IMG/VR virus record: IMGVR_UViG_3300044644_001125
Span: 186,001 to 250,000 of that record
DNA length: 64,000 nt
Direction: 5' to 3' (one strand)
In this document: one piece after another, positions 1 to 64,000 of the stretch
How positions within the stretch are numbered: position 1 is the stretch's first letter
Layout: each line of letters begins with the position of its first letter
The notes under the pieces: generated by a model
The model's input: only the letters and a program-made list of their open reading frames with translations
What the model was told of the DNA's origin: nothing
Database searches by the model: none
Translations under genes and position numbers: made by a program

Positions 1-339
1 AGTACAAAATTCTACAACATCGTTGTAAAAAATGTTGGTGGTACACCAATCAATTTACAACCATTGGATGATGCTCCAAACGAAGCATTTGAAAAAATCA
101 TGCGCGTTATGCCAAGTGGTATTTTAGCATTCTACGCACCAGCGGACACATCTGGTGTTATCAGCGTAGTTGTTGATGGTCACGCTGCACCTGTAGCTAC
201 TACTGGTGATGCAACTAAACCAGGCTTACAAGAAATCATTCGTGCATTAGGTACAACTGTTGGTGCATCTGATGGTTTATCTGGTGTTGACGTATCTGGT
301 ACTACTGTAACTTTAGGTACTGCATTCACTGTAGCTTAA
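1..339 (+). CDS. 5'-truncated protein, probably virion structural
   Basis: Frame 1 is open from base 1 to TAA at 337-339; T/G/V-rich; followed by a terminator. Confidence 0.55.
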   Translation, partial: STKFYNIVVKNVGGTPINLQPLDDAPNEAFEKIMRVMPSGILAFYAPADTSGVISVVVDGHAAPVATTGDATKPGLQEIIRALGTTVGASDGLSGVDVSGTTVTLGTAFTVA

Positions 340-382
340 TCATTTTTCGGAATTCCTCACCTTTGGGGGCCAGGGATGGGTT

Positions 383-411
383 AAAAAGGGCGGTTTTACC
401 GCCCTTTTTTT
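383..411 (+). terminator. Rho-independent terminator
   Basis: AAAAAGGGCGG-TTTTA-CCGCCCTTTTTTT. Confidence 0.85.
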
Positions 412-418
412 CGTCCTC

Positions 419-426
419 TAAATACT
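419..426 (+). promoter_or_regulatory. T4-like late promoter (C)TAAATA(C), representative copy
   Basis: The same motif precedes genes at ~824, 1903, 4144, 5808, 12381, 16455, 18730, 28394, 34613, 47664, 59374, and on the minus strand upstream of 14844, 28335, 41595, 43793. Confidence 0.8.
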
Positions 427-428
427 AA

Positions 429-824
429 ATGGAAACTTATCAAGTAATAACTACCGTTGATATTACCGTGTACTCATCGGATGAGTATGAAATCTCACAG
501 CTATCAAAAAACCAAAGAGCTAACTTCAATAGTCTAACACAAGCTATTGGATTGAGAAGCAACTTAGAATGGGATTCTTTACCCGTAAAATACACTGGAA
601 GTTTACCAGACCCAATCGAAGGCAAGGCAAATCACTGGATTTGGGAGTTCACAACCGAACGAGATCAAGTCTTTTTAAAGGATGACAACCCAGTTGGGCA
701 TCTTATTGATGACATCAATGGGGTTCCAATCATAGCAAATTTAACCAATACAGTCGATATTTACCCTGCTGCGTTTTGCACTCTAGGAAGGCAATGTAAC
801 GTCTGGTTAGCCAAAATCGGCTAA
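429..824 (+). CDS. hypothetical protein
   Basis: 131-aa ORF directly after a late promoter. Confidence 0.75.
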   Translation: METYQVITTVDITVYSSDEYEISQLSKNQRANFNSLTQAIGLRSNLEWDSLPVKYTGSLPDPIEGKANHWIWEFTTERDQVFLKDDNPVGHLIDDINGVPIIANLTNTVDIYPAAFCTLGRQCNVWLAKIG

Positions 825-832
825 ATACTAGT

Positions 833-1183
833 ATGAGACTACAAACATGGAAGGTACTGTTGAGCTTAACATTGGGCGCGATATCTGGTATTATCGGAGT
901 CTCTGTTTGGGCATTAGAAACAAATAATTATGACCTAACCAGACTAGGATTACTTATTCTATTCGCCATATGTGTATTAGGATCGGGTTGGATAATACTA
1001 ACACTTGCTACCGTATTTAAAACAATTGAACATACTCTTCTATCAGTCGATGAAATTAAAGAAGGTTTACTTGAGGCACAGCAACTACTTCGTGAATATG
1101 AAGAAGCATCATGCGCCTGTCATGGAGACCTCCTTGATGACGGCGACACAATTGAAGAATTTTTGTCTAACGACAACCGCTAA
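833..1183 (+). CDS. membrane protein, 2 predicted TM segments
   Basis: Two hydrophobic stretches in the N-terminal half; late promoter upstream. Confidence 0.7.
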   Translation: MRLQTWKVLLSLTLGAISGIIGVSVWALETNNYDLTRLGLLILFAICVLGSGWIILTLATVFKTIEHTLLSVDEIKEGLLEAQQLLREYEEASCACHGDLLDDGDTIEEFLSNDNR

Positions 1184-1205
1184 CGTTATTTTAGGAGATA
1201 ATACG

Positions 1206-1451
1206 ATGGCATCTGCACCACGAACAACACAATTAGAAAGAGAAAGTTTAGAAGCACATGTTGATTTGTGCGCGATCCGGTACGAACAACTCGATACTAG
1301 ATTAACTAACTTAGAAACCAAGGTTGATAATGTTCATGAGGACATTCTTAATGGTCAGAAAAGTTTAGTTAAAGTTATCGTGGGAACTGCAGGTACCGTT
1401 ATCACTGGAATTATCTCAATCGTAATTGCGTTATTAACAAAAACTAACTAA
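1206..1451 (+). CDS. coiled-coil protein with C-terminal TM (holin/XhlA-like topology)
   Basis: AGGAGA SD then ATG at 1206; heptads followed by IVGTAGTVITGIISIVIALL. Confidence 0.65.
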   Translation: MASAPRTTQLERESLEAHVDLCAIRYEQLDTRLTNLETKVDNVHEDILNGQKSLVKVIVGTAGTVITGIISIVIALLTKTN

Positions 1452-1461
1452 GGTTGTTATC

Positions 1462-1905
1462 ATGGCGTCACTATCTAAAAGATTAACAAACGTCATCAAT
1501 GCAACACATAAGAAATTAATCGAGAATAATCGCATATTACCAGTAGAAGTACCTGAAGGAATTCTAGTCGGAAACGTACTGATAGTATGCGATAATTCGG
1601 TTAAACATTTAATTCAAAGCAACGAATTTGTCTACCGAGATATTCACCTAAACAACGCCACTATTGCAATGGCTAATCTACTAGCCACAAATGCACCAAA
1701 ATTCAAGATAACCGAAATATACGAAGCCGACCGAGAATACTCCCGTTGGTTTATGGATAGTCAACTACTTAAAACTCGATACCACCAAGCAGAAGCCGCA
1801 TTAGAATTTCAAACAGCAGAGATATTCCTAGCAAGGTATACCGAAAGCATTGATAAAGCACTGTCTGCTAAGAAAAGAGTTAACCTCCTAATTAGAAACA
1901 GCTAA
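1462..1905 (+). CDS. hypothetical protein
   Basis: 147-aa ORF in operon. Confidence 0.75.
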   Translation: MASLSKRLTNVINATHKKLIENNRILPVEVPEGILVGNVLIVCDNSVKHLIQSNEFVYRDIHLNNATIAMANLLATNAPKFKITEIYEADREYSRWFMDSQLLKTRYHQAEAALEFQTAEIFLARYTESIDKALSAKKRVNLLIRNS

Positions 1906-1936
1906 ATACGTTATCTATCTTTAGGAACCCAAAAAA

Positions 1937-2734
1937 ATGAAAACAACTGATATCTTTAAAATCAACCGAGCATCGCATCGTCTAAATGAATCGATGGAGA
2001 AAACCTTTGGTCGTAAGTTAAACTTAGAAAGTTTTGACTTACCAAAGTTAGAAGATGCCCGTAACAAATTACGCACACAGTTAAGCCAAGAACGTGGTAA
2101 TGCTGGCTTCAACGAAAATTTAAACAATGATGCTTATATCCAAGCACAATGGATGCTAGATTCGATCAATTCTGAAATCTTACAGCGAGAAGAAGCAGGT
2201 CTTGATATTGTAGAAACTTCAACACAAGGTGGTCAAGTGAGAAAATTAAGAGAAGGTGAAATCCAACAAGCAAGTGCGATTGTAACTGCTAAAACTATGG
2301 TTGACCGTGTAGGTCGTTGGATTGAAGAATTATCTGGTATGGAAAACGATACATTGTTAACATTAGGCGATTCTATCAGAGACGAAATGAGTCAAGAACA
2401 AGCTAAACAGTTTATCTCAACGGTTGCACCTGCTATTCAAACAGCATTGACTTCATTAAAAGATACTCGTGAAGTATTAGCTTCTGGTGTTCGTCAGCTA
2501 ACAGGTGAAGAACAAAGTGCTGAAATGTTGGGTGGTCGTGTACCAGGGGAACCTGAACCAGAAATGGGTATGCCTGGTGAAGAACCAATGGAACCAGTTG
2601 CACCAGATATGATGAACCCAGATGATGAATTCGCAGTAGCTGAACCTGCTGCTGGTGGTTTTGAAGCTGCTGGTCGTGAAAAACGTGAAAGTATTAACTT
2701 CCACAATCGCGTTATGAAAGTATTGGCTGGCTAG
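1937..2734 (+). CDS. acidic helical head-associated (core/scaffold-like) protein
   Basis: Several L-x-E motifs (LNE-S, LRE-G, KRE-S), acidic Pro-rich tail; late promoter. Confidence 0.5.
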   Translation: MKTTDIFKINRASHRLNESMEKTFGRKLNLESFDLPKLEDARNKLRTQLSQERGNAGFNENLNNDAYIQAQWMLDSINSEILQREEAGLDIVETSTQGGQVRKLREGEIQQASAIVTAKTMVDRVGRWIEELSGMENDTLLTLGDSIRDEMSQEQAKQFISTVAPAIQTALTSLKDTREVLASGVRQLTGEEQSAEMLGGRVPGEPEPEMGMPGEEPMEPVAPDMMNPDDEFAVAEPAAGGFEAAGREKRESINFHNRVMKVLAG

Positions 2735-2736
2735 TT

Positions 2737-3024
2737 ATGAGATTCTCTGATTTAGATGAGAATTTTGTATTAGCAGAACTCGGTACATCACCAACAATGA
2801 TTGGCCAGACGGTGTCTGGCCAATCTGTTGCACCTCAAGGTGGTGTTAAGACTGCTGCTCCAGTTAATCAAGTAAGTCCGCAACAACAAGCGGCTATTAT
2901 AGTTAAACAGAAGCAAGACCAACGTACCCAATTACAGAATCAATTGAAACAGGCTCGTGATGCAGTTACGGCTGCTCAAAAGCAAGTTACTGATATTCAA
3001 AACCAACTGAGTAAACTAGGATGA
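2737..3024 (+). CDS. Q-rich coiled-coil protein
   Basis: 95-aa ORF. Confidence 0.7.
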   Translation: MRFSDLDENFVLAELGTSPTMIGQTVSGQSVAPQGGVKTAAPVNQVSPQQQAAIIVKQKQDQRTQLQNQLKQARDAVTAAQKQVTDIQNQLSKLG

Positions 3025-3407
3025 GATTTTACGAATTTAGTGGGGTTGATACTGGTATTGACCAATTTGCAGCATTACTTCATAACTTGGCTGGTAGAGC
3101 AGCTAGTGCTAAAAAACCATTGAAGATGAACTGGCAATCAGTTAGTCAACTAGGTAATAGCATTGGTATGGATTTGGTTAATTATGATACGTTTAAATCA
3201 ATGTATGATAATGATGCTGCTATCCAATCTATCACCAAAGACTTTGATAGGCAATATCTTGAATTAAAAGTTGCTGGTGTTTCTGACCAAGATGAAACTG
3301 ATGCCAATGCACCACCTAGTCAAAGTGTAGATGATATTGCTGCTGGTGCTGCTGAAAAGCAAATGGCACAATCTGAGAAAACTCCACCTGCTCCAAAATT
3401 AGCTTGA
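3021..3407 (+). CDS. hypothetical protein
   Basis: 128-aa ORF coupled by ATGA overlap. Confidence 0.7.
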   Translation: MRFYEFSGVDTGIDQFAALLHNLAGRAASAKKPLKMNWQSVSQLGNSIGMDLVNYDTFKSMYDNDAAIQSITKDFDRQYLELKVAGVSDQDETDANAPPSQSVDDIAAGAAEKQMAQSEKTPPAPKLA

Positions 3408-3438
3408 CATTCTGATGTATTCATGGGAAAATTGACCC

Positions 3439-4137
3439 ATGAATACATTAAATCCCCCTCGTATTATTGAACGTTATCAATATAAATCATGTGAGCAAAT
3501 TAACGATCTGGCTACAGGTAAAAGAAAGTACCTAACACCAGATGGTGAATACTTACCTTCAGTAACTACCATTCTTTCGTCTACCAAAGATCAGACACAC
3601 TTAGACCAATGGCGTGAACGCGTTGGCCATGAAAAAGCCAAGCAAATAACAAAAGATGCCGCTAATCTTGGTACTGCCATGCATAATAACTTAGAGAACT
3701 TTGTTTTCGGTAAACCAAGACAACAAGGTAGCAACTTAATTCACCAGAAAGCCAATCAGATGGCTAATGTTATTATTGAACATGGACTATCTAAAGTTTC
3801 TGAAATCTGGGCTATCGAACAAAGTCTTTACTACCCAGGCTTATACTCCGGTACTACCGATGGTATTGGTGTATATGAAGGTAAACCAGTTATTTTCGAT
3901 TACAAACAAACCAACAAACCCAAGAAAGAGGAATGGGTTCAAGATTACTATCTACAGTTAGTTTCTTATGCAATGGCTCACAACGAAGTCTATGGTACTG
4001 ATATCAAAGAAGGCGTTATCTTTATGTGTTCACAAGCATTCGAGTTCCAAAAGTTTGAATTAACTAGGGATAAGTTCCAGCATTATCAGAATATTTGGAT
4101 GGATAGAATTGAGCAACATTACCTAAAATTTGCTTAA
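3439..4137 (+). CDS. PD-(D/E)XK exonuclease (Cas4/RecB-like phage family)
   Basis: LPSVTTIL; IE..LY..G.YSGTTD; IFDYKQT; YYLQL..YA.AH. Confidence 0.85.
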   Translation: MNTLNPPRIIERYQYKSCEQINDLATGKRKYLTPDGEYLPSVTTILSSTKDQTHLDQWRERVGHEKAKQITKDAANLGTAMHNNLENFVFGKPRQQGSNLIHQKANQMANVIIEHGLSKVSEIWAIEQSLYYPGLYSGTTDGIGVYEGKPVIFDYKQTNKPKKEEWVQDYYLQLVSYAMAHNEVYGTDIKEGVIFMCSQAFEFQKFELTRDKFQHYQNIWMDRIEQHYLKFA

Positions 4138-4170
4138 AATCGCCTAAATACTAGATATTAGGAGAAACTC

Positions 4171-5694
4171 GTGTCGGTAATTCAAATTAGTCGAATACAA
4201 CAACGTCGTGGTAAAAAGAATTCAACCAGTGGAGTTCCACAATTGAGTTCTGCTGAACTTGCGTGGGCGGTTGATACACAAGAACTTTACATCGGTAACG
4301 GTAGTGTTGCTGAAGGCGCACCATACGTCGGTAATACACGAATCCTTACCGAACATGAAAACATATTACTATACGCATCTGGTTATTCATTTGCACACGG
4401 TGATGATTCTATAGATTACACTACAACAGCAACCCGTACTATACAAAGTAAACTAGATGAGTATGTTTCAGTATTAGATTTCGGTGCAGTCGGTGATAAT
4501 CTTACTGATAATACCGCAGCGTTCCAAGCGGCATTAGACCAACTATTCAAAAATACCGATACTACTAAGTACAAAGTTTTAGTAGTACCGAATGGCACTT
4601 ACAAGTTTTTAAATGACTTGCATATCCCTAGCAATGCCATTATTCGTGGTGAAACTAGAAATGCAACGTTGAACATTGGTACATCTACTATTAACGTTAT
4701 TTCTGGTTTAGAAGCCAGACCTATCAATATTGAGTTGTCAAATTTAACCATTCAACGTACCACTGGTCAATTAGATTTAACTAGTTCTAAAGCAGTAAAA
4801 GTAGAAAATGTTAAATTTGTTGGTGATTATACCCTAGATACTGATATAATCGATCCATTATCTGAGTATGCAGCTGTCATTTGGCAAAATGAATTTATTG
4901 CAAATGCTACCACTGATTTAACTTTTGAAAAATGTGAGTTTGATTCTGTTAGTATCGCGGTTAGATGCACACAACTAGGTGCATTTAGAACCGATGTTAT
5001 TTTTGATAATTGTGTATTCGCAACAAACTTCAATAGTATCGAAATCGATGGATACACCAAACAAGAAAATGCGTGGCTAATCACTGATTGCAAATTCAAT
5101 GAAGTATTCAATAATGCGTTCTATTCTAATTACGGTTCAGGAACCGTTATTCAGAACTCGTCATTTAAGGTTTGTGGTAATGGAGTTAATAATGCAGCAT
5201 ACCCATTGGTCCCAGTGATTTACTTCGGCGAAAAGATAAACAATATCGCAGTTGGGTGTAGATGCGATAGACAACAAGCAATTAGTAATACCGTGTCGTC
5301 TGATACATTAGCTATTGCTACCGCAGTAAATGCCAATCTAGCTGAATTTGTTGAGTATAATAGTCATGATATCGTAACTACAAATAGTAACGTATTAACT
5401 GTATTCTCAACAAAAAATCGTTATATTAAGATTAATTACACGCTAACGTTGGGTAGTTATACCAGAACTGGGGTGTTAACGATATCAGTTGATGATTTGT
5501 ACACCGATGCATCAATTAGTGATCAATACGAATACTCTGCTGGCTCAGATGCCATTCTTGGATTTGAATTTGCTGCAGTTATAAAAGACAATGATGCTAA
5601 TTCAATAAATGATACTATTGCATTACTTTACAGTAATCCACCAGCTACAGGTGATGCTGGTACAATCACATATTCCGTATCTTACGGCGTTTAA
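4171..5694 (+). CDS. virion protein with pectate-lyase-3-like beta-helix
   Basis: N-terminal IQQRRG...ELAWAVDTQELYIG; SVLDFGAVGDNLTDNTAAFQAA motif; GTG start after AGGAG. Confidence 0.75.
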   Translation: MSVIQISRIQQRRGKKNSTSGVPQLSSAELAWAVDTQELYIGNGSVAEGAPYVGNTRILTEHENILLYASGYSFAHGDDSIDYTTTATRTIQSKLDEYVSVLDFGAVGDNLTDNTAAFQAALDQLFKNTDTTKYKVLVVPNGTYKFLNDLHIPSNAIIRGETRNATLNIGTSTINVISGLEARPINIELSNLTIQRTTGQLDLTSSKAVKVENVKFVGDYTLDTDIIDPLSEYAAVIWQNEFIANATTDLTFEKCEFDSVSIAVRCTQLGAFRTDVIFDNCVFATNFNSIEIDGYTKQENAWLITDCKFNEVFNNAFYSNYGSGTVIQNSSFKVCGNGVNNAAYPLVPVIYFGEKINNIAVGCRCDRQQAISNTVSSDTLAIATAVNANLAEFVEYNSHDIVTTNSNVLTVFSTKNRYIKINYTLTLGSYTRTGVLTISVDDLYTDASISDQYEYSAGSDAILGFEFAAVIKDNDANSINDTIALLYSNPPATGDAGTITYSVSYGV

Positions 5695-5838
5695 AACAAT
5701 AACAAATCTTCAAAAACTAACCGGGGTGCAATTAGCACCCTTTTCTTTCAACCGTTGCATGATTGCGAGTTTAGTGCTAGAATGCCAAAATCTAGTGAAA
5801 ATCTAGCCTAAATATCATACAATCAATAAGAGGCACGC

Positions 5839-6831
5839 ATGGCAATCAGAATATTAACTGAAAAATCGACATACACTGTCGATTATCCTACTGCAATTGA
5901 GTTTGCAGAACAACAAGCCGAAGTCTTTTGGCTACCAGGTGAAATCGAGGTCGAAAAAGACCTGCATGATATGAAAACAACCTTCACCGAATCAGAATAT
6001 CATGGAGTTATCTCAACTCTAAAATTGTTTACAATATATGAGCTATCAGTTGGTAATGATTACTGGCAGAACTATGTTTCTAAAGTATTCCCGAGACCAG
6101 ACATCCAAAGAATGGCTGCTACCTTTTCATTTATGGAATTAGGGGTTCATGCACCATTCTACAACAAAATTAACGAAGTACTTGGTTTAGATACCGATGA
6201 GTTTTACAGTGATTATATGAACGACGAAGTTCTTAAAAATCGCATGGCTTGGATTGGTAAACGTACCGAAAAACGTGATACAGTTTATGATATCTTAAAG
6301 TCAGTTGGTATCTTCTCTATGATTGAAGGTGCTATTCTATACAGTTCATTTGCTTTCTTAAAGCATTTCAATAGTGTAGGTAAAAATAAGCTCAGTGCCA
6401 TAAACTCCGGAATCAACTTCTCGGCTATCGATGAAACTTTGCACAGTCAAGCAGGTGCTTGGTTATTCAGAACATTGTTATCAGAGGCTATCGCTGACAA
6501 TGCGTTAACTGAAGAAGAATTAAAAAGTCTAAAAGATGATTTAGTCGAAACAGCCAACTTGATTCTTGAGCATGAAACTGTTATTATTAATAAGATATTC
6601 GAAAAAGGTCCAATCCGTGGTATTACGGATAAGCAGTTGATTCATTTTGTTGAATCAAGATTGGATACTTGTTTGAAAAACTTGGGTTACAAAGCTATCT
6701 TTAAACCCACGTACAACCCTATCGAAGAATGGTTCATGAAAGATTTGAATTCGAGTGTTCTACACGATTTCTTTTCAAGTACTGGATCGGATTATACACG
6801 CGCTTGGATTGAAGGACGTTTCACATGGTAA
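5839..6831 (+). CDS. nrdB: ribonucleotide reductase class I beta subunit
   Basis: FWLPGE, ELGVHAPFY, IEG..LYSSF, DETLH. Confidence 0.93.
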   Translation: MAIRILTEKSTYTVDYPTAIEFAEQQAEVFWLPGEIEVEKDLHDMKTTFTESEYHGVISTLKLFTIYELSVGNDYWQNYVSKVFPRPDIQRMAATFSFMELGVHAPFYNKINEVLGLDTDEFYSDYMNDEVLKNRMAWIGKRTEKRDTVYDILKSVGIFSMIEGAILYSSFAFLKHFNSVGKNKLSAINSGINFSAIDETLHSQAGAWLFRTLLSEAIADNALTEEELKSLKDDLVETANLILEHETVIINKIFEKGPIRGITDKQLIHFVESRLDTCLKNLGYKAIFKPTYNPIEEWFMKDLNSSVLHDFFSSTGSDYTRAWIEGRFTW

Positions 6832-9401
6832 AAAAAGAACAATCAATTTATGCTGAATTAGGCGAGGAACGTAAACGCCTACAAGAAGAAGGTAAACTGC
6901 CTGAATGGGTAACCACACCAGCATGGCAAATGCTAAAAGAAAATTACCTATCTGAGAAGTACCCTGATTTATACTCGGTTTATCATCGAGTAGCCGATCA
7001 TGCTGCAAAGTATACAAATAATCAAGAAGAATGGAGTGCCAAGTTCTTTGAATTGCTTTGGAATGGTTGGTTAGCTGCTTCAACTCCAGTTCTATCTAAT
7101 ATGGGTACTGGTATTGGTTGTGCAGTGTCTTGTTCTGGTGGTTATATCAATGATAGCGTATATGACTTTTATGATGCACAAAAAGAAGCCGCAGTTCTGT
7201 CTAAAAATGGATTTGGTACTTCTGGTTACTTAGGTGCTATCAGACCACGCGGTTCTAAAATTGCAGGTATGAAAGGTGCTGCATCTGGTGTATTGCCAGT
7301 ATTCAAAGACTTTGTACAGCTATCACGTGATATCAGCCAAGGTAGCCAACGAAGAGGTGCTTGGGCTGGTTATATCGAAATCGATCATGGTGATTTCCAT
7401 GAATTAGTTAATTACATTGGTAAAAACCCAGACGATGCTAATATTGGTTGGAATGTAACTGATGCGTTTATTGCTAGATTAGATGCTGGTGATCCTGATG
7501 CAATTGAACGCTATCAAAAAGCACTTAAATTGAAAATGATTACAGGTAAAGGTTACTTTTTCTTTGTTGATAAAGTAAACCGCCAAGCACCTCAGATGTT
7601 TAAAGACAAAGGATTGGAGATTAAAGCATCTAATCTCTGCTTAACTGGTGATACATTAATCAAAATCAAGATTGCTGATGCTATTAACAGTATTAAGTTA
7701 GAAGACTTTGTTCAATACTACACCGCCGATTCTACAGTGCAAGTACAAACTTACTTAGATGGTAATGTCCATTGGTCATCAGTTAGTGCTGCTGCTCAAA
7801 CTGCGATTGTTACTGAGTTGTATGAAATTTCAACAAAAGATAGTATGATTAAATGTACTAGTAATCACAAAATCTTTACGGTTAACCGTGGTTATGTAGA
7901 AGCTAAGGACTTAACGGAAACCGATTATCTTTTAGCGAGTAACGGTGAAGTTGCTAGTATTACAGTTAATATTATTGAAGTTGAAGAAACTCCAGTATAT
8001 GACATCACGGTACCAGAAACAGAATGCTTCTTTGCCAATGATCTTTTAGTACACAACTGCTCAGAAATTGCATTATTTTCAGACGAAGACCATACATTCT
8101 CATGTGTATTATCTTCAATGAATGCGTCACTTTACGATGAGTGGAAAGATACTGACGCAGTGTTTAATGCAACTGTTTTCTTAGACTGTGTTAACCAAGA
8201 TTTAATTGAAATTGGTAAAACAAAACGTGGTATGGAAAAAGTTGTTCGATTTGCTGAGAAAAGCCGTGCATTAGGTTTAGGTATGCTTGGTTTCCATACT
8301 TATCTACAAGATAACATGATCGCATTTGATTCAATGGAAGCCTATTACAAGAATACTGAAATCTTTAAGCATTTACATGATGAATCTAAAAGAGCATCTG
8401 AGTGGATGGCTTCAGCATTTGGAGAACCTGAATGGTGTGAAGGTTACGGTGTTAGAAACGTAACGAGAATCGCGATTGCGCCGAATATGTGTGTAACAGC
8501 GGATACTAAGATTGTTCTAGGTGACCAATCAGTTGTTGATTATGCTACCTTGATTGGTAAAATGGGTCTTGATTATGATGCTATACGAGCAACAAATGAT
8601 AAACAATGGCATTCTGCCGTTACTCCAGTAGTAGTTGCAACTCCTGAAGGTACTAAAACTGTTGATAAAATCTGGTATAACGGTATTGAAACTGTTTATA
8701 TGGTAACTTTCACGAAAGGCGATGAATACTATTCAATTACCTGTACGGAAAAACATAAGTTTAGACGTATCGATGGTGAATGGATTGAAGCACATGATTT
8801 AGTTAAAGGTGAGCAGTTTGACAATGGTTGGACTTTTGAAGTTATTGAAGAAATGCCGCTACAAGAAGCGACTTTTGACATCGAAGTTCCAGACGAGCAC
8901 TGTTATCTTTTAGAATCAGGTATTGTTAGTCATAACTCGTCTTCATTAATTTGTGGTTCTGTATCACAAGGTATTGAGCCAATCTACAAAAACGCATACG
9001 TGCAAAACACGGCTGCTGGTAAGATTGATCGAGTTAACCCAACTTTATTACGATTAATGAAAGAAAAAGGTGTTTATTCTGATAAGATCGTTAAAGATAT
9101 TATTGATAATCACGGTTCAGTACAACACGTTGACTGGCTAACAGATGATGAAAAAGCTGTATTTAAAACAGCATTTGAAATTCCACAAACCCAGATCATT
9201 CGATTGGCTTCTGCTAGACAACGGTTTATTGACCAAGCACAAAGTATTAACTTATTCTTTAGTGCTGAAGAAGATGAAGAATACATTAGTGAAGTTCATA
9301 AAATGGCATTCAAAGATCCGTATGTTAAATCACTGTATTACATTAGATCTGAGAATGGTGTTGATGTAAACAAATCAGCATGCGTTGCATGTGAAGGCTA
9401 A
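6825..9401 (+). CDS. nrdA: ribonucleotide reductase class I alpha subunit with two inteins
   Basis: STPVLSN, VSCSG, SNL/CSEI, IAPN/SSS, QAQSINL, KSLYY, C-terminal CVAC. Confidence 0.95.
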   Translation: MVKKEQSIYAELGEERKRLQEEGKLPEWVTTPAWQMLKENYLSEKYPDLYSVYHRVADHAAKYTNNQEEWSAKFFELLWNGWLAASTPVLSNMGTGIGCAVSCSGGYINDSVYDFYDAQKEAAVLSKNGFGTSGYLGAIRPRGSKIAGMKGAASGVLPVFKDFVQLSRDISQGSQRRGAWAGYIEIDHGDFHELVNYIGKNPDDANIGWNVTDAFIARLDAGDPDAIERYQKALKLKMITGKGYFFFVDKVNRQAPQMFKDKGLEIKASNLCLTGDTLIKIKIADAINSIKLEDFVQYYTADSTVQVQTYLDGNVHWSSVSAAAQTAIVTELYEISTKDSMIKCTSNHKIFTVNRGYVEAKDLTETDYLLASNGEVASITVNIIEVEETPVYDITVPETECFFANDLLVHNCSEIALFSDEDHTFSCVLSSMNASLYDEWKDTDAVFNATVFLDCVNQDLIEIGKTKRGMEKVVRFAEKSRALGLGMLGFHTYLQDNMIAFDSMEAYYKNTEIFKHLHDESKRASEWMASAFGEPEWCEGYGVRNVTRIAIAPNMCVTADTKIVLGDQSVVDYATLIGKMGLDYDAIRATNDKQWHSAVTPVVVATPEGTKTVDKIWYNGIETVYMVTFTKGDEYYSITCTEKHKFRRIDGEWIEAHDLVKGEQFDNGWTFEVIEEMPLQEATFDIEVPDEHCYLLESGIVSHNSSSLICGSVSQGIEPIYKNAYVQNTAAGKIDRVNPTLLRLMKEKGVYSDKIVKDIIDNHGSVQHVDWLTDDEKAVFKTAFEIPQTQIIRLASARQRFIDQAQSINLFFSAEEDEEYISEVHKMAFKDPYVKSLYYIRSENGVDVNKSACVACEG
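7638..8057 (+). mobile_element. mini-intein 1 in NrdA (140 aa)
   Basis: SNL|CLTGDT...CTSNHKIF...VYDITV..TECFFANDLLVHN|CSEI; no endonuclease domain. Confidence 0.92.
8490..8936 (+). mobile_element. mini-intein 2 in NrdA (149 aa)
   Basis: IAPNM|CVTADT...CTEKHKF...TFDIEV..EHCYLLESGIVSHN|SSS. Confidence 0.92.
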
Positions 9402-9451
9402 ATCACAAGGGTGGTAGCAATACCACCCTTTACTTTTTGAGGAGAAACCCT

Positions 9452-9667
9452 ATGACACCTGAAAACTTCTGCTACTGGCTGCAAGGTAAAGCTGAATTGC
9501 ATCCAAATCCACCGACCAAAGAACAGTGGCAAGCCATTCGAGAACATTTGGATTTAGTAATGACCAAAGTTACGCCACCTGTACAATACGATAACGTCTT
9601 TCCTAGTTTCTTTGAAGACGACTATATCGATTTTAACAAGATCGATCCACTTACATTAACCTGTTAG
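9452..9667 (+). CDS. conserved phage hypothetical (MTPENFCYWLQG)
   Basis: GAGGAG SD before ATG 9452. Confidence 0.65.
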   Translation: MTPENFCYWLQGKAELHPNPPTKEQWQAIREHLDLVMTKVTPPVQYDNVFPSFFEDDYIDFNKIDPLTLTC

Positions 9668-9675
9668 GAAAAACC

Positions 9676-10443
9676 ATGAGTGCAGAATCAAAAACAAACG
9701 TATCAACAGAAGTAACGGATACCAGTGTTAGTGCATCCGCTAGTGCTGAAGCAAGTGCAGAAACATCGACTGAAACTACGGTAGGTGGTGTATCTATGGG
9801 TGCCGAGGCGTCTGCTGACGCCGAGGCCAGTGCACAAGCCGGTGCAAGTGTTGGTTTTAATGGTACCGATATCGTAGCAGAAGCCGGTGCGGGTGTTGAA
9901 GCACATGCTGATGCCCATGCAGATGCTTCAATCGGAGATACTAGCACAGTAAAAGCTACAGTATCAGCAGATGCAAATGCTGAAGCACACGCGGGTGTTG
10001 AAGCAGAAGCCTCGATAGGTGCGCATGGTATTCAAGGTAATGCCGGTGCTTCTGCTGGTGCTAGTACAGGTGTTGGTATTGGTGCGGAAATTAGTAGTAA
10101 TGGTGTAACTGCAGGTGCTACCGCTGGCGTTAGTATTGGTGCCCAAGTTGGTGCTAATATTGGTGGTGGAGTTTCACTCGATGGTAATACTGTCACACTA
10201 GATGCCGCTGGTAAAATTGCATTACTTGCAGGGGTTGACATTGATACCCATATTTCGGTTGATACTACTCCAGTAGTTAACGTGGCAACTACAGTTGCAG
10301 CACCAGTGGTTGATGCTGGTAAAACTGTAGGAAATGCAGTAGTTAACACAGCATCTGATGTTGGTAATACAGTGGTTAATGTGGGAAATGACATCGGTCA
10401 CGCGGCAAGTAATACGTTCAAGAAAATCGGCAAGTGGTTTTAG
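9676..10443 (+). CDS. Ala/Gly-rich repetitive beta-strand protein
   Basis: Recurrent GAxAxAxAxAxA-x-G-xxG pattern; SD AGGA. Confidence 0.7.
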   Translation: MSAESKTNVSTEVTDTSVSASASAEASAETSTETTVGGVSMGAEASADAEASAQAGASVGFNGTDIVAEAGAGVEAHADAHADASIGDTSTVKATVSADANAEAHAGVEAEASIGAHGIQGNAGASAGASTGVGIGAEISSNGVTAGATAGVSIGAQVGANIGGGVSLDGNTVTLDAAGKIALLAGVDIDTHISVDTTPVVNVATTVAAPVVDAGKTVGNAVVNTASDVGNTVVNVGNDIGHAASNTFKKIGKWF

Positions 10444-10501
10444 TTGACAACAAGCCAGTTAAGTAGTACAATCTTATTTTAACTTAAATTCAAGGATTAT
10501 C

Positions 10502-10798
10502 ATGCTTTTTATCAATAAAGGTTTAACAAACGGCGAAGTAGTTACTTTAAAACTTACCAGTGGTGAAGAACTTATCGGTAAGTTAGTTGAAGAAACTGAT
10601 ACCGCGTATAAAGTATCAAAACCAATGGTATTAACGATGGATCCAGCTGGTGGTATTGGCATGACTCCGTACTTATTCACTGTTAGCCCAGATGCTGATG
10701 TTTCCGTGTTCAAATCAGCAATCGCTGCTGCCATGGGATCTGCTAAGGCAATGGCAGATTCATACTTAACTGGTACCACTGGCATCGCTCTAGCATAA
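10502..10798 (+). CDS. Sm/Lsm-like small beta protein
   Basis: GEVVTLKLTSGEELIGKLVEE; upstream TTGACA-17-TACAAT at 10444-10472. Confidence 0.55.
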   Translation: MLFINKGLTNGEVVTLKLTSGEELIGKLVEETDTAYKVSKPMVLTMDPAGGIGMTPYLFTVSPDADVSVFKSAIAAAMGSAKAMADSYLTGTTGIALA

Positions 10799-10800
10799 CC

Positions 10801-11049
10801 ATGAAAAATATCTCACTAGTTACGTTAGTTGATATCGCTATGAGTATCGACGAAGAAGATCCGATTGATTTTGGTATTCTTGGTCAAACCAAAGAGTCTG
10901 CATTTGCGATGGTTGGTGCTTCAGTGCTTGAAATGTTCGATAAACGAGCATACAATGACGACGACAAGTTAATCTTACTTTCAACTATTACTAAGTTAAC
11001 CGTTGAAAACATGGTTTTAAACATTAAACTACTAAGAGGCGAACAATGA
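10801..11049 (+). CDS. hypothetical protein
   Basis: 82-aa ORF in operon. Confidence 0.65.
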   Translation: MKNISLVTLVDIAMSIDEEDPIDFGILGQTKESAFAMVGASVLEMFDKRAYNDDDKLILLSTITKLTVENMVLNIKLLRGEQ

Positions 11050-11348
11050 AGTGTGAAAAAGGTGATCTTGCTGAAATCATTTACTCGATCAGAGATTCCA
11101 ATAGAGGTAAAACGGTTTTGGTTGAAACTTACATTGGTCATTTCCAAGAAGGTGAAGAATTCAACTTTAATGGTCTAGTTTGTCAAGCACATACCACAGA
11201 TCATTATTGGTGGGTTGCTGCTGATTACGGATTAAAAGGAATGTTTGGTGAATCACCAAAACTTTACATCCCAGACACATGGTTAGAACCAATTCGACCA
11301 ACACTCGGTGTTACTGAAACCGAAGAAGAACTCGATTTGGTATCATAA
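11046..11348 (+). CDS. hypothetical protein
   Basis: 100-aa ORF, ATGA coupled. Confidence 0.65.
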   Translation: MKCEKGDLAEIIYSIRDSNRGKTVLVETYIGHFQEGEEFNFNGLVCQAHTTDHYWWVAADYGLKGMFGESPKLYIPDTWLEPIRPTLGVTETEEELDLVS

Positions 11349-11351
11349 AAC

Positions 11352-11379
11352 AAAAAGGCTACTTAGGTAGCCTTTTTTT
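11352..11379 (+). terminator. Rho-independent terminator
   Basis: AAAAAGGCTAC-TTAG-GTAGCCTTTTTTT. Confidence 0.85.
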
Positions 11380-11390
11380 GCATTTACCTA

Positions 11391-11418
11391 TTGACAACCC
11401 AAAAATATCGTATATAAT
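11391..11418 (+). promoter_or_regulatory. sigma70-type promoter
   Basis: TTGACA-16-TATAAT; a late TAAATA also at ~11485. Confidence 0.7.
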
Positions 11419-11521
11419 AGGCTCCATATTTAGCTAAAACTGCTCAAAAACGCGTAGTTTGAAACTAAATGATTTTAATTAAGTTAAATACTAATGTACG
11501 TTTCGATAAGAAACCAGATAA

Positions 11522-11745
11522 ACGGCTGAGTCATTTAAAGTAGTATGGATTCAGTCCGCGAGTCTTGGCCAATTAGAAACCCGTAGTTATTAGGGTAGCC
11601 ATGCTCGCCAAAGGGACAATATCTTCTTTAGTATTTTGAAGTTTGTTCCAATGGAGATTGCCACGCGAAAACAAAGGGTTCAACGAACCTCGTGTAGTAA
11701 CTCCCTTAATGTAATGTTACTTGATTGTCAGGTAACACCAAATGA
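11522..11745 (+). ncRNA. candidate structured 5' leader RNA
   Basis: ORF-free and GC-richer than flanks; nested stems GCTGAGTC/GATTCAGT, GCGAG-TGGC/GCCA-CTCGC, ACCC/GGGT, GGGACAA/TTGTTCC, GGAG-CACG/CGTG-CTCC, GGTTC/GAACC. Confidence 0.55.
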
Positions 11746-11760
11746 AAGGAGTTTTCAGTT

Positions 11761-12336
11761 ATGAAAAACAAAATTAAAATAGCATTGCGATTAGGTGCAT
11801 TGCTAATGGGTTCAATCAGTGCTGTTTCACATGCAAGTATTAAGCTAGAACATCACATTATTGTTGCTATCCCACCAGAATTAACAATAGTTCATGCAGA
11901 ACCATTTAATAGCCAGTTAGAATGCCTCGCGTTAAACATATATCGTGAAGCAGGTGGTGAGCCTTATGAGGGCAAAGTTGCGGTGGCACAAGTTACCATG
12001 AATCGTGTAGCACACCCAGCGTATCCAAAAGATATCTGCAATGTAGTTCATCAAAAGAAGTATGTTAGAAATCACGCAGTATGCCAATTCTCTTGGTACT
12101 GCATGAAACATAGACCAGTAGATGAAATGAACTATGCTTTGTGTCGTGAAATTGCCAGAAAGGTTATGTTTTCTGGTTATAGAATGCGCAAATTTAAAGA
12201 TGCTCTTTACTTTCATACCGTAGCGGTTAAACCAGTTTGGCGTAACAGTTTCGATATGATTGGCCGTACTGGACATCACTTGTTTTATCGACCCAAATCT
12301 CGAAAAGGTGAGATTATGTTGGCATCAGCCGATTAG
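11761..12336 (+). CDS. cell wall hydrolase, SleB/Hydrolase_2 family, with signal peptide
   Basis: CLALNIYREAGGE..GKVAVAQVTMNRV....YPKDICNVV.Q; QFSWYC; ALYFH; GHHLFY. Confidence 0.9.
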   Translation: MKNKIKIALRLGALLMGSISAVSHASIKLEHHIIVAIPPELTIVHAEPFNSQLECLALNIYREAGGEPYEGKVAVAQVTMNRVAHPAYPKDICNVVHQKKYVRNHAVCQFSWYCMKHRPVDEMNYALCREIARKVMFSGYRMRKFKDALYFHTVAVKPVWRNSFDMIGRTGHHLFYRPKSRKGEIMLASAD

Positions 12337-12404
12337 ATTTAACAAGGACCTAGCTGAGTGGTGGTCTAACTGCCACTCACTAAATATCTGTTTTGAGGCT
12401 TAAA

Positions 12405-12797
12405 ATGGATAACATAATCGTAGTAACACCCCCAGATGACATTCACCATGATGGTTTTAGACTACTTCTAGTTGATTTATCACCAGACCAATTTCAAATA
12501 GTTTCAGATAGTTTACTAAATCTCAAATCATTACCGAATGTTGTTGTCTATTCTTGGAATTCCAATGATTTAGACGAATGGCTATTACAAAAGAAAAAGA
12601 AAAGCGATCTAATTATCTTCAATGCAAGCAGTTCATGTGATAGACTCATTGGCTATCTAGCAGCACAGATAAATACATATTATTTTGGTACGCTAAGAAG
12701 TTTAGCTACCGTTAACAATCGAGTACTGCACAATACCGACCAATGTATTGATTTACTCGACAACTATATAACCCAATATAAGGATTCAATAAATTGA
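12405..12797 (+). CDS. hypothetical protein
   Basis: ORF after late promoter and GAGG SD. Confidence 0.7.
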   Translation: MDNIIVVTPPDDIHHDGFRLLLVDLSPDQFQIVSDSLLNLKSLPNVVVYSWNSNDLDEWLLQKKKKSDLIIFNASSSCDRLIGYLAAQINTYYFGTLRSLATVNNRVLHNTDQCIDLLDNYITQYKDSIN

Positions 12798-13027
12798 AAG
12801 TAAATGGCACAAAAGTTACCGTGAAGGAAACTGAAAACATAACGCAAGCATTACGTAGATTCAAGAAATCAGTTAAGAATAACGGTGTATTAGACCGTAT
12901 TCGAGAGTTGGAATACTACGAAAAACCAAAAACCACACGCAAGAAAGCAAAAGCAGCAGCAGTTGCACGTAATCGTAAAAGAGAACGTTTAGATAAACTG
13001 CCTGGCAAACCAGGTTCTAAAAAATAA
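12794..13027 (+). CDS. rpsU: ribosomal protein bS21 homolog
   Basis: VTVKETENITQALRRFKK...RELEYYEKP...RKKAKAAAVAR. Confidence 0.88.
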   Translation: MKVNGTKVTVKETENITQALRRFKKSVKNNGVLDRIRELEYYEKPKTTRKKAKAAAVARNRKRERLDKLPGKPGSKK

Positions 13028-13087
13028 TGTAGACATTACTAGCCATATGATGTATAATTGAGTTTTTAACTTGATTTGGAATTACAA

Positions 13088-13693
13088 ATGGCTAATACCG
13101 CTATCTGCATTGACTTAGAAACACTAGATACTTTACCAACAGCAACAATCTTAACCATTGGTGCTGTTAAATTTGATCCATATGGACATGAAGCAGTTGA
13201 CCATCAAATGGAACCCTTTTATGTTAAGATTGATTTAGCTAGTTGCGAACCATATAACTTAACAATCTCAGATGAAACTATTGCTTGGTGGGCTAAACAA
13301 GGCCCTGAAGCACACAAAGAAGCATTTGAAGGCACTGATAGAATCCCAATCGAAGATGCCATGCATCAATTGTTTTCTTTTGCACGTGGATGTAAGACTT
13401 TTTGGAGTCACGGTGCTGGATTTGATATTGTTATATGTGAAAACATATTCCGTAAAGTTGGTAGAGCAATTCCTTGGAAATATCATGAAATTCGTGATAC
13501 TCGTACTATCTATGACTTAGGTATTGACAACGACTTTCCAGATATTGAAGTTAAGCATCATGCACTTCAAGATGCGCACGCTGAAGCAGTTGCTGTACAG
13601 AACGTATACCGTAAGATTATGGAAATGAAAACCGTGAAGCCAATCGCAGAACCTTTACATTTCTCTAGTAGCGCGATCAGTTCTAAGGTTTAA
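13088..13693 (+). CDS. DEDD 3'-5' exonuclease (DexA-like)
   Basis: IDLETL, ILTIGAVKF, TIAWW, WSHGAGFDI, RDTRT, HHALQDA. Confidence 0.85.
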   Translation: MANTAICIDLETLDTLPTATILTIGAVKFDPYGHEAVDHQMEPFYVKIDLASCEPYNLTISDETIAWWAKQGPEAHKEAFEGTDRIPIEDAMHQLFSFARGCKTFWSHGAGFDIVICENIFRKVGRAIPWKYHEIRDTRTIYDLGIDNDFPDIEVKHHALQDAHAEAVAVQNVYRKIMEMKTVKPIAEPLHFSSSAISSKV

Positions 13694-13792
13694 CATTTTC
13701 GGGCACTAGTTCCTAGTGCCCAGCTTAAATACATTGACAAGTAACTATTAACCAGATACAATTAACCTTTAATACCAATACCGGAGACAAGT

Positions 13793-14092
13793 ATGTCAAC
13801 AGACGTAACAATTAGTGAAAATGTAGAATGCACCTTGCAACCACCTAACTTATGGAATGTTGTATTCCATAATGATGACCTAACACCAATGGAATTGGTT
13901 ATTGAAATTCTTGTTAATTTGTTTAAATTACCAGAGCAACAAGCAATAGATGTAACCTTAGAGATACATAATTCAGGTAGCGCAATTGCTGGCATTTATC
14001 CGTTTGACATTGCCGAGCAAAAAGCATTAGAATCAGTTGCCGTTGCACGAGCTAACGGTGCACCTTTGATGGTCACGGCAGAACAGGACTAA
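13793..14092 (+). CDS. clpS: ATP-dependent Clp protease adaptor ClpS
   Basis: WNVVFHNDDLTPMELVI...LEIHNSGSAIAGIY. Confidence 0.9.
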   Translation: MSTDVTISENVECTLQPPNLWNVVFHNDDLTPMELVIEILVNLFKLPEQQAIDVTLEIHNSGSAIAGIYPFDIAEQKALESVAVARANGAPLMVTAEQD

Positions 14093-14095
14093 ACT

Positions 14096-14251
14096 ATGAA
14101 ACAGAAAAAGCTAGTTAAACAAATGTACCAAGCCTGCTTGGAAAATGATACAGAAGCAATCATTGAGTTGCGGAAGAAAGAGTTTGAGAAGGTAGTCAAA
14201 CATCGAGACAAGAAAAAAGCATTTAACGGCAAGTGGACTGTTATTCGATAA
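14096..14251 (+). CDS. small basic hypothetical protein (51 aa)
   Basis: MKQKKLVKQMYQAC...; not in the ORF track. Confidence 0.5.
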   Translation: MKQKKLVKQMYQACLENDTEAIIELRKKEFEKVVKHRDKKKAFNGKWTVIR

Positions 14252-14254
14252 TAA

Positions 14255-14566
14255 TTACTTGATATCTTTGATCTCATTATTGATTTTAATGTCCGATTTT
14301 CTACGTTCGTGATCGATTACTTTGCTTCGTAAATGTAGAACAACTCGGACTTTTTCATTCAACCGGATTAAATCATGATCAAGCATACGAATTCTGTCGA
14401 TTAGTGCTATTAATGATTCGTCGGCCTCATTTATTAGTGGGTCTACCTCATTTACAACCCAACGCCAAATGAATAAAATGATATATGCAATCCCGCATAC
14501 TGCGACAATTGGATATCCGTATTTTGAAACTAAATCTGCGACTTGTTGTACTAATTGCTCATCCAT
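14255..14566 (-). CDS. small membrane protein (GYPI motif, TM plus coiled coil)
   Basis: Similar to neighbour 14566-14844. Confidence 0.7.
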   Translation of the reverse strand: MDEQLVQQVADLVSKYGYPIVAVCGIAYIILFIWRWVVNEVDPLINEADESLIALIDRIRMLDHDLIRLNEKVRVVLHLRSKVIDHERRKSDIKINNEIKDIK

Positions 14567-14844
14567 TAGTCTTTTCTCATGTCTGTTTTTTCAGTGACAC
14601 GAGAAATTCGTTCTACATCTTGGTGAAGGCCAAGTGCAGAACTTACCAACGTATCAATTCGTATGATATCAGTATTCATTGTTTTTACTCTGGTATTAAG
14701 TTCATTGATTATGTGAATCATTCCTTTGATTGACGCTATCACTCTTGATAAGATGAACTTCAGGGTAATGAATACGAACCATCCAGCAGTTAAAGCAGAG
14801 ACAATTGGAAAACCAATGTCTGATATAAACTTGAAATAGTCCAT
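14566..14844 (-). CDS. small membrane protein (GFPI motif, TM plus coiled coil)
   Basis: Minus-strand late promoter at ~14865; GGAG SD. Confidence 0.7.
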   Translation of the reverse strand: MDYFKFISDIGFPIVSALTAGWFVFITLKFILSRVIASIKGMIHIINELNTRVKTMNTDIIRIDTLVSSALGLHQDVERISRVTEKTDMRKD

Positions 14845-14944
14845 TATTTCGCTCCAGTTATCTAGTATTTACCTGGATTTGATTAAATAGTTGACATTAT
14901 GTACAGATTACTGTATACTTGATTTTGAACTACTAGGAGATAGC

Positions 14945-15208
14945 ATGGAACTGTTAAAATTTCCAACAAAAGATCAACGAGAACTCAACAATGTACTTGC
15001 TCGCAAAGCACAAATGATGGAAGTGCTATGTGCAATGATTGAGATGGTTGAAGAAGATGAAATCACTGAGTTTGTTTGTGCATCATTGGATGGATTTGGC
15101 GACATGCAAGTTCATTTATGTGCATCAGATTACGTTAGTGGGGTTGGGATGTTTGAATTAGGTAAACAAACCCTTATTAATCTATCATTAAGTGGAGAAG
15201 AAGAGTAA
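14945..15208 (+). CDS. hypothetical protein
   Basis: AGGAG SD, ATG 14945; TTGACA-17-TATACT upstream. Confidence 0.65.
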   Translation: MELLKFPTKDQRELNNVLARKAQMMEVLCAMIEMVEEDEITEFVCASLDGFGDMQVHLCASDYVSGVGMFELGKQTLINLSLSGEEE

Positions 15209-15372
15209 TGTCTGCAGGTAAATGGCATGGTGGCAAAGGCGATAAAGATCGTACTTCTGACATCAACAAATTTCGTAATAACTACGATTTAATCGACTGG
15301 TCTAAGGGTAAAGAGCCCAAAGAACCAGTTAAAACTGAACCCGAATTATCAACAAAAACCGAAGAGGCATAA
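15208..15372 (+). CDS. small hypothetical (HGGKGD motif, 54 aa)
   Basis: TAATG-coupled ORF, not in the track. Confidence 0.55.
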   Translation: MSAGKWHGGKGDKDRTSDINKFRNNYDLIDWSKGKEPKEPVKTEPELSTKTEEA

Positions 15373-15374
15373 AC

Positions 15375-15581
15375 ATGGCAGTAACATCAAAAGCAAACCC
15401 AATGCAAACTCGTAATGGTCGTCCAAGATTAGGCCCATTGAATATTGCTCAATTGACTAAGATTCTTGAAAACTCGAGCACTCGTAAAAAAACGAAAGCT
15501 AAGATTCAAAACCGTATTCGTGCATTGAAATCTCGCCATGGGTATGTTGAACCAGTTGTAGCCGATGAGTCGGTTGACTAA
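15375..15581 (+). CDS. small basic hypothetical protein
   Basis: 68-aa ORF. Confidence 0.6.
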   Translation: MAVTSKANPMQTRNGRPRLGPLNIAQLTKILENSSTRKKTKAKIQNRIRALKSRHGYVEPVVADESVD

Positions 15582-15876
15582 ATAGCTTTGCTAGTTTAGC
15601 TTTAAACTAGCCGGTATTGAAGAAAGATTAGTAGTTTTGGGAACTTTGTCGTTAATTCGACTCCTATAATGGATGAAGGTCTATGACCATCAACTAAAAA
15701 TCATGTGTTAGCAGGTTTTATAAATTTTGTCATTTGCTGCCTGACGTATATATGATGTTTTGTCTTTTGTGGATTGTTCGTTGTCAGAATCTAAGTTATT
15801 GAACCTAAGATTTGTCAATTGTTCACCTAAAACTCTACTTTCTTCGATCCGTATTACTAATCAAATAGGAGTTAAC

Positions 15877-16446
15877 ATGCAAATCACCTTACGTAAAGCA
15901 AACGCTATTCAAAACGCAATTCACGATACTATTCGTTCAATTGATATTAAACTCAACGTCGAACTTAACGAATTCCAAGATGCAGCTACTGTATTAGCAG
16001 ATGCAAATGCTCAATTATATACCAATGATGCACGTAGAGAAGCATTGTTACTTGCTTTATACAATATTCGTGGTTTGGTTGGTGTGGCTAACTCAAGTTC
16101 AGGTATTGATTTGAACTTAGCAAAAGCAGCATTCTTAGATAAACGAGTTATCCAACTAGAAGATATTGCTAGAGTTCCAGCTGCTACTGAATTACAAGTA
16201 TTAACTGGTAAACTAGACAAAATTAAAACACGTGTTACTGATGAAACCCGATATGGTATTTCTCGTGACACCGTGACAACGACTATCGTATCCCAAGAGC
16301 AAATCGATGCTGCTAAAGATGCGATTAAACAACTCAAAAAACAAAAGTTAGCATTAACTGACCAAGTTTTAGAGTTAAACATCAAAACTGAAATTCCATT
16401 GACTGATGATGTAGTTAATACATTGAAAGCTGAAGGGATTTTGTAA
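15877..16446 (+). CDS. coiled-coil hypothetical protein
   Basis: AGGAG SD then MQITLRKANAIQ. Confidence 0.75.
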   Translation: MQITLRKANAIQNAIHDTIRSIDIKLNVELNEFQDAATVLADANAQLYTNDARREALLLALYNIRGLVGVANSSSGIDLNLAKAAFLDKRVIQLEDIARVPAATELQVLTGKLDKIKTRVTDETRYGISRDTVTTTIVSQEQIDAAKDAIKQLKKQKLALTDQVLELNIKTEIPLTDDVVNTLKAEGIL

Positions 16447-16470
16447 GTTTTGGCTAAATACTGGTATGCT

Positions 16471-16541
16471 GTGGACCTACGTAAGGGGATGGTGGGCTTA
16501 AAGAACCCACTAGCGGTGTTCGAATCATCGGGTCTGCACCA
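16471..16541 (+). tRNA. atypical tRNA; anticodon AAA (Phe) with C.A mismatch, or 9-nt loop around UAA
   Basis: Acceptor GTGGACC/GGTCTGC+A+CCA, T arm CGGTG-TTCGAAT-CATCG, short D arm CGT-AAGGGG-ATG; late promoter 16 nt upstream. Confidence 0.75.
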
Positions 16542-16574
16542 TACTTCATTCTAACCTTATTATAGGTATTTCAA

Positions 16575-16850
16575 ATGCAACAAATCCAAGCAAGTCACAT
16601 CTTAGTTCCATCTCTAATCGCAGCCAATGAAGTATTGGCTAAACTAAAAGATAATGGAGACTTTGCTACCTTAGCAGCAAATTACAGTTCATGTCCAAGC
16701 GGAAAAGCATCTGGTGGCGACTTAGGCTCATTTGGTAAAGGAATGATGGTTCCTGAATTCCAAGATGCCGCATTCGCATTAGAGGTAGGTCAATTAAGTG
16801 AAGCAGTTCAAACTCAGTTTGGTTGGCATTTAATCAAACGTACTGCCTAA
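16575..16850 (+). CDS. ppiC: parvulin-type peptidyl-prolyl isomerase
   Basis: ASHILV, FATLAANYSSCPSG..GGDLGSF..G.MVPEF..AAF, TQFGWHLI. Confidence 0.92.
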   Translation: MQQIQASHILVPSLIAANEVLAKLKDNGDFATLAANYSSCPSGKASGGDLGSFGKGMMVPEFQDAAFALEVGQLSEAVQTQFGWHLIKRTA

Positions 16851-17161
16851 GTATAATACAACGAAAACTTTTTCAATTCTTCAAGTGTTAGATTGTTCTT
16901 AGTTCGGTTAGCCTTGACACTAATAACTTGAAGATTATCGAAGGTGTACCCAACGGATGAGTCAATTCTATCAAATGATACTGAATTATCTTTTGGCTCA
17001 CCTCGATTCCAAACTAAAGGCATTCCTAATATCGGACAAGTAATCGGAAAGTCAATCTGATACAAGTCTGCTATCGTCAAATCAAACTCTATATTCCTTT
17101 TCTTCGCAGAACTTTTCAATCTGCTATGAATCTTTCTTACATCTGGTAATTTCGTACTCAT
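16847..17161 (-). CDS. HNH-like (His-Me finger) endonuclease
   Basis: CPILG...SFDRIDSSVGYTFDNLQVISVKANRTK; isolated on the minus strand. Confidence 0.75.
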   Translation of the reverse strand: MSTKLPDVRKIHSRLKSSAKKRNIEFDLTIADLYQIDFPITCPILGMPLVWNRGEPKDNSVSFDRIDSSVGYTFDNLQVISVKANRTKNNLTLEELKKFSLYYT

Positions 17162-17227
17162 TTCATTTCTCTGTTGACTTTCGCATATTTAGGTGCTATC
17201 ATTCCCTAAACTTAACTAGGAGAACCA

Positions 17228-17746
17228 ATGAAAATAACAGCGTACAAATGCGAAGATACAGGTCAAGTCTTTGAACATCTAAAAGATTATCGAACTCATC
17301 GTGCAAAGATTAGTCACCAATTGAAAAAGGAACGTATATGGCGTGAAAAGGCTTTATGGTTGAAACGTAAATGGCAAGAGATGTACAATGCAGTTAGCAC
17401 AATCCAAGAATTTGAACAGTGGGTTACTGACAACTGGGATGTATTTGAAGAAAACTATCGTCATCAGTCATGCTATATTAATCGCCGCTATACGTTGCCA
17501 AAGTTAGTACAGTTCAAAGTGATACAGTCGCATTATGTGGATGGAATATGGAAATGCCAAGCTAAGTTACAGTTATCTGCTGACACACCGTCATTTATCA
17601 GTAACTATTTCAGATTTGATGATGGACCATTTGAAACATCCAGTGGCGGTGGAAGCCATAAAAACTACAACCAGTATTTTCACATCAAATCGGAAAAGTT
17701 CCATGTCTTAACAACCCGATACTTTCTAACAAAGGAGCCAGTATGA
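17228..17746 (+). CDS. hypothetical protein
   Basis: AGGAG SD, 172 aa. Confidence 0.7.
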   Translation: MKITAYKCEDTGQVFEHLKDYRTHRAKISHQLKKERIWREKALWLKRKWQEMYNAVSTIQEFEQWVTDNWDVFEENYRHQSCYINRRYTLPKLVQFKVIQSHYVDGIWKCQAKLQLSADTPSFISNYFRFDDGPFETSSGGGSHKNYNQYFHIKSEKFHVLTTRYFLTKEPV

Positions 17747-18210
17747 TTAAACCAATTGCCTATATATTAGTTGGAATACCAGCATCTGGTAAATCAACTT
17801 GGGCAGAAAAACAGGAGTGGATCGAAGAATGTGCTTATATCAGCACCGACCATCACGTTGAAGAGTATGCTAAATTAGTAGATAAGACCTATAGCGAAGT
17901 CTTTGATGATTATATGCCAACTGCAATTAACCTAATGGCTGCTGATGTATTAGATGCGGTTAAAGATAATATGGATATCGTTTGGGATCAAACCAGCACT
18001 ACCGTGAAATCAAGAAGACGTAAGTTTAAAATGTTAACTGGTTATCACATGATTGCTGTTGTTTTTAGAATACCAGATGACAATACACTAGCTAAAAGAT
18101 TATCGAACAGACCTGGTAAGAATATTCCATGGGATGTAGTTGAAAAAATGAAATCACAATTCGTGATGCCAACTAAAGAGGAGGGGTTTGATGAAATCTG
18201 GTTCACGTGA
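17743..18210 (+). CDS. P-loop kinase (AAA_33/PNK-like)
   Basis: LVGIPASGKSTW, ISTD, VWDQT....SRR. Confidence 0.85.
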   Translation: MIKPIAYILVGIPASGKSTWAEKQEWIEECAYISTDHHVEEYAKLVDKTYSEVFDDYMPTAINLMAADVLDAVKDNMDIVWDQTSTTVKSRRRKFKMLTGYHMIAVVFRIPDDNTLAKRLSNRPGKNIPWDVVEKMKSQFVMPTKEEGFDEIWFT

Positions 18211-18733
18211 TATCTGGGTAACTTCGGATTTACATTTCGGGCATGTTGGAATTTGTAAATTTCTAAAAGATGATGGATCTAAGGTTAGACCATGGGATTC
18301 CTATGAGGAAATGGACGCGGAGTTGATTAAACGGTTTAATGACAAAGTCAAGCCAACTGACAAATGCTATATCTTGGGTGATGTTGCGATTAATCGTCGT
18401 GCATTACCAACCCTAGCACGGCTGAACTGCAAAGACTTAGTTTTAATCAAAGGAAACCACGATTTGTTTAGGTTAGAAGAGTATACTCCGTACTTTCGTG
18501 ATATCCGTGCGTACATGGTATTTGAAGATATCCTGTTAAGTCATATCCCAGTGCATCCGCAATCGTTAGCACGATGGCAAGGACAGATACACGGCCATTT
18601 ACACAATGACTTGGTATTAAACAATGGAGTGCCTGATTTACGGTACTTTAATGCCTGTGTAGAGCAGCATGATTTCGCACCTATCTTGTTACAGGACGCG
18701 ATTTCTCATCTAAAGGAGCGCATTACGGGCTAA
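18191..18733 (+). CDS. calcineurin-like metallophosphoesterase
   Basis: SDLHFGH, ILGD, GNHD, LSHIP, HGHLH. Confidence 0.9.
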   Translation: MKSGSRDIWVTSDLHFGHVGICKFLKDDGSKVRPWDSYEEMDAELIKRFNDKVKPTDKCYILGDVAINRRALPTLARLNCKDLVLIKGNHDLFRLEEYTPYFRDIRAYMVFEDILLSHIPVHPQSLARWQGQIHGHLHNDLVLNNGVPDLRYFNACVEQHDFAPILLQDAISHLKERITG

Positions 18734-18769
18734 ATACTCTTATACTTACTAATTAGGAGTTTAACAAAT

Positions 18770-20455
18770 ATGCCCTTACAAATACGCAGAGGTCTTGAAG
18801 CCCAACGTGTAGCATTGACAACACCATTAGCCGATGGCGAATTGTTATGGACTACCGACCTCAAAAGAATATTTATTGGTGATGGTGTGACGGCAGCTAG
18901 TCAATTATCACCAGTAATTAACTTTAACGCAGAGGATGCGCAAGATGCAGCCGCTGCGTTGTTCACACATACAGACCACACTGGTATTACATTTACATAT
19001 GATGATGCCAATGATAAAATCATTGCAGTAGTATCTGCATCCGGTACTAGTTCATTTGACACGGTAACTGCAACTAAAATCATTGGTTCTTTATATGCCG
19101 CTGATGGTACAACAAAACTTATCGACACTACTACCGGTGAAGTAACTACAAATACTAGTGGTACTCATTTCGGTGCAGTATACACAACTAACAAAAGTAC
19201 AAAAATTATTGATGGATCTACTGGTGAAATCACTGCAAATACAACTGGTTCGCATTTTGGTTCAGTCACTGGTGATTTAAAAGCATCGAATGGCACTGTA
19301 TTCTTCAATGCATCTGGTGCAGGCCAATTAATTGGTAATCTTTCAGGTACTGCTACTAGTGCAGCGCAAATTACAACAGTTGGTAATACTTCCTATGTTG
19401 GTGATCCATTACTCGCTGATTACTTTATCACTTATGTTAATGCTGCATCTGGTAGTCAAGCACCGCAAACCCACACTGCATTAAAATTCAACCAATACAA
19501 TCATACATTAACAGTTGATAATGTTGTAGCAAATTTAACTGGAAGCGTTACTGGTAATACCACTGGTTATCACTCTGGCGACACGAAAGGTTCTGTATTT
19601 GCTGATGATAGTTCAGTTATCGTTGATGGTATTGGTTTTAAATTATTAGCACCCTTACATGCTAACGTTGTTAGTGATGCTGGAACTATTTTAGTTAATG
19701 CGGCATCTGGTTATATTTCAGGTACTAACGTATCTGCTACTTCATTGCATGCAAATCAAGCAACCATTGGTACAGATACCAATTCTGTTGGGTCGTTATC
19801 TGCATTTAATTCGATTGGCACTTTTGCTAATTTATATGCTACTACCACAAATACAAATCCGTCTTTGACATATAACATGGCCGGTGGTACAAATAATGCA
19901 CCAGAAACAGTTACTGCTAGTGATTTATTAGGTACATTAGTATTCAATGGATATAATGGTAATGATTACGTACCCGCAGTGACTATTAGTTGCACAGCAA
20001 ACGATGATGTTACGAATAATGGCATTCCAGGTAGATTTGAAGTAAAAACAACAGGATCTAATGGTCTTACCTCTAATATTTTAGCATTTGATAGTACCGG
20101 TACACTAATTGTTGGTAGAGTAGCGAGTGAATTACAGGGCTTCGTTATTGCAAGTGATGAATCGGTTATTATTGATTCTGATACGAAAACAATTACAGGT
20201 ACATTAGTTGGTGATGTTAAAGGTTCGGTATTCGCTGATGATAGTACTATCCTAGTTGATGGTGTTAATGGTGTTCTTAAAGGTCATTTAGAAGGTACTG
20301 CGGCTGGCGTTTCTGTTTATGCCGATGCAACTACTAGAGATGCAGCGATTCCTGAGCCAGTTGTTGGTATGATGGTCGTTGTATTAAATAGTGGTACTCC
20401 AAAGTTACAAGTTAACTTAACTGGTACGTTAGTTGGTTGGACAGATTTGAATTAA
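18770..20455 (+). CDS. tail-fibre-like virion protein
   Basis: MPLQIRRG...LADGELLWTTD N-terminus; T/G/S-rich; repeated GDxKGSVFADDS. Confidence 0.7.
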   Translation: MPLQIRRGLEAQRVALTTPLADGELLWTTDLKRIFIGDGVTAASQLSPVINFNAEDAQDAAAALFTHTDHTGITFTYDDANDKIIAVVSASGTSSFDTVTATKIIGSLYAADGTTKLIDTTTGEVTTNTSGTHFGAVYTTNKSTKIIDGSTGEITANTTGSHFGSVTGDLKASNGTVFFNASGAGQLIGNLSGTATSAAQITTVGNTSYVGDPLLADYFITYVNAASGSQAPQTHTALKFNQYNHTLTVDNVVANLTGSVTGNTTGYHSGDTKGSVFADDSSVIVDGIGFKLLAPLHANVVSDAGTILVNAASGYISGTNVSATSLHANQATIGTDTNSVGSLSAFNSIGTFANLYATTTNTNPSLTYNMAGGTNNAPETVTASDLLGTLVFNGYNGNDYVPAVTISCTANDDVTNNGIPGRFEVKTTGSNGLTSNILAFDSTGTLIVGRVASELQGFVIASDESVIIDSDTKTITGTLVGDVKGSVFADDSTILVDGVNGVLKGHLEGTAAGVSVYADATTRDAAIPEPVVGMMVVVLNSGTPKLQVNLTGTLVGWTDLN

Positions 20456-20555
20456 GTTATCTGGTGGGCGTTTCACGCCCACTTTTCAAATAGCAGTTGC
20501 TTCTCTTCGTAAATAGTTGTATACTTTGATTTTCGAACATTTAATCGGTGAGACT

Positions 20556-20903
20556 ATGACCATTCTAAAAGATAATTCAACTACATTACCCTACAATAGT
20601 ACAATATCAGGTACATGTTCCCTGCCCAATAGTGCACTTTCGGGAGCTACTGGATTAACTAACTCGGGAGCTACTGGTTCGGCTAATCCAACGATAAGAT
20701 CCGGTGGTTCTTTGATTAGTTCGACATCTAATGGTATTATGCGAGATACTACACTAGAACCAATCAGTAGTAGATTAGCCGCCATTGAAGAACGGCTTGC
20801 TATTTTAAATCCAGACTTACAAAAACTTGAAAAGTATTCGGCATTAAAGCAAGCATACGATAACTACAAATTACTTGAAACTTTATGTAAGGAGAATCCA
20901 TGA
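20556..20903 (+). CDS. hypothetical protein
   Basis: C-terminal RLAAIEERLAILNP..KLEKY.ALK.AY. Confidence 0.6.
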   Translation: MTILKDNSTTLPYNSTISGTCSLPNSALSGATGLTNSGATGSANPTIRSGGSLISSTSNGIMRDTTLEPISSRLAAIEERLAILNPDLQKLEKYSALKQAYDNYKLLETLCKENP

Positions 20904-21032
20904 AAACCGAAAAACCAAAAGATAATTCAACCAAACCTCAGCAACCGTTCACAAACATGAGTAGAATTAAAGCAATGTTCGCTGCGGCTGAAGCTGAACT
21001 CCGTAAACAATTTGAATCCAAAAAGGTATAGT

Positions 21033-21692
21033 ATGCAAGTAAAATTAGTATCACATTCAACACCAACCGCTGAGTTTGCAGACCAAGGTATTGCAGATGT
21101 GCAAGAGTTAATTGCGTTTTGTGCTAGAGTAAGTAATCCTAGCAACCAGTTTAATACTGAAACTTCTGAAAAACTCATCAAGTATTTGCTTAAACATAAG
21201 CATTTTAGTCCACTTGAAATGGTTCATGCGTGTGTTGAAATTGAAACGACTCGTGATATTGCTCGTCAAATGTTACGTCACGCATCTTTTAGATTCCAAG
21301 AGTTTTCTCAACGATACGCTGATCCTACCAAGGAATTGTCATTTGTGTTAAGAGAAGCAAGACTTCAAGATGACAAAAATAGACAAAACAGCATTGTAGT
21401 TGATGATAACGAACTGCATGAATGGTGGGAAACTGCACAACAAGAAGTGATTGCACTAGTTAAAAGGCATTATGTTGAAGCAATCAATCGTGGTATTGCT
21501 AAAGAATGTGCTAGAGTTATCTTACCTGAAGGAAATACAGTAAGTAAACTTTACATGTCTGGTAGTATTCGTAGTTGGATTCATTATATTGATGTTCGTG
21601 CTGATGAAAGCACCCAATTAGAACATAGAGTAGTTGCATTGGCGTGTGCTAACGCAATTTCTGCTATTTTCCCAATGGCTGAAAACATCTAA
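21033..21692 (+). CDS. thyX: flavin-dependent thymidylate synthase
   Basis: CARVSNP, HFSPLE, RDIARQMLRHASFRFQEFSQRY, ECARVILP. Confidence 0.95.
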   Translation: MQVKLVSHSTPTAEFADQGIADVQELIAFCARVSNPSNQFNTETSEKLIKYLLKHKHFSPLEMVHACVEIETTRDIARQMLRHASFRFQEFSQRYADPTKELSFVLREARLQDDKNRQNSIVVDDNELHEWWETAQQEVIALVKRHYVEAINRGIAKECARVILPEGNTVSKLYMSGSIRSWIHYIDVRADESTQLEHRVVALACANAISAIFPMAENI

Positions 21693-21973
21693 TGTCTGAC
21701 TTGTTTGGTTTGCACCGATTATTGGTCAACTGCGGCATTACAATTCAATATGATGGTGAATATATTCCATTTGTACCGCCGCATGAATTTGATCGTGTAG
21801 TTTTAACAATGGATAAAGATTCATTTGAGATGTTAGCGGACCACATATCAGATGCAAACCAAATTCGCTACAGATTAGCGCAATCAGAGTACGAGGCCGA
21901 GATGCGGGATTTGTATCCTGCATTGGCCTCTGCTTACGAAAATTACCAAGTTATTCTTAAATTAGTCGAATAG
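21692..21973 (+). CDS. hypothetical protein
   Basis: 93-aa coupled ORF. Confidence 0.6.
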   Translation: MSDLFGLHRLLVNCGITIQYDGEYIPFVPPHEFDRVVLTMDKDSFEMLADHISDANQIRYRLAQSEYEAEMRDLYPALASAYENYQVILKLVE

Positions 21974-22025
21974 TTCTTGATTTTTCTGAAATCGCGCTAT
22001 ATACTATTATCTCGAGGAAAATAGA

Positions 22026-22226
22026 ATGATCGACTTAATCATATCAACGTATGCAATGCTATTCTTAGCAACATACATGATGCCAACCTTTGTTGCCATA
22101 GCAAGAAATCACAATCAAACTACAACCATTGCTATTCTAAATCTAGTATTTGGCTGGTCTGTTATTGGTTGGGTTATTTTGTTGCTTTGGTCAGCCAATT
22201 ATAATACAAAACAGGAATTAAGATGA
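22026..22226 (+). CDS. superinfection immunity protein (T4 Imm-like)
   Basis: YMMPTFVAIARNH...ILNLVFGWSVIGWVILLLW. Confidence 0.8.
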   Translation: MIDLIISTYAMLFLATYMMPTFVAIARNHNQTTTIAILNLVFGWSVIGWVILLLWSANYNTKQELR

Positions 22227-23062
22227 GAGATTATTGGAGTTGCAGTGATTTTGCTGATAAAATCCGAGGTACTGCTAAACCAGAATGGGGTACTGGTACT
22301 GAATGGGATTATTGGGAAATTCATGCTAAACAAACACATCCTATTCGTTACTGGATAGTTGAAACGGCATTCGATGCGGTTCAAGATTTTATTTGGTGGC
22401 CAGTTGACACCCTATACGACATCAAGTATTATTGCATCAACCGTTGGGTTACTAAAACTCACCAATTGACAGCTAGTAAGAAAGATCTCAAACCAGGTGA
22501 ATGGTGTGATGTGGGTGGTAGATTCTTACCTTGTTTATTCAACGAATTGGTTGACTTTGTTGAAGTTGAATTAGCTGGTAGTAAGTTGATGTGGATGGAC
22601 GAAGAAGAATTCAAAAAACAAAAAGCACCATTCTGGGCTAGAGGTCCATTCAAAACCCGTACATGGCGTAGTCGTGAATTGGGAATGGAATACTTGGCAT
22701 GGGCTTCAGACTTAACATATGATAATCATTGGGGTGTTGATGAAGACCATGCAAATTATGGTGAACTAACCACACAAGCGTTAAATGCACGTGAAATTAA
22801 AGAGCTTTACCTTTGGTGGACTGAAGTTTACCCAACTAGACCAGACCCATATGATGAATCAGGCTTTGCTGCATATCATGAAGCAAGAGCAGAAGCGAAT
22901 GGTGGTAAGTATAACTGGGATTGCGATGAAAAAACCGAAGAAGAACGCCAAGAACTAAAATCAGTACTAGATGAAAGTACTCGAATTGAACAGCTATACG
23001 AATCCGAAGATACTGCAATGATGATTCGATTAATTAAAGTAAGAGATGGACTATGGACTTAA
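22223..23062 (+). CDS. Trp-rich conserved phage hypothetical
   Basis: 279-aa ORF. Confidence 0.75.
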   Translation: MRDYWSCSDFADKIRGTAKPEWGTGTEWDYWEIHAKQTHPIRYWIVETAFDAVQDFIWWPVDTLYDIKYYCINRWVTKTHQLTASKKDLKPGEWCDVGGRFLPCLFNELVDFVEVELAGSKLMWMDEEEFKKQKAPFWARGPFKTRTWRSRELGMEYLAWASDLTYDNHWGVDEDHANYGELTTQALNAREIKELYLWWTEVYPTRPDPYDESGFAAYHEARAEANGGKYNWDCDEKTEEERQELKSVLDESTRIEQLYESEDTAMMIRLIKVRDGLWT

Positions 23063-23244
23063 ATAAGCATACATTTGATTGCCCAGTTTGTAACAAAACT
23101 AGGCTATATTTTGAAAAATACGATTCCTATTACTGCGAAGACTGCAAAGAATGGTCTGAAGAACCGTGCGACGACAAAGATTGTGACTATTGTAGCACCA
23201 GACCAATAACATTAACCCTTGAGGAGATTAACAATGACCGATAA
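23053..23244 (+). CDS. small Cys-rich zinc-binding protein
   Basis: CPVC, CEDC, CDDKDCDYC. Confidence 0.65.
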   Translation: MDLNKHTFDCPVCNKTRLYFEKYDSYYCEDCKEWSEEPCDDKDCDYCSTRPITLTLEEINNDR

Positions 23245-23479
23245 CGAAAACAAACCAACTGTGGAAACAGAATACATGGCTATTGGCACACCAGTGCTTC
23301 AACTAATGAACAAATTAGTGTCTTTTTATCAACCTGCAACGATTGCAAGCGTTTTCATCATGGAAGGTGCTAAACTACTAAGAAGACTTTTTAAAACTGA
23401 TGCGTACTTTAAACTATTAGATAGTATTTTTGACGAATGCCGTAAACTTAAACCTGAAGAAGATCCAACGGAAGAATAA
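23234..23479 (+). CDS. hypothetical protein
   Basis: GAGGAG SD. Confidence 0.6.
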   Translation: MTDNENKPTVETEYMAIGTPVLQLMNKLVSFYQPATIASVFIMEGAKLLRRLFKTDAYFKLLDSIFDECRKLKPEEDPTEE

Positions 23480-23817
23480 TGAAACCACAAACACCAGCAT
23501 TGAACATTTCTAAAACAGGTGAGTGGAAAGATGCTACTGCTTATAAATTATCATGTGATTGTCACGATAATGACCACTCGGTTGATATGTGGCTAGAAGT
23601 AGACCCAGATACCGAGTTTAAAGATATAACCATTAGTTTCCACGTGCAAACAACCGCACCATTTTGGGAAAAAGGTTTCAATAGATTTAAACTGATCTGG
23701 CAATTACTTACTACTGGTTATTATAAATCGGAACATCACTTCATTCTTAATGAACAAACAGCCACTACACTGGTTGATGTAATCAAAAAAGACTTGACCA
23801 AGTTCAAGAAACTTTGA
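23479..23817 (+). CDS. hypothetical protein
   Basis: 112-aa coupled ORF. Confidence 0.65.
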   Translation: MKPQTPALNISKTGEWKDATAYKLSCDCHDNDHSVDMWLEVDPDTEFKDITISFHVQTTAPFWEKGFNRFKLIWQLLTTGYYKSEHHFILNEQTATTLVDVIKKDLTKFKKL

Positions 23818-23860
23818 TAGTATATGTCAACCTTAACCAATTATCTAATAGGCGATATAC

Positions 23861-25123
23861 ATGTCTACAGTTAAAAGAAAAACACAAAATGATCATCTAA
23901 CAGAAGCTAGAGCAGCTAAAGGTAAAGATCTATCACCAAAATGGGATGGATGTGACGAATGGGATACTAGAACATTTAGTTTAAACTTCCATTGGGCTAT
24001 GAAGTATTATAACATCGAGAAATCTGCCAAGGATTTAAAACCAGCAGTTATCAAATGGATGGGATTAAACGGATTCACTACTGATCAAGTAGATATCTAC
24101 AAAAAAGGTGCTGATTGGCGTTCTAATACATCAATTGGCGGTATAGCCAGTTGCCTATTAAAAGGGATGCCAGCACAACGTGATGATTTCAATAACGGTG
24201 CTGATACGTCTGTTTGGCTAAGAACAAGAATCCTTGAAATTATCGACGATTGTAACAAGGATATACAAGAAGAATCAGAAGATGTCAAACCTGCAGCACC
24301 AGTTAACATTCAAGAAAGACTAAAAGATATTAGTCTAAGCATGACGAATGAATTAGAAGATGCAATTGAGTCTTGGATTGAAAACCCAGATACGTTTAAT
24401 CCAAAAGCATTCAATATTCATAACTTATTAAAAGGTAAATCTGCTAAATCAAACCATGTAAGAATCATCAAAGATTATTACACACCGATGTTAACTGAGT
24501 TTGAGGAATTGGCCGGTCCAGCACCTACTAAACCAGTAGATTATAAAGAACCAGAAGTAACCGAAGATGAAGAAATAGTAGATCCTTATCTTAAAGAAAA
24601 GGACATCTATGACCAACTAAAAGAAGGTTATAAACAACGTACTAAAAAGAATATCACAAGTATTATCAATTTCTTGAAAGATATCATGAGTGCATGTGAC
24701 ATGATTATACAAGAAGATAAAGCTAATAGAGTACCACGTGTTAAAAAGTCAGTTTCTAAAGAGAAACTAGTTGAAAAACTCAACTACTTAAAAACAGATT
24801 CTAATTCTAAGTTAGTATCTATTAATCCAGTAACTATCATTGGTGCTGCTATACTATGGTGTTATGATAGTAAAACTAAGAAGTTGTTCAGGTATCTAGC
24901 GGACGACATAGATGGACCATTAGGTGTCAAAGGTACGACTATAATAGGTTACGACCCAAATAAATCGATTGGTAAAACAATCAGGAAACCAGCCGAACAA
25001 CTGGCAATATTCAAGGCCGGTAGTAAGACTGCCATTAATAAGTTCTTTGATAGTCTGACTACCGTTGAAATAAAGGCAAATGGTAGAATAAATCCCAACC
25101 AGATACTTGTTAAAGTACATTAA
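23861..25123 (+). CDS. conserved T4-like-phage hypothetical protein
   Basis: 420 aa; C-terminal LWCYDSKTKKL..Y.A.....L.VKGTTI...KTIRKP; terminator 25126-25157. Confidence 0.7.
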   Translation: MSTVKRKTQNDHLTEARAAKGKDLSPKWDGCDEWDTRTFSLNFHWAMKYYNIEKSAKDLKPAVIKWMGLNGFTTDQVDIYKKGADWRSNTSIGGIASCLLKGMPAQRDDFNNGADTSVWLRTRILEIIDDCNKDIQEESEDVKPAAPVNIQERLKDISLSMTNELEDAIESWIENPDTFNPKAFNIHNLLKGKSAKSNHVRIIKDYYTPMLTEFEELAGPAPTKPVDYKEPEVTEDEEIVDPYLKEKDIYDQLKEGYKQRTKKNITSIINFLKDIMSACDMIIQEDKANRVPRVKKSVSKEKLVEKLNYLKTDSNSKLVSINPVTIIGAAILWCYDSKTKKLFRYLADDIDGPLGVKGTTIIGYDPNKSIGKTIRKPAEQLAIFKAGSKTAINKFFDSLTTVEIKANGRINPNQILVKVH

Positions 25124-25218
25124 CTTAAAAACCCAGACTTAAAAATCTGGGTTTTTTGTTTGACATCTTACAATTAGTAAGTTAGTATATGCCCAACTTA
25201 AACCAACCAGAGAACATC

Positions 25219-26223
25219 ATGAGAATAGGATTTGCTAGTAAATACGTTCAACAAACGTCAAAAGGCGTGGTCAACGTACCAGAATTAAACATGGGTACTA
25301 CTACAATCGCTTGGCTTAATCGTCAATCACGGGCAGTAGCAGAACAAAAACTAACTGATTTAATGCAAGCTAACTTAACTGCTACCTATAAGTTAGTTGA
25401 ACGTGTTGGTCAGTTACCTGAATCACTAAGAATGCTTCGTATTGGCTCTGATGTTCTAACTGCTTATACCCACAAAGATTTCATCGATTTCTACCAACAA
25501 CCCGATGTCATCAACTACTTAGAACAAGGATTCAGTAAAATTGGCAATCTAGCACGTGAAAAGCAAGTTAGATTGAGTTTCCATCCAGGTCAGTTCTGCT
25601 GTATTGTTAGTGATAGACCAGAAGTCGTTGATAGTTCACTCGAAGAGCTCGAATACCATGCAAATATGGCACGCTGGATGGGCTATGGTCGATCTAAATT
25701 AGATTTTAAACTCAACGTACACCTTAGTGGTAAACTAGGCTCTGATGGCTTTAATGCAGCTTGGAATCGCATGAGTCCAGAACTTAGAAATACATTAACC
25801 TTAGAAAACGACGAGTATCAAAAAGGTCTCGATGATCTTTTAGTTCTAAAAGATAAGGCAGGCATCGTGCTTGATATTCATCATCATTTGATTATGACTG
25901 GTGAGTATATCAAAGATACTGATCCACGAATCCAACATGTTATTGATAGTTGGCAAGGAGTTAGACCAGTTATCCACTATAGTCAATCTAAAGAAGAGTT
26001 TTTAGGTAAATACAGGGATATACCAGCAATGGATACGCTATTGTTGGAATCAAACAAAAGTAAACTTCGTGCACACAGCGATATGTTCAACAACACCAAA
26101 ATTAACGACTGGGCTTTGACTCATCTTAGTTGGGCTGATATTATGTGCGAAGCAAAATCAAAAAACCTAGCATCTCAACAACTATTTGACCAGCATGAGC
26201 AAAATAACAGTACTATGCGTTAA
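25219..26223 (+). CDS. uvsE: UV damage endonuclease
   Basis: RIGFASKY, MLRIGSD, RLSFHPGQF, LEYH, LENDE, LDIHHH, IHYSQS, LRAHSD, MCEAKSK. Confidence 0.92.
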   Translation: MRIGFASKYVQQTSKGVVNVPELNMGTTTIAWLNRQSRAVAEQKLTDLMQANLTATYKLVERVGQLPESLRMLRIGSDVLTAYTHKDFIDFYQQPDVINYLEQGFSKIGNLAREKQVRLSFHPGQFCCIVSDRPEVVDSSLEELEYHANMARWMGYGRSKLDFKLNVHLSGKLGSDGFNAAWNRMSPELRNTLTLENDEYQKGLDDLLVLKDKAGIVLDIHHHLIMTGEYIKDTDPRIQHVIDSWQGVRPVIHYSQSKEEFLGKYRDIPAMDTLLLESNKSKLRAHSDMFNNTKINDWALTHLSWADIMCEAKSKNLASQQLFDQHEQNNSTMR

Positions 26224-26893
26224 ATTCGGAACAGCTTACTCTACTGATTACGTGATTAGATTACGTAATATGGTAGCTAGATACTTAACCGTTCCATATG
26301 AATTCGTTTGTCTAACAGATGATACAACACCAATCGAAGGTGTTAGACTTATCGTACAACCAACCGCAGATTATAAACGTGGTTGGTGGTACAAAGTCCA
26401 TATGTTCGACCCTAATTTACAAGTTGAAGATACTATCCTATATTTCGACTTAGATGTTGTTATCACTGGTAATATTGATAAGTTGATATCGAAAGCAGGA
26501 AACTTCTATGGTATTCGCGACTTCAATCGTAAGTTCAACAAGGACTATAAATGTTTAAATAGCTCAGTTATGACATGGTCACATGGTGATCATGGTATTA
26601 TATGGGAACAATTTAGAAAACTACCAGGAGAAGCTATGCGAGTTCATGGCGACCAAGATTGGATATGGCGGATTGCTAAGTCTAAAATTACTTTCTGGCC
26701 TGATTCATGGATACAAAGTTACAAATGGGAAGTTCGTAATAGAAATGAGTTAGTAATAACCGATGGTAAACGAAACTTTGAGTCTAAAGTAGACAACCCA
26801 GTTATATCAGACGAATGCTGTGTATTAGTATTCCACGGCGAACCAAAACCACACGAAGTTCAAGACCAGTTCATTATTGATAACTGGGTATAA
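26195..26893 (+). CDS. GT-A glycosyltransferase (GT8-like)
   Basis: KFGTAY, FVCLTDD, WWYKVHMF, YFDLDVV, NSSVM, GDQDWI, VFHGEPKP. Confidence 0.8.
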   Translation: MSKITVLCVKFGTAYSTDYVIRLRNMVARYLTVPYEFVCLTDDTTPIEGVRLIVQPTADYKRGWWYKVHMFDPNLQVEDTILYFDLDVVITGNIDKLISKAGNFYGIRDFNRKFNKDYKCLNSSVMTWSHGDHGIIWEQFRKLPGEAMRVHGDQDWIWRIAKSKITFWPDSWIQSYKWEVRNRNELVITDGKRNFESKVDNPVISDECCVLVFHGEPKPHEVQDQFIIDNWV

Positions 26894-27007
26894 GGAGATT
26901 GAAATGTTAAGAAAGTTACTAGAAGCATTGGTTGCAGCAACCATTTTGAAAATTAAAGAAGTCGATTACAGACGGCCATATGTAAGATCGGTGGTTGTTA
27001 TCGAAAG

Positions 27008-27301
27008 ATGGAAATAACAACCGTGGATTTCCAACGGTGGTTTTTGGAAGGTATTCTGAAATCGAATATATGTAAAATCAGATTTACCAGGGTATCTGGT
27101 GGAATTAGTACAATGCGTTGTACATTAAAACCAGAATACATCCCGGAATATACCGGTGATGCTGAGAAGTTAGCAGTAGCTAATCGCATGAGGCAAGTCA
27201 ATCATATTCTTGCAGTTTGGAATATTGATAAGAATGGATGGCGTTGTTTTAAAATTGAAAACTTAATAGATATGGAGATAGTAGATGCATTACCTATTTG
27301 A
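27008..27301 (+). CDS. WYL/SH3-like phage protein
   Basis: IRFTRVSG...MRCTL...VWNIDKNGWRCF. Confidence 0.65.
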   Translation: MEITTVDFQRWFLEGILKSNICKIRFTRVSGGISTMRCTLKPEYIPEYTGDAEKLAVANRMRQVNHILAVWNIDKNGWRCFKIENLIDMEIVDALPI

Positions 27302-27980
27302 TGTGGATGGAACATTAACCCCAAGCCGAGAAAAAATCAATCCAGCATTTGGTCATTGGTTTCTAGGATTTGCACGATCACACGACGTATCTCTTGTTTC
27401 TGGTGGTGATTATCAGAAAACCTTAGAGCAACTAGGTCCTGAGATAATAGATGCCGCCAAGTTCGTATTCAGTTGTTCTGGTAATGTTATTCGTGAAAAC
27501 GGTGAAATATTACATGAACATTCTTGGACAGTACCAGAACCCGTACTGGATTACCTAAAATCTGAATTATTCACAAGTCCATACGAAGAACGTTTCGGTA
27601 AGCATTTTGAACATCGCACAGGTATGCTTAACTTTTCTATCGTTGGTAGAAATGCAAAAGGTCGCGATAGACTAGATTACTACCAATGGGATTTGAAGAA
27701 TGGTGAGCGTACTAGAATAGTAAATACCATCAATGATACATGGCCTGACTTACATGCAGTTGTAGGTGGCGAAACTAGTATTGATATAGCGAGTATCGGT
27801 GCAGATAAATCTCAAGTCCTAGAATGGATTAAGGGCGATATCCTCTTCATCGGCGATAGAACCGACCCAATTGGTAATGATTATCCATTGGCTTGTGCTA
27901 CAGTCGAACAACGTCGAGGAACGTTTGAGACTGTTACTAGTTGGAAAGATACTTGGGAAATACTTAAGAAAATTGATTAA
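27285..27980 (+). CDS. HAD-IIB hydrolase, phosphomannomutase-like
   Basis: LFDVDGTLTPSR, IE.R.GMLNFS..GR, GGETSIDI, DK, FIGD...GND. Confidence 0.85.
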   Translation: MHYLFDVDGTLTPSREKINPAFGHWFLGFARSHDVSLVSGGDYQKTLEQLGPEIIDAAKFVFSCSGNVIRENGEILHEHSWTVPEPVLDYLKSELFTSPYEERFGKHFEHRTGMLNFSIVGRNAKGRDRLDYYQWDLKNGERTRIVNTINDTWPDLHAVVGGETSIDIASIGADKSQVLEWIKGDILFIGDRTDPIGNDYPLACATVEQRRGTFETVTSWKDTWEILKKID

Positions 27981-27983
27981 AGA

Positions 27984-28008
27984 AAAGGGGCTTAATAGCC
28001 CCTTTTTG
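27984..28008. terminator. bidirectional terminator
   Basis: AAAAGGGGCT-TAAT-AGCCCCTTTTT between convergent genes. Confidence 0.8.
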
Positions 28009-28335
28009 TTACTTCTTCTTTCTACCACGTGGTGGTTTGTTCTGTGGTGCCTTTGGTTTGTTCTCAGGTTTTTTAGGTACTGATGATACAACCGCTTGTT
28101 CAATCTTCGTTTCTACTGCAGCAGCAACAACTGGTTTCTTAATAGTAGGTTTCTTTTTAGCCGGTTCTTTTTCAACTTCAGTTTCTACTACTGGCTCTGC
28201 TACAACTTCCACATTAACTTCTGTTTTAGGTGCACGCGGTTTATACTTGCGTTTTGGCTTAACTGCTACTTCCACTTCAATGATTTGTTCCGCTTGTGGT
28301 GCTTTTTTGAACAGATTTTTGATAAAATCAAACAT
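28009..28335 (-). CDS. Lys/Pro-rich histone-like protein
   Basis: Basic low-complexity; AGGAG SD; late promoter at ~28375 (minus). Confidence 0.65.
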   Translation of the reverse strand: MFDFIKNLFKKAPQAEQIIEVEVAVKPKRKYKPRAPKTEVNVEVVAEPVVETEVEKEPAKKKPTIKKPVVAAAVETKIEQAVVSSVPKKPENKPKAPQNKPPRGRKKK

Positions 28336-28430
28336 GTACTACTCCTTTGGGGTTTTGTTTAAGATATCGTATTTAGTTTACGCAAAAATCGGATAAATAC
28401 CAGATACATAAACTATTTAAAGGAACATCC

Positions 28431-28811
28431 ATGTCAGCACACCCGACCATTGACCACTACGACGGAGATAGAGAATATACAGTAGGAACTGTCGTTATAT
28501 TCGGTGGAGAACGAGAAGTCACAATATCAACTCAATACTCAGATACTAGAGTTGCTGGCGTGGTAGCAGCCATTGCAGATCCAGCACACCTATTTCCTGG
28601 ATTTAACATTCCAGTAGCTAGTCATGGCAGAGCGCCATGCAGAGTAGTAGGTAAAGTTGAAAAAGGTGATCTTTTGGTAACTTCAAGAATCGCAGGCGTT
28701 GCAGTAGTTCCAACCAGTGGTGCAATTGCTGGTACAATTATCGGTAAAGCATTACAAGAGTTTAGTTCCGACCATATCGGTACAATAGAAATCGCAGTTG
28801 GCTGCGCATAA
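28431..28811 (+). CDS. tail-associated protein (peptidase-G2-like C-terminal module)
   Basis: GTVVIFGG..EV, RVAGVV, GRAPCRVVG.VEKGDLLVTS. Confidence 0.55.
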   Translation: MSAHPTIDHYDGDREYTVGTVVIFGGEREVTISTQYSDTRVAGVVAAIADPAHLFPGFNIPVASHGRAPCRVVGKVEKGDLLVTSRIAGVAVVPTSGAIAGTIIGKALQEFSSDHIGTIEIAVGCA

Positions 28812-28822
28812 TAGGAAATAAT

Positions 28823-29359
28823 ATGACTATAACTACAATTAACATTGGTAATATTGCAAACGACGGGTTAGGTGATGATCTAAGAACCGCATTTGAAAAA
28901 GTAAATGCTAATTTTCAAGCATTAAACATAACAGCATCAACAACCGATGTACCTGGTTATAGTATATTCAAAGAAAAAGTTGATAATAACTTAGTGTTTA
29001 GAACCTTACAATCAGGGACTAATATCGCAATCACTGAAACACCTGATGCAATCACGATTGCTAGTAGTGCACCAATCGCATTTAAAAAGATATCAACCGA
29101 TAATGGTTCGATTTCCGCAAGCAGTTTTCAAGATATTTCAATTGTAGGAACTAACGATATTACTGTTGCGTCTTCAGCATCAACTATAACAGTTGGTAGT
29201 ACATTACCGGTAACCGATATTTTAACAACTTATGATTTTGGTCCAATCACTGGCGATTTTACAAATGCTATTCAATTACTATTAGCCAACACGTCTATTA
29301 ATTTTGGTACAATATCAGTACCTAGTATGTTTAATTTAGACTGCGGAACATTAGGATAA
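28823..29359 (+). CDS. baseplate/tail protein with T4 gp9/gp10-like N-terminus
   Basis: INIGNIANDGLGDDLRTAFEKVNANF. Confidence 0.75.
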   Translation: MTITTINIGNIANDGLGDDLRTAFEKVNANFQALNITASTTDVPGYSIFKEKVDNNLVFRTLQSGTNIAITETPDAITIASSAPIAFKKISTDNGSISASSFQDISIVGTNDITVASSASTITVGSTLPVTDILTTYDFGPITGDFTNAIQLLLANTSINFGTISVPSMFNLDCGTLG

Positions 29360-29365
29360 TAACCA

Positions 29366-32300
29366 ATGGCTATTACATGGGTTACGCCAGCTGGTGGTTT
29401 AGGTACATTTCAAGAACGAATAATAACTGAGATTCAGATCACTGCGACATCAACAATTGGCGCTATTACATTTGAAATAATCGCAGGTGCATTGCCACGC
29501 GGTTTGAGATTGGTTAGTAATACAACTCACACAGGCAATATAACATCTGCATATATCAAAGGAAGTCCAGTAGAAGTAACAAAATTAACAACCTGCAGAT
29601 TTGTAATCAGAGCAACTGATGGTGTTGATATCATCGATAGAACCTTCAACATTATAATTGATGGTGCTGATACACCAGAATGGGTTACACCAGAGGGTTA
29701 TTTGGATGCTGGTATTGCAGGTACTCATTACGTATTAGATAATAGTTACGTTAGCATTCAACTACAAGCTACTGATAGTGATATCACTGCTGGTGGTACA
29801 CTTACCTATCGACTACTTCCAAACGCTGGTGAATTCCCACCTGGCTTAACACTAGATAGTGATGGCCTTATAACTGGATTCACAGACCCTATTTTTGCTA
29901 CACCATACACGGGTCCAACCACAGGTGGTTATGACACCGCACCTTGGGATATCATACCATTAGACTTTGTTAAATTATCATCATCAGGTTACGATACTTA
30001 TTTTTATGATAATGTCACGTTCGATTATTCAGAAGTTGATAATACACCAACTCGATTAAGTAGAGATTATGTATTTTCGGTTGAAGTATCTGACGGATTT
30101 TACGCTGAAACAAGAATGTTCAGAATTTATGTCGTAACAGATGAATACTTAGCAACATTAAACATTGGTGTGAATAGAAAACCAATTTGGATTACAAAAC
30201 CATACCTAGGAAAGTACAGAGCTAACAACTATGTAACTATTCCACTTGACGTATACGATCCACCCTCATTACAGGGTACGATTACTTACTTCTTACTGAA
30301 CAACAATCCCGACGGATCATTAAGCCAATTACCACCTGGTATGGATTATGATTCGATGACTGGTGATATCGCTGGTAGAATTCCATATCAAGCTAGAGTA
30401 ACAAAAAGTTATAAATTCACGATGCTCGCGGTGAATTTCCCATTATCCGTATCTGACTCAGTGATTGTGTCCACTAGTATGATTGCAACTGCTAATCAAA
30501 TCATAGTAGCGGATACGTCTGCATTAAGTTATCAGATACAGTTACCAGCAAATCCACAGAATGGTGATAGATTAAGCGTTGTCGATAGTAAAAATACGTT
30601 TGCTACTAACCACATCACAGTCGAGTCTAAAACAAACGCGACAATCGAAGACACCAATTCTGTAATTTTAGATATCACCGGTGCGCAAGTAACTTTCGTA
30701 TATAGCGCAAGCACCAGTAATTGGGTATTGCAATATATACCATTCGGATATGTAGGTGAAATAGCAACCGATAACGTAATAACTGTAAATAACAATCATA
30801 CTGCATCAAACAATGATTTTCTACAACTCGATTCATCTACTAGTACATTCAATGTAACTTTACCATCATCACCGGTAAATGGTGCGAAAATAAGCATCAT
30901 TGATTATACTGGTTCACTTGAATTGCATAATGTAATTGTAATACCAAGCACTGGTGATACGGTATACGATGACAATGCATTGGTATTGGATGTTTCTGGT
31001 ACCTATATCACACTAACTTATGAGTTAACAAGTAAAAATTGGAATCTACAATACAATCCAGTTGGTTATTTAAGTGATCCTATCAATATTGGATTATTTC
31101 CATCACCGCTATACGATTATAATGTAACTGCAATTGACCATGTATTGGTTAGATTAGATTCAAGAAACAATGCAATTAACGTAATCTTACCAAGGAATCC
31201 AAGTAATGGGTTTATGGTAGGTATTGCTGATGTTTTTGGGAATTGCAACGAACACCCTATCACCATTATACCAAATACACCCGATTCAGTAATAAACGAT
31301 TCATCTCTTGTATTAGATGTAAATGGCGCTGTTGTTATTTTAGTCTATAGCCGACCAACAAACAACTGGGAATTGCAATTTATACCAAGCAATACCGGAA
31401 GCTATGGATTGACTAGTACTGCATTAACACCGTCGGTTCTCGTTAATGATTTGAACAGCAACGTCGCTATCACTTCCACGTTAGTCGGTGATTGGAATGC
31501 AACTACGACCTATAATATCAACGATGCCGTTAGATTTAGTGGATTTGTTTATATTTGTTTGATTAGAAATACAAATAAGAACCCACTCGATACCAACTAT
31601 TGGATATCTGGGGTAACTTCTGAACCAAGAACATTCACAGTCGATGTTATTGGTGAAATTGAAAGTGCAATTAGTTGGGTTACTAAACCAAACTTAGGAA
31701 CTATTAAACCTAATAGACCTTGCACAATCCAGTTAGAAGCATCTAATTTGATTAAAGGTGGTAATGTTTCATACAAACTAACAAGTGGTAATTTGCCTTC
31801 TGGTTTAACTCTACTACCTTCTGGATTTATCGAAGGTAAAGTCAGACAATTCCAAGACATCGAAAATAACTTACCAGGTTTAACTAGATTCTTCGACCAT
31901 GATTCTAGCTTAGTTGATTCAACCGCATCAAGAAGTTATAATATGACGTTTGATGGTAATACCACAACCTTCGATAAAAAGCACACATTCACGGTAGTAG
32001 CAAGAGATTCGGTTAATCTAGTTGAACTACCACAAACTTTCGAGTTAACAGTTAAAACTGATTCGGAATTAGTATACGCTAATCTATACTTAAAAGCCTT
32101 TATGCCAAAAGATCAACGTCTTGAATGGCATAAATTCATTACTGATGATTGCATTTTCAAATCAGCTGATCTATACAGATATGGTGATGTGAACTTTGGA
32201 ATTCAATCCGAATTAAAAACATTACTGTTCGCTGGTATTGAATCATCCAAAGCAGAAACGTATGTGCAAGCAATGAGCCGAAATCACACCAAAAAACAAA

Positions 32301-32974
32301 TGCTATTTGGTGATGTGAAAATCGCAGTCGCTTTAGATGAAACAACTCAACAACCGATTTATGAAGTAGTTTACGTTGATTTAGTAGACCAATTCGAAAA
32401 AAATAACACCAGTATCAGTAAAATGATGGAATTACCTGATAATACCGATAGTAAAGTTCTTATCAGCTACGAAAATATCACAATAGACAGTGATATTCCA
32501 TTTGTAAGTGATAGTGATAAACAAAGAGTATTCCCAAATTCAATCAAGAATATGAGAAAACAAGTTGAAACTACTGGTACAAGAGATAGAACCTATCTTC
32601 CACTTTGGATGAGAAGTATCCAGCCTAATACAAATCACGAACCAGGGTTTACTAGAGCTCTCGTGTTGTGCTATACCAAACCAAACCACGGTTCAATCAT
32701 AGCAAGTAGAATAAAAGCAAAAATAAACACAGCATCGCGTGGTAATTGGTCACCAAATGCGTATTATCAAGTAGGTGATACCGTAAAATACCTTAGTTTT
32801 TACTATACATGCACGTTAAACAATAGTAACACTAAACCAACAGATGAACACTCGTGGAGTCGTAATTTTGATTTCAAATTACTGGACTTCACCGCAGATA
32901 GATATATCATCGACACACTTGATAATAAAGTGGGTGATAAATATCTAGTATTCCCAACCCATAGAGAACCATAA
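29366..32974 (+). CDS. large virion/baseplate protein with Ig-like (He_PIG) repeats and CBM-like motifs
   Basis: Repeated G.LP.GL.L...G.I.G; three LP.SP.NG...I.D...L..TGA units; W.....Y..GD.V.Y.G..Y.C twice. Confidence 0.75.
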   Translation: MAITWVTPAGGLGTFQERIITEIQITATSTIGAITFEIIAGALPRGLRLVSNTTHTGNITSAYIKGSPVEVTKLTTCRFVIRATDGVDIIDRTFNIIIDGADTPEWVTPEGYLDAGIAGTHYVLDNSYVSIQLQATDSDITAGGTLTYRLLPNAGEFPPGLTLDSDGLITGFTDPIFATPYTGPTTGGYDTAPWDIIPLDFVKLSSSGYDTYFYDNVTFDYSEVDNTPTRLSRDYVFSVEVSDGFYAETRMFRIYVVTDEYLATLNIGVNRKPIWITKPYLGKYRANNYVTIPLDVYDPPSLQGTITYFLLNNNPDGSLSQLPPGMDYDSMTGDIAGRIPYQARVTKSYKFTMLAVNFPLSVSDSVIVSTSMIATANQIIVADTSALSYQIQLPANPQNGDRLSVVDSKNTFATNHITVESKTNATIEDTNSVILDITGAQVTFVYSASTSNWVLQYIPFGYVGEIATDNVITVNNNHTASNNDFLQLDSSTSTFNVTLPSSPVNGAKISIIDYTGSLELHNVIVIPSTGDTVYDDNALVLDVSGTYITLTYELTSKNWNLQYNPVGYLSDPINIGLFPSPLYDYNVTAIDHVLVRLDSRNNAINVILPRNPSNGFMVGIADVFGNCNEHPITIIPNTPDSVINDSSLVLDVNGAVVILVYSRPTNNWELQFIPSNTGSYGLTSTALTPSVLVNDLNSNVAITSTLVGDWNATTTYNINDAVRFSGFVYICLIRNTNKNPLDTNYWISGVTSEPRTFTVDVIGEIESAISWVTKPNLGTIKPNRPCTIQLEASNLIKGGNVSYKLTSGNLPSGLTLLPSGFIEGKVRQFQDIENNLPGLTRFFDHDSSLVDSTASRSYNMTFDGNTTTFDKKHTFTVVARDSVNLVELPQTFELTVKTDSELVYANLYLKAFMPKDQRLEWHKFITDDCIFKSADLYRYGDVNFGIQSELKTLLFAGIESSKAETYVQAMSRNHTKKQMLFGDVKIAVALDETTQQPIYEVVYVDLVDQFEKNNTSISKMMELPDNTDSKVLISYENITIDSDIPFVSDSDKQRVFPNSIKNMRKQVETTGTRDRTYLPLWMRSIQPNTNHEPGFTRALVLCYTKPNHGSIIASRIKAKINTASRGNWSPNAYYQVGDTVKYLSFYYTCTLNNSNTKPTDEHSWSRNFDFKLLDFTADRYIIDTLDNKVGDKYLVFPTHREP

Positions 32975-32975
32975 C

Positions 32976-33611
32976 ATGACAGATACTACCATCAATATCA
33001 CAGCAATTGACAATATCAATGACTTATTCCCCTATCCAGGTGAAGACAATGATACTCAAACATTCCGTGATAACTTTAATACCATCAAAGTTGGCCTTAA
33101 AGCAGCACATACCGATTTACACGATCTGTATACAAATACGGCAAGAACGGATGCAGCAGTAACCGATTTTGGTAATAATACCGTCAAAAATGCAGTATTA
33201 CTCGCTGCACAAGAAGCAGTTTATGATTTTAAATCAGTTCAAACAACTGACGTGACTATTGACTATAATAACGGTTTATATCAAATCGTTAAAGTTGGTA
33301 ACGATATTGGTATTTCATTTACCAACTTACCAAATGACACACCAGCTGCTAAAGTTGGTAAAATTAGATTAGAACTAACATCTTCAGTTGCTTCCGGTTC
33401 AACCGAAGATAAAGGACCATTAGTTACTTTTAGATCTACTAATGGAGTTTCTATCAAATACGGTACTGGTTTCCCAACAGCAAATGACAGTTCAACAACT
33501 CCACACTTGCGTGTTTTCAGTACAAATGAACCAGTTATCTTAGAAATTTGGCAATATTCATCTACCATCTATATAAGATACCTTGGAACATTTAGCGAAA
33601 TGCCAGTATGA
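32976..33611 (+). CDS. virion structural protein
   Basis: FPYPGEDNDTQTFRDNF; in a late operon. Confidence 0.6.
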   Translation: MTDTTINITAIDNINDLFPYPGEDNDTQTFRDNFNTIKVGLKAAHTDLHDLYTNTARTDAAVTDFGNNTVKNAVLLAAQEAVYDFKSVQTTDVTIDYNNGLYQIVKVGNDIGISFTNLPNDTPAAKVGKIRLELTSSVASGSTEDKGPLVTFRSTNGVSIKYGTGFPTANDSSTTPHLRVFSTNEPVILEIWQYSSTIYIRYLGTFSEMPV

Positions 33612-33841
33612 ACCACCCATTCGCTCCAGATTTTACCGACATGAGAGACGATGAAGTTGAATTAAAACTCAACGAACTCATGAAAAAATATCACACGGCA
33701 TATAGACTAGGTAACCAAGAACTCTTGACACAGTTGGCTACCTTTGTTAATATCTATAAAGAAGAACTCTCCAATAGATTCCGTGCTAAGATTACCCAAT
33801 CCGAAAATGGTGACCTTGGAGAACTCATTAACGTAGATTAG
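33608..33841 (+). CDS. hypothetical protein
   Basis: 77-aa coupled ORF. Confidence 0.65.
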   Translation: MNHPFAPDFTDMRDDEVELKLNELMKKYHTAYRLGNQELLTQLATFVNIYKEELSNRFRAKITQSENGDLGELINVD

Positions 33842-33850
33842 GAGTTCCAA

Positions 33851-34306
33851 ATGACCAATACTGTCGACCAATTAGTCACAGGCGTTTTAAGACATGGCCC
33901 AGATATTCTGGGCTATTGTACTTGTACCGATGACATTTCAAAGTACGTCAATTATCTGTTAGATGAAAGACTTAATTATCCAATACCACTGCAAGAAACC
34001 AATCCAAACAACTGGTTTATCCCAGATTCTTACAAAAACTTAGATATAGCAGAATGGTGTTTAGCCAAATGTAAATCAGATATCGAATTAGCAAGAGTTG
34101 AATTAGAACTAGCCGAGTTCAAATCTCGTAATCTATTCCCAGTCCTACAATGCATGCTTTATATCGTTGATACCCTTCGTACACATAATATAGTATGGGG
34201 CGTGGGTAGAGGAAGTTCAGTATCAAGTTACGTCTTATTCCTTATCGGTGTCCATAAAATCGATAGTATCAAATACGGTTTAGACATTAAAGAGTTTTTG
34301 CGTTGA
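33851..34306 (+). CDS. stand-alone fragment similar to the DnaE (Pol III alpha) catalytic region
   Basis: R...EL..F......YIVD......IVWGVGRGSSVSSYVLFLIGVHKID.IKY.L. Confidence 0.75.
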   Translation: MTNTVDQLVTGVLRHGPDILGYCTCTDDISKYVNYLLDERLNYPIPLQETNPNNWFIPDSYKNLDIAEWCLAKCKSDIELARVELELAEFKSRNLFPVLQCMLYIVDTLRTHNIVWGVGRGSSVSSYVLFLIGVHKIDSIKYGLDIKEFLR

Positions 34307-34378
34307 TAATTAACCCTTGACAAACAATGCTAATTCAGCTAAACTAAACCCACTTTCAACTTAACAAGGACTTTACAA

Positions 34379-34615
34379 ATGATTACATTAAATACAACCG
34401 ATGCAGGCGACGTAACAGTAGTATCACTCAATGGCACCTATGCTAGTAACATCTATCACATCGAACCAGAAAACTTCCACGCATTCGCTATCGAAAACTT
34501 TGATGCCGAAAACGCGTCACAAGAAGAACTAGAAAGAATCTGCAAACTTTGGGATGATCGACTCCTATTCAAATATCTTAACTTCCCAAACTTCGCAGCT
34601 GCGATGGCTGACTAA
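34379..34615 (+). CDS. hypothetical protein
   Basis: AGGA SD; sigma70-like promoter upstream. Confidence 0.6.
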   Translation: MITLNTTDAGDVTVVSLNGTYASNIYHIEPENFHAFAIENFDAENASQEELERICKLWDDRLLFKYLNFPNFAAAMAD

Positions 34616-34644
34616 ATACTGCTTTACATTCCAGGAGAATTACA

Positions 34645-34845
34645 ATGTCAAACCAAACCTATACTACCGCAAAAGGTAAAAAAATCGATATGCAGGCGTT
34701 AGCATCAAAATATGAACTCACCCCAGCAGTTGGCAATTATCGTGTAAATTCACGCGGTGATGAGATCGGTACAGGTGGTCAAATCGTTCGTACACGTGAA
34801 CAAGTGTTACAAGATTATTATGACCAAAATCCACGCGACATCTAA
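34645..34845 (+). CDS. hypothetical protein
   Basis: Late promoter and AGGAG SD. Confidence 0.7.
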   Translation: MSNQTYTTAKGKKIDMQALASKYELTPAVGNYRVNSRGDEIGTGGQIVRTREQVLQDYYDQNPRDI

Positions 34846-34857
34846 TAGGTATTAACC

Positions 34858-35208
34858 ATGAGTGAAGTGATTACAATCGACCGTACAATTCACAAAAACA
34901 TCCTTGTGAAAAACATGAAACATAGCGAAACTGTATTACAATCTGGTATTGTACTACGTTCTGATAATTCTTCGGCACATGGGATACGTCCACGCTGGGC
35001 TCAGGTGTTCATGGTCGGGCCTGAGCAGCATGATGTTAAACCAAACGACTTCATTTTGCTGGAACATGGCAGATGGTCACGTAAGATTCAGGTTGAAACA
35101 CCAGATGGACCGATTGATTTACAACTTGCCGACCCTAATGGTATACTTTTAGTTAGCGACGTAGAGCCACCAATTGGCGATCAATACATACCATCTAACA
35201 AAGTCTAA
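34858..35208 (+). CDS. GroES-like co-chaperonin
   Basis: SGIVL...RPRWAQVFMVGP.Q..VK..DFILLEHGRW. Confidence 0.75.
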   Translation: MSEVITIDRTIHKNILVKNMKHSETVLQSGIVLRSDNSSAHGIRPRWAQVFMVGPEQHDVKPNDFILLEHGRWSRKIQVETPDGPIDLQLADPNGILLVSDVEPPIGDQYIPSNKV

Positions 35209-35217
35209 GGAGAATTC

Positions 35218-35709
35218 ATGTCACAAGTTTATACCAGAATGCTTGTTTATTCATTAGACGAACCGTCTAATTTGATTAACATCCATGATGCCAGATATAA
35301 CAAGACTATTCACATACCACTAAATGCAGGATATTCTCCCGAAAATGCAGTTTTGGGATGGTTGAATTCTAAACACATTCCACATTTAGGTGTAGTAGAA
35401 AATCACGTGATATGCGAATTTGATGGTCCTGTTCCATCAACCGACGAGTTCAATATACCTACATCTCACGTTCTTGAAGTTTCAACCGTGAAAAACGATG
35501 CCGGTGTTTATCAACTAAAGATCCATTCTGCTCGGTATACTCAATCCGTTTACACCGAGATTAAAGATGGTTATGAAACCATCGAAAATGCGTATGTCTG
35601 GTTAAAGAATCACGGATTTACTATTGTTTCAGCTGATGCTGATTCATTAAAAATGTTTGTTGTAACAAGTACGTTTAAACCCCTTTACTCTACACCTGAA
35701 TTAGTGTAA
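35218..35709 (+). CDS. hypothetical protein
   Basis: AGGAG SD, 163 aa. Confidence 0.65.
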   Translation: MSQVYTRMLVYSLDEPSNLINIHDARYNKTIHIPLNAGYSPENAVLGWLNSKHIPHLGVVENHVICEFDGPVPSTDEFNIPTSHVLEVSTVKNDAGVYQLKIHSARYTQSVYTEIKDGYETIENAYVWLKNHGFTIVSADADSLKMFVVTSTFKPLYSTPELV

Positions 35710-35723
35710 ACTAATCTTTTCTT

Positions 35724-35819
35724 GGCTAAAAGATGATTGCCTTATGGTTCGATTATCTTTTAGCCGTTTTTCATACTAAAAGCAATTATCTTTTAGTCGT
35801 TTTCAATTATCTTTTAGAG
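35724..35819. repeat. intergenic cluster of CTAAAAGAT-type motifs in both orientations
   Basis: GGCTAAAAGATGAT...ATTATCTTTTAGCC; CTAAAAG-CAATTAT-CTTTTAG; CAATTATCTTTTAG. Confidence 0.8.
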
Positions 35820-35826
35820 GTATCAA

Positions 35827-36204
35827 ATGAGTACTAACGTTTTTGAAGATCAAAAATTCTGCATGGAAGCATGGGGTCAATCAACTACTACTTTCAATCC
35901 ATCACAATACAACATGTATCTTAATTTAGTAGCTGAAGAATATACTGAATTACAAGAAGCGATTGAAGATAAAGATGCAGTTGAACAAATTGACGCATTG
36001 GCAGATATCATTGTGGTATGCGCTGGTGCTTTGTTGTCACGTGGCGTAGATCCAAATTCCATATGGAATGAAGTTATACGCTCCAATAAGAGCAAAATTG
36101 ATCCTGAAACTGGCACCGTTCTACGTCGAGAAGATGGTAAGGTCATTAAACCCGCGACATTCTCTGAACCGAATCTAGCACAGTTTCTTGAAAACGTAGC
36201 ATAA
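35827..36204 (+). CDS. MazG-like nucleotide pyrophosphohydrolase
   Basis: EEY.EL.EA......EQIDALAD; EVIRSN.SK; REDGKV.KP. Confidence 0.85.
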   Translation: MSTNVFEDQKFCMEAWGQSTTTFNPSQYNMYLNLVAEEYTELQEAIEDKDAVEQIDALADIIVVCAGALLSRGVDPNSIWNEVIRSNKSKIDPETGTVLRREDGKVIKPATFSEPNLAQFLENVA

Positions 36205-36266
36205 TATTGATCTACCAAGGAAATAGCCAGTTGGCTATTTCCTGTTTATACCTACAGGAATTCAAT

Positions 36267-36479
36267 ATGACAGACTTTGAACAAAAACGACTTTCGATCA
36301 TTACAAATATGTGTTATAGTGCACGTCCTGATTTCGAATATTTACCAAGACCAACTGGTGAAACCAAGCATGTAAGACGTGCTTACGATCCACGAATGAA
36401 AACTACTTCGTTATGGTGTAGTATGGCTAAGATATTCGATAATGACATCCTTCCACATATGAACTTTAAAGAGAATTAA
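36267..36479 (+). CDS. hypothetical protein
   Basis: AGGA SD. Confidence 0.55.
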   Translation: MTDFEQKRLSIITNMCYSARPDFEYLPRPTGETKHVRRAYDPRMKTTSLWCSMAKIFDNDILPHMNFKEN

Positions 36480-36482
36480 GAT

Positions 36483-37415
36483 ATGGCAATTCCACAATTA
36501 TGGGTTGAAAAATACAGACCGTCCACACTCGAAGGATATGTTTTCACTGATCCTAAACAAAAAGCAACTATTGAAAAGTGGGTTAAAGAGAAAAACATTG
36601 GGCATTTGGGTCTCAGCGGTCCGGGAGGAGTTGGTAAAACAACTCTGGCACGATTACTTGTAAATGAACTAGGTGTTAATCCATACGATTTCTTAGAAAT
36701 TAATGCAAGTCGAAATTCTAGTATCGACGAAGTCAGAGACCGTATAACAAACTTTGCTCAAATGATGCCATTCGGCGCATTTAAGATTATATTACTAGAT
36801 GAAGCTGATGGCGTGTCCTTCGCAGGCCAACAGGCATTGCGTGGTGTTATCGAGGCATATAGCGATACTGCACGGTTTATTCTAACCTATAATTATCCGC
36901 ATCGAATCATCCCTGCGTTGAAAAGTCGTTGTCAAGGATTTCATATCGAGAAACCTGATGTAACCGAGTTTACTACTAGAGTTGCCACCATTTTAATCAA
37001 CGAAAACGTTGAATTTTCATTGGATGTTCTCGATTCGTATGTCAGAGCAACCTACCCAGATTTGCGGAAATGTATCAACGAATTACAACAAAATACGATT
37101 TCAAATAAGTTAGTGTCGCCAGGTGATGGTGATAATAGCACAGCTGAATGGCGTTTTCAGATGGTTGAGTTATTCAAAGCTGGTAAGATAAACGATGCAC
37201 GTGCATTACTATGTGGTAAAATCTCAGCAGATGAAATGGAAGACGTGTATAGATTTATCTATGATAACCTATCCATTTTCAGTGAGGATTCCACCGTTCA
37301 AGATTCTATCATCTTAATTGTTAAGCAATCTTTAGTGGACCACCAGGCGGTGGCAGATCCAGAAATTAACCTGGCTGCTTGTCTAATCCGAATCATGAGA
37401 CTACTAAATAAGTGA
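36483..37415 (+). CDS. clamp loader subunit (RFC-small/T4 gp44-like)
   Basis: LWVEKYRP, GPGGVGKTT, EINAS, IILLDEAD, ALKSRC. Confidence 0.93.
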   Translation: MAIPQLWVEKYRPSTLEGYVFTDPKQKATIEKWVKEKNIGHLGLSGPGGVGKTTLARLLVNELGVNPYDFLEINASRNSSIDEVRDRITNFAQMMPFGAFKIILLDEADGVSFAGQQALRGVIEAYSDTARFILTYNYPHRIIPALKSRCQGFHIEKPDVTEFTTRVATILINENVEFSLDVLDSYVRATYPDLRKCINELQQNTISNKLVSPGDGDNSTAEWRFQMVELFKAGKINDARALLCGKISADEMEDVYRFIYDNLSIFSEDSTVQDSIILIVKQSLVDHQAVADPEINLAACLIRIMRLLNK

Positions 37416-37858
37416 TGAAACCTAAATTTATACACGCATTCATGAAAACTGCCTTTACATTCGCTGAATTAAGTACAGCAGAAAAGATGAAGGTTGGTTC
37501 TATCGTAGTTAAAGATAACCGGATCATATCGATTGGTTATAATGGCACGCCTTCAGGTTGGTCAAATGACTGTGAAGACCGGATAGTAAACCCAGATACA
37601 GGTGAAGTTGAATTAAAAACTAAACCAGAGGTAGCGCATTCCGAATCCAACGCTATTTTGAAATTAGCTAGAAGTCACGAGTCTGCGTTAGATGCCTCGC
37701 TGTTCATAACACACTCACCCTGTATAAACTGCGCAAAAATGATTTACCAAGCAGGAATCTCAGAGGTATACTATTCAATTGAGTATAAATCAACTGATGG
37801 TATCGAGTTCCTGAAAAAATGCAACATCCCCGTCCATCAAGTAAAGGAAACACAATGA
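37412..37858 (+). CDS. dCMP deaminase
   Basis: KVGSIVV, SIGYNGTPSG, HSESNA, THSPCINC. Confidence 0.92.
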   Translation: MMKPKFIHAFMKTAFTFAELSTAEKMKVGSIVVKDNRIISIGYNGTPSGWSNDCEDRIVNPDTGEVELKTKPEVAHSESNAILKLARSHESALDASLFITHSPCINCAKMIYQAGISEVYYSIEYKSTDGIEFLKKCNIPVHQVKETQ

Positions 37859-38163
37859 AAGAACGCTTCATGATCATAACTTACGTACTAATCAAAAACG
37901 GTTCATACGATGAGTTAACTGATTTCAAAAACCGAGTATCACCTAAAAATTTGCAACAAGCAAGTGTAATCTTAGATCTTAAAGATCAGAAAGTTATCAA
38001 GAACAGTCTACAAAAAAAGTATGATTTCTTAGAAGTATTGACTATCTATAGAAACGCAATTGGTGCCCAACTAGACCCATATATTGCTCATCTTGGATTA
38101 GAGTTCGGTTCTGATACAGTTGAGTCATCTGAAGCAGTTAATGCTGAATTCACTGAGGCTTAG
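37855..38163 (+). CDS. hypothetical protein
   Basis: Coupled ORF, ATG 37855. Confidence 0.65.
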   Translation: MKERFMIITYVLIKNGSYDELTDFKNRVSPKNLQQASVILDLKDQKVIKNSLQKKYDFLEVLTIYRNAIGAQLDPYIAHLGLEFGSDTVESSEAVNAEFTEA

Positions 38164-38243
38164 TTAGGCTCGCGCCTAACGGCGCTCGCAAAGTATCAAA
38201 AGGGTCTATCCAATAGGCCCTTTTCTTTACCCATCGAAAAAGG

Positions 38244-38271
38244 TTGACATCCATTCGATTTTAGGTATAAT
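38244..38271 (+). promoter_or_regulatory. sigma70-type early promoter, Lcl cluster 1
   Basis: TTGACA-16-TATAAT. Confidence 0.8.
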
Positions 38272-38296
38272 ACATACAGTATCAACTACTAGGAGA

Positions 38297-38383
38297 ATGA
38301 AAATGTTTTACACTCTTACTTTTATCGCATTCTTATTTGTTTTCGCTTTTATGCTTGCTGATTTTCTTACGGACTTCGAATGA
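38297..38383 (+). CDS. 28-aa hydrophobic peptide
   Basis: AGGAG SD; MKMFYTLTFIAFLFVFAFMLADFLTDFE; ATGA-coupled to the next gene. Confidence 0.55.
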   Translation: MKMFYTLTFIAFLFVFAFMLADFLTDFE

Positions 38384-38673
38384 ACATCGAAATAGCACCT
38401 ATTGAATTCCAAAAAGAGTTGAGCTGGGAAGATGCCAGGTTGTACTGCTTTTCGTTTACTATTGATGGGAAAATTGGATGGCGTTTACCTACCAATAAGG
38501 AACAAGAGTTTCTAAAATCACAAAACATTGAAAGTTCCGATGAATGGTATTGGACTTCTAACGACGATGGCGACTGGGTAGTATGCTACAACTGGCATTC
38601 CGAACTGGGATCTCATAGCTTTAAAGAACACATTCGTTACGCTAGACCAGTGAGAGATCTAAAAGATAATTGA
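38380..38673 (+). CDS. DUF1566/Lcl-like paralog 1
   Basis: EIAP..SW..A..YC...IDGKIGWRLPT..WYWTS..RPVR. Confidence 0.8.
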   Translation: MNIEIAPIEFQKELSWEDARLYCFSFTIDGKIGWRLPTNKEQEFLKSQNIESSDEWYWTSNDDGDWVVCYNWHSELGSHSFKEHIRYARPVRDLKDN

Positions 38674-38717
38674 ATCAACGCGAGCACCGCTAGGTGCGAG
38701 CTATCAAGGAAAACAGT

Positions 38718-39056
38718 ATGAACATCGAAATAGCACCAGAAAAGTATTGGACTCGCCTATCCTACGATGAAGCAGTATTCTATTGCTTCACGCTAGGTTA
38801 TCGTTTACCAACCGAAAAAGAATTCCTTGAACTCTCAGTTGCTGAATTTAGATTTGAAGGGCCTTATTGGTCTAGTGAACCTCCTCGTCTTGAGTTCAGA
38901 TATGTTTATATTAACTTACAAAAAGGCAGAGGTGGTTGCACCAGTTCACGTGTTAGTAGTAAATGTTTGGTTTTGCCAATTAGAACTAAACAACCTATTC
39001 TCAAAACGCCAAATCTTTTCAAACGGATTATTAACAGACTATGTACATCGAAATAG
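38718..39056 (+). CDS. DUF1566/Lcl-like paralog 2 (divergent)
   Basis: EIAP, YC..LGYRLPT, YWSS, VLPIR. Confidence 0.75.
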   Translation: MNIEIAPEKYWTRLSYDEAVFYCFTLGYRLPTEKEFLELSVAEFRFEGPYWSSEPPRLEFRYVYINLQKGRGGCTSSRVSSKCLVLPIRTKQPILKTPNLFKRIINRLCTSK

Positions 39057-39394
39057 CACCACCCGAATATCAGGTTAAAATGCCACAAAATACAGCAAAG
39101 ATGTATTGTTTCTCCCTTAACATTGACGGTAAGGTAGGCTGGCGTGAACCAACCACAGATGAATTGCATAAGATTTCGAAATCTATAGATTATGATGAAT
39201 GGATTTCTAACCGTGGTTTTTGGAGTTCCGATGGTTATACTATCTTACGTGATTGTTGGTCATTTCCTTGGTCACTTATCAATGACTACGAACTTAATAC
39301 TCCACGTTTGGTAGTCCCAGTTAGAACCCTACCAGAAGTCGGTTGGTTTGGTAGGTTGATCTACAAATGGAACGGATATAGAGAAATCCTATGA
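39041..39394 (+). CDS. DUF1566/Lcl-like paralog 3 (divergent)
   Basis: YCFSLNIDGKVGWREPT, FWSS, VPVR. Confidence 0.75.
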   Translation: MYIEIAPPEYQVKMPQNTAKMYCFSLNIDGKVGWREPTTDELHKISKSIDYDEWISNRGFWSSDGYTILRDCWSFPWSLINDYELNTPRLVVPVRTLPEVGWFGRLIYKWNGYREIL

Positions 39395-39726
39395 ACTTTG
39401 AAACAGCACCGAAGTCAGCAGTAATTGAAGCAAACTACGATGATGCCAGATTCTACTGTATGGCAAACATTGAGGGTAAAACAGGTTGGAGATTACCAAC
39501 TATGGATGAATTGAATCAAATATACCTTGATAATCGATTACAGGTGCAAAAGTTTGAACCAGTTTGTTACTGGTCATGCACTCCGTATAATGTACTCGAT
39601 AACCCAGTTTTTGACAAAGCCGTTTGGACTCAAGATTTCAGAAAAGGATTCCAAACGTATTGCATACCAGGCAAAAACAATATACCATACAATAGGTATT
39701 TTGTATTACCTGTTCGTGATCTCTAA
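39391..39726 (+). CDS. DUF1566/Lcl-like paralog 4
   Basis: GKTGWRLPTMDEL, YWS, VW.QDF..G, VLPVR. Confidence 0.8.
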   Translation: MNFETAPKSAVIEANYDDARFYCMANIEGKTGWRLPTMDELNQIYLDNRLQVQKFEPVCYWSCTPYNVLDNPVFDKAVWTQDFRKGFQTYCIPGKNNIPYNRYFVLPVRDL

Positions 39727-39752
39727 AAGATAATTAAACCAAGGAATCTAAC

Positions 39753-40040
39753 ATGAAAAGCATTGACGTATACAAACCAACCCACGATGATTGGTACCCT
39801 TCATACCAAGTAGAAGGTTGGGATAACCTACAACTTGTTTGTGTTTCCTTTATTCAGACTGGTCCAGATCCAGCAAGGGGGAATGGCCAATGGCGTGTTT
39901 GCGTTTGGGGTGCAGATGATTGCGGTATGGAAAGAGACTACGACGATCGCAGTGAAGCTATGACTATGTTCTATCGCGTTATCAGTTGGGAGTTTGTAGA
40001 CCTTAAGTTGCTACGTGAACATGGGTTTGTTAGTGCATGA
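39753..40040 (+). CDS. hypothetical protein
   Basis: AGGA SD; unrelated to its neighbours. Confidence 0.65.
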   Translation: MKSIDVYKPTHDDWYPSYQVEGWDNLQLVCVSFIQTGPDPARGNGQWRVCVWGADDCGMERDYDDRSEAMTMFYRVISWEFVDLKLLREHGFVSA

Positions 40041-40330
40041 AATATGAAATCGCGCCTAAATCCACTGAAACCTATTTAAATTGGGGTGATGCCCGTTTGT
40101 ATTGTTTTGCTCTTAATATCGATGGAAAAACCGGTTGGCGATTGCCTACTATCAATGAACTTATCGAAATCTATTATTCGCAACATGATTTAAGAATGGA
40201 TAATTACTGGTCATCTACAGTTGCATGTGACGATACCTACGCAGAAATGTTTGCATTTCACAGGCATATCGAACGTAGAGGTTCAAAATCATGGGGTCAA
40301 TACGTTAGAGCAGTTAGGTCTATTGCTTGA
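40037..40330 (+). CDS. DUF1566/Lcl-like paralog 5
   Basis: GWRLPT..EL, YWSST, YVRAVR. Confidence 0.85.
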   Translation: MKYEIAPKSTETYLNWGDARLYCFALNIDGKTGWRLPTINELIEIYYSQHDLRMDNYWSSTVACDDTYAEMFAFHRHIERRGSKSWGQYVRAVRSIA

Positions 40331-40431
40331 GGTTTATTGCTGGTTTTGGGTTATTATTGTGTGTTGCGAGCACCGCTAGGTGCGAGCTTGTTATAATGAA
40401 AAGGGCCCACATGCGTGAGCCCCATTATCTT

Positions 40432-41595
40432 TTAATCCAACCGTTTACATTTCCAGCCGCCTCGATGGGTTTCTCTAACGCCATTGGAAACTTTTTGCAT
40501 ACCTCGGTATGATAAATTATTATCTTTACAGAATTGACGCATATCACCAACTTTGAAAACTTCACCTTGTGGGTTAATGACATCCCAGTAAACTGGTGTT
40601 CGTTCAACTCGATAATTGATACAGGTCCAACCATGATAATGGCGTTGAGAACCAGATGCCACTTTACACATAGCAGAATAACTAAGGTCATGTTCTACAC
40701 AAAACTTTTTAAAATCATCTGGACAATGGACATTGCCATCTGGGTCAGTGGCCTCCCATTTACACATAGTCGTCAGTCGTTCCGTTTCTAAATGCTTACA
40801 CTTCCAACCACGATGTGTATCTTGTCTGCCATTTGATACGTCTTTCATACACCCTGGATTCAATCCATTTTCTCTACAAAAACGTTCAAGATTTTTAATT
40901 TGAAATACAACACCTAACGGATTTGTAAGTTCCCAATGTTGATCGTGAGGATGATCCATCGTGTTTTTATCCAGCTTCACTTTGGTATTTTTGCGAATCA
41001 CTTCTTCACGAACCTCTTGTGGCGTGCTCAAACACACGCAAGTCCATCCTTTGTGATTCGTTATTTTTCCTTTATCAACCGCATTCATACATGATCGATT
41101 TAACCCGTTGTCCCTGCAATATTTTTCAAGATTGTTAATCTCAATAACTTCGCCGGTTGGAGATGTCAATCTCCAGCGTTTAGTTGCTCGAATCTTCGTA
41201 ACCGTGTTGTTTTTCAACCTAGTTTGATACCCTTTCTTCGCACTCTTACTGGTAGTAACAAATTTCACAGTACCACCATTGTCAACACAATGTTTATTCA
41301 ATGAAAGTGGTTCTTTTCGATGTTTCTTGATGATATCCTGTTCGTACCAATAAACCGCATCAACGTCAGTAGATTCAAATATAATCTCATATTCAAATGC
41401 ACCTTTCCCGTATTCATCGATTAATGCTTCGACATAAGTACTACTAGTAAAGTAGTAAATCCAAAAATCATCTTTTGGTAGTCGTTTTCGATCGATATTT
41501 AATTTACGGTATCCGTAATAGAACTGACCTGTTGGTTTGCATACAAGTTTATACACGTATGCTGGCACACCCGTGCCGTTTTGATAAATACTCAT
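40432..41595 (-). CDS. free-standing GIY-YIG/Seg-like homing endonuclease with repeated C-terminal DNA-binding modules
   Basis: YVYKL....G.FYYGYR...YFTSS; four W.L..P.G....NL..FC..NGL...M..V..G...H.GW.C units; TATAAATA at 41653-41660 (minus). Confidence 0.75.
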   Translation of the reverse strand: MSIYQNGTGVPAYVYKLVCKPTGQFYYGYRKLNIDRKRLPKDDFWIYYFTSSTYVEALIDEYGKGAFEYEIIFESTDVDAVYWYEQDIIKKHRKEPLSLNKHCVDNGGTVKFVTTSKSAKKGYQTRLKNNTVTKIRATKRWRLTSPTGEVIEINNLEKYCRDNGLNRSCMNAVDKGKITNHKGWTCVCLSTPQEVREEVIRKNTKVKLDKNTMDHPHDQHWELTNPLGVVFQIKNLERFCRENGLNPGCMKDVSNGRQDTHRGWKCKHLETERLTTMCKWEATDPDGNVHCPDDFKKFCVEHDLSYSAMCKVASGSQRHYHGWTCINYRVERTPVYWDVINPQGEVFKVGDMRQFCKDNNLSYRGMQKVSNGVRETHRGGWKCKRLD

Positions 41596-41703
41596 GCTGA
41601 TGTTTCCTCTAAATGTTAGATTGGTTGGGCTTTACCGAGCCGCGAACCTACTACTATTTATACGGAATACAAAAAAGAGCCCGTTAAGGCTCTTTTTTTC
41701 ACA

Positions 41704-42138
41704 TCAAGAATCTAATTGTTTACATGTCCATCCCTTGTGACTTTTCCTAACTCCCCGTGATACCTTTCCCATAGTAGACGGATCTAAGCCATTTTCTTTA
41801 CAAAACAGTTCAAGATTACGTATTGTGAATGTGTTGCCTTCAGAATTAGTTAATTCCCAAGTTTTGGTATTAGCCTCGTTTGCAGCTGCCATTGATAAAT
41901 TACCATTTGCAATCCGCGATGCCAATGATTTCTGCGCATTTTCTTTGGTTATCCCACGTTCTCTACAAGTTATCGCAGCTTTATCAGCAGCTATCTGAAA
42001 TGTTCCGTTATTAGTTTTAGTAACTTTTGCTTTTGCCGCACCGGTCACATACGAGTTATTAGCCAATCTAGTTTCACGGATCTTTTGTCCAACTGTTTTA
42101 GTTTCTGCTGTGGTTTCTGTATCTTCAGTCATGTTCAC
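41704..42138 (-). CDS. endonuclease-associated repeat-domain protein without nuclease domain
   Basis: One copy of the same W.L...G..F..NL..FC..NGL module. Confidence 0.65.
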   Translation of the reverse strand: MNMTEDTETTAETKTVGQKIRETRLANNSYVTGAAKAKVTKTNNGTFQIAADKAAITCRERGITKENAQKSLASRIANGNLSMAAANEANTKTWELTNSEGNTFTIRNLELFCKENGLDPSTMGKVSRGVRKSHKGWTCKQLDS

Positions 42139-42236
42139 CTCTGATTAATATTCAAAAAGAATTCATATTATACTATATATTCGCGAGGCACGCTAGTGCC
42201 GAGCCATTGAAAAAGGGCCCGAAGGCCCTTTCTTGG

Positions 42237-43793
42237 TTAATCATCTTCACCATAATATCGCAATACTTCTGCAACGACCTTTGATCTTTCAATATCAGAA
42301 TGATTAAAATGAACAATCGAGATTGCTGAATCTGCTTCCTTTGCACTTTCATACAATTCCATGAAATTCCTCAATCCATTACGATCACCCCTATCACTCT
42401 GCGCTAAATCACCCGTAATTATCAATTTACTCGACGAAGCTATTCGAGTAAGAAGCATTTTCATTTGATTGGGTGTGGTTAACTGCGCCTCATCTGCAAT
42501 AATAACTGAATTCTGTAAGTTTCGCCCTCTAAGGCACCCTATTAATGCAAATTCAATAACTTTTTCATTGACATAATGATTTACCGTATCTGGACTCCAA
42601 TTATCTTCAAGTATATCAACGATGCTCAATACATACGGTTCGATTTTATCACGTACTCCGCCCGGTAAGGCACCAATAATTTCATCAGTAGCGTATAGCG
42701 GTCTAGCAATCACCAGTTTATCATATTTTCCCTTTTTTAACTGATCAATTCCATACTGCACTGCTAATAAAGTGTTGTGATTCACAATAAACTCATCAGT
42801 AACATACAGATGATCCTCACTATCAATCAAGATACACTGACATTCTTCCATCTCAGCTTCTACAACTGAGAGCACTGGCATTAACTCTAAAGGACTCTCA
42901 ACGATACTAAACCGAATATGAACACCAGTGTCTTTGATACAAGCAGAACCACCGATAGAACGAACTAAGTAGACAACCGAGTCTTGTAACAAGGCACCAG
43001 CAGTAAAGACTAGGTTACCAGAATCGACAGCATGGATGCTGGTATCGAGTAGACCTTGTAGTAATTTAACTTTTTGTGAACGAGAAGCGTTGAGATATTC
43101 CGCTGGGATAGCTTTATCGTCTTTTAAAAGCATAGTACCTAATTGGAAAGGGTCGATTGGTAGTTCTACATCGTCCATGATTTCGTGTTTAGGTAGGCGA
43201 ATATAAGGCATAATAGAGCCATGATAACGCAGTTTAAGTAGTTCTAGCGTATTGATGACTGCAGGTTTATTATCAATGAATACTTCCCATAGGTGTTCTG
43301 CGCAGGCTAGAGTAGAACGACCATCGTGCAAGGTGATTGAATACGTTTGTTTACTACCTTGTGGGAATAAGCCGACGACATTAGCGGTATTACCATCAGG
43401 AGTAGTGACTTTATCACCTACTGCGATATCACCCATAGTAGTCCACCCGCCAGGGATTTTGATTTTGGAGGTTAGCGGTTGAGCTTTACCAGTACCAGCT
43501 GGACCGATAGCAAAAACAATTTGTTTTTTAGGATTGTTAAGTTCCATTAAGTATTGTTCTTGGCTAAGGTTTTTGGGGTGAATTTGAACCCGTTTACGTT
43601 TAGCAGCCAACCGTTGATCGATTGACATTTGTTGTGGGTCTGGTTGTTGCTGGTGGTTTTGTTGATGGGACTGCTGGTGATTTCTACTGGAGTTTTTACT
43701 ACGGGCTTTTTTGCTTTGGGGTGGGGTGTTTGGTTCATGCGTTTCGTTGAAATACTCGCGTGAATCCGTGTGTCTTGATCTTTTTCTCGTCAT
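42237..43793 (-). CDS. phoH: PhoH-family ATPase with intein
   Basis: GPAGTGK|...|TLLA, IARP, GALPG, RGR, IIADEAQ, RI, ITGD..QSD, DIERS. Confidence 0.92.
   Translation of the reverse strand: MTRKRSRHTDSREYFNETHEPNTPPQSKKARSKNSSRNHQQSHQQNHQQQPDPQQMSIDQRLAAKRKRVQIHPKNLSQEQYLMELNNPKKQIVFAIGPAGTGKAQPLTSKIKIPGGWTTMGDIAVGDKVTTPDGNTANVVGLFPQGSKQTYSITLHDGRSTLACAEHLWEVFIDNKPAVINTLELLKLRYHGSIMPYIRLPKHEIMDDVELPIDPFQLGTMLLKDDKAIPAEYLNASRSQKVKLLQGLLDTSIHAVDSGNLVFTAGALLQDSVVYLVRSIGGSACIKDTGVHIRFSIVESPLELMPVLSVVEAEMEECQCILIDSEDHLYVTDEFIVNHNTLLAVQYGIDQLKKGKYDKLVIARPLYATDEIIGALPGGVRDKIEPYVLSIVDILEDNWSPDTVNHYVNEKVIEFALIGCLRGRNLQNSVIIADEAQLTTPNQMKMLLTRIASSSKLIITGDLAQSDRGDRNGLRNFMELYESAKEADSAISIVHFNHSDIERSKVVAEVLRYYGEDD
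42774..43484 (-). mobile_element. intein in PhoH Walker A (237 aa, Ala1, class-3-like)
   Basis: GK|AQPLTSKIKIPGGW...ACAEHLW...CQCILID...VNHN|T; decayed LAGLIDADG-like LLQGLLDTS. Confidence 0.9.
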
Positions 43794-43965
43794 GCTTTGA
43801 AGTCCTTTTTGGTTGAAGTTTGAACTGCGTTAAGTACTGCACTGCTTGTATTTAGTTATTGGATAGGTTATGATATGCCACGGCTCGCACCTATCGGTGC
43901 TCGCGACAATACACAATAATACAGGCTCGCGAGAATACAATGCAATACAATACAGTAATATATGC

Positions 43966-43993
43966 TTGACATCAGTTATCTTTTAGTTATAAT
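43966..43993 (+). promoter_or_regulatory. sigma70-type early promoter, Lcl cluster 2
   Basis: TTGACA-TCAGTTATCTTTTAGT-TATAAT; near-identical copy at 50432. Confidence 0.85.
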
Positions 43994-44021
43994 ACGCAAA
44001 ACTCAACTAATAGGAACCAAC

Positions 44022-44288
44022 ATGAAATACTATCAACATACTGTTTACATACGCGAAGATTCCACTGGGTTAACTGCGCATCGTAACGCAGGCGATTCAG
44101 AATGGGGTGAAATAGAAAGCTGTTCTGAAAAACTAGATGTGGTTTGGGTTTGTTGTAATGAGTTTGGTAAGGAAATACATAAAATATACGACAATCGTAT
44201 AGATGCTGAGTCTTATGCCTGTTCTTGCAATCGCTTTAGAGGCGATGATTCTGAAAACGTAATTGTAGAATGTTTGGAAATCCTATGA
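44022..44288 (+). CDS. hypothetical protein
   Basis: AGGA SD, ATG 44022. Confidence 0.65.
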   Translation: MKYYQHTVYIREDSTGLTAHRNAGDSEWGEIESCSEKLDVVWVCCNEFGKEIHKIYDNRIDAESYACSCNRFRGDDSENVIVECLEIL

Positions 44289-44578
44289 ACTTTGAAATAG
44301 CACCAAAAGAAACCGAGATCCAAGCCAACTGGGATGATGCCCGATTGTATTGTTTTGCTCTTAATATTGATGGTAAGACTGGATGGAGATTACCAACCAA
44401 AGACGAATTGAATGAAATATATCAATCAAAAAATGATTTTGAGGAGGAATGGTATTGGTCCTCTACTGAGTGCAATGACGATAACGCCTGGGGTCAGTGT
44501 TTCTACGGCGGAGCCCATTCCGACGGCGATAAGAACTACGGCGACATCTACGTTAGAGCAGTTAGAGATATAACATGA
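44285..44578 (+). CDS. DUF1566/Lcl paralog 6 with DGR-type variable region
   Basis: WSSTE-CNDDN-AW-GQC-F-YG-G...K...YVRAVR; NNC/NNT codons. Confidence 0.88.
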   Translation: MNFEIAPKETEIQANWDDARLYCFALNIDGKTGWRLPTKDELNEIYQSKNDFEEEWYWSSTECNDDNAWGQCFYGGAHSDGDKNYGDIYVRAVRDIT

Positions 44579-44865
44579 AATTCGAAATAGCACCAAAATC
44601 GACTGAAATCCGAACCAACTGGGATAATGCAAGATTGTATAGTTTCTTTCTTACAATCGATGGAAAATCAGGATGGAGGTTACCTACTAAAAACGAATTT
44701 AGTGAAATTTGGAAATCCGATAACGATTTCGATGGTTGGTATTGGTCTTCGACCGAAATTGATACCACACGCGCCTGGGTAAAAAGTTTCTTGTCAAACA
44801 GTTTTCACAAGGCAAATAAACTTGATGATAAGATTATAACTAGGTTAGTTCGGGATTTACTATGA
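44575..44865 (+). CDS. DUF1566/Lcl paralog 7
   Basis: GWRLPT, YWSSTE, AW..SF. Confidence 0.85.
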   Translation: MKFEIAPKSTEIRTNWDNARLYSFFLTIDGKSGWRLPTKNEFSEIWKSDNDFDGWYWSSTEIDTTRAWVKSFLSNSFHKANKLDDKIITRLVRDLL

Positions 44866-45158
44866 AATTCGAAATAGCACCAAAAGAAACCGAGATACTA
44901 GCCAACTGGGATGATGCCAGATTGTATTGTTTTGCTCTTCGTATAGATGGTAAAACAGGATGGCGGTTGCCAACCAAGAAAGAGTTGAATATAATGGTTG
45001 ATTTTCTCAATGGTAATGATTATTATTGGACTAGCGAAGAATGGGGTGATGTAAGCATTTGGGTTCAAAAAGGCTTCGCGTATCGAGGAATTCACCACCA
45101 GTTTCATGCCCATCGTGAAAGTAAAAATAAGGTTAGAGCCGTGAGATCTAAAAGATAA
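44862..45158 (+). CDS. DUF1566/Lcl paralog 8
   Basis: GWRLPT, YWTS, VRAVR. Confidence 0.82.
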   Translation: MKFEIAPKETEILANWDDARLYCFALRIDGKTGWRLPTKKELNIMVDFLNGNDYYWTSEEWGDVSIWVQKGFAYRGIHHQFHAHRESKNKVRAVRSKR

Positions 45159-45379
45159 TGAAATCAAAAATTGAAATAGCACCTACATCAGAAAATTGGT
45201 TATCATACGATGAGGCATTGCTATATTGCTTTGCCTTGAACATCGATGGTAAGATTGGATGGAGAATGCCAACTGACAAAGAATTTCAATACCATTATAA
45301 CATACGAGGATGGTACTTAAATGAGCAATGTCCAGAACCATTACCCGTAACACCAGTGCGAGATCTAAAAGATGATTGA
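45158..45379 (+). CDS. DUF1566/Lcl paralog 9 (internally shortened)
   Basis: YCFALNIDGKIGWRMPT, TPVRDLKD. Confidence 0.75.
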   Translation: MKSKIEIAPTSENWLSYDEALLYCFALNIDGKIGWRMPTDKEFQYHYNIRGWYLNEQCPEPLPVTPVRDLKDD

Positions 45380-45602
45380 AATAGCACCTGAAGTATATTG
45401 GAAAAAGTTAAACTATTACGAGGCAATCATGTACTGCTTTAGTCTGAATATTGATGGTAAAATAGGTTGGAGATTACCTAATAGTGTTGAATACGAACTT
45501 ACTGAAAAAACTGGATGGGTAGTTGAAGACTTGCACACTTTTCCCAATACTTTTAAGTTACGTGTTCAGTTTTTAACAACCCCAGTGCGAGATATAACAT
45601 GA
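45372..45602 (+). CDS. DUF1566/Lcl paralog 10 (shortened)
   Basis: YCFSLNIDGKIGWRLP, TPVRDI. Confidence 0.75.
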   Translation: MIEIAPEVYWKKLNYYEAIMYCFSLNIDGKIGWRLPNSVEYELTEKTGWVVEDLHTFPNTFKLRVQFLTTPVRDIT

Positions 45603-45862
45603 ACTTTGAGTTTGCAAACGAGAAATATTGGAAAGATTTGACATTCGATGAAGCTAAGATGTATTGCTTCTCTCTTACGATTAATGGTAAGACTGGTTGG
45701 AGATTACCGACTAGTGCAGAACATGCCTTAATTGGTGTGACTCTGTGGGAACAATTTAATCAACTGAGAAGTTCATGCTATCTTTTTTGGGATAGTGAGA
45801 GTGAAAGTAATACCACTGAAGTTTCGAATACCATACCAGTGCGAGATATAATCGATGATTGA
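45599..45862 (+). CDS. DUF1566/Lcl paralog 11
   Basis: YCFSL.INGKTGWRLPT, IPVRDI. Confidence 0.75.
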   Translation: MNFEFANEKYWKDLTFDEAKMYCFSLTINGKTGWRLPTSAEHALIGVTLWEQFNQLRSSCYLFWDSESESNTTEVSNTIPVRDIIDD

Positions 45863-46106
45863 AGTAGGAAAACCACCAGAAAACCGAATGTCGTATGTAG
45901 ATGCTGTGTTGTATTGTTTTTGTTTAGGTGATGGTTGGAGACTGCCAACCCTTGACGAATACAAAGCCATTGAACATGTTATGTGGTACCAAAATGATGA
46001 TTTACAAGATAGTCCCTGTGAATTTCACGTAATACCAGTTAGAGATATTGAACCTACTATGATTAATAGAATACTTTGTCTGATTCACCCAAGGTTTAAA
46101 AGATGA
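45855..46106 (+). CDS. DUF1566/Lcl paralog 12 (shortened)
   Basis: YCFCLGDGWRLPT, IPVRDI. Confidence 0.72.
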   Translation: MIEVGKPPENRMSYVDAVLYCFCLGDGWRLPTLDEYKAIEHVMWYQNDDLQDSPCEFHVIPVRDIEPTMINRILCLIHPRFKR

Positions 46107-46396
46107 TTGAAATAGCACCTAAAGAATATTGGAAAACTGACTTGAATTGGTACGAAGCCAAGATGTATTGTTTTTGTCTTGATATAGATGGTAAAACCGG
46201 TTGGCATTTGCCTGATATGAATTATTTCCACACAAACAAAGTCACACGAGCTGTCAATGATTGGTACTGGACTTCCGAGGACCTTGGATCGGATGCAATG
46301 CAAGTGCGTCCATACGGAATGCACTTTATCGAATGGGACAAGAATGATGCTGGACCTGCTGTTACTATGCCGGTAAGAGATCTAAAAGATAATTGA
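46103..46396 (+). CDS. DUF1566/Lcl paralog 13
   Basis: YCFCLDIDGKTGWHLP, WYWTS, MPVRDLKD. Confidence 0.78.
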   Translation: MIEIAPKEYWKTDLNWYEAKMYCFCLDIDGKTGWHLPDMNYFHTNKVTRAVNDWYWTSEDLGSDAMQVRPYGMHFIEWDKNDAGPAVTMPVRDLKDN

Positions 46397-46405
46397 AAAT
46401 AAAGG

Positions 46406-46517
46406 TTGACATTACTGCTCAATAGAGTTACAATTAACTATATTATGAAATTACCCAAAAGAAGTTAACGAGAAACCTTGAAAAAAGGTTGACAGTCCCC
46501 ATAATCTAAGTTATACT
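46406..46517 (+). promoter_or_regulatory. two tandem sigma70 promoters facing a non-coding region
   Basis: TTGACA-17-TACAAT (46406-46434) and TTGACA-17-TATACT (46489-46517). Confidence 0.75.
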
Positions 46518-46649
46518 TAATCATATTCTACTCAAAAGCAGTTTACCGAGACCATCTCAAATCCATACCGACACCAAGTCTATTACTCAATTATCTTTTA
46601 GAGACCATCTCAATACTAATTCAATTATCTTTTAGGCACCCGCCAAACT

Positions 46650-47092
46650 TGCTCGTCGAATTACTAGATAGAACATAGAAAGACGAGAGAATTGCTAAGA
46701 AAGCCGCGCACAGGCGACCATTACGTGCCCTTAAACCCTAGTCTACTTGTCACATAGGGGATGGAAGTTCCGAATTTAGCAACGGAGATGTAACTCACTA
46801 CCCCACCAGATGAGTTATGGGATATGCCTTCATACAACCCATTTGAGTTACAGCAAAAAGATATAACAAAGGCTAAAGATGGGTTGAGAAAACCCGCGTT
46901 TGTTGGATGAGGTAGCAGTTGTTCAGCAAGCCACCGTCAGATTAATAAGACTGAGCTCGAGGTACCGGCTGACCGCCTCTGTAATGCTCTACTGCTGCTG
47001 TGATGCGATACTTGTACGCAGAACCTTTCATAGTTGTTCCATGAAAGTGCTTTGAATTAACCCGAGTTTTTCGGGTTAAGATGTTCCGCTCC
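46650..47092 (+). ncRNA. candidate large structured non-coding RNA
   Basis: ORF-free, GC-richer; stems CCCTA/TAGGG, TCCG/CGGA, GTAACTCA/TGAGTTAC, GGGTT/AACCC, GTAGCAGT/ACTGCTGC, TCAG/CTGA, GAGG/CCTC, TGCG/CGCA, CTTTCAT/ATGAAAG, TTAACCCGA/TCGGGTTAA. Confidence 0.6.
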
Positions 47093-47159
47093 ACATACCG
47101 CAGTATTAAAAGCCTCTATTATTAAAGCTATTAATGATTCTATTATAAATCTATTATTG

Positions 47160-47540
47160 TAGGAGCACCTAAAAGATAATAGATTCTACTTTATCTTCCC
47201 TTATATCCTACCTGCTTAAGCCACGCGCACATACATTTTGAACCTAAAAGATAATTGCCTTATAGCTGTTTCCATTCGCGCACATACATTTTAGATGCAT
47301 TCGAACCCATACATTTTAGCTTTTTACCAGATGCACACATACATTATAAACTCCATACGAACACATACATTTTAAACTAAAAGATAATTCAATTAATAAC
47401 TCAACTATAAGATCATTAATACAAAACATCATAACTAAAAGATAATAGATCAAATATAAACATCATCTATAAGACAATCATCTTTTAGTAATAGACATCA
47501 TCTATAAGTCTATAATAGTTTAATCATCTTTTAGTATTAT
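47160..47540. repeat. AT-rich iteron-like repeat region (candidate origin)
   Basis: 5x CATACATT, 4x CTAAAAGATAAT then 2x inverted ATCATCTTTTAG, 2x ACATCATCTATAAG. Confidence 0.65.
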
Positions 47541-47686
47541 TCTTTTAAATGGACAGTTACGTCCAAAATCTGGTGGGTTCAATTATCTATTTCATTTCTA
47601 TATGTGCGAGCGCGAATAGCGCGAGCTATCAGAGATACATTCAACAACCAATCCAAAATCGCCTAAATACGACAATAGGAGAATTT

Positions 47687-48220
47687 ATGGCAACAGACAT
47701 TAAAGACGTAATACAGAATATTGAACAGATTTATGGTTCTAATAACAGTCTCGCTTTGCTAAAAGATTTCGAACGGGTTATAGATGAATTAGACACATAT
47801 GTCTATGATAACTGGATTGATGGTGAATTAGTTGTTGGACCAAATGAAAGTCGTTACTTTGTTGAATGTACTTTTATGTGGCCTAAAAAGCAAATGCCAG
47901 AACCCATTGGTGGATTAAGACTAATGGAGTATGGGTGTAAAGTTGAGTTTGCTAGTTCCCATTTTTCAAGAGTTCGAAAGATTAAGAAAGTTGATGACAT
48001 CAGACCAGGCACGCGTAAAGGTAAGATTGACCGCGAAGAAGTTTGGCTAGTTAAAATTGGCATGCCAAAGAAACTCATGACTGATATCACACGTGGTTAT
48101 ACTAATTTGGATAAAAACAAGTTAGATGATATTGCTACGATGAATCGTGGAGTGAATGCGCATGTTGACCCAGCTGAAACACAAGCAATGGAGGCTGAGA
48201 ATGAACTTCCACCACTCTAA
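47687..48220 (+). CDS. conserved phage hypothetical protein
   Basis: Late promoter, AGGAG SD, ATG 47687. Confidence 0.75.
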   Translation: MATDIKDVIQNIEQIYGSNNSLALLKDFERVIDELDTYVYDNWIDGELVVGPNESRYFVECTFMWPKKQMPEPIGGLRLMEYGCKVEFASSHFSRVRKIKKVDDIRPGTRKGKIDREEVWLVKIGMPKKLMTDITRGYTNLDKNKLDDIATMNRGVNAHVDPAETQAMEAENELPPL

Positions 48221-48938
48221 CTTAACCGAAGGGTTAAGACCTTTAGATTTAGAACATATGATTTACCCATTCTTTGAGATTGATACGTATCGGTCTAAGA
48301 TGGGTGAAGATCAAGATGTTTGTGTTTTGAGTTTCCAACTTAAAGATAGATCACCTGCCAAAGACTTAATGGATTTCATTGAAAAAGGATACCATTATGT
48401 GTTGGATGCTGATGTAAGTGCTGGTGAATCGAATGCAGGTGATTACTATGTATTCGTTGAATTACCAAGAGAATCTCATTTAGCCAATCATATCACTGAA
48501 ATCTTATATGGCGTTACTAAGTTGACTGGTATTAAAGACTTTAAGTTCAAGTTTCATACCAATGAAGCTGAACACGAAGCCAATGAAGAAACTTTAACTG
48601 CTATAGTTCCGTCTAGCCCAGCTGACTACGTTGCTATGTTAGGTGATATCAGAACTGAAGGCATTCGTAAATTCTTTACAAAGACTTTAATGGATGATTT
48701 TACCTTAGAAGACGATGTTATCACTATTGTAAAACCTTATGGTAATCGAATCAAACTTCGATTGGTACAAGAGAATGCCATTTTAGAAGGTACTGAAGGT
48801 TATGCAATGGATGAAGCCACTATGAGTGAAATCTTTTGGTTAACTAAAGTACTAGGTGATTATAACATCAACAAAATAGGTGAGAACTTTGTGTTTACTA
48901 ACGATTCAAACACAATGCTATTGAAAAGGATTGACTAA
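48201..48938 (+). CDS. hypothetical protein (LTE-G leader)
   Basis: GAGG SD, ATG 48201. Confidence 0.72.
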   Translation: MNFHHSNLTEGLRPLDLEHMIYPFFEIDTYRSKMGEDQDVCVLSFQLKDRSPAKDLMDFIEKGYHYVLDADVSAGESNAGDYYVFVELPRESHLANHITEILYGVTKLTGIKDFKFKFHTNEAEHEANEETLTAIVPSSPADYVAMLGDIRTEGIRKFFTKTLMDDFTLEDDVITIVKPYGNRIKLRLVQENAILEGTEGYAMDEATMSEIFWLTKVLGDYNINKIGENFVFTNDSNTMLLKRID

Positions 48939-49554
48939 TATGTATGAAATAACAAAAGCTGACTTGGCGGCTATATTACCAAATAACAAACACATTGATG
49001 AATGGAAAGCGGCATTAGATAAGATTTTACCAAAGTATGAAATCAATACCAAGTTACGAGTTGCTGCATTTATTGCTCAATGTTCACATGAAAGTGGTCA
49101 GTTTACTGTCTTACGTGAAAACTTGAACTATCGTGCTGAAACCTTAGTTAAAGTATTCCCCAAGTACTTTCCTACATTAGCAGTAGCCAATCAATATGCA
49201 AAGCAACCAGAAAAGATTGCAAATAAAGTATATGGTGGTAGAATGGGTAATGGTCCAGAAGCTACTGGTGAAGGTTTTAAGTTTTGTGGTCGTGGTTTAA
49301 TCCAATTGACTGGTAAAGCAAATTACCTTAGCATGGCTAAAGACTTAGGTGTAGAAGTAGATCATTTATGTGAATACTTGTGTAGCATGGAAGGTGCTTT
49401 AGAATCTGCTTGCTGGTTCTGGGATAAACATGACCTTAATACCTATGCAGACAAGAAAGACATGCTAACCATTACTAAGAAAATCAATGGTGGCACTAAT
49501 GGTTTAAAAGAACGCAATGCGAATTATGCATTGGCCCTTAAACATTTACCTTAA
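48931..49554 (+). CDS. glycoside hydrolase family 19 (chitinase-like endolysin)
   Basis: AAFIAQCSHESG, ENLNY, GRGLIQLTGK.NY, TKKINGG.NGL. Confidence 0.92.
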   Translation: MTNMYEITKADLAAILPNNKHIDEWKAALDKILPKYEINTKLRVAAFIAQCSHESGQFTVLRENLNYRAETLVKVFPKYFPTLAVANQYAKQPEKIANKVYGGRMGNGPEATGEGFKFCGRGLIQLTGKANYLSMAKDLGVEVDHLCEYLCSMEGALESACWFWDKHDLNTYADKKDMLTITKKINGGTNGLKERNANYALALKHLP

Positions 49555-49563
49555 TTTGGGAAT

Positions 49564-50361
49564 ATGGATTACTACAAGATTTTAGGTTTATCGCGTGGCG
49601 CATCGGCTGATGAAATAAAGAAAGCCTATCGCTCACTGGCAATGAAACATCACCCAGACCGAGGTGGTTCTGAAGAACAATTTAAAGACATTGCAACGGC
49701 TTATGAAGTCTTAAGTGACCCAGTTAAAAAACAACGGGTTGATAATGGACAAGATCCAAATGGACCTGAACCGCAATTCAATGGTGGATTTAATCCATTT
49801 GAATTTTTCCATGGCGGTGGTCCTCATGGGTTTCATCACGTACAACGTAATACCAGTCTTTCTATCCATGTAGAAGTTTCACTTGAAGAAGTACTAACTG
49901 GTAAATCATTTGATGCTGACTTGGCTTACCCATCTGGTCAGAAGAAAACGATTAAACTTGAAGTTCCTGCTGGTGTGTTACATGGTCAGCAGATTCGATA
50001 TCAAGGTCTGGGTGATGATTCGATTGCTGGTATTCCTCCTGGTGATTTGATTGTTAATATTAACATTAGACCTCATCGAATGTTTAGACGTGAAGGTGAT
50101 GCGCTAGTAGTTGAAAAAACCATATCAGTTTGGGATGCTCTTTTAGGTACTAAACTTGAAATTCATACCCTAGATGACAGAACGCTAAACCTGACAATCC
50201 CAGCTGGTATCCAACCAGAAACTGTTTTAAGTTGTAATGGTGAGGGATTGCCTAATATGCAAACTAAACGTCGTGGTAATCTTTTGATTAAAGTTAAAAT
50301 CAAGATACCCAAAGACTTAACACCAGATCAAATACTGCACATACAAGCAGTTGCTACTTAA
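49564..50361 (+). CDS. dnaJ: DnaJ-class molecular chaperone without zinc finger
   Basis: DYY.ILG, HHPDRGG, F..I..AYEVLSD; DnaJ_C GDL.V.I...H..F.R.G. Confidence 0.92.
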   Translation: MDYYKILGLSRGASADEIKKAYRSLAMKHHPDRGGSEEQFKDIATAYEVLSDPVKKQRVDNGQDPNGPEPQFNGGFNPFEFFHGGGPHGFHHVQRNTSLSIHVEVSLEEVLTGKSFDADLAYPSGQKKTIKLEVPAGVLHGQQIRYQGLGDDSIAGIPPGDLIVNINIRPHRMFRREGDALVVEKTISVWDALLGTKLEIHTLDDRTLNLTIPAGIQPETVLSCNGEGLPNMQTKRRGNLLIKVKIKIPKDLTPDQILHIQAVAT

Positions 50362-50431
50362 ATTCAATACCCAGCTATAGTCTGGGTATTCTTTTATTAG
50401 GCTCGCACCTAACGGTGCTCGCAAATAATGG

Positions 50432-50459
50432 TTGACATCGGTTATCTTTTAGTTATAAT
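50432..50459 (+). promoter_or_regulatory. sigma70-type early promoter, Lcl cluster 3
   Basis: TTGACA-TCGGTTATCTTTTAGT-TATAAT. Confidence 0.85.
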
Positions 50460-50484
50460 ACGCAAAACTTAACCGGAGGCAATC

Positions 50485-50685
50485 ATGAGAAAATCCCTAT
50501 CACATAAAGAAATCTTAATGCTAAAACTCGATAATCTTTTAGCGACTGCTGAATCACTCGAGGACAAACTCGTAACCGAGAATAATCAATGGCAATATCG
50601 TGCAACCGTCCTACGTAGCGATATTCAAAATTTGATTGACTATGTAGAATGGTCGGTTGAAGAGGCTGAACATCATGAACTTTGA
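50485..50685 (+). CDS. small coiled-coil hypothetical protein
   Basis: GGAGG SD. Confidence 0.6.
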   Translation: MRKSLSHKEILMLKLDNLLATAESLEDKLVTENNQWQYRATVLRSDIQNLIDYVEWSVEEAEHHEL

Positions 50686-50968
50686 AATAGCACCTAAATC
50701 AACTGAGATACAAGCCAATTGGGATAATGCCAAGTTGTATTGCTTTTCTCTCAATATCAATGGAAAAACTGGATGGAGATTACCTACCAAAGACGAACTA
50801 GATGAAATATACCAATCCGAAAATGATTTTAGGAATACATTTTACTGGTCATCTACTGTGGGTAATGGCAACGGCGCCTTGGCTCAGAGTTTCCGCACTG
50901 GCAAACAGTATGACGCCAGTAAGGACAGCGGCGGCGGCCACGTTAGAGCCATTAGGGATTTAACATGA
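50675..50968 (+). CDS. DUF1566/Lcl paralog 14 with DGR-type VR
   Basis: NNC/NNT-patterned 3' end. Confidence 0.88.
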   Translation: MNFEIAPKSTEIQANWDNAKLYCFSLNINGKTGWRLPTKDELDEIYQSENDFRNTFYWSSTVGNGNGALAQSFRTGKQYDASKDSGGGHVRAIRDLT

Positions 50969-51261
50969 AATACGAAATAGCACCTAAATCAACTGAAACA
51001 AGATTAACATGGGAAGAAGCTAGAATGTATTGCTTTTCTCTTAATATCGATGGTAAGATCGGATGGAGATTACCCACTAAAGAAGAACTCAACGAGATTT
51101 ATGAATCAGTAAACGATTTCGAGAAGGCTTGGTACTGGTCCTCTACTGAGAACAATGGCAACACCGCCTGGAGTCAGGGTTTCAACGGTGGCTACCGGAG
51201 CAACGGCGGCAATAAGGTCAACGGCCTTAACTACGTTAGAGCCATCAGATCAATCCCTTAA
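50965..51261 (+). CDS. DUF1566/Lcl paralog 15 with DGR-type VR
   Basis: gag aac aat ggc aac acc gcc tgg agt cag ggt ttc aac ggt ggc...aat aag gtc aac...tac gtt aga gcc. Confidence 0.9.
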   Translation: MKYEIAPKSTETRLTWEEARMYCFSLNIDGKIGWRLPTKEELNEIYESVNDFEKAWYWSSTENNGNTAWSQGFNGGYRSNGGNKVNGLNYVRAIRSIP

Positions 51262-51349
51262 CCTTTAGTATTTTTTGCGAGGCATAAAGCCTAAAAGATG
51301 ATTAATAATAATGCGAGCACCGTTAGGTGCGATTCAATAGGAAAACCAA

Positions 51350-51640
51350 ATGAACTTTGAAATAGCACCTAAATCAACTGAGATAAAAGCAAATTGGGAT
51401 GATGCCAGATTATATTGCTTTGCTCTTAATATAGATGGTAAGACTGGATGGAGATTACCAAATAAAGAAGAATTGAATGAAATCTATGAATCCGAAAATG
51501 ATTTTAGGAATACATTTTACTGGTCATCTACCGAGAACGATGACAGCAACGCATGGATGCAGTCCTTCAACAGTGGTGGTCAGACCTTCAACCTCAAGAG
51601 CATCGACATACTCTACGTTAGAGCAGTGAGAGATATATGA
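51350..51640 (+). CDS. DUF1566/Lcl paralog 16 with DGR-type VR
   Basis: NNC/NNT-patterned 3' end. Confidence 0.9.
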   Translation: MNFEIAPKSTEIKANWDDARLYCFALNIDGKTGWRLPNKEELNEIYESENDFRNTFYWSSTENDDSNAWMQSFNSGGQTFNLKSIDILYVRAVRDI

Positions 51641-51930
51641 ACTTTGAAATAGCACCTAAATCAACTGAGATCCAAGCCAATTGGTATGATGCCAGATTAT
51701 ATTGCTTTGCTCTTAATATAGATGGTAAGACTGGATGGAGATTACCTACCTTAGAAGAATTAAATGAAATTTATGAATCAGAAAATGATTTTGAAAAATG
51801 GGGATATTGGTCTTCTACTGAGAGCAGTGGCGACTACGCCTGGAAGCAGAATTTCAACGGTGGCAACCAGTACACCGGTAATAAGAACTACGGCGGCTAC
51901 TACGTTAGAGCCATCAGATCAATCCCTTAA
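51637..51930 (+). CDS. DUF1566/Lcl paralog 17 with DGR-type VR
   Basis: cag aat ttc aac ggt ggc aac cag tac acc ggt aat aag aac tac. Confidence 0.9.
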   Translation: MNFEIAPKSTEIQANWYDARLYCFALNIDGKTGWRLPTLEELNEIYESENDFEKWGYWSSTESSGDYAWKQNFNGGNQYTGNKNYGGYYVRAIRSIP

Positions 51931-52019
51931 CCTTTGGTATTTTTTTGCGAGGCATAAAGCCTAAAAGATGATTAATAATAATGCGAGCACCGCTAGGTGC
52001 GATCCAATAGGAAAACCAA

Positions 52020-52313
52020 ATGAACTTTGAAATAGCACCTAAATCAACTGAAATTAGACTAAACTGGTTTGATGCCAAGTTGTATTGCTTTGCTCTTAAC
52101 ATAGATGGTAAGACTGGATGGAGATTGCCAGATGAAGAAGAACTCAACGAGATTTATGAATCAGAAAACGATTTCGTTGGTAACTACTACTGGTCCTCTA
52201 CTGAGATCAATAGCTACCTTGTCTGGAGTCAGAGTTTCAGTAATGGCGATCAGGGCAACAGCTCTAAGTACTACGGCTCTGTCTATGTTAGAGCCATCAG
52301 ATCAATCCCTTAA
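52020..52313 (+). CDS. DUF1566/Lcl paralog 18 with DGR-type VR
   Basis: NNC/NNT-patterned 3' end. Confidence 0.9.
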   Translation: MNFEIAPKSTEIRLNWFDAKLYCFALNIDGKTGWRLPDEEELNEIYESENDFVGNYYWSSTEINSYLVWSQSFSNGDQGNSSKYYGSVYVRAIRSIP

Positions 52314-52400
52314 CCTTTTGGCTTTTTGCGAGGCATAAAGCCTAAAAGATGATTAATAACATTGCGAGCACCGCTAGGTGCGAGCCAATAGGAAAACCAA

Positions 52401-52712
52401 ATGAAATTTGAAATAGCACCCAAATCAACAGAGATTCGAGCCAATTGGTATGATGCCAGATTATATTGCTTTGCTCTTAACATAGATGGTAAGACTGGAT
52501 GGAGATTACCAAATAAAGAAGAATTGGATGAAATATACCAATCCGAAAATGATTCCGAAAATGATTTCGAAATTGGTTGGGATTGGTATTGGTCCTCAAC
52601 TGAGTACAATGATGACTTAGTCGTCTGGATTCAGTATTTCTATAATGGGCTTCAGAATAACGGTAAAAAGAACAGCCGCAGCGGATACGTTAGAGCCATC
52701 CGAGATATCTAA
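52401..52712 (+). CDS. DUF1566/Lcl paralog 19 with DGR-type VR
   Basis: Patterned 3' end; duplicated SENDSEND upstream. Confidence 0.88.
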   Translation: MKFEIAPKSTEIRANWYDARLYCFALNIDGKTGWRLPNKEELDEIYQSENDSENDFEIGWDWYWSSTEYNDDLVVWIQYFYNGLQNNGKKNSRSGYVRAIRDI

Positions 52713-52734
52713 ATTTTAATTAAATGGTAGACAA

Positions 52735-53415
52735 ATGAATATTAATCAAGAAATTGCAAGAGTAAAATATCGCCTTAGTAAATTAGAACAACAGCGAGAT
52801 GAATTCCGGAGTATGTTTTTACCAAACAATCGTGATAACAAGGTTGATTGTAATTATAACAAAAACCGTGTTGATAAATGGAGACTGCCTAATGTCTCTA
52901 ACTACGAAGTTAAAGAATGGTTAATTAACCTTGCATACGGTGTGCGTTCAAAATTCGTGACCGCTGATGAATTAATGCATAAATTGCACTCATTGCCTAC
53001 CGAGGTGCATGAGCGTATAATGTGGCACGCAAGTACTGATGGTGGGCAATGTTTCGAAGATCTGTTTAGTGGTGATAGTTCACCTGTTACTGAATCCGCT
53101 GCAAGTGAATCGAATTTTGAAATAGCCCCAAAATCAACCGAAGTTAAAACTAATTGGTACTATGCCAAACTGTATTGTATTGCTCTTAATATCGATGGAA
53201 AGACTGGTTGGCGTATGCCATCTAAAGAAGAACTAAATCAGATATACGAATCTGAAAATGATTTTGAGAAGGATTGGTATTGGTCATCCACTGAGGCTAT
53301 TGGTGAACAAGGTCATGGTGATTATGCTTGGTATCAGCATTTTGGTCCATATCCGGTACCGGACTTCTACAAGAAGTCTTACAAAAGATACATTAGAGCT
53401 ATCAGATCAATATAG
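52735..53415 (+). CDS. DUF1566/Lcl paralog 20 fused to a ~125-aa unrelated N-terminal domain
   Basis: Lcl domain starts at NFEIAPKSTE. Confidence 0.82.
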   Translation: MNINQEIARVKYRLSKLEQQRDEFRSMFLPNNRDNKVDCNYNKNRVDKWRLPNVSNYEVKEWLINLAYGVRSKFVTADELMHKLHSLPTEVHERIMWHASTDGGQCFEDLFSGDSSPVTESAASESNFEIAPKSTEVKTNWYYAKLYCIALNIDGKTGWRMPSKEELNQIYESENDFEKDWYWSSTEAIGEQGHGDYAWYQHFGPYPVPDFYKKSYKRYIRAIRSI

Positions 53416-53443
53416 TTCTCGCGAACCAAACAGGAGACAAAAA

Positions 53444-53740
53444 ATGAACTTTGAAATAGCACCTAAATCGACTGAGATACAAACCAACTGGGAAGAAGCT
53501 AGAATGTATTGCTTTTCTCTTAATATCGATGGTAAGATCGGATGGAGATTGCCAACTAAAGAAGAACTAAACGACATTTATGAATCAGAAAATGATTTTG
53601 AAGAATGGTACTACTGGTCCTCTACTGAGTCCAATGGCTCAAAAGCATGGTTTCAGAATTTCAACGTTGGCCACCAGAGCAGTCACGGCGTTAAGAACAA
53701 CGGCAACATCTACGGTAGAGCCATTAGAGATTTACTATGA
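53444..53740 (+). CDS. DUF1566/Lcl paralog 21 with DGR-type VR
   Basis: AGGAG SD, ATG 53444; patterned 3' end. Confidence 0.9.
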   Translation: MNFEIAPKSTEIQTNWEEARMYCFSLNIDGKIGWRLPTKEELNDIYESENDFEEWYYWSSTESNGSKAWFQNFNVGHQSSHGVKNNGNIYGRAIRDLL

Positions 53741-54042
53741 ACTTTGAAATAGCACCTAAATCAACTGAGATCCAATCCAATTGGGATGATGCCAAGTTGT
53801 ATTGTTTTTCCCTTAATATCGATGGTAAGACTGGATGGAGATTACCTACCAAACAAGAACTGAATGAGATATACCAATCAGAAAATGATTTTGAAAACAA
53901 TTGGTATTGGTCCTCGACCGAGTACTCCTCGACTGAGTACGATGGCATCTTCGTCTGGTATCAGAATATGTCAAACGGAGTTCAGTACAACCGTACTAAG
54001 AACGGCAGCTACTACGTTAGAGCCATTAGATCAATCACTTAA
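53737..54042 (+). CDS. DUF1566/Lcl paralog 22 with DGR-type VR
   Basis: 15-nt tandem duplication (SSTEY x2) at the VR start. Confidence 0.9.
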   Translation: MNFEIAPKSTEIQSNWDDAKLYCFSLNIDGKTGWRLPTKQELNEIYQSENDFENNWYWSSTEYSSTEYDGIFVWYQNMSNGVQYNRTKNGSYYVRAIRSIT

Positions 54043-54056
54043 CCTTTTGGATTATC

Positions 54057-54350
54057 ATGAACTTTGAAATAGCACCAAAATCAACTGAGATAAAAGCAAA
54101 TTGGGATGATGCCAGATTATATTGCTTTGCTCTTAACATAGATGGTAAGACAGGGTGGCGTATGCCATCTAAAGAAGAACTCAACGAGATTTATGAATCA
54201 GTAAACGATTTCGAGAAGGCTTGGTACTGGTCCTCTACTGAGAATAATGGCAACTACGCCTGGGATCAGTTTATGTCGAATGGCTACCAGGCCAGCGGCA
54301 ATAAGAACTACGGCACCTTCTACGTTAGAGCAGTTAGATCAATCCCTTAA
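54057..54350 (+). CDS. DUF1566/Lcl paralog 23 with DGR-type VR
   Basis: Patterned 3' end followed by a hairpin at 54365. Confidence 0.9.
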   Translation: MNFEIAPKSTEIKANWDDARLYCFALNIDGKTGWRMPSKEELNEIYESVNDFEKAWYWSSTENNGNYAWDQFMSNGYQASGNKNYGTFYVRAVRSIP

Positions 54351-54529
54351 CCTTTAGTATTTTTGCGAGCTCCGCTAGGAGCGAGCCAATAAACAATTAA
54401 CCCTTGACTTATCGAATATTCCCTGTATACTACAACTTCGCTACATACTGTAATACAGAAAAACAAACCTTGACTTGTACTAGAAAACAAGTTAAACTAA
54501 CTATAACATTAATAACCTAGGAGTTACGA

Positions 54530-56107
54530 ATGATTGAACCGAGTAAAAACTTACAATCAATCTTTGAGGCAGCAACTGAGATTGCAAAAGAACACAGTCA
54601 TGAGTATATTACTCTTGAACATATTGCGTATGCAATCATGAGTGATCAAGATTCATATAACTTAATCGAAGGTTTTGGAGCAGATGCTAAGTTTATTAAA
54701 ATGAACTTAGATCACTATTTGAAAACCAATTTGGCTGAAATCGTAATCGATGATCCTAATCACGTACCACGTAAAACCAATTCGGTTGACCGTGTATTAC
54801 ATCGTTGCTTTACTCAAGTTGTATTCAGTGGTCGTAATACAACTGAAGTTACTGATGTTATCATTAGTATCTTAAGTGAAAAGAACAGTTTTGCTTACTA
54901 CTTCTTTAATCGTGGTGGTGTTTCTAAAGAAAAGTTTGCTAAACACTTTAATGCCAATCGTGAAGATGGTGACTTGGGTGATCAAGCAGTTGGTAGTGCG
55001 AAAAACCCAGATAAGTTATTGGATGCGTATTGCACTAACTTGAGTGCACTTGCTCGTGATAATAAAATCGATCCAGTTATCGGTCGTGAAACCGAGTTAG
55101 AAGAAATCCAATTGATTCTTGCTCGTAGACATAAGTGTAATGTACTTTTAACCGGTTCGCCAGGCACTGGTAAGACTCAAATTTTTTCTGGCCTAGCCCG
55201 TAAAATTCACGAGAAAGATGTACCTAAGTTTATTCAAGACCACGAAGTTTATTCGCTAGATATTAGTTCATTATTGGCTGGTACTAAGTATCGTGGTGAT
55301 TTTGAAGAACGCATCAAAGGTGTTCTTGCGGCATTAGAGAAAAAAGGTAAAGTAATCTTATTCATTGATGAAGCTCATATGATGCAAGGTGCTGGTGCTT
55401 CAAGTAATAGTGCAAATGACTTATCTAACATGCTGAAACCTTTATTAACTAAAGGTACAATTAAGATTGTTGCTTCTACTACATGGGAAGATTATCGTAA
55501 ACATTTTGAGAATGACCGTGCATTAATGCGTCGATTCCAAAGAGTTGCATTCGATGAACCATCACCAGAAATGGCAGTTAAAATCTTAAAAGGTATTCGT
55601 AAGTATTATGAAGCACATCATAATGTGAAAATTACCAATGCTGCGATTGAACAAGCTGTTAAGTTATCGGTTAAGTACATCAATGACAAGCATCTACCAG
55701 ATAAAGCAATTGACATTATCGATTGTGCATCTGCTCGTTATAAATTGAATGATGATCCAACAACTGAGGGTGTAACTCAAATTGTTGATGTTGAGCAGAT
55801 TTCATTTGAGATTTCTAAGATGCTTGGTATGCCACTCGAAGCAATGACACAGCGTGAAAGTGCTAATATGATGGAACTTGAATCTGTGATGAAAGCCTCG
55901 ATCTTTAATCAAGATAAGGCTATCGATCAATTAGTTGATAAAATCTTCTTATCGCAGGCTGGAATGAAAGCACCTAACAAACCAATTGGTTCATTTTTAC
56001 TAACTGGATCCAGCGGAACTGGAAAATGTCTGGAAAAACAACAACTTATAACAGTGCGGATGAATCCAGACATGCACCGTTTTGCTAAAGCACGTAACCT
56101 AATTTAG
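54530..56107 (+). CDS. clpA: ClpA-like ATPase N-half (499 aa) plus 26-aa split-intein N-fragment
   Basis: Clp_N, DPVIGRE, GSPGTGKT, LFIDEAH, AL.RRF, LPDKAID, GSSGTGK|CLEKQQL...NLI*. Confidence 0.92.
   Translation: MIEPSKNLQSIFEAATEIAKEHSHEYITLEHIAYAIMSDQDSYNLIEGFGADAKFIKMNLDHYLKTNLAEIVIDDPNHVPRKTNSVDRVLHRCFTQVVFSGRNTTEVTDVIISILSEKNSFAYYFFNRGGVSKEKFAKHFNANREDGDLGDQAVGSAKNPDKLLDAYCTNLSALARDNKIDPVIGRETELEEIQLILARRHKCNVLLTGSPGTGKTQIFSGLARKIHEKDVPKFIQDHEVYSLDISSLLAGTKYRGDFEERIKGVLAALEKKGKVILFIDEAHMMQGAGASSNSANDLSNMLKPLLTKGTIKIVASTTWEDYRKHFENDRALMRRFQRVAFDEPSPEMAVKILKGIRKYYEAHHNVKITNAAIEQAVKLSVKYINDKHLPDKAIDIIDCASARYKLNDDPTTEGVTQIVDVEQISFEISKMLGMPLEAMTQRESANMMELESVMKASIFNQDKAIDQLVDKIFLSQAGMKAPNKPIGSFLLTGSSGTGKCLEKQQLITVRMNPDMHRFAKARNLI
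56027..56104 (+). mobile_element. split intein N-fragment (26 aa)
   Basis: Cys directly after the Walker A Lys, then stop at 56105-56107. Confidence 0.8.
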
Positions 56108-57236
56108 CAAAATCTTCAAGAATTACTCGTCTGGTTTCTTGAACACTAGACGAGTACATTTCATATACATACCAACCTTGCATTTCCGCGATTTCTTTTT
56201 TGTACATATCGAATTGATATTTCGCGTCTGCTGTTCTACCATCAAATACCTGACTCCAATTATCCCATTTTTCTTGGTCCCAAATGGGATTTGGGTGGAA
56301 ACATTCACCGTGGTATTCGATGATAATTGCTAATGATGGGATGGTTAAATCGTAGTAGAACCAACGCATTTCGTCTTCGTCAAATATAGCCCATTCTTGG
56401 TTTCCTTCAACCCCAATATAGTATGTTATCTCATACTTATCCAATAGATTTATTATATCCGAAAGAGCAACCAATGATTCGGCACTTGCAGATGATGAAT
56501 TTGTATTTTTACGCTTCCGATTGGCTCGCATATCATTGTATAATCTGGTTCCTTCCTCTATACCATGCTTTGCTATATAAGATTCCAGCGTTGGACTTCG
56601 TTTTTTATTGATTCCCGGTATAGATTCCATGTGGGTTGACCAGTTCTCGTTTCTTTCTTTAAACTTGATAGCACCGAGTTCCTCGCCGTATTTTTTCTGA
56701 TATGTTTCCAATGTATTGGTTGCTTGAACCTGACGCACCAATTCCTTTGCTTCTGCTTCGGTGTATCCTTTCTTAGTCCAATATTTTACATTACGTTGAG
56801 ACACATCATCTCGGCCTCTAGTTTTATCTGCTGATATCAGAGATTTTCTACGCTGAGTTTCACTGGAATGATCGAAGTGTGCAGTTTTCCTAGAGTTAGC
56901 ATCCAAATAAATTATAGTACCATGCATTACGCCATACATTGTTACGTGATAATTTAAGGAACCTATCTTGTACGTTTTTAAATCCAGCCATCTAGCAGCC
57001 CAACCAGATAATCCATACTTAATGAATTTAACAAATGTTTCTCGTCTATCGTTAGTGTATAAACCTTGTTTATCGATTTCTGAAATCTCTTCCAGTTCTG
57101 CTTCGGTTAATGGTCTATCACCAAATGCTTCCTTGTAAAATGGACTGTCCGTTATTCTTGCATGAATTGGTTTAATCAAATCTGGGTTGTATCGTCTTTT
57201 AGTTCTGGCGACAGGTGTTTCAATCGTAGTTTCCAT
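56085..57236 (-). CDS. Vsr-like/PD-(D/E)XK free-standing homing endonuclease
   Basis: Repeated Y..K.G.EEG modules; C-terminal FYYDL.I....IIEYHGECFH...D..K...A...G. Confidence 0.75.
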   Translation of the reverse strand: METTIETPVARTKRRYNPDLIKPIHARITDSPFYKEAFGDRPLTEAELEEISEIDKQGLYTNDRRETFVKFIKYGLSGWAARWLDLKTYKIGSLNYHVTMYGVMHGTIIYLDANSRKTAHFDHSSETQRRKSLISADKTRGRDDVSQRNVKYWTKKGYTEAEAKELVRQVQATNTLETYQKKYGEELGAIKFKERNENWSTHMESIPGINKKRSPTLESYIAKHGIEEGTRLYNDMRANRKRKNTNSSSASAESLVALSDIINLLDKYEITYYIGVEGNQEWAIFDEDEMRWFYYDLTIPSLAIIIEYHGECFHPNPIWDQEKWDNWSQVFDGRTADAKYQFDMYKKEIAEMQGWYVYEMYSSSVQETRRVILEDFAKLGYVL

Positions 57237-57272
57237 AGTTTTATCCTCTTTTGGTTAATTTGTAATATCGTG

Positions 57273-57300
57273 TTGACAAGTAAGATACATATGTTATAAT
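57273..57300 (+). promoter_or_regulatory. sigma70 promoter (extended -10) for the clpA C-half
   Basis: TTGACA-16-TATAAT with TGn. Confidence 0.75.
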
Positions 57301-57339
57301 GAGTCTTCATTCTATTTATTAACCATCAGGAGAGCTACA

Positions 57340-58578
57340 TTGATTACAGAAACACTACCAATTGGAAAAATGTTTGAGATATTGGAACAATATGAGAAAT
57401 TACGCTTCTCCCCAGATCGGGAACAGTTCCTTAATACTCCATTACAAATCCAAAACGAAAACGGCGAATGGATTGACATATCGGCCGCCATTACTAAAGA
57501 AGATACCGGTAGAGAAGTAAGATTCGATAACGGTGATTCGTTAAAAGCTGCTGATAGACATCGCATTTTTAACGGTGAAACCTGCATTTTCTTTGATTCA
57601 CTTAACGTAGGTGATTCTTTGAAAAAAGCTAACGGTGAAACCATCACAGTAACAGAAATTAACACAATCCCAGATACCCTATACTACGACCTTACAGTCG
57701 AGAGTGATACACATTTATACCAAACTGCTAATGGGATCGTCCATCATAACACGGAAACTTGTAGAAAACTAGCAGAAAAGATGCACATGCCATTAGTTCG
57801 TTTTGACATGAGTGAATACCAAGAGAAACACTCAGTGGCAAGATTGATTGGTTCACCTCCTGGTTATGTTGGATTTGAAGACAACGCAGGTCAGTTAATT
57901 ACTAAACTGCAAGAAAATCCACACTGTGTTCTGCTACTAGATGAAATCGAAAAAGCACATCCTGATGTAACAAATATCATGTTACAATTCATGGATAATG
58001 GATTTGTAACTGGTTCTAACGGTAAACAAGCAGATGGTCGTAACTGTATTCTTATTATGACGAGTAACTTGGGTGCTCGTGACAGTGAACGTAATACTAT
58101 CGGTTTTGGTGATTTAGCTAGAACTGGTGAAGATGATAAAGCAATTAACGAATACTTTGCACCTGAATTCCGCAATCGTTTAGATGCTATCATCAAGTTT
58201 GCTCCACTAGAACACAGCACAGTTCTTAAAATCGTGGATAAATTCATTGGTGAGTTAAACGCCCAGTTGAAAGACAAAGATATCTTAATTGAAATCGATG
58301 AAACTACTGCTGAATGGTTAGCTAAACTTGGTTACGATAAGAAAATGGGTGCTAGACCTCTTTCAAGAGTAATCGATACTAAACTGAAAAGTCCATTAAG
58401 TCGTCGTGTTTTATTTGGTGATTTGGTTAACGGTGGTCATGTTAAAGTTACTATTGAAAATGACGAACCCGTTTTCACAGTTTCTGAGTATGTTAAACCA
58501 GTAGTGGAATCAGATCAAAAACTGATCGTTGAAGATGGGCAATTGGTATTAGCTGATGATCACGCAGACGACAACTAA
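57340..58578 (+). CDS. clpA: split-intein C-fragment (137 aa) plus ClpA C-half (275 aa)
   Basis: AGGAG + TTG start; KAADRH (block B), YYDLTV..TH.Y.TANGIVHHN|TETCR; DMSEYQEKHSVARLIGSPPGYVG, LLLDEIEKAHP, PEFRNRLD, GARPL. Confidence 0.92.
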   Translation: MITETLPIGKMFEILEQYEKLRFSPDREQFLNTPLQIQNENGEWIDISAAITKEDTGREVRFDNGDSLKAADRHRIFNGETCIFFDSLNVGDSLKKANGETITVTEINTIPDTLYYDLTVESDTHLYQTANGIVHHNTETCRKLAEKMHMPLVRFDMSEYQEKHSVARLIGSPPGYVGFEDNAGQLITKLQENPHCVLLLDEIEKAHPDVTNIMLQFMDNGFVTGSNGKQADGRNCILIMTSNLGARDSERNTIGFGDLARTGEDDKAINEYFAPEFRNRLDAIIKFAPLEHSTVLKIVDKFIGELNAQLKDKDILIEIDETTAEWLAKLGYDKKMGARPLSRVIDTKLKSPLSRRVLFGDLVNGGHVKVTIENDEPVFTVSEYVKPVVESDQKLIVEDGQLVLADDHADDN

Positions 58579-59215
58579 GAAGTATTATGACAAGTGGCTT
58601 TACAAAGTCACAATAGATGTTAGTCAATACAGTGCTGCGTTGTTAAACTTCAATAAGTTCCGCAATCGTATGAAAGAATTCTGCGAAAACGGTTCTTATT
58701 GTTGGAGTTTTTCCAAACATCAACAACGTTTGTTGAACCTCCATAAAGATGCAATCATTGAATTGATTGATTTTGTAGATATGTATCCAAAAACGGATTG
58801 GACTGCTAGAACGGAATTTGACATTTCTATCTTTACAAATGACGTGAATATGTATAATGCGATGTGTGCTAAGTTTACTGTAATAGAAAGATGGGAACCT
58901 GACTTAACAAATCCTATATTGGATACACCCAATGTTATTTCTGTTAAGAAATTACCTTATGGTAAGTATAGGTTCAAGGTTTTCTTGAAACCACATAAGA
59001 TACTTGATCCAGCTGAAAAGCAGGAATATATCAAGTGGATGAATACACAAGTACCTCGTATTACATTCTCTGAAGCAATCCAAGATTGGATTATGTATAC
59101 AAGATGGTCTGGTGATGCAAGATATATCCTAGTAGAAGATGAACAAACTCTTTTGATGCTAAGGATGCGAAACCAAGCTATTATTGGTAGAATCTACGAA
59201 CATGTCGTAACTTAA
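58556..59215 (+). CDS. hypothetical protein
   Basis: 219-aa ORF overlapping the clpA end. Confidence 0.7.
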   Translation: MITQTTTKKYYDKWLYKVTIDVSQYSAALLNFNKFRNRMKEFCENGSYCWSFSKHQQRLLNLHKDAIIELIDFVDMYPKTDWTARTEFDISIFTNDVNMYNAMCAKFTVIERWEPDLTNPILDTPNVISVKKLPYGKYRFKVFLKPHKILDPAEKQEYIKWMNTQVPRITFSEAIQDWIMYTRWSGDARYILVEDEQTLLMLRMRNQAIIGRIYEHVVT

Positions 59216-59220
59216 CCCCA

Positions 59221-59249
59221 AAGGGTAGTACTCAGGTACTACCCTTTTT
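59221..59249 (+). terminator. Rho-independent terminator
   Basis: AAGGGTAGTAC-TCAG-GTACTACCCTTTTT. Confidence 0.85.
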
Positions 59250-59383
59250 CTTTATGGCTCGTGCCTATCGGCACTCGCTATCCAATATTAGAGTTAAACT
59301 TGTATATATCAATATATACGCATAATATGCGAGCTCCGCTAGGAGCGAGCCTAGAAATACCGAACTTTCAAGCTAAATACGGT

Positions 59384-59737
59384 ATGCAAAAAGAAAGTCA
59401 AATATTAATCTCTAACTACTCAAATGATTCGATGCCTACCGAATTTGCCTATACTTCTAAGCAAAAAGGTGCAGGTTATCAACATAATAACGATGGAAGT
59501 CATCTCGTTGTTTATCAATTTGACCAGTTTAAAGGTACAGTTAAAATCCAAGCAACCCTAGAGTTATATCCGGGTGAACAGGATTGGTTTGACGTGCCCG
59601 AAACAATCCTAGGCGGTGATAGTTCATACATATCCAGTGCAAATTCCTCATTCACATTCTGGGGTAAATTCATTTGGATTAGGGCTGCTTATCAACTAGA
59701 ACAAGGTACTATTGTACAAATCCGGTATCAGATTTAG
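59384..59737 (+). CDS. small beta-sandwich virion-type protein
   Basis: Late promoter at 59374, ATG 59384; G.V.IQATL...P...DWF...F.W.R. Confidence 0.65.
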   Translation: MQKESQILISNYSNDSMPTEFAYTSKQKGAGYQHNNDGSHLVVYQFDQFKGTVKIQATLELYPGEQDWFDVPETILGGDSSYISSANSSFTFWGKFIWIRAAYQLEQGTIVQIRYQI

Positions 59738-59758
59738 TACCAAGCAAAAGGAATACAA

Positions 59759-60607
59759 ATGCAATTACTAGAATTATTCGCATCGACCAAACGATTAACA
59801 GAAGACGCTAAGGAGTATTCTCCTATTGGTGCCCCATCAGAAGATGATTCGCAGGATATTGATTGGCTCGGTGACCTAAAGTTCTATATCGATAATGACG
59901 ATAAGTTACTGAATAACCACTTCTTTCCAGTTACCAAGAAACATCGCAAGTTTATTGGTAATCCAAATATCTATAAAATCTACATCAAACCTATATTAAC
60001 CAGTATTGACCAATACTGTGATCATTTTGATATTGAAGATCGAGATGAGAAATTCCCAGATTCTTTAATAAGAGAATTGGCAAGACACATCGCTGCTGAA
60101 CAAGAAGAGCATATTCATAATGGCGAGTATTTGAACTCAGTTAACACTGGTATTAAAGAAAGTGTAGAATTGCCTGGTAAAACCATAAGTGGTTCAATTC
60201 GTGAATTTAAGCATGGTGATACTAAAATCGCATATAGTCTACGCGATGATCATGTTGAGATATCATCTGTAAGAACACCACAAGCTAAAAGAGGTGCAGG
60301 TTCTGCTAGAGAAGCAATGTCTGAGTTTCTAAAAGCCACCGATAATGCAGGATTACCTACTAAATTGGCATCATCGCCATTAGATAACAAAACAAGTGGT
60401 AGTAAGCTAATTGCATTCTATAAATCACTTGGTTATAAGGAATCTGGTAATAAAATCAATGCGGTTGGTGATTTGGAATTAGTACGTCCGGTTGGTTCAA
60501 CTACTGAAGACGCGGCTGGTGTTGGTATTATTACCAAACAAAACTCAACAAAAGATGTTGGACCAGGCACTATTCGTAAAAACCTTAAGGCTTTTAAGTT
60601 GGTTTAA
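59759..60607 (+). CDS. modular head-type protein with internal GNAT-like domain
   Basis: MQLLELF..LTE leader; ISSVRTP..KRGAGSA...KLIAFYKSLGY. Confidence 0.6.
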   Translation: MQLLELFASTKRLTEDAKEYSPIGAPSEDDSQDIDWLGDLKFYIDNDDKLLNNHFFPVTKKHRKFIGNPNIYKIYIKPILTSIDQYCDHFDIEDRDEKFPDSLIRELARHIAAEQEEHIHNGEYLNSVNTGIKESVELPGKTISGSIREFKHGDTKIAYSLRDDHVEISSVRTPQAKRGAGSAREAMSEFLKATDNAGLPTKLASSPLDNKTSGSKLIAFYKSLGYKESGNKINAVGDLELVRPVGSTTEDAAGVGIITKQNSTKDVGPGTIRKNLKAFKLV

Positions 60608-60608
60608 T

Positions 60609-61229
60609 ATGCTACTTTTAGAATTGTTTAATGTCCGTGAAATGTCACAGATCATCGATCCAGTGACTCCAAAGATAGCAAGCCAAGCCGATAACTCGAT
60701 GTTCGCAAAATACAGACGTTTTTGCGAGCCAGTAGAGAAACTATCCGATACGATTACCTTGTACTACGGTGAAGGTAATACAAGAAATGTTTACATGGCA
60801 GCTAAAAGCGAAGGCGTTGAAGGTGATGAGAAAGTCGTTTACTTAATGGAATTTGAACGAGATTCAAATAGACTATTAGGTGAATTTGCTATCCAACGTT
60901 GGTTATGGATGGATAAAGCGTATAAAGGCGAACTTGGTAATCTTCCAACTCGCATGTTTAATGAACTTATAGACGATTACTTTACGGTTATTGCTGATTC
61001 AGAACAAACACCCGATGGTAAAAAGTTCTGGATGCGACAACTACATGCAGCATTTGGTAGTGGTTTAAATGTCTACTATGCCGATTTAAACAAAAATGTA
61101 TTAAAGCAATTACAGAAACCCGGTGATATTAGTCGTTATGACTTTGCTTATGGTGTTTGGACCAGAGCAGAATCTTCACTTGAAAAGGTTTTTGTTATTT
61201 CAAGCAAAAAACTGAGAGTGACGAAATGA
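60609..61229 (+). CDS. hypothetical protein with MLLLELF leader, possibly degenerate GNAT-like
   Basis: ATG 60609; DSEQTPDGKKFW. Confidence 0.6.
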   Translation: MLLLELFNVREMSQIIDPVTPKIASQADNSMFAKYRRFCEPVEKLSDTITLYYGEGNTRNVYMAAKSEGVEGDEKVVYLMEFERDSNRLLGEFAIQRWLWMDKAYKGELGNLPTRMFNELIDDYFTVIADSEQTPDGKKFWMRQLHAAFGSGLNVYYADLNKNVLKQLQKPGDISRYDFAYGVWTRAESSLEKVFVISSKKLRVTK

Positions 61230-61909
61230 ACATGAGAGATATACTAGATAAACTAGATTTGATTGAAGCTGTCGAAGATACTGATGTTGAGCCAAAAGAT
61301 AATGTACAAAACCCAGAACAACAAAATAGATTGGCACCTAACGGAAAACCAAGCAACTTAAATCCAGTTCAATACCAGCAGGTAAGAACACCTGAATTTA
61401 AGGCATGGTTTGGTGATTGGGAAAATAGCCCACAGTCTGCGAGTAAAGTCGTTGATGAGAATGGCGAACCTATGATAATGTATACTGGAACATCCAGTGA
61501 TAAGGATTTTGATAAATTCAAAACTCCAAAGAATGGTGTATGGTTCAGTAAATCAAGAGAATCCGCCGCAAATTATGCAATGCAGAATGATAGCCAAGAT
61601 GTAAAATATAACCCGAATACTGGAAAATATGATAACATCAATACTGCTAGTAGAGTAATACCGGTGTTCATAAATATTAAAACGCCACATACATCGACCA
61701 AATCCGACTTTGACAGAGTGAATGTTTCTAATTACAAAGCTGCTCAGGCAAAATTATTCAATGAGTTTCGTCAAGTAGGTTATGATGGTGTTCAATGGAA
61801 TTCATCAGATTGGGTGGCTATTGCCAATGCCAATCAATTCAAGTCTGCTATTGGTAATGCCGGATCTTTTAGCCAGAAATCCAGTAAAATTCACGAGAAA
61901 TTGCAATGA
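61226..61909 (+). CDS. ADP-ribosyltransferase-like (ART-PolyVal-type) protein 1
   Basis: VRTPEFKAWFGDW..SKVVDENGEPMIMYTGT; G.WFS; PVFINIK.P; GYDGV; NQFKSAIGN.G.FS. Confidence 0.7.
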   Translation: MNMRDILDKLDLIEAVEDTDVEPKDNVQNPEQQNRLAPNGKPSNLNPVQYQQVRTPEFKAWFGDWENSPQSASKVVDENGEPMIMYTGTSSDKDFDKFKTPKNGVWFSKSRESAANYAMQNDSQDVKYNPNTGKYDNINTASRVIPVFINIKTPHTSTKSDFDRVNVSNYKAAQAKLFNEFRQVGYDGVQWNSSDWVAIANANQFKSAIGNAGSFSQKSSKIHEKLQ

Positions 61910-62604
61910 ACATGAGAGATATCCTTGACAAGTTAAAACTGGTTGAATCTGAAGAACCCACCGCAGATACTACACAAGAACCAGTAAAACCAGAAACTAA
62001 AAGAAAATCGTTGGCCAAAGAACATGGTGAAGTATTCTCAATCGATGATGCTGTAATTGATGTCGATTTTAAAGCAGAATTTGCACCTAGACCACAATCA
62101 GTTATCGAATTCTACGTTCCAAAAGAATTACGTGGGCAAGGTATTGGTACCAAACTATTACAAATGGCTGTTTCCAAGTATCCAATGCTTGGTGGTCAAG
62201 TTAGTTCAATGGCTTCATTGAAGGTATTTTACAACTTAGATTTTAGAAATCCAAGTATTCCTAAAGGATCGATTCAAGATCATGTGGATATTATGAATGA
62301 TTATAGTTCAGTGTATATGGCACATACCGATGATAAAGGTGTACCGTACAGTAAACTTAAAACTGAATCAGTTGATATTAGAACTTTAGTTGATACTATT
62401 GATAAACTAGAATCAGAAATTCTAGCTGAAAAGTCTTTGAGTAAAGCACAACAACGGTTGTTTGGTGCGGTTAAACATGCCCAAGAAACTGGTGATGCAT
62501 CCAGTCCTAAAATAGCAAAGATGGCTAAGTCGATTAGTAAATCAGATGTTAAAGACTTTGCTAGCACTAAGCATAAAGGCCTACCTGAGAAAAAGAAGAA
62601 ATAG
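61906..62604 (+). CDS. GNAT-like domain fused to a DUF3008-like basic tail
   Basis: FYVPKELRGQGIGTKLL; KAQQRLFGA...MAKS.SK.DVKDFASTKHKGLPEKK. Confidence 0.7.
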   Translation: MNMRDILDKLKLVESEEPTADTTQEPVKPETKRKSLAKEHGEVFSIDDAVIDVDFKAEFAPRPQSVIEFYVPKELRGQGIGTKLLQMAVSKYPMLGGQVSSMASLKVFYNLDFRNPSIPKGSIQDHVDIMNDYSSVYMAHTDDKGVPYSKLKTESVDIRTLVDTIDKLESEILAEKSLSKAQQRLFGAVKHAQETGDASSPKIAKMAKSISKSDVKDFASTKHKGLPEKKKK

Positions 62605-62605
62605 T

Positions 62606-63418
62606 ATGGAAATCCGTTATCTTTTAGATAAGTTGAAGTTGATTGAGTCTGAGGTGGAACAGCCAAAAGATGATGAAGTTCAAGAACCCGTTAAGGCAGA
62701 ACCAGTCAAGCAAGAACCTCAAAAGGTTGATAAACCAGAACAACGATTGGCACCAAATGGAAAACCTTCCAAATTAAATGCTGGTCAATACCGCATGGTA
62801 AGAACCCCTGAATTCAAAGCATGGTTTGGTGATTGGGAACACGATGAACATAAGTATCAATCTAGTGAAATCGTTGGCGCGAATGAAGAACCATTAGTAT
62901 GCTATCGAGGCAACGTCGAAGATTTTGGTGATACATTCTCTTATGATAAGCAAAACCTAACACATAAATCAGTAAGTAATACATTTGGATTTTTCTTTAG
63001 TACAGACTCGAGCGATGCCACTCATTACACAGGTGACACGGGTAATACACAAGCCGTATTTTTAAATATAAGAAATCCATTAAGATTACGGCAAAAATAC
63101 ATTTCTGATATGGACGAGTTTGTTAAATTAATGAAAACCGCTAATGTGTCATTATCATCTGATACATTGGATAGTATCGTCAATTATTTGAATGGCATCC
63201 GTTCCTCATTTGATTTGCATGACACCCACAAATACTTAACCGGTGGTGGTTCATTACTACGTAATGATTTAATATCAGCTGGCTATGATGGTATGATGTT
63301 CCTCGAAAATAAACATGAAGGTGCAATCGTCGTTGCATTCAACCCAAACCAAGTTAAATCTGCGATTGGTAATGTAGGATTCAGTACCAAATCTGACAAA
63401 ATGCACGAGGAACTCTAA
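62606..63418 (+). CDS. ART-PolyVal-type protein 2
   Basis: ATG 62606; VRTPEFKAWFGDW, EPLVCYRG, GFFFS, VFLNIRNP, GYDG, AFNPNQVKSAIGN. Confidence 0.72.
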   Translation: MEIRYLLDKLKLIESEVEQPKDDEVQEPVKAEPVKQEPQKVDKPEQRLAPNGKPSKLNAGQYRMVRTPEFKAWFGDWEHDEHKYQSSEIVGANEEPLVCYRGNVEDFGDTFSYDKQNLTHKSVSNTFGFFFSTDSSDATHYTGDTGNTQAVFLNIRNPLRLRQKYISDMDEFVKLMKTANVSLSSDTLDSIVNYLNGIRSSFDLHDTHKYLTGGGSLLRNDLISAGYDGMMFLENKHEGAIVVAFNPNQVKSAIGNVGFSTKSDKMHEEL

Positions 63419-64000
63419 TGGAAATCCGTTATCTTTTAGACAAATTAAAGTTACTTGAATCTGAGCAATTACTAGCACCAAATGGAAAGCCAAGTAATTT
63501 GAATCCGGTTCAATACCAACAAGTAAGAACACCTGCTTTTAAAGCATGGTTTGGTGACAGTAAAGTAGTTGATGAAAACGGTGAACCCTTGGTTGTATAT
63601 CACGCAACTAATGCTGATTTTACTGAATTTGATACTAATTTAGGAAGCGGAGTAGCAGGTAAAGGTACTTACGTTACTTCAATAAAACCATCTAATGACA
63701 ACTATGGGAATTATGTAATGCCATTGTTTGTTAGTATTCGCAATCCTATCGACTTTTCAAGTGGTGATAAGGCAATAAACGATAAAGCTGAAGATTTAGG
63801 ATTGGAAGGATTATTCGAATTGTCAAGCCTAGCACAAATTGACAAGTGGAGTGGCGAGTTAAAACAAAAACTGCAACAAGAAGGATACGATGGTGCTGAA
63901 TTAAAGGGTGATGGTAATGCTAGATATTTCGTAGCATATAACTCGAATCAAATTAAATCTGCCATTGGTAATACCGGATCTTTCAGTCAGCAATCAAACA
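63418..64000 (+). CDS. ART-PolyVal-type protein 3, 3'-truncated by the window
   Basis: MEIRYLLDKLKLLESE...VRTPAFKAWFGDSKVVDENGEPLVVYHAT...GYDG..VAYNSNQIKSAIGN; not in the ORF track. Confidence 0.72.
   Translation, partial: MEIRYLLDKLKLLESEQLLAPNGKPSNLNPVQYQQVRTPAFKAWFGDSKVVDENGEPLVVYHATNADFTEFDTNLGSGVAGKGTYVTSIKPSNDNYGNYVMPLFVSIRNPIDFSSGDKAINDKAEDLGLEGLFELSSLAQIDKWSGELKQKLQQEGYDGAELKGDGNARYFVAYNSNQIKSAIGNTGSFSQQSN

What the first reader, a model, noticed from the sequence alone, without database searches (positions are those of the whole stretch)
38168..59350. Covarying GNTA hairpin marks accessory islands with fixed polarity
Seen: 13 copies of GCGAG-stem-GNTA-stem'-CGAGC, none before 38.1 kb. 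The inner stems covary: CACC/GGTG, CTCC/GGAG, CGCC/GGCG, GCAC/GTGC, TGCC/GGCA. Loops are GCTA, GTTA or GATA. All four reverse copies (38168, 43883, 50401, 59257) sit at the left edge of an island; three are just upstream of the sigma70 promoter of an Lcl cluster. All forward copies lie after island genes or at the right edge (42183, 47606, 54365, 59329). Core blocks (phoH; 47687-50361; clpA-58556) are thus bracketed forward...reverse. Established: DGR targets use a short GC-rich hairpin downstream of the VR. Six copies here follow Lcl genes, but seven do not. Inference: a structure-recognised DNA site that could be a DGR homing signal, a recombination or insertion mark for gene capture, or an N4-style hairpin promoter or boundary element.
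Basis: partly seen in the sequence, partly recalled or inferred. Interest (0 to 1): 0.85.

Follow-up and report, generated by a model that had tools for sequence, protein, structure and literature searches.

The report
Dispersed hairpin repeat at phage gene-cassette junctions
A 22-base hairpin-forming DNA word is repeated about 50 times between genes of a 327-kb freshwater jumbo phage and hundreds of times in its relatives, and it marks the places where accessory genes are gained, lost and swapped.

Summary
All 13 copies lie at the stated coordinates (10 exact, 0 expected by chance), and there are none elsewhere in the window. The window is part of a 327-kb IMG/VR jumbo-phage contig distantly related to Pseudomonas phage PA5oct. 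The motif recurs in patches across that genome and in about 80 related viral and freshwater metagenome contigs. Of 190 copies picked by flanks and loop alone, 179 have five perfect Watson-Crick stem pairs. They use at least 17 different stems, and G·T wobbles are almost absent.

The motif strand folds as 2 pairs, a tandem G·A/A·G, 5 pairs and a GNTA loop. Copies are intergenic: after terminators, before strong sigma70 promoters, or between small cassette genes.

Polarity is not fixed. 88 copies point along the next gene and 56 point against it.

Relatives show recombinant joints exactly at the motif (3.5 kb and 630 bp cassettes missing), precise 22-nt presence/absence, and homology breakpoints enriched at the motif.

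I found no DGR signature, no N4-type features and no Rfam match.

Best reading: a phage counterpart of bacterial REP elements and T4 PeSLs, a structure-read junction module at which cassettes shuffle. The reader protein, and whether DNA or RNA is read, remain unknown.

The parts
38168..38189 (-). Hairpin repeat copy (stem GCGCC, loop GTTA). It lies 4 nt after the stop of ORF 37819-38163 and 55 nt left of the perfect promoter at 38244.
38680..38701 (+). Hairpin repeat copy (GCACC, GCTA). It lies 6 nt after Lcl gene 38380-38673 and just before the next RBS. It is the left partner of the 3.5-kb segment that is missing in the L005 contig.
40366..40387 (+). Hairpin repeat copy (GCACC, GCTA) after Lcl gene 40037-40330, next to the terminator of the GIY-YIG gene. 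This copy is absent from relatives L022, L023 and L140.
42183..42204 (+). Hairpin repeat copy (GGCAC, GCTA) between the phoH terminator and the HNH-like ORF. It is the right partner of the 3.5-kb missing segment. The orthologous copy in L001 has stem GCACC and loop GATA.
43883..43904 (-). Hairpin repeat copy (GCACC, GATA) in the divergent gap between phoH (minus strand; the copy is sense to phoH) and the promoter at 43966.
47606..47626 (+). Variant copy (4-bp stem GCGC, loop GAATA) 60 nt upstream of the virion-protein gene at 47687. The ortholog in L015 is a canonical GCTCC/GCTA copy. Homology with L015 ends about 30 nt away.
50401..50422 (-). Hairpin repeat copy (GCACC, GTTA) between the dnaJ terminator (50366-50390) and the perfect promoter at 50432.
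51313..51334 (+). Copy with a degenerate 3' flank (CGATT), lying between Lcl paralogues.
51983..52004 (+). Copy with 3' flank CGATC, lying between Lcl paralogues.
52364..52385 (+). Hairpin repeat copy (GCACC, GCTA) between Lcl paralogues. It lies 15 nt left of the point at 52401 where homology with L015 resumes.
54365..54386 (+). Hairpin repeat copy (GCTCC, GCTA) after the last Lcl gene, 17 nt upstream of the promoter-like site at 54404-54431 that precedes clpA.
59257..59278 (-). Hairpin repeat copy (GTGCC, GATA) after a terminator. It is the left member of a divergent pair.
59329..59350 (+). Hairpin repeat copy (GCTCC, GCTA), the right member of the divergent pair. The 50-nt spacer between the two copies holds promoter-like hexamers.
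38244..38271 (+). Perfect sigma70-type promoter (TTGACA-16-TATAAT) next to the 38168 copy.
43966..43993 (+). Perfect sigma70-type promoter next to the 43883 copy.
50432..50459 (+). Perfect sigma70-type promoter 9 nt from the 50401 copy.
38702..42182 (.). Cassette block (Lcl genes plus GIY-YIG and HNH-like endonuclease genes) lying between two direct copies. It is replaced by a single chimeric copy in contig IMGVR_UViG_3300046010_014007 (L005).

Best explanation
The unit is a lineage-specific dispersed intergenic repeat of a clade of freshwater jumbo myoviruses. Its extended consensus is T-H-GCGAG-NNNC-GNTA-GNNN-CGAGC-C-A.

One strand folds into a compact hairpin: two outer G:C/C:G pairs, a tandem G.A/A.G mismatch, five strictly Watson-Crick pairs and a GNTA tetraloop. 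The flank and loop letters stay fixed while the stem letters change freely but always in pairs. The element is therefore most likely read by a protein as a folded single strand. I favour single-stranded or extruded DNA over RNA, by roughly 55:45.

Copies sit at the seams between transcription units and small gene cassettes of the accessory (hyperplastic) regions. They are found after terminators, just upstream of early sigma70 promoters, or between cassette genes, in either orientation. They serve as portable junctions. Recombination between copies deletes, inserts and swaps the cassettes between them, as proposed for the T4 PeSL elements. The recombination could be homology-driven, using the 22-27 shared bases, or driven by an unknown enzyme.

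Shown here: the repeat exists, its stems covary, it is placed at junctions, and cassette gain and loss and chimeric copies occur at the motif. Inferred: that DNA rather than RNA is the folded form, that a reader protein exists, and how recombination proceeds.
For: Non-chance and structure:
- The window has 10 exact copies against 0 expected.
- Of 190 copies defined only by flanks and loop, 179 have 5/5 Watson-Crick pairs. There are at least 17 stems and only one G.T wobble site.
- On representative copies, 5 of the 7 pairs show changes on both sides. The covariation score is 0.637 against 0.13 in shuffles.
- The fold is -11.8 kcal/mol on the motif strand and -8.8 on the complement with RNA parameters.
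- In an unrelated phage contig (L034) the outer helix is extended by TCGA/TCGA, which fits the same fold.

Specific recognition: flank-only matches almost always carry a GNTA loop (190 of 197). The extra conserved letters T(-2) and C(+23)A(+24) are asymmetric.

Lineage: the window is bases 186001-250000 of a 327-kb contig, and the motif lies in patches along it. It is absent from 185,579 bacterial species genomes and from the first 50 kb of PA5oct.

Junction role:
- The L005 copy joins the left flank of the 38680 copy to the right flank of the 42183 copy, with 3.5 kb missing.
- L021 and L112 lack the 630-bp cassette that lies between two L018 copies.
- Exactly 22 nt are absent in L014 and L019. 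The 40366 copy is absent in L022, L023 and L140.
- 40 of 346 true homology breakpoints lie within 5 nt of a copy, against 4.4 expected at random. Among intergenic breakpoints the figures are 28 of 117 against 11.2 +/- 3.1, with a maximum of 26 in 1000 draws.
- 47 of 184 unique copies have a strong sigma70 promoter within 90 nt firing away from them, against 14 firing toward.

Cargo next to copies is accessory: Lcl_C paralogues, homing endonucleases, clpP, AraC-like, caspase-like and RlaP-like genes.

Orientation is only weakly tied to transcription (88:56). Several antisense copies lie between a terminator and the next promoter, outside the predicted mRNA. This favours DNA.
Against: - No reader protein or recombinase was identified. 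About half of the 327-kb genome was never fetched.
- There is a sense bias: 61% overall and 68% in the source genome.
- Many sense copies sit about 4 nt upstream of a ribosome-binding site inside operons, so an RNA role is quite possible.
- Only three or four independent junction events were seen.
- The breakpoint statistics reuse related contigs that are not independent, and breakpoints are also favoured at any intergenic site.
- 22-27 bp is short for homologous recombination outside T4-like systems.
- A 5-bp stem is small for cruciform extrusion from duplex DNA.
- Strong sigma70 promoters at 10.4-14.9 kb in the window have no hairpin, so the motif is not needed for promoter function.
Confidence: 0.5

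Rival explanations
1. The element acts primarily in RNA. The hairpin would be an intercistronic or UTR module that blocks exonucleases, defines processed 5' or 3' ends, or is the operator or cleavage site of a phage RNA-binding protein. Recombination at copies would be a by-product of the repeated sequence.
For: - There is a sense bias of 61-68%.
- Many sense copies lie 4-6 nt after a stop codon and about 15 nt before the next ATG, directly 5' of the Shine-Dalgarno sequence.
- The RNA fold is stable and includes the tandem-GA bonus.
- -10-like hexamers and the CTAAAAGATAAT word are enriched 0-30 nt upstream on the same strand, which would place the hairpin at a transcript's 5' end.
- Bacterial REPs, the closest analogue, stabilise mRNA. 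This point rests on my own knowledge of the literature.
Against: - 39% of copies are antisense to the neighbouring gene.
- Several copies lie between a terminator and the next promoter.
- G.U wobbles, which are common in selected RNA helices, are nearly absent: one site in about 900 pairs.
- The upstream -10-like enrichment is inflated by the conserved 3' ends of Lcl paralogues.
- No Rfam family matches.
Confidence: 0.28
2. The element is a selfish miniature mobile element. The 22-nt hairpin would be cut out and pasted as a unit by a hairpin-specific nuclease or transposase, in the manner of REP/RAYT or IS200/IS605, encoded elsewhere in the phage or host.
For: - There is a seamless presence/absence of exactly 22 nt with no target duplication, and a near-precise case.
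- Orthologous sites carry wholly different stems (GGCAC against GCACC; the 47606 variant against GCTCC), which looks like replacement rather than stepwise mutation.
- Tandem arrays of 3-5 copies occur.
- Free-standing GIY-YIG, HNH and DUF723 endonuclease genes abut copies.
Against: - No HUH or Y1 transposase was seen in any scanned ORF.
- Very few decayed copies exist, which is unlike REPs and MITEs.
- A single 22-nt hairpin is smaller than any known mobilised unit.
- Only two clean empty sites were found.
- Paralogous gene conversion could produce the same pattern.
Confidence: 0.12
3. The system is integron-like. The hairpin would be a mini attC-type site recombined as folded single-stranded DNA by a tyrosine recombinase, capturing promoterless cassettes behind a common promoter.
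For: - Lcl arrays look like promoter - gene - hairpin - gene - hairpin, with all copies in the sense orientation.
- Chimeric copies occur at cassette deletions.
- The motif shows structure-not-sequence constraint.
Against: - No integrase was found in the window or the scanned loci.
- The site is 22 nt with perfect stems, against 57-141 nt imperfect attC sites with extrahelical bases (attC figures from my own knowledge).
- Orientation relative to genes is 61:39.
- Copies also flank genes that have their own promoters.
Confidence: 0.06
4. The hairpin is the target-recognition hairpin of a diversity-generating retroelement (DGR) acting on the Lcl (C-type-lectin-like) genes.
For: - Six window copies lie 6-52 nt after Lcl_C genes.
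- DGR targets often have this protein fold and a GC-rich hairpin after the variable region (my own knowledge).
- An Mtd_N-domain tail-fibre gene is present at 18770-20455.
Against: - No repeat pair with adenine-specific mismatches exists among the window and all loci.
- No reverse transcriptase was found.
- Lcl paralogues differ along their whole length, at 67-88% identity.
- Most copies genome-wide follow unrelated genes or lie in promoter gaps.
Confidence: 0.02
5. The hairpin is a promoter of the N4 type or of another phage RNA polymerase, with transcription starting at the conserved C-A just 3' of the hairpin.
For: - The conserved C(+23)A(+24) resembles a start site.
- Many sense copies would give short leaders that contain the Shine-Dalgarno sequence.
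- Tandem copies precede clpP.
Against: - 39% of copies would fire into the 3' ends of genes.
- The loop is 4 nt, whereas N4 promoter hairpins have a 3-nt loop (my own knowledge).
- No single-subunit RNA polymerase was seen.
- PA5oct is reported to rely on the host for transcription and to use sigma70-like promoters (PMC7318152).
- Strong sigma70 promoters already serve these units.
Confidence: 0.04

Closest known systems
PeSL (promoter-early stem-loop) cassettes of T4-type phages (Arbiol et al. 2010, PMC2839356; Comeau et al. 2014, PMC4122927)
   Same: Both are short repeated intergenic regulatory words concentrated in hyperplastic regions full of small ORFans. In both, a stem-loop lies just upstream of a strong sigma70-type early promoter; here that holds for about a quarter of copies. 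Both are close to indels and replacements between close relatives, and chimeric elements are left at deletions. In RB49 a crossover was mapped inside the stem-loop.
   Different: The PeSL stem-loop is a generic poly-G/poly-C terminator with A/T tracts, and its conserved part is the promoter. Here the conserved part is a 22-nt hairpin with fixed flanks, a fixed GNTA loop, a tandem G.A and freely covarying stems. It has no T tract, lies beside separate canonical terminators, occurs in both orientations, and three quarters of copies have no adjacent strong promoter.
Bacterial REP / BIME / REPIN elements and their RAYT transposases (PMC3116915, PMC3733652)
   Same: Both are extragenic palindromes of 20-40 nt at high copy number. 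Both have a conserved short tag next to a hairpin whose stem varies, occur in both orientations, and form inverted pairs and clusters. Here there is also a mosaic with a second word, CTAAAAGATAAT. Both are thought to be read as folded single-stranded DNA, and both have pleiotropic boundary roles.
   Different: This element is found in a virus and not in any of 185,579 bacterial species genomes. The tag is GCGA...GAGC, not GTAG or CGTC. The stems are perfect rather than bulged. No RAYT gene was found. Direct evidence for cassette exchange at the copies exists here.
Integron attC sites
   Same: Both are recognised by structure rather than sequence. Both sit between promoterless cassettes, and cassette loss leaves one hybrid site.
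   Different: attC sites are several times longer and imperfect, with extrahelical bases. They have a fixed orientation and a neighbouring IntI integrase (attC properties from my own knowledge). None of these features is seen here.
DGR target hairpin/cruciform downstream of the variable region (Bordetella phage BPP-1 mtd; from my own knowledge)
   Same: Both are short GC-rich hairpins with a 4-nt loop just after the 3' end of a C-type-lectin-fold gene. In both, the stem sequence is free as long as it pairs.
   Different: No RT or TR/VR pair is present. The motif is genome-wide and mostly lies next to unrelated genes.
Mobile GC clusters of yeast mitochondrial DNA (from my own knowledge, not tested here)
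   Same: Both are small GC-rich hairpin-forming elements scattered through AT-rich intergenic DNA in both orientations, with presence/absence polymorphism.
   Different: The sequence, size and host compartment differ. The mechanism is unknown in both cases.

Membership tests
PeSL (T4-type promoter-early stem-loop) | Composite unit: a stem-loop immediately upstream of a sigma70-like early promoter, followed by an SD sequence and start codon | tested here: inconclusive
   47 of 184 unique copies have a promoter matching at least 10/12 within 90 nt and firing away. In 30 of these the -35 hexamer starts 3-27 nt after the hairpin. The majority of copies have no such promoter.
PeSL (T4-type promoter-early stem-loop) | The stem-loop is a transcription terminator (G-run/C-run stem with flanking A/T tracts) | tested here: not met
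   No T tract follows the hairpin. Separate canonical terminators lie beside several copies.
PeSL (T4-type promoter-early stem-loop) | Concentrated in hyperplastic regions and next to indels or replacements between close relatives | tested here: met
   Breakpoints are enriched at copies. The cargo is accessory. No copies lie in the 38-kb structural and replication block of the window.
PeSL (T4-type promoter-early stem-loop) | Recombination between copies yields chimeric elements and excised mini-circles | tested here: inconclusive
   Chimeric copies at cassette deletions are seen by comparison. Mini-circles need inverse PCR on infected cells and cannot be tested here.
REP / BIME | Extragenic palindrome of 20-40 nt at high copy number, in both orientations, often in pairs or clusters | tested here: met
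   The unit is 22 nt. At least 47 copies lie in the fetched parts of the 327-kb genome. Inverted pairs and arrays are present.
REP / BIME | Conserved GTAG or CGTC tetranucleotide tag at one end | tested here: not met
   The tag is GCGA at the 5' end and GAGC at the 3' end.
REP / BIME | A cognate RAYT (Y1 HUH transposase) gene in the same genome | tested here: inconclusive
   None was found among about 70 ORFs scanned with Pfam or PHROGs. About half of the genome and the host are unseen.
DGR target site | A reverse transcriptase and a template repeat that differs from the variable repeat only at adenines | tested here: not met
   No repeat pair has at least 80% of its mismatches at A or T of one partner. 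No RT was found in the scanned ORFs.
DGR target site | Hairpin placed just after the variable 3' end of the target gene | tested here: not met
   Only 6 of 13 window copies follow Lcl genes. Elsewhere the copies flank many unrelated genes.
Integron attC | A neighbouring tyrosine recombinase (IntI), an attI site and a common promoter | tested here: inconclusive
   No integrase was found in the window ORFs scanned. The whole genome was not available.
Integron attC | Fixed orientation relative to the cassette array | tested here: not met
   88 copies are co-directional and 56 convergent.
N4-type hairpin promoter | A 5-7 bp stem with a 3-nt loop, co-oriented with the transcribed genes, used by a phage single-subunit RNA polymerase | tested here: not met
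   The loop is 4 nt. 39% of copies are convergent with the next gene. No such polymerase was seen. Start sites cannot be tested here.
Rfam RNA families | A match to a curated covariance model | tested here: not met
   No family overlaps any copy at the gathering threshold or at E<=5.

The most novel reading that the evidence does not exclude
The 22-nt hairpin is the recognition site of an undescribed phage-encoded recombinase or nuclease that acts on single strands. This enzyme cuts and rejoins at the base of the hairpin. It would move the hairpin itself seamlessly and would capture or excise gene cassettes between copies. That would make it a minimal, integron- or REP/RAYT-like gene-shuffling system in jumbo phages, with the smallest known mobile DNA unit.
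Probability: 0.15. Interest if true: 0.85.

Novelty: new variant of a known kind. Interest (0 to 1): 0.62.

Why it matters
It has long been unclear how large phages reshuffle their accessory gene regions without destroying the regulation of neighbouring genes. The T4 PeSL model is the only worked example. This element offers a much sharper handle on that question.

It is a short, unmistakable, structure-constrained word. It can be found by pattern search in metagenomes, it marks cassette junctions, and natural chimeric and empty sites are already visible.

It also suggests that REP-like, structure-read repeats are not confined to bacterial chromosomes. If a dedicated reader enzyme exists, it would be a new tool-like recombination system. 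If none exists, the element is still a clean model for recombination driven by short homology and for the function of boundary hairpins in phage genomes.

Tried and rejected
- **DGR.** A BLAST screen of the window against all loci for repeat pairs with adenine-biased mismatches found none.
- **Host repeat or CRISPR-repeat mimic.** The commonest variant is absent from 185,579 bacterial and archaeal species genomes.
- **Known RNA family.** Three Rfam searches gave nothing at the copies.
- **Characterised relatives.** There is no near DNA match in 50,697 phage records. The early 50 kb of PA5oct has no such hairpin, and the PA5oct paper does not mention one.
- **Terminator.** No T tract follows the hairpin, and proper terminators sit alongside.
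- **Loop letter tracking orientation.** In the window GCTA looked sense-linked and GTTA/GATA antisense-linked. This is not significant in the larger set: GCTA is 50 of 88 co-directional copies and 24 of 56 convergent copies.
- **Chi-like polarity.** Orientation follows the genome arm, but this is confounded with gene direction, and a hairpin is not expected for Chi.
- **Type III antitoxin arrays.** Tandem 34- and 45-nt arrays exist, but the downstream gene is clpP and not a ToxN-like toxin.
- **Shared partner gene with unrelated motif-bearing phages.** blastp of their ORFs against the clade found nothing informative.
- **Upstream promoter reading into the hairpin.** -10-like hexamers are enriched upstream. 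Much of the signal comes from the conserved 3' ends of Lcl paralogues, and only 7 of 184 copies have a full promoter pointing at them.
- **Literature searches** for a described phage hairpin repeat of this kind found only the PeSL and REP work.

Full report
**Observation.** The pattern GCGAG-N4-GNTA-N4-CGAGC occurs 10 times in the window, against 0.00 expected in dinucleotide shuffles. Allowing two mismatches adds the copies at 51313 and 51983, which have altered 3' flanks. The copy at 47606 is a variant with a 4-bp stem and a GAATA loop. A relaxed scan finds no further copy before 38168 or after 59350. A census of every GC-rich hairpin with a 5-bp stem and 4-nt loop finds 19 in the window, against 0-2 in shuffles. 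Twelve of them are this motif, with identical flanks and a GNTA loop. One correction to the description is needed. GCGA and GAGC are not complementary throughout. On the motif strand they form G:C, C:G and a tandem G.A/A.G mismatch, and on the complement the mismatch becomes T.C/C.T. ViennaRNA predicts ((..(((((....)))))..)) at -11.8 kcal/mol for the motif strand and -8.8 for the complement with RNA parameters. With DNA parameters only the 5-bp stem is predicted. From my own knowledge, C-GNNA-G tetraloops and Py-GA-Pu tandem sheared G.A pairs are unusually stable in DNA as well as RNA. I did not test this.

**What the window is.** The window encodes ribonucleotide reductase, tail-fibre proteins, a clamp loader, phoH, DnaJ and ClpA/B-like proteins, among others. 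The clamp loader is 53% identical to that of Pseudomonas jumbo phage PA5oct. No phage record is close at the DNA level. Motif searches in IMG/VR showed that the window is bases 186001-250000 of contig IMGVR_UViG_3300044644_001125, which is 327,256 bp long.

**Distribution.** Two IMG/VR scans and one metagenome scan returned 145 loci. In the source genome the motif occurs in patches at about 32, 80, 93-111, 124-126, 147-163, 224-245 (this window), 255, 261 and 319-327 kb. At least 47 copies lie in the fetched parts. The stretches in between, where no copy was hit, include the structural and replication block that fills the first 38 kb of the window. About 80 related viral and freshwater metagenome contigs carry it. 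The commonest variant is absent from one genome each of 185,579 bacterial and archaeal species. The early 50 kb of PA5oct has no such hairpin. A few unrelated phage contigs carry the same consensus: L034 at 53% GC, with an SPP1-type portal, and L043/L064 at 64-69% GC. In L034 the outer helix is lengthened by TCGA/TCGA, as the fold predicts.

**Structure constraint.** Of 190 unique-context sequences chosen only by GCGA-N5-GNTA-N5-GAGC, 179 have five Watson-Crick pairs, 8 have four and 3 have three. Flank-only matches carry a GNTA loop in 190 of 197 cases. At least 17 stems are used. Only one wobble (T.G) site was seen. On 33 representatives, five of seven pairs show changes on both sides and none shows a one-sided change. 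The covariation score is 0.637 against 0.130 in shuffles and at most 0.113 for slid partners. Those rows were pre-selected for pairing, so one search is the unbiased figure. The motif extends asymmetrically: T at -2 in 75% of copies, not-G at -1, C at +23 in 78%, and A at +24 in 62%. Orthologous sites in relatives whose flanks are 82-94% identical keep an intact motif but often with another stem. Examples are 42183 GGCAC/GCTA against L001 GCACC/GATA, 40366 GCACC against L001 GAGCC, and the 47606 variant against L015 GCTCC. Among the closest ungapped orthologues, single base pairs change on both sides together. Fixed flanks and loop, free but strictly paired stems and very few decayed copies together point to recognition of a folded single strand by a specific factor, and to selection acting on the copies in place.

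**Placement and polarity.** Copies are intergenic. In the window the reverse copies at 38168, 43883 and 50401 lie 10-62 nt left of perfect TTGACA-16-TATAAT promoters. The usual order is gene, terminator, reverse copy, promoter, gene. Forward copies lie between Lcl_C paralogues of about 97 aa, 4-6 nt after the stop codon and about 15 nt before the next start. Over all unique copies, 47 of 184 have a strong sigma70 promoter within 90 nt firing away from them, and 30 of those start 3-27 nt after the hairpin. Fourteen have one firing toward them. Tandem arrays of 3-5 copies precede the promoter of a phage clpP gene. 88 copies are co-directional with the next gene and 56 are convergent. In the source genome, 19 are sense and 9 antisense between co-directional genes. 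Loop identity does not separate the two classes. Strong sigma70 promoters at 10.4-14.9 kb lack the motif.

**Link to gene turnover.**
- (i) In contig IMGVR_UViG_3300046010_014007 a single copy (L005, position 218) has the left flank of the window's 38680 copy and the right flank, including the phoH terminator, of the 42183 copy. The 3.5 kb between these two direct copies is missing. It holds Lcl genes plus a SegE-like GIY-YIG gene and an HNH-like gene.
- (ii) L021 and L112 have one copy with the upstream flank of L018 position 4971 and the downstream flank of L018 position 5601. A 630-bp one-gene cassette is therefore missing.
- (iii) At that same site, L014 and L019 lack exactly the 22 nt, with no target duplication.
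- (iv) The window's 40366 copy is absent from L022, L023 and L140.
- (v) I counted homology breakpoints that do not resume within 150 nt. Of 346 such breakpoints, 40 lie within 5 nt of a copy, against 4.4 expected for random positions. Among intergenic breakpoints, 28 of 117 do so, against 11.2 +/- 3.1 for random intergenic positions, with a maximum of 26 in 1000 draws. The contigs are related, so these are not independent events.

Genes next to copies elsewhere in the genome are typical accessory cargo: clpP, a caspase-like peptidase, an RlaP-like nucleotidyltransferase, two AraC-type HTH proteins, an AlgH-like protein, and DUF723 and GIY-YIG endonucleases.

**Rivals tested.**
- DGR: no repeat pair with adenine-biased mismatches. 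No reverse transcriptase was found in the scanned ORFs. An Mtd_N-domain tail-fibre gene exists at 18770-20455, but nothing links it to the motif.
- N4-type promoter: the loop length is wrong, 39% of copies point into gene ends, and no phage polymerase was seen. PA5oct is reported to rely on the host for transcription and to use sigma70-like promoters (PMC7318152).
- Known RNA family: none matches.
- RNA-level role: this remains a serious rival. There is a sense bias, many copies lie immediately 5' of ribosome-binding sites, and the word CTAAAAGAT lies 12-32 nt upstream on the same strand in 62 of 185 copies, against about 10 expected. -10-like hexamers are enriched 0-16 nt upstream in both sense and antisense classes. 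Part of this signal comes from the conserved 3' ends of Lcl paralogues. Only 7 of 184 copies have a full promoter reading into them.
- Against RNA: the antisense and non-transcribed placements, and the near absence of G.U pairs.

**Comparison with known systems.** The nearest described system is the PeSL of T4-type phages. These are repeated stem-loop-plus-early-promoter cassettes in hyperplastic regions. They mediate modular shuffling and mini-circle formation, and one crossover was mapped inside the stem-loop (PMC2839356, PMC4122927). The present element shares the location, the promoter neighbourhood of a subset of copies, and the chimeric junctions. It differs in that the conserved, covarying part is a specialised non-terminator hairpin that occurs in both orientations and mostly without a promoter. 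In form it is closer to bacterial REP/BIME elements, which have a tag plus a hairpin, occur in both orientations, and form pairs, clusters and mosaics. However, it lacks the GTAG/CGTC tag, no RAYT gene was found, and it lives in a virus. I therefore file it as a new variant of a known kind, not as a member of either family.

**Verdict.** Fixed polarity, a DGR role and an N4-type promoter are not supported. The reader protein, the folded molecule (DNA or RNA) and the recombination mechanism remain open.

Noticed in passing
window, 55 sites; e.g. 35726-35817, 46591-46635, 47169-47534: A second over-represented word, CTAAAAGATRA (often extended to CTAAAAGATAATTGAA), has 55 matches with up to 1 mismatch, against 4.9 expected. 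It occurs on both strands, at gene 3' ends in different reading frames, inside the spacers of two perfect sigma70 promoters on the opposite strand, and in arrays in non-coding DNA. It lies co-oriented 12-32 nt upstream of the hairpin in about a third of copies. Its function is unknown.
   Followed up: partly
window 46396-47690: A 1.3-kb non-coding region holds a full-length Rfam Polynucleobacter-1 RNA match (46703-46853, 68 bits against a 37-bit threshold). It also holds five iteron-like repeats CGCACATACATTTTA (47220-47375) and eight CTAAAAGATAA words in both orientations. It could be an origin or a regulatory hub, and it hints at a Polynucleobacter-like freshwater host.
   Followed up: partly
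window 56016-57781: The ClpA/B-like gene is split into two ORFs (54530-56107 and 57340-58578) by a 1.77-kb insertion that is absent from relative L015. The insertion carries a reverse-strand 383-aa ORF of unknown function (PHROG 22677). It also carries a perfect extended -10 sigma70 promoter (57273-57300) that could drive the downstream half. This is a genes-in-pieces arrangement like endonuclease-split genes in T4-like phages.
   Followed up: partly
window 40432-42138 (minus strand); L001 1210-2613: Free-standing SegE-like GIY-YIG (387 aa) and HNH-like (144 aa) endonuclease genes lie between two hairpin copies. Relative L001 has a different 467-aa SegE-like gene in the same slot. DUF723 proteins sit next to hairpin arrays in L024 and L102.
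   Followed up: partly
window 42237-43793 (minus strand): phoH is unusually long (518 aa). The PhoH domain is confined to residues 341-514, and there is a weak Hint-domain match at residues 120-157, so an intein is possible.
   Followed up: no
window 38380-40330, 44270-46396, 50485-54350: About 20 tandem paralogues of a 95-103 aa Lcl_C (C-type-lectin-like) protein are present, at 67-88% DNA identity. Their copy number differs between relatives: L015 lacks 51139-52401, and L022 has two extra copies.
   Followed up: partly
window 16471-16541: ARAGORN calls a tRNA-Phe with the unusual anticodon AAA.
   Followed up: no
window 18770-20455: A 561-aa protein has an Mtd_N domain, the N-terminal domain of the major tropism determinant that is the Bordetella phage DGR target. 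No RT or template repeat was found in the sequence held.
   Followed up: partly
window 61226-61909 and 62546-63418: Two paralogous ART-PolyVal ADP-ribosyltransferase-domain proteins are encoded here.
   Followed up: no
L034 3247, 6559, 7807; L043 1125; L064 8839: The same hairpin consensus occurs in unrelated, higher-GC phage contigs (53% and 64-69% GC). There it sits within longer repeats, and a second covarying hairpin lies just upstream in L043/L064. The motif may therefore be older or more widespread than the jumbo-phage clade.
   Followed up: partly
window 49564-50361, 54530-58578; L102 5423-6019: The phage encodes its own proteostasis set: DnaJ, a ClpA/B-like ATPase and ClpP.
   Followed up: no

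What the first reader, a model, noticed from the sequence alone, without database searches (positions are those of the whole stretch)
38380..54350. 23-gene array of stand-alone Lcl/DUF1566 domains, ten with a DGR adenine-mutagenesis signature
Seen: 23 paralogs of ~70-120 aa in three clusters (5, 8 and 10 genes). In ten of them (44285, 50675, 50965, 51350, 51637, 52020, 52401, 53444, 53737, 54057) the ~80 nt after TGG TCN TCN ACN switches from AT-ending codons to NNC/NNT codons. Positions 1-2 vary freely while position 3 is held. The CAG before F/M and the later AAG are invariant in 10/10. The codon after AAG is NNC in 10/10, the codon after CAG is NNT in 9/10, and the codons before CAG and AAG are NNT in 8/10 each. 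Established: DGRs (Bordetella BPP-1 paradigm) copy an AAY-rich template with A-specific errors into C-terminal variable regions of C-type-lectin-fold proteins, and DUF1566 is such a target family. Inference: this phage keeps a library of at least ten simultaneously diversified mini-binders. They have no tail-fibre fusion and no signal peptide, and sit behind early sigma70 promoters. That fits intracellular roles (host-protein binders, anti-defence decoys) better than the usual receptor tropism switching. Caveat: the As in CAG and AAG are invariant, which needs purifying selection to explain.
Basis: partly seen in the sequence, partly recalled or inferred. Interest (0 to 1): 0.95.

Follow-up and report, generated by a model that had tools for sequence, protein, structure and literature searches.

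The report
Frozen retroelement-made lectin-fold binder library
A 327-kb phage carries about 80 tiny lectin-fold genes, and a dozen still show the codon scars of a mutagenic retroelement (DGR), but no retroelement was found and the "variable" tips are inherited unchanged, so this looks like a once-randomised binder library frozen into the genome, not one being diversified now.

Summary
The window holds 23 stand-alone Lcl_C/DUF1566 genes in clusters of 5, 8 and 10. Ten have a C-terminal ~80 nt of NNC/NNT codons (third-position C 54% vs 16% upstream, A 4% vs 36%). Variation sits at the adenine positions of genuine DUF1566-type DGR templates (pi 0.55 vs 0.18, p=4e-8).

A DGR origin is well supported. 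The claim of ten simultaneously diversified targets is not.
- No reverse transcriptase, Avd or template repeat lies in the window or in the 68% of the 327-kb contig I could read.
- Template-type patterns scanned over the whole contig hit only the variable regions (VRs).
- Every VR pair differs at 15-28% of non-adenine scaffold sites (0.7% in 115 real template-VR pairs). Lengths differ too, so they cannot share a template.
- The same VRs recur unchanged in independent assemblies whose N-terminal halves differ by up to 10 residues.

The family has about 80 members genome-wide. They range from fresh to fully ameliorated VRs, and relatives show array-size changes and chimeras.

Each cluster follows a perfect sigma70 promoter. 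That fits early expression, but function is inferred only. The invariant CAG/AAG adenines are normal for this VR class.

The parts
38380..40330 (+). Cluster 1: five divergent DUF1566 mini-genes (38380, 38715, 39041, 39391, 40037) plus one unrelated 95-aa ORF (39753-40040). None has the fresh VR codon signature.
44285..46396 (+). Cluster 2: eight mini-genes. Only the first (44285) has a fresh VR. 45158, 45372, 45599 and 45855 are short VR-less forms ending in PVRD.
50675..54350 (+). Cluster 3: ten mini-genes. Nine have DGR-type VRs (52401 is the weakest). 52735 is a 226-aa form with an N-terminal extension and an ameliorated VR. The array includes repeated gene-plus-spacer units.
44456..44578 (+). 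VR of 44285. It is identical in related contig L003 although the N-terminal 171 nt are only 95% identical.
50846..50968 (+). VR of 50675
51136..51261 (+). VR of 50965 (one codon longer)
51521..51640 (+). VR of 51350. It is unchanged in 5 cluster members whose N-termini differ by up to 7 residues.
51808..51930 (+). VR of 51637
52191..52313 (+). VR of 52020. Its relative in L004 differs by 4 ordinary point changes.
52590..52712 (+). VR of 52401 (weakest signature, extra codon)
53615..53740 (+). VR of 53444 (one codon longer). It is nearly unchanged in L004 and in 6 cluster members.
53908..54042 (+). VR of 53737 (five-codon duplication STEYS). It shows 0-3 changes in 9 cluster members from about 20 contigs.
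54228..54350 (+). VR of 54057. It is identical in P0011, whose N-terminus differs at 9 residues (a chimera).
38244..38271 (+). Perfect sigma70-type promoter (TTGACA-N16-TATAAT) heading cluster 1
   Evidence: 5 in window, 0.07 expected
43966..43993 (+). Perfect sigma70-type promoter heading a small leader ORF and cluster 2. It is near-identical to the one at 50432.
50432..50459 (+). Perfect sigma70-type promoter heading leader ORF 50485-50685 and cluster 3
51262..51349 (+). About 90-nt spacer repeat. Copies also lie at 51931-52019 and 52314-52400, with a partial copy at 54351-54390. Each carries the hairpin word GCGAGCNCC-NNTA-GGNGC and marks tandem duplication units.

Best explanation
Statement. 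The genes are a large, hard-wired family of minimal C-type-lectin-fold (Lcl_C/DUF1566) binding modules in a T4-like jumbo phage. About 80 copies are seen, 23 of them in this window. The ligand-facing C-terminal loops of about a dozen were once randomised by a diversity-generating retroelement (DGR). AAY-rich template codons were copied with adenine-specific errors, which left NNC/NNT codons.

The retroelement is no longer linked to these genes. Each randomised tip has been fixed, is inherited stably and is kept by purifying selection. The family now changes by ordinary means:
- point mutation, with drift towards the phage's AT-rich codons
- tandem duplication and loss of gene-plus-spacer units
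- recombination between paralogues, which reshuffles N-terminal halves onto conserved tips

Shown: family membership and fold, the adenine-site pattern, the absence of RT and TR in what was read, the incompatibility of the VR scaffolds, and the stability of the VRs.

Inferred: the clusters are transcribed early by host sigma70 RNA polymerase, and the products act as a fixed repertoire of small cytoplasmic binders of host or competitor molecules. A role as virion-attached or lysis-released adhesins is the main functional alternative.
For: DGR origin.
- The window VRs are in the same register as genuine DUF1566-type templates that have an RT about 0.8 kb downstream and VRs differing only at template adenines.
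- Using 83 real templates to define A sites, window VR diversity is 0.545 at A sites and 0.175 at other sites (Mann-Whitney p = 4e-8).
- Composition at positions 1 and 2 of the VR-core codons, where most template adenines lie, is A>G>T>C in the window. Real VRs show the same order at their template-A sites.
- The CAG adenines are kept in 114 and 113 of 115 real VRs. AAG is likewise retained in every real VR displayed.

No live element.
- No YxDD / G..SQ reverse-transcriptase motif, no RVT or Avd Pfam hit and no A-tolerant template match was found in the window or in the 221,649 bases (68%) of the contig read.
- The best non-VR template candidate has at least 23 non-A mismatches in 102 nt.
- A scaffold-only pattern scanned over all of IMG/VR hit this contig only at three VRs. 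This excludes a cognate template anywhere on the contig for 52020, 54057 and the gene at contig 324,529.
- Template-specific patterns hit only VRs on this contig, yet found real templates elsewhere.

Frozen state.
- Every pair of six in-register VRs differs at 7-13 of 46 non-A sites. In real template-VR pairs the rate is 0.7%.
- VR lengths differ (120-135 nt).
- VR third-position diversity (0.30) is about equal to upstream (0.33). A control array in another phage gives 0.07.
- The VR of 44285 is identical in L003 at 95% N-terminal identity. L009, L012 and L013 carry identical VRs although they come from three samples.
- In 90% clusters the VR shows 0-3 changes while N-termini differ by up to 10 residues.

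Decay series and turnover.
- Paralogues keep the AW.Q.F..G.Q...K motif but with AT-ending codons.
- Array size is 10 genes here against about 6 in L004.
- Chimeras include P0011, and P0071 against P0072.

Early expression. Three of the five perfect sigma70 promoters in the window head the three clusters.
Against: - The first 81.6 kb and about 21 kb around 268-289 kb of the contig were never read directly. Part of the second gap is covered only by a near-identical Logan contig. An RT could sit there.
- My template patterns are not fully sensitive. A real related template (L055) escaped two of three of them.
- Metagenomes hold hundreds of distinct VRs on very similar N-terminal halves, and VR divergence is saturated even between the closest N-termini. 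Ongoing diversification somewhere in the population would also produce this.
- The cluster-member evidence is biased, because 90% clusters can only contain similar VRs.
- No read-level data could be examined.
- Timing and function are inferred from promoter consensus only.
- The structure model is of moderate confidence. One of five AF2 models reached pLDDT 74; the others were about 40.
Confidence: 0.6

Rival explanations
1. A live DGR encoded by this phage currently diversifies ten or more of these genes at once.
For: - The codon signature is fresh (C3 up to 0.67, A3 about 0) in a 38% GC genome.
- The VR pool in metagenomes is very large.
- Multi-target DGRs exist, with eight tandem targets reported in Stenotrophomonas (PMC5758913).
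- Another phage's five-gene array has homogeneous scaffolds.
- 32% of the contig is unread.
Against: - No RT, Avd or TR was found in 68% of the contig, which includes +/-10 kb around each VR-bearing cluster that was located.
- Whole-contig pattern scans found no template.
- The VR scaffolds differ pairwise at 15-28% of non-A sites and in length, so at least six different templates would be needed.
- The VRs are identical across samples while their flanks diverge.
Confidence: 0.06
2. Episodic or trans diversification. A DGR carried by only some members of the phage population, by a co-infecting phage or by the host occasionally rewrites a subset of these VRs. The alleles seen here are the selected survivors.
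For: - A classical siphophage DGR (L057: tail genes, 242-aa target, Avd, TR, RT) comes from samples with IMG/VR numbers close to those of the jumbo-phage relatives (3300046000-46313 against 3300046010/46011).
- L057 has similar GC content.
- Its template is in the same register as the window VRs over their first about 78 nt.
- The best metagenomic template is only 4 non-A mismatches in 84 nt from the VR of 51637.
- VR divergence is saturated between near-identical N-termini.
Against: - No template among 378 fetched loci is cognate. The best candidates have 4-18 non-A mismatches in 84-87 nt depending on the VR, against 0-2 in real pairs.
- The 3' priming region differs (GTT AGA GCC ATC AGA against GTC AGA GCT GTT CGG).
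- The swaps actually observed carry changed tails or 5'-side changes. That pattern fits recombination, not 3'-anchored retrohoming.
Confidence: 0.13
3. No DGR was ever involved. The NNC/NNT pattern and the excess change at positions 1 and 2 come from diversifying selection and codon preference on a lectin loop.
For: - Positions 1 and 2 evolve faster than position 3, which is also what positive selection gives.
- Each VR is now under purifying selection.
Against: - Selection does not explain third positions switching from 36% A to 4% A over exactly this stretch.
- It does not explain codon-by-codon register with real AAY-rich templates.
- It does not explain the A>G>T>C composition at positions 1 and 2 of the VR codons, which matches the order seen at template-A sites of real DGR VRs.
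Confidence: 0.04
4. Functional rival. The products are extracellular-acting adhesins. They decorate the virion or are released at lysis and bind host surface glycans, giving a fixed multi-specific receptor repertoire.
For: - Every characterised relative binds at a cell surface. Lcl-CTD is a trimeric glycosaminoglycan-binding head (PMC11162425).
- Phage DGR targets sit on tail fibres (L057).
- PHROG 4245 aligns these genes to the C-terminus of a 583-position family.
- Virion proteins need no signal peptide.
Against: - There is no anchoring domain. The 97 residues are the lectin domain alone.
- Strong sigma70-consensus promoters, and neighbours that are replication and nucleotide-metabolism genes, fit early rather than late expression.
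Confidence: 0.3

Closest known systems
DGR target proteins of the DUF1566/CLec2 class (category 'd' of Wu et al. 2018, PMC5758913; type example Legionella LdtA)
   Same: - Same Pfam family, with the VR at the C-terminus.
- Same conserved frame W..(x5)AW.Q.F..G.Q....K, encoded as NNY codons around fixed TGG/CAG/GGN/AAG.
- About half of the known targets are also short, domain-only proteins.
   Different: Known members sit with an RT, an accessory gene and a template that matches the VR at all non-A sites. Here none of these is found, the VRs differ from one another at scaffold sites, and they are stably inherited.
Classical siphophage DGR cassette L057 (IMGVR_UViG_3300046313_000122) and its near-identical relatives L055, L064 and L067
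   Same: - Its template is in the same codon register as the window VRs over the first about 78 nt, with the same flanking TGG TCT TCT ACT GAG and TAC GTN AGA GC.
- GC content is similar, and its samples have IMG/VR numbers close to those of the jumbo-phage relatives.
   Different: - Its target is a 242-aa tail-module protein with an N-terminal domain.
- Avd, TR and RT are present.
- Its template differs from the window VRs at 6-9 non-A sites in 84 nt and in the 3' priming region. The window VRs also have one more codon after AAG.
Legionella pneumophila Lcl C-terminal domain (PDB 8Q4E)
   Same: It is the best sequence match (E 1.6e-9) and the best fold match (TM 0.71, 30% identity) for the predicted structure. 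It is a C-type-lectin-like fold without disulfides or Ca sites.
   Different: Lcl is a secreted, collagen-stalked trimeric adhesin of a bacterium and is not a DGR target. The phage proteins are the bare domain, with no stalk and no export signal.
Multi-target DGRs (Stenotrophomonas, eight tandem targets; Treponema, seven remote targets) and the five-gene array in phage contig L020
   Same: Tandem arrays of small paralogous targets with DGR-type VRs.
   Different: In those systems the VR scaffolds are uniform. In L020, VR third-position diversity is 0.07 and the 3' flanks are identical. In the window, scaffold divergence equals the neutral divergence of the rest of the gene.
Lineage-specific gene-family expansions in jumbo phages (for example about 35 zinc-ribbon copies in Bacillus phage G; PMC7824862)
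   Same: Dozens of small paralogues in tandem arrays in a >300-kb phage genome.
   Different: That survey of 224 jumbo phages reported no C-type-lectin (FGS) domains at all. The family here is about 80 strong and carries retroelement-made diversity.

Membership tests
Diversity-generating retroelement (complete, active system) | DGR-clade reverse transcriptase gene | tested here: not met
   No YxDD with G..SQ motif and no RVT Pfam hit in the window or in the 68% of the contig read. The same motif scan found an RT next to 17 of 21 control templates. Contig 1-81.6 kb and most of 268-289 kb were not read directly.
Diversity-generating retroelement (complete, active system) | Template repeat that matches the VR except at template adenines | tested here: not met
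   A-tolerant scans give at least 23 non-A mismatches in 102 nt for any non-VR site. Whole-contig pattern scans hit only VRs. The best template among 378 fetched loci has 4-18 non-A mismatches in 84-87 nt, depending on the VR.
Diversity-generating retroelement (complete, active system) | Accessory protein (Avd or HRDC) | tested here: not met
   No such Pfam family appears among the called genes of the regions walked. The L057 control has a 119-aa Avd-sized gene between target and template.
Diversity-generating retroelement (complete, active system) | VR hypervariable between closely related genomes or within a population | tested here: not met
   VRs are identical or differ by 0-4 ordinary changes between related contigs and cluster members, while N-termini differ more. 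Control phages with one identical template carry different VRs. Read-level data were not available.
Diversity-generating retroelement (complete, active system) | IMH-type 3' element with a downstream hairpin at each VR | tested here: inconclusive
   A conserved TAC GTT AGA GCN RTY AGA block ends each VR. A GC-rich hairpin repeat follows some genes at 6-50 nt, but it also occurs away from VRs and is missing after five of the ten.
DGR-type variable region (product of adenine mutagenesis) | Variation concentrated at template-adenine positions of AAY codons, with A-poor fixed positions | tested here: met
   Diversity is 0.545 at A sites against 0.175 elsewhere, p = 4e-8; 28 of 32 A sites vary. Third-position A is 4% against 36% upstream. 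However, 22 of 46 non-A sites also vary.
Lcl_C / DUF1566 (PF07603) | Pfam profile match at or above the gathering score | tested here: met
   44.6-55.6 bits (cut-off 34.9) for 44285, 50675, 51637, 52735 and 54057. Cluster-1 and cluster-2 divergent members score 15-27 bits and join only through the family profile.
Lcl_C / DUF1566 (PF07603) | C-type-lectin-like fold | tested here: met
   AF2 model pLDDT 74, pTM 0.67 (only one of five models was confident). Foldseek top hit is 8Q4E Lcl-CTD, E 1.6e-5, TM 0.71, followed by C-type-lectin-like domains.

The most novel reading that the evidence does not exclude
The family is a two-speed system. A DGR carried as an accessory element by some members of this phage population, or by a co-infecting phage, occasionally re-randomises individual mini-genes. 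Useful tips are then fixed, duplicated and exchanged as cassettes. The phage lineage would thus own an open-ended, early-expressed repertoire of intracellular binders, with far more targets than any DGR described.
Probability: 0.13. Interest if true: 0.9.

Novelty: new variant of a known kind. Interest (0 to 1): 0.6.

Why it matters
DGRs are known as engines that keep rewriting one or a few genes. Here the output of such an engine appears to have been captured as inherited genes. A dozen different randomised tips are each conserved across samples, inside a family of about 80 lectin-fold modules that takes up about 7% of the sequence read from this giant phage.

This gives a natural example of retroelement-made diversity becoming a germline multigene repertoire. 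It offers a dated decay series from fresh to ameliorated variable regions. It also puts C-type-lectin domains into jumbo phages, where a 224-genome survey found none.

If the proteins are early cytoplasmic binders, each conserved tip should have a specific host or defence target that can be fished out.

Tried and rejected
- Megablast of cluster 3 and of a 3.6-kb gene against GenBank phages gave no match. tblastn gave one weak hit.
- RT-based locus search with the L057 RT returned 59 loci, none from jumbo contigs. The peptide words it used were specific to that RT, so this is weak evidence.
- The genome-contig scan found only distant DUF1566 genes in MAGs and gave no host clue.
- At first I read the difference between 54057 and its L004 counterpart as DGR-like hypervariation. 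The mismatch profile shows the whole gene differs, so it is a paralogue replacement.
- Proteins with near-identical N-termini and unrelated VRs looked like population hypervariation. Changed tails, crossovers inside the VR and chimeras point to recombination, and the cluster data show the VRs are the conserved part.
- The T4 late-promoter word is depleted in the window, so it gave no timing contrast.
- The hairpin repeat is not specific to VR ends, so I rejected it as a DGR cruciform.
- One look-up failed because I guessed the wrong start codon.

Full report
SOURCE AND SETTING

The window is positions 186,001-250,000 of IMGVR_UViG_3300044644_001125, which is the same record as JGI Ga0453730_0000006 (327,256 bp). 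It is a T4-like jumbo phage at about 38% GC. Its genes include:
- a clamp loader
- ribonucleotide reductase carrying an intein
- a split ClpB-type ATPase and DnaJ
- further along the contig, DNA polymerase B, ligase, a gp25-like baseplate protein and giant fibre genes

No GenBank phage is close.

THE OBSERVATION

All 23 ORFs are present, in clusters of 5, 8 and 10. Pfam Lcl_C scores above its cut-off for the cluster-3 type genes. The divergent members score below it but are joined by a family profile.

In the ten genes, the roughly 26 codons after TGG TCN TCN ACN GAG have third positions C 54% / T 24% / G 18% / A 4%. Upstream in the same genes the figures are C 16% / A 36% (p about 1e-28). Diversity by codon position is 0.45/0.48/0.30 in this stretch and 0.14/0.10/0.33 upstream.

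So the pattern is real and far beyond chance. One correction is needed. Third positions are unusual in composition, but they are no more conserved than third positions elsewhere in these genes.

IS IT A DGR SIGNATURE?

Yes. I searched IMG/VR and JGI metagenomes with IUPAC patterns built from the invariant bases, with A at the variable ones. These returned many genuine DGR cassettes. Each has an A-rich template of the form GCN TGG AAY CAG AAY TTC AAC AAT GGN AAC CAG AAC AAC AAC AAY AAG. An RT lies about 0.8 kb downstream, and the VRs differ from the template only at its adenines.

One of these, L057, is a textbook siphophage cassette: tape measure, tail proteins, a 242-aa target, an Avd-sized gene, the template and a 372-aa RT. 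Its template is in the same register as the window VRs over their first about 78 nt.

I took 83 distinct real templates to define adenine sites. The window VRs then have diversity 0.545 at those sites and 0.175 at the others (Mann-Whitney p = 4e-8).

In 115 real template-VR pairs, the VR base at template adenines is A 55%, G 20%, T 18%, C 8%. Positions 1 and 2 of the window's VR codons show the same ordering.

The adenines of the two CAG codons are retained in 114 and 113 of the 115 real VRs, and AAG is kept in the real VRs displayed. Their invariance is therefore a property of this VR class. Gln and Lys cannot be encoded without A, so selection presumably removes the variants.

The fold is as expected. 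A profile of 49 homologues matches Legionella Lcl-CTD (8Q4E) at E 1.6e-9. An AF2 model (pLDDT 74, pTM 0.67, one confident model of five) has 8Q4E as its best structural match (TM 0.71). C-type-lectin-like domains follow. Lcl-CTD is a trimeric glycosaminoglycan-binding head (PMC11162425).

IS A DGR ACTING ON THESE GENES NOW?

Four independent lines say no.

(1) Components.
- The window has no ORF with RT motifs, no RVT or Avd domain and no template-like sequence.
- I walked the contig with all twelve exact-protein look-ups. I now hold 221,649 bases (68%): 81,639-129,256, 129,684-166,819, 169,139-268,106 and 289,330-327,256. A near-identical Logan contig stands in for about 268-278 kb.
- None of the called genes has an RT or Avd Pfam hit, and the motif scans are empty.
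- An assumption-free A-tolerant scan with twelve fresh VRs finds nothing better than 23 non-A mismatches in 102 nt.
- A scaffold-only pattern run over the whole of IMG/VR, and hence the whole contig, hit this contig only at three VRs. So 52020, 54057 and the gene at contig 324,529 have no cognate template anywhere on it.
- Three template-specific patterns likewise hit only VRs here.

(2) Incompatible scaffolds.
- Any two of six in-register VRs differ at 7-13 of 46 non-adenine sites (15-28%). This is about the same as the third-position divergence of their N-terminal halves (21-47%).
- VR lengths run from 120 to 135 nt.
- Real template-VR pairs differ at 0.7% of such sites.
- A five-gene array in another phage (L020) serves as a positive control for recent templating. 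Its VR third-position diversity is 0.07, and its 3' flanks are identical.

(3) Orthologue stability.
- The VR of 44285 is identical in L003, although the first 171 nt of the gene are only 95% identical.
- The VRs of 53444, 53737 and 52020 differ from their L004 counterparts by 1-4 ordinary changes, some at third positions.
- L009, L012 and L013, from three samples, carry identical VRs.
- By contrast, control phages that share one identical template carry unrelated VRs.

(4) Population sample.
- Exact copies of nine of the ten proteins are on record; eight of the nine were seen on 2-3 contigs and one (53444) on the source contig only.
- Their 90% clusters contain members from JGI, ENA and Logan in which the VR shows 0-3 changes while the N-terminal 57 residues differ by up to 10.
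- The tips are therefore the conserved part, and the N-terminal halves are what gets exchanged.

WHAT THE FAMILY LOOKS LIKE GENOME-WIDE

A profile of the 23 genes finds about 80 members in the 68% of the contig read. About a dozen have fresh VRs (C3 at least 0.5, A3 at most 0.08).

Others keep the protein motif AW.Q.F..G.Q...K but spell it with AT-ending codons, for example CAA and AAA in place of CAG and AAG. That is what amelioration of an old VR would give.

A short subfamily of about 70-85 aa lacks the VR loop altogether. It forms a tandem array of more than 15 genes at 157-161 kb.

Turnover is visible in three ways:
- Cluster 3 has ten genes here and about six in the syntenic contig L004.
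- Gene-plus-90-nt-spacer units are repeated.
- Chimeric proteins occur.

Between the most similar neighbours (50675 and 51350), adenine sites differ at 24 of 32. Scaffold and N-terminal third positions differ at only about 23-24%. The randomisation therefore happened after or around the duplications, and then stopped.

EXPRESSION AND FUNCTION (INFERRED)

Five perfect TTGACA-N16-TATAAT promoters occur in the window, against 0.07 expected. Three of them head the three clusters, and two of those three are near-identical.

The proteins have no hydrophobic N-terminus or lipobox and no domain beyond the lectin fold. PHROGs gives only families of unknown function.

I therefore favour early, host-polymerase-driven expression of a fixed repertoire of small cytoplasmic binders. 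The alternative is virion-attached or lysis-released adhesins. All characterised relatives act at cell surfaces, so I keep that alternative at about 0.3.

COMPARISON WITH WHAT IS KNOWN

DUF1566/CLec2 is an established DGR target class, and half of its members are domain-only proteins (PMC5758913). The most tandem targets reported there is eight.

A survey of 224 jumbo phages found no C-type-lectin (FGS) domains (PMC7824862). No paper in the searchable library links DUF1566 with jumbo phages.

What is new here is the combination:
- a very large stand-alone family in a jumbo phage
- DGR-made tips
- no retroelement found
- conservation of each tip

I cannot file this as a DGR, because RT, template, accessory gene and hypervariability were all tested and not met. 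It is best described as the fixed product of one.

LIMITS

- 32% of the contig was not read directly.
- The pattern scans can miss atypical templates.
- Cluster data are biased towards similar sequences.
- No reads were available.
- The structure model is of moderate confidence.

I put the frozen-library explanation at about 0.6, episodic or trans diversification at 0.13, and a live cis DGR on these ten genes at about 0.06.

Noticed in passing
window 46703-46853 (+): Rfam RF01718 Polynucleobacter-1 RNA, 68.3 bits (gathering 37), full-length match. It lies in the ORF-free gap after cluster 2, just downstream of two GGTTGACA-type promoters (46404, 46487). It may hint at a freshwater betaproteobacterial host.
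   Followed up: no
window 38172, 38680, 40366, 43887, 50405, 51313, 51983, 52364, 54365, 59261, 59329: Hairpin repeat GCGAGCNCC-NNTA-GGNGC, 11 copies against 0.04 expected. Nine lie at the borders of, or inside, the DUF1566 clusters, often just upstream of the perfect promoters. Its role is unknown; it could be a terminator, a processing site or a recombination site.
   Followed up: partly
L020:5076-6778 (IMGVR_UViG_3300020185_004330) and L021: A different phage has five tandem 107-aa DUF1566 genes whose VR scaffolds are uniform (third-position diversity 0.07) and whose 3' flanks are identical. This looks like a live multi-target DGR array. No RT or template lies in the 10 kb fetched.
   Followed up: partly
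contig 157,193-161,245 (L247:5572-9531): Tandem array of more than 15 overlapping 68-90-aa genes of the short, VR-less subfamily (…GWRLPT…PVRDLKDD). Neighbouring genes overlap by 8 nt, start on stop.
   Followed up: partly
window 6825-9401; 42237-43793 (-); contig about 255.9-258.1 kb: Inteins are present in the RNR large subunit (Pfam) and in DNA polymerase B (Pfam, weak). The PhoH-like ATPase has an insert right after its P-loop that ends in HN. That last point was read by eye only.
   Followed up: no
window 54530-58578: The ClpB-type ATPase is encoded in two pieces (54530-56107 and 57340-58578). A 383-aa minus-strand ORF with no Pfam hit (56085-57236) sits between them, and a perfect sigma70 promoter lies at 57273.
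   Followed up: no
window 61226-63418 and contig to about 250.8 kb: Four ART-PolyVal (ADP-ribosyltransferase-like) genes lie in a five-gene run, interrupted by one gene carrying only a faint DUF3008 hit.
   Followed up: no
window 4171-5694, 18770-20455; contig about 171.1-172.2 kb: Mtd_N (the N-terminal domain of the BPP-1 DGR target Mtd) occurs on a pectate-lyase-like protein, on a 561-aa repeat protein and on a collagen-repeat protein. None has a VR.
   Followed up: no
contig about 172.5, 182.5, 137, 252.9 kb (L246, L252, L250): At least four IS605 OrfB/TnpB (Cas12f-like TNB) genes are scattered in the phage genome.
   Followed up: no
window 40432-41595 (-) and 41704-42138 (-): A GIY-YIG/HNH-type homing endonuclease has four internal repeats of a roughly 60-aa DNA-binding module. 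A shorter paralogue sits between cluster 1 and the PhoH gene.
   Followed up: partly

What the first reader, a model, noticed from the sequence alone, without database searches (positions are those of the whole stretch)
44455..54345. Orphan DGR targets: template and reverse transcriptase absent from the window; template can be reconstructed
Seen: I found no RT ORF, no Avd-like ORF and no AAC-run template on either strand in these 64 kb. The column consensus of the ten VRs gives an inferred TR: TCC TCT ACT GAG AAC AAT AAC AAC AAC GCC TGG AAT CAG AAT TTC AAC AAT GGC AAC CAG AAC AAC AAC AAT AAG AAC AAC AAC AAC AAC TAC GTT AGA GC. The invariant 3' TACGTTAGAGC(C/A)(A/G)T is IMH-like. Two VRs (53737, 54057) read ATG TCN instead of TTC AAC, and two (50965, 53444) have one extra codon before AAG, hinting at more than one template or template slippage. 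Inference: retrohoming acts in trans from a distant phage locus or, more excitingly, from a host or co-infecting DGR that the phage exploits.
Basis: inference. Interest (0 to 1): 0.85.

Follow-up and report, generated by a model that had tools for sequence, protein, structure and literature searches.

The report
Jumbo-phage DGR targets, template elsewhere
A giant freshwater phage carries dozens of tiny lectin-fold genes, at least fifteen of them ending in segments written by a mutagenic reverse-transcriptase system; I found that system's template on other phage contigs but not on this one, and most of the segments are now frozen.

Summary
Ten C-terminal segments at 44453-54332 are genuine DGR variable regions (VRs) in ~97-aa Lcl_C/DUF1566 C-type-lectin-fold proteins. 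The window holds no template (TR), reverse transcriptase (RT) or Avd.

A real TR sits in a canonical bAvd-TR-RT cassette on freshwater metagenome contigs, including a 272-kb jumbo-phage contig. Against it, the window VRs mismatch at 39% of adenine sites and 11% of other sites (p~1e-26).

The window is positions 186,001-250,000 of a 327-kb phage contig. In the 99 kb examined there are 49 Lcl_C paralogs and at least 15 VRs, in clusters more than 100 kb apart.

TR patterns, RT peptide patterns and an exact-Avd look-up all failed to find the cassette on that contig.

Most VRs are static between strains and between lakes. A few are near-pristine, and these match three different TR alleles.

The prokaryote genome scan found no matching template, so a host-DGR origin has no support. 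Trans action or recombinational import remains open. This is a new variant of a known kind.

The parts
44270..44578 (+). Lcl_C paralog g44270. TR-homologous VR at 44453-44560. RD-type 3' end that abuts the next gene.
   Evidence: 7/64 non-A and 21/44 A-site mismatches to TR1. VR identical to the orthologue in L011 although the scaffold differs at 8/174 positions.
50657..50968 (+). Lcl_C paralog g50657 (probable start 50675). VR at 50843-50950.
   Evidence: 6/64 non-A and 22/44 A-site mismatches to TR1.
50965..51261 (+). Lcl_C paralog g50965. VR at 51133-51243 with an extra codon before AAG. Near-pristine.
   Evidence: 2/65 non-A mismatches and no gaps against TR5, the allele with the extra AAC. 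The 3' flank is homologous to the cassette target's flank.
51350..51640 (+). Lcl_C paralog g51350. VR at 51518-51625, decayed.
   Evidence: 12/64 non-A mismatches to TR1.
51637..51930 (+). Lcl_C paralog g51637. VR at 51805-51912. This is the protein that was modelled.
   Evidence: Pfam Lcl_C E 8e-15. AlphaFold pLDDT 96, best PDB match Legionella Lcl C-terminal domain 8q4e with TM 0.79. 4/64 non-A mismatches to TR1.
52020..52313 (+). Lcl_C paralog g52020. VR at 52188-52295.
   Evidence: 7/64 non-A mismatches. Against L006, the VR differs at 4/81 positions and the scaffold at 29/174. Identical in contigs from samples X1 and X3; one difference in X2.
52401..52712 (+). Lcl_C paralog g52401. VR at 52587-52697, decayed.
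   Evidence: 13/64 non-A mismatches plus a 3-nt indel. Unchanged in the X1 and X2 contigs.
52735..53415 (+). Longer paralog g52735 (226 aa) with an N-terminal extension. Relic VR at 53278-53406 with no remaining adenine bias.
   Evidence: E 8e-08; 26/64 non-A versus 22/44 A-site mismatches. Pfam Lcl_C.
53444..53740 (+). Lcl_C paralog g53258 (ORF listed from 53258, probable start 53444). VR at 53612-53722 with an extra codon.
   Evidence: 6/65 non-A mismatches to TR5. Against L006, the VR differs at 1/84 positions and the scaffold at 10/174.
53737..54042 (+). Lcl_C paralog g53737. VR at 53905-54024, ATG-TCA type, with an internal 15-nt duplication.
   Evidence: Best allele TR4, 7/63 non-A mismatches. 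Against L006, the VR differs at 1/93 positions and the scaffold at 9/174. 0-2 differences in samples X1-X3.
54057..54350 (+). Lcl_C paralog g54057, last gene of the array. VR at 54225-54332, ATG-TCG type, near-pristine. This locus differs between strains and samples.
   Evidence: 1/64 non-A mismatches to TR3. The gene at the same position in L006 has 0/64 to TR4 but differs from the window copy at 22/81 VR positions (12, 9, 1 by codon position). 18 differences in the X3 contig.
38380..40330 (+). Upstream cluster of diverged Lcl_C paralogs without a recognisable DGR signature. It includes g40037 (40037-40330), which keeps TACGTTAGAGC.
   Evidence: g40037 has 27/63 non-A versus 24/44 A-site mismatches.
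44575..46396 (+). Tandem array of diverged or short Lcl_C paralogs with no VR or only relic VRs.
51262..51349 (+). One of the ~89-nt spacers that follow RSIP*-type VR genes (others at 51931-52019, 52314-52400, and from 54351). They are homologous to the cassette target's 3' flank (AGATCAAYC...TTTTTTGC), lack its strong GC hairpin, and end in the general phage hairpin GCGA-N5-GCTA-N5'-GAGC.

Best explanation
The ten segments are true DGR variable regions. Each forms the C-terminal part of a ~97-aa single-domain C-type-lectin-fold (Lcl_C/DUF1566) protein. These proteins belong to a family that is greatly expanded in an uncultured freshwater jumbo myophage: 49 members in the 99 kb examined of a 327-kb contig, at least 15 of them with VRs, in clusters at about 109, 230-240 and 325 kb.

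Shown: their cognate template is a 108-111-nt TR in a canonical target-bAvd-TR-RT cassette. The cassette occurs in many freshwater metagenomes and lies on a 272-kb phage contig next to tail-fibre genes. It has at least five TR alleles. It is active on its own adjacent targets, which have no non-adenine mismatches and differ between contigs.

Inferred: the window VRs were written by adenine-mutagenic retrohoming from at least three of these alleles, then spread and shuffled by tandem duplication and recombination within the arrays.

Shown: most are now frozen. They are more conserved than their own scaffolds between strains, stable across lakes, and have accumulated 6-20% non-adenine changes. 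Many have lost the cassette-like 3' flank. A minority (g54057, g50965, and L007a at the contig end) are near-pristine. At two loci the positional counterparts in other strains match a different TR allele or carry different adenine-site content, so rewriting or replacement has continued at low frequency.

The cassette is not in the window. By three independent probes it is not on the 327-kb contig either. I infer that it is carried by only part of this phage population, or by a related jumbo phage. Fresh VRs would then reach cassette-less genomes by recombination or by trans-homing during co-infection. The net effect is a standing, largely hard-wired library of binding-site variants rather than one continually rewritten receptor.
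For: Lcl_C domain and fold. Adenine-specific divergence from a real TR: pooled 171/438 A sites versus 71/639 non-A sites, p 1e-26; per-allele scores. Template found, with cassette anatomy. RVT_1 scores above its Pfam cut-off. Avd-like ORF has E 1e-08 to 2e-08. Cassette active on adjacent targets, 0 non-A mismatches in 7 VRs. Cassette contig is phage-like, with tail-fibre hits and 39.9% GC. Source contig and coordinates. Family census. No TR, RT or Avd in the window. No TR in any viral-collection contig. No close RT on the source contig or the 372-kb relatives. Identical Avd indexed on a different large contig, not the source, which is itself indexed. VR stasis: VR differences 0/81, 4/81, 1/84, 1/93 against scaffold differences 8/174, 29/174, 10/174, 9/174; VRs identical or nearly so in independent lake samples. 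Three alleles represented by near-pristine VRs in one genome, and different alleles at the same locus in different strains. 3'-flank homology and its degradation, with a weak association between an intact flank and VR freshness (p~0.04).
Against: Only 99 of 327 kb of the source contig was read directly. Absence of the cassette elsewhere rests on exact-pattern and exact-protein searches, which a diverged TR, RT or Avd would escape. The contig ends inside a unique gene and relatives reach 372 kb, so about 45 kb may be unassembled. Assemblies break at this cassette everywhere, which is where it would be lost. The run data were assembled contigs, which hide rare variants, so low-level ongoing diversification within a sample cannot be excluded. 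Co-occurrence of cassette and window across runs is only partial and uninformative. No gene outside the Lcl_C family links the cassette contig to this phage lineage. Avd scores fall below the curated family cut-offs. The function of the proteins is unknown.
Confidence: 0.8

Rival explanations
1. An ordinary resident multi-target DGR. The cassette is part of this same genome but lies in a stretch missing from the 327-kb contig, because assemblers break at VR/TR repeats. It acts in cis-genome on remote targets, as in Treponema or Legionella.
For: Cassette contigs are nearly always short or start at the cassette. The 272-kb contig begins with it. The source contig ends within a gene and is 45 kb shorter than the 372-kb relatives. 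Near-pristine VRs exist in the source genome. A VR array sits about 700 bp from the contig end.
Against: Near-pristine VRs in the one genome match three different TR alleles, whereas targets next to a resident cassette all match its single allele. Most VRs have not changed between strains. The two ~372-kb relatives also carry a near-pristine VR but no TR by pattern. The cassette's right-hand neighbour gene has no relative in the viral collection. The best window-holding runs are not among the listed cassette holders.
Confidence: 0.35
2. Pure fossils. An ancestor lost the cassette, and all VRs are inherited relics that now evolve only by point mutation, duplication and recombination. No homing has occurred since.
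For: VRs are static and under purifying selection between strains. Non-A decay reaches 20% and there are full relics (g52735, g40037). 3' recognition elements are degraded. No cassette was found on the contig.
Against: g54057, g50965 and L007a have 0-2 non-A mismatches in ~64 sites, while synonymous sites of neighbouring scaffolds differ by 5-17% between strains. At the g54057 and L007a loci, different strains hold different near-pristine VRs that match different alleles. This requires recent writing somewhere in the population, possibly followed by recombinational import.
Confidence: 0.25
3. Trans-genomic homing. A co-infecting cassette-bearing jumbo phage supplies RT, Avd and TR RNA, and these rewrite competent VRs in this cassette-less genome.
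For: avd, TR and brt have been shown to work in trans from a plasmid (reported in PMC5758913). Several TR alleles are represented among near-pristine VRs of one genome. VR nucleotides match the TR although the scaffold proteins are only 35-45% identical to the cassette's own targets. Six sequencing runs hold both elements.
Against: There is no direct evidence of co-infection or of a shared host. Recombination between strains explains the same pattern. The fresh VRs have a deleted codon at the IMH junction and lack the cassette target's strong GC hairpin.
Confidence: 0.15
4. A host-encoded DGR is exploited by the phage.
For: None found. Chromosomal DGRs with DUF1566-type targets do exist (PMC5758913).
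Against: The genome-collection scan for the family-specific template gave only a chance hit. The matching cassette is on a phage-like contig beside tail-fibre genes.
Confidence: 0.03
5. Not DGR-related. The N/G/S/Y-rich loops arose by ordinary diversifying selection on paralogs.
For: The paralogs do diverge by ordinary substitution in their scaffolds.
Against: Position-3 conservation with hypervariable positions 1-2. Adenine-specific mismatch to an independently discovered template, p 1e-26. Allele-specific features (ATG TCA, extra AAC) are reproduced in the VRs.
Confidence: 0.01

Closest known systems
Legionella pneumophila DGR and its target LdtA (CLec2 / DUF1566-type VR class, category 'd' of Wu et al. 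2018, PMC5758913)
   Same: The VR lies in the C-terminal part of a DUF1566/Lcl_C C-type-lectin fold. The template is AAC/AAT-rich. About half of this class are short DUF1566-only proteins. The best structural match is the Legionella Lcl C-terminal domain.
   Different: LdtA is a single surface lipoprotein encoded beside its cassette in a bacterial genomic island. Here there are dozens of leaderless 97-aa paralogs in a lytic-type jumbo phage, with no cassette on the contig.
Treponema denticola DGR (TvpA plus six further remote targets) and other multi-target DGRs, such as Stenotrophomonas with eight tandem targets
   Same: One template serves many targets, some far from the RT.
   Different: Those are cellular, and the cassette and targets share one chromosome and one TR. 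Reported maxima are 7 non-adjacent or 8 tandem targets. Here at least 15 VRs lie on one phage contig, more than 100 kb apart, and match several TR alleles. Wu et al. expected no remote targets (>100 kb) for phage DGRs.
Bordetella phage BPP-1 DGR (mtd-avd-TR-brt)
   Same: The external cassette has the same order (target VR, Avd, TR, RT), adenine-specific mutagenesis, an IMH/IMH* junction and a GC hairpin downstream of the VR.
   Different: BPP-1 has one tail-fibre target adjacent to the cassette in a 42-kb temperate phage. In the window the targets are small free-standing domains, with no cassette nearby, and are mostly inactive.
Widespread phage DGRs sharing the TR core GCC TGG AAY CAG AAY TTC AAC AAY GGC AAC CAG AAC AAC AAC AAC AAG (at least 120 viral contigs)
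   Same: The template core is nearly identical at nucleotide level.
   Different: Those are phages of about 40 kb, many of them GC-rich, with about three pattern matches per contig, read here as one TR plus adjacent VRs. Their RTs are at most 60% identical to this cassette's RT.

Membership tests
DGR variable region (target of mutagenic retrohoming) | Pairs with a template repeat from which it differs essentially only at template adenines | tested here: met
   Ten window VRs pooled: 39% of A sites versus 11% of non-A sites mismatched, p 1e-26. Best cases have 1/64 and 2/65 non-A mismatches. The TR is on other contigs, not in the window. The decayed members (12-13/64 non-A) would fail a strict A-only criterion individually.
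DGR variable region (target of mutagenic retrohoming) | Located in a variation-tolerant scaffold, typically the C-terminal part of a C-type-lectin fold | tested here: met
   Pfam Lcl_C at 55.6 bits against a 34.9 cut-off. Model pLDDT 96. Top PDB match 8q4e with TM 0.79, followed by C-type-lectin-like proteins.
DGR variable region (target of mutagenic retrohoming) | 3' recognition elements: an IMH that differs from the TR's IMH*, and a GC-rich hairpin or cruciform just downstream | tested here: inconclusive
   The cassette's own target has both. RSIP*-type window VRs keep a homologous flank, but one codon at the junction is missing and the strong hairpin is absent. RD-type VRs abut the next gene. 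The hairpin that is present is a general phage element.
DGR variable region (target of mutagenic retrohoming) | Ongoing diversification: VR heterogeneity at adenine-derived sites within or between populations | tested here: not met
   Four orthologous VRs are more conserved than their scaffolds and identical or nearly so in other lakes. The exception is the g54057 locus. Only assembled contigs were available, so rare variants within a sample were not tested.
Complete DGR locus (cassette) | DGR-type reverse transcriptase encoded near the TR | tested here: not met
   None in the window or in 35 kb more of the source contig. Present on external contigs: RVT_1 at 64.6 bits against a 29.6 cut-off, with LPIGNLSSQ and YVDD motifs.
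Complete DGR locus (cassette) | Template repeat in the same locus or genome | tested here: not met
   No TR in the window or in any contig of the viral collection that holds the source contig. A TR diverged at the pattern positions would be missed.
Complete DGR locus (cassette) | Accessory variability determinant (Avd) | tested here: not met
   No homologue in the window or in L334/L336. The external cassette has a 116-aa Avd-like ORF: bAvd E 2e-08 and DivGenRetAVD E 1e-08, both below the curated cut-offs.
Lcl_C / DUF1566 domain family (PF07603) | Profile match above the gathering threshold, and the fold of the solved Lcl C-terminal domain | tested here: met
   49 family ORFs in 99 kb of the source contig by a family profile.

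The most novel reading that the evidence does not exclude
A DGR cassette acts as a shared mutator across genomes. Cassette-less jumbo phages keep arrays of competent VR-bearing lectin genes. These are rewritten in trans, during co-infection, by whichever cassette-bearing relative is present. That would explain near-pristine VRs from three TR alleles in one genome that has no detectable RT, TR or Avd.
Probability: 0.15. Interest if true: 0.85.

Novelty: new variant of a known kind. Interest (0 to 1): 0.62.

Why it matters
DGRs are usually described as one cassette that continually rewrites one or a few adjacent receptor genes. A survey of 224 jumbo phages found no FGS-type C-type-lectin domains, the kind that reverse transcriptases diversify in other phages (PMC7824862). 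The reference DGR survey expected no remote targets in phages and reported at most 7-8 targets per element (PMC5758913).

Here a 327-kb phage contig holds at least 15 DGR-written VRs among at least 49 single-domain lectin paralogs. They are spread over more than 200 kb, mostly fixed, and derive from several template alleles, with the cassette itself off the contig. This suggests another way DGR output can be used: variants are produced, then archived by duplication as a standing repertoire.

It also makes a concrete question testable: can a DGR act across co-infecting genomes? In practice, it shows that a template can be inferred from orphan VRs accurately enough to retrieve the real cassette from metagenomes.

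Tried and rejected
- Megablast and tblastn against GenBank phages found no relative carrying the family. The large ORF at 29366-32974 gives only weak jumbo-phage hits.
They said nothing about the source contig, although they did reveal the widely shared TR core.
- Family-specific TR patterns in the viral collection gave 0 hits.
- The genome-collection hit and one metagenome hit were chance matches in marine sequences.
- Walking the genome with the look-up of encoding contigs failed at first because of start-codon choice and because only short Logan contigs were returned.
- The cassette's neighbours did not link to the source contig: the 905-aa transferase has no relative in the viral collection, the 2OG oxygenase is on only two contigs, and the left-hand 127-aa gene is only on short contigs.
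- Protein comparison of the cassette flanks with the window and related loci found nothing beyond Lcl_C domains and an intein-like similarity.
- Co-occurrence across runs was inconclusive.
- The RT-profile hits at E 0.006-1 are out-of-frame VR translations matching TR-encoded overhangs in my profile, not RTs.
- The first hairpin pattern was mis-specified and was corrected.
- The association between 3'-flank type and VR freshness is weak and not independent, so it is reported only as a trend.
- I considered and rejected the idea that the hairpin after the VRs is a DGR cruciform, because it recurs genome-wide.

Full report
**1. What is in the window**

The span 44270-54350 holds tandem + strand genes of about 97 codons. 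They share the scaffold EIAP..DARLYCFALNIDGKTGWRLPT..EL..IY...YWSSTE...YVRA(I/V)R. The family extends to 38380-40330 and 44575-46396 with more diverged or shorter members. They are Lcl_C/DUF1566 domains (PF07603, E 8e-15, above the gathering score). A model of g51637 is confident (pLDDT 96). Its best solved match is the Legionella Lcl C-terminal domain (8q4e, TM 0.79), followed by C-type-lectin-like proteins.

The motif TACGTTAGAGC occurs 12 times against 0.74 expected. A VR profile finds ten strong copies, one degenerate copy (g52735) and a few relics, and nothing else on either strand. In the codon alignment the VR columns vary at positions 1-2 and keep C or T at position 3, the reverse of the scaffold.

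**2. Absence of cassette parts from the window**

- No long ORF has an RT-like YxDD context.
- A profile built from 60 genuine DGR RTs recovers 108/108 controls. In the window it hits only out-of-frame VR translations, at E 0.007 or worse.
- The cassette Avd has no homologue.
- No A-rich template copy exists.
- The flanking ORFs are virion proteins, a GH19-type endolysin, DnaJ and a split ClpB.

**3. Source genome**

Pattern scans identified the source as IMGVR_UViG_3300044644_001125, which is JGI contig Ga0453730_0000006 of 327,256 bp. The window is positions 186,001-250,000. It is an uncultured freshwater phage with a T4-type portal and baseplate. GenBank holds only distant relatives. It is found in many lake metagenomes.

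Two further regions of the contig were read. L334 (312,574-327,256) has seven family members, two with VRs, about 700 bp from the contig end. L336 (107,727-128,095) has 19 members, three with decayed VRs. In total, 49 family ORFs and at least 15 VRs lie in 99 kb, with clusters about 121 and 84 kb from the window's VRs. Related contigs of 372,016 and 372,173 bp carry the family too.

**4. Finding the template**

A TR-style pattern with AAY at the hypervariable codons matched at least 120 unrelated viral contigs once each. Family-specific versions gave no hit in the viral collection.

The metagenome collection did give a hit: two freshwater contigs (L251, L253) with TAC TGG TCC TCT ACT GAG AAC AAT GGC AAC AAC GCC TGG AAT CAG AAT TTC AAC AAT GGC AAC CAG AAC AAC AAC AAT AAG AAC AAC GGC AAC AAC TAC GTT AGA GCC.

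L253 shows the full arrangement: target 3' end with VR, a 116-aa Avd-like ORF, the TR, then an RT with LPIGNLSSQ and YVDD. RVT_1 scores above its Pfam cut-off. The Avd match is significant but below the curated cut-offs. L251's RT has a TGG-to-TGA change.

The identical Avd occurs on 31 collection blocks, always followed by TR, RT and a sulfotransferase. One of these is a 271,688-bp contig on which the cassette sits at the very start. Tail-fibre-like giant ORFs follow about 10 kb downstream, and GC is 39.9%.

**5. The DGR test**

The cassette's own VR mismatches its TR at 20/42 adenines and 0/63 other sites. The ten window VRs pooled mismatch at 171/438 adenine sites and 71/639 other sites (odds ratio 5.1, p 1e-26). 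g52735 and g40037 show no bias.

Five TR alleles exist among the cassette contigs:
- TR1: TTC AAC.
- TR2: ATG AAT.
- TR3 and TR4: ATG TCA.
- TR5: TTC AAC plus an extra AAC.

Against the best allele, non-adenine mismatches are:

| VR | Non-A mismatches | Best allele |
|---|---|---|
| g54057 | 1/64 | TR3 |
| g50965 | 2/65 | TR5 |
| L007a | 1/64 | TR1 |
| g51637 | 4/64 | TR1 |
| g53258 | 6/65 | TR5 |
| g50657 | 6/64 | TR1 |
| g44270, g52020 | 7/64 | TR1 |
| g53737 | 7/63 | TR4 |
| g51350 | 12/64 | TR1 |
| g52401 | 13/64 | TR1 |

. As a control, seven cassette-adjacent VRs have no non-adenine mismatch to their resident allele. A target 8 kb away on the 272-kb contig has 11/63.

**6. Activity**

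Between the window and syntenic contigs L011 and L006:

| Gene | VR differences | Scaffold differences |
|---|---|---|
| g44270 | 0/81 | 8/174 |
| g52020 | 4/81 | 29/174 |
| g53258 | 1/84 | 10/174 |
| g53737 | 1/93 | 9/174 |

The VR changes are mostly at third codon positions. Assembled contigs from independent lake samples carry the g52020, g52401 and g53737 VRs with 0-2 differences. These VRs are therefore not being rewritten on this timescale.

There are exceptions. At the g54057 position the window and L006 hold different VRs (22/81 differences; 12, 9, 1 by codon position). Both are near-pristine, to TR3 and TR4 respectively, and sample X3 differs at 18 positions. At the L007a position the source strain matches TR1 and L008 matches TR3. 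Array content also differs between strains.

**7. Recognition elements**

In the cassette, VR and TR share ...TACGTTAGAGCCACC and then diverge (CGGAGATCAACC versus TAGAGATTATGT). A GCGGCGGC...GCCGCCG hairpin follows the target's stop codon.

Window VRs of the RSIP* type keep a homologous flank (AGATCAAYC..TTA..CTTT.G..TTTTTTGC) but lack one junction codon and the strong hairpin. RD-type VRs run into the next gene. VRs with the homologous flank tend to be fresher, but only weakly so (p about 0.04). The hairpin that does follow them is a general element of this phage, with 11 copies and compensatory stem variants.

**8. Where the cassette is**

Evidence against its being on the 327-kb contig:
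- All five alleles fit the pattern, which found nothing in the viral collection.
- RT peptide patterns found only RTs of 60% identity or less, on other contigs.
- The identical Avd is indexed on only one 0.2-1 Mb contig, which is not the source, although the source is indexed.
- The cassette's 905-aa neighbour has no relative there.
- 35 kb more of the contig has no RT or Avd.

Reasons for caution:
- These are exact-match methods.
- The contig ends inside a gene.
- Relatives are 45 kb longer.
- Assemblies break at this cassette.

Three alleles among the near-pristine VRs of one genome argue against a single active resident template. Recombination between strains and trans-homing in co-infection both fit. 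Trans complementation of avd-TR-brt is reported in PMC5758913. The prokaryote genome scan found no matching template, so a host origin has no support.

**9. Comparison and novelty**

The VR class is the known DUF1566/CLec2 type (PMC5758913). Several features are unusual:
- The number of VRs and paralogs.
- Their dispersal over more than 200 kb of a phage genome.
- The predominance of frozen VRs.
- The multi-allele origin.
- The absence of the cassette from the contig.

A jumbo-phage survey found none of the lectin-fold (FGS) domains that reverse transcriptases diversify in other phages (PMC7824862). Full-text searches found no report of orphan VRs, and the papers retrieved for DGRs with jumbo or huge phages describe none, judging by their titles and abstracts. 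I rate this a new variant of a known kind.

Noticed in passing
window 38168-59350 (11 sites, e.g. 38680-38701, 40366-40387, 42183-42204, 52364-52385, 54365-54386, 59329-59350); also L334:14060: An intergenic hairpin GCGA-N5-GCTA-N5'-GAGC occurs 11 times against 0.06 expected, on both strands, with five compensatory stem variants. It is probably a transcription-related element of the phage.
   Followed up: partly
window 54530-58578: A ClpB-like chaperone is split into two ORFs (Clp_N+AAA at 54530-56107, AAA_2+ClpB_D2-small at 57340-58578). A 383-aa ORF of unknown function lies on the opposite strand between them (56085-57236).
   Followed up: no
window 42237-43793 (-) and L334:6613-9783: The PhoH-like ATPase appears to be interrupted by an intein-like insert (seen only in the translation). 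The T4-type portal on the same contig carries an Intein_splicing domain (precomputed Pfam).
   Followed up: no
window 16471-16541: ARAGORN calls a tRNA-Phe with the unusual anticodon AAA.
   Followed up: no
window 61226-63418 and beyond (L323): At least three tandem genes carry the ART-PolyVal domain (PF18760).
   Followed up: no
window 40432-41595 (-) and 41704-42138 (-): Two ORFs contain repeated ~45-aa modules (W.L..P.G....I.NL..FC..NGL...M). They look like homing-endonuclease DNA-binding repeats. They sit between paralog clusters.
   Followed up: no
window 46400-47549: An ORF-poor, A-rich stretch (55% A near 47360) lies between the second paralog array and the virion-protein genes.
   Followed up: no
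L251:605-607 versus L253: One copy of the cassette RT has a TGG-to-TGA nonsense change. It is a defective cassette or an assembly variant.
   Followed up: partly
loci L014-L246 (viral contigs): At least 120 unrelated phage contigs of about 40 kb, many GC-rich, share a nearly identical TR core (GCC TGG AAY CAG AAY TTC AAC AAY GGC AAC CAG AAC AAC AAC AAC AAG). The template is conserved at nucleotide level across very different DGR phages.
   Followed up: partly
window 50940 (read laying loose end, run X6): Contigs in one lake sample continue upstream of the g50657 VR end with the A-rich sequence GTCTACTCGGGAAAAACAACAACGGCAAAT. It could be a TR-like or variant VR copy.
   Followed up: no
L336 (source contig 107,727-128,095): Besides 19 Lcl_C-family ORFs, this region encodes a caspase-like Peptidase_C14, a Band_7 protein, a glycosyltransferase and a GIY-YIG endonuclease.
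   Followed up: no
L249 (IMGVR_UViG_3300043410_001892, 372,173 bp): Another jumbo phage carries a dozen or more short (~70-85 aa) VR-less members of the same family in tandem. The expansion therefore predates the DGR-type VR subgroup, or is independent of it.
   Followed up: partly
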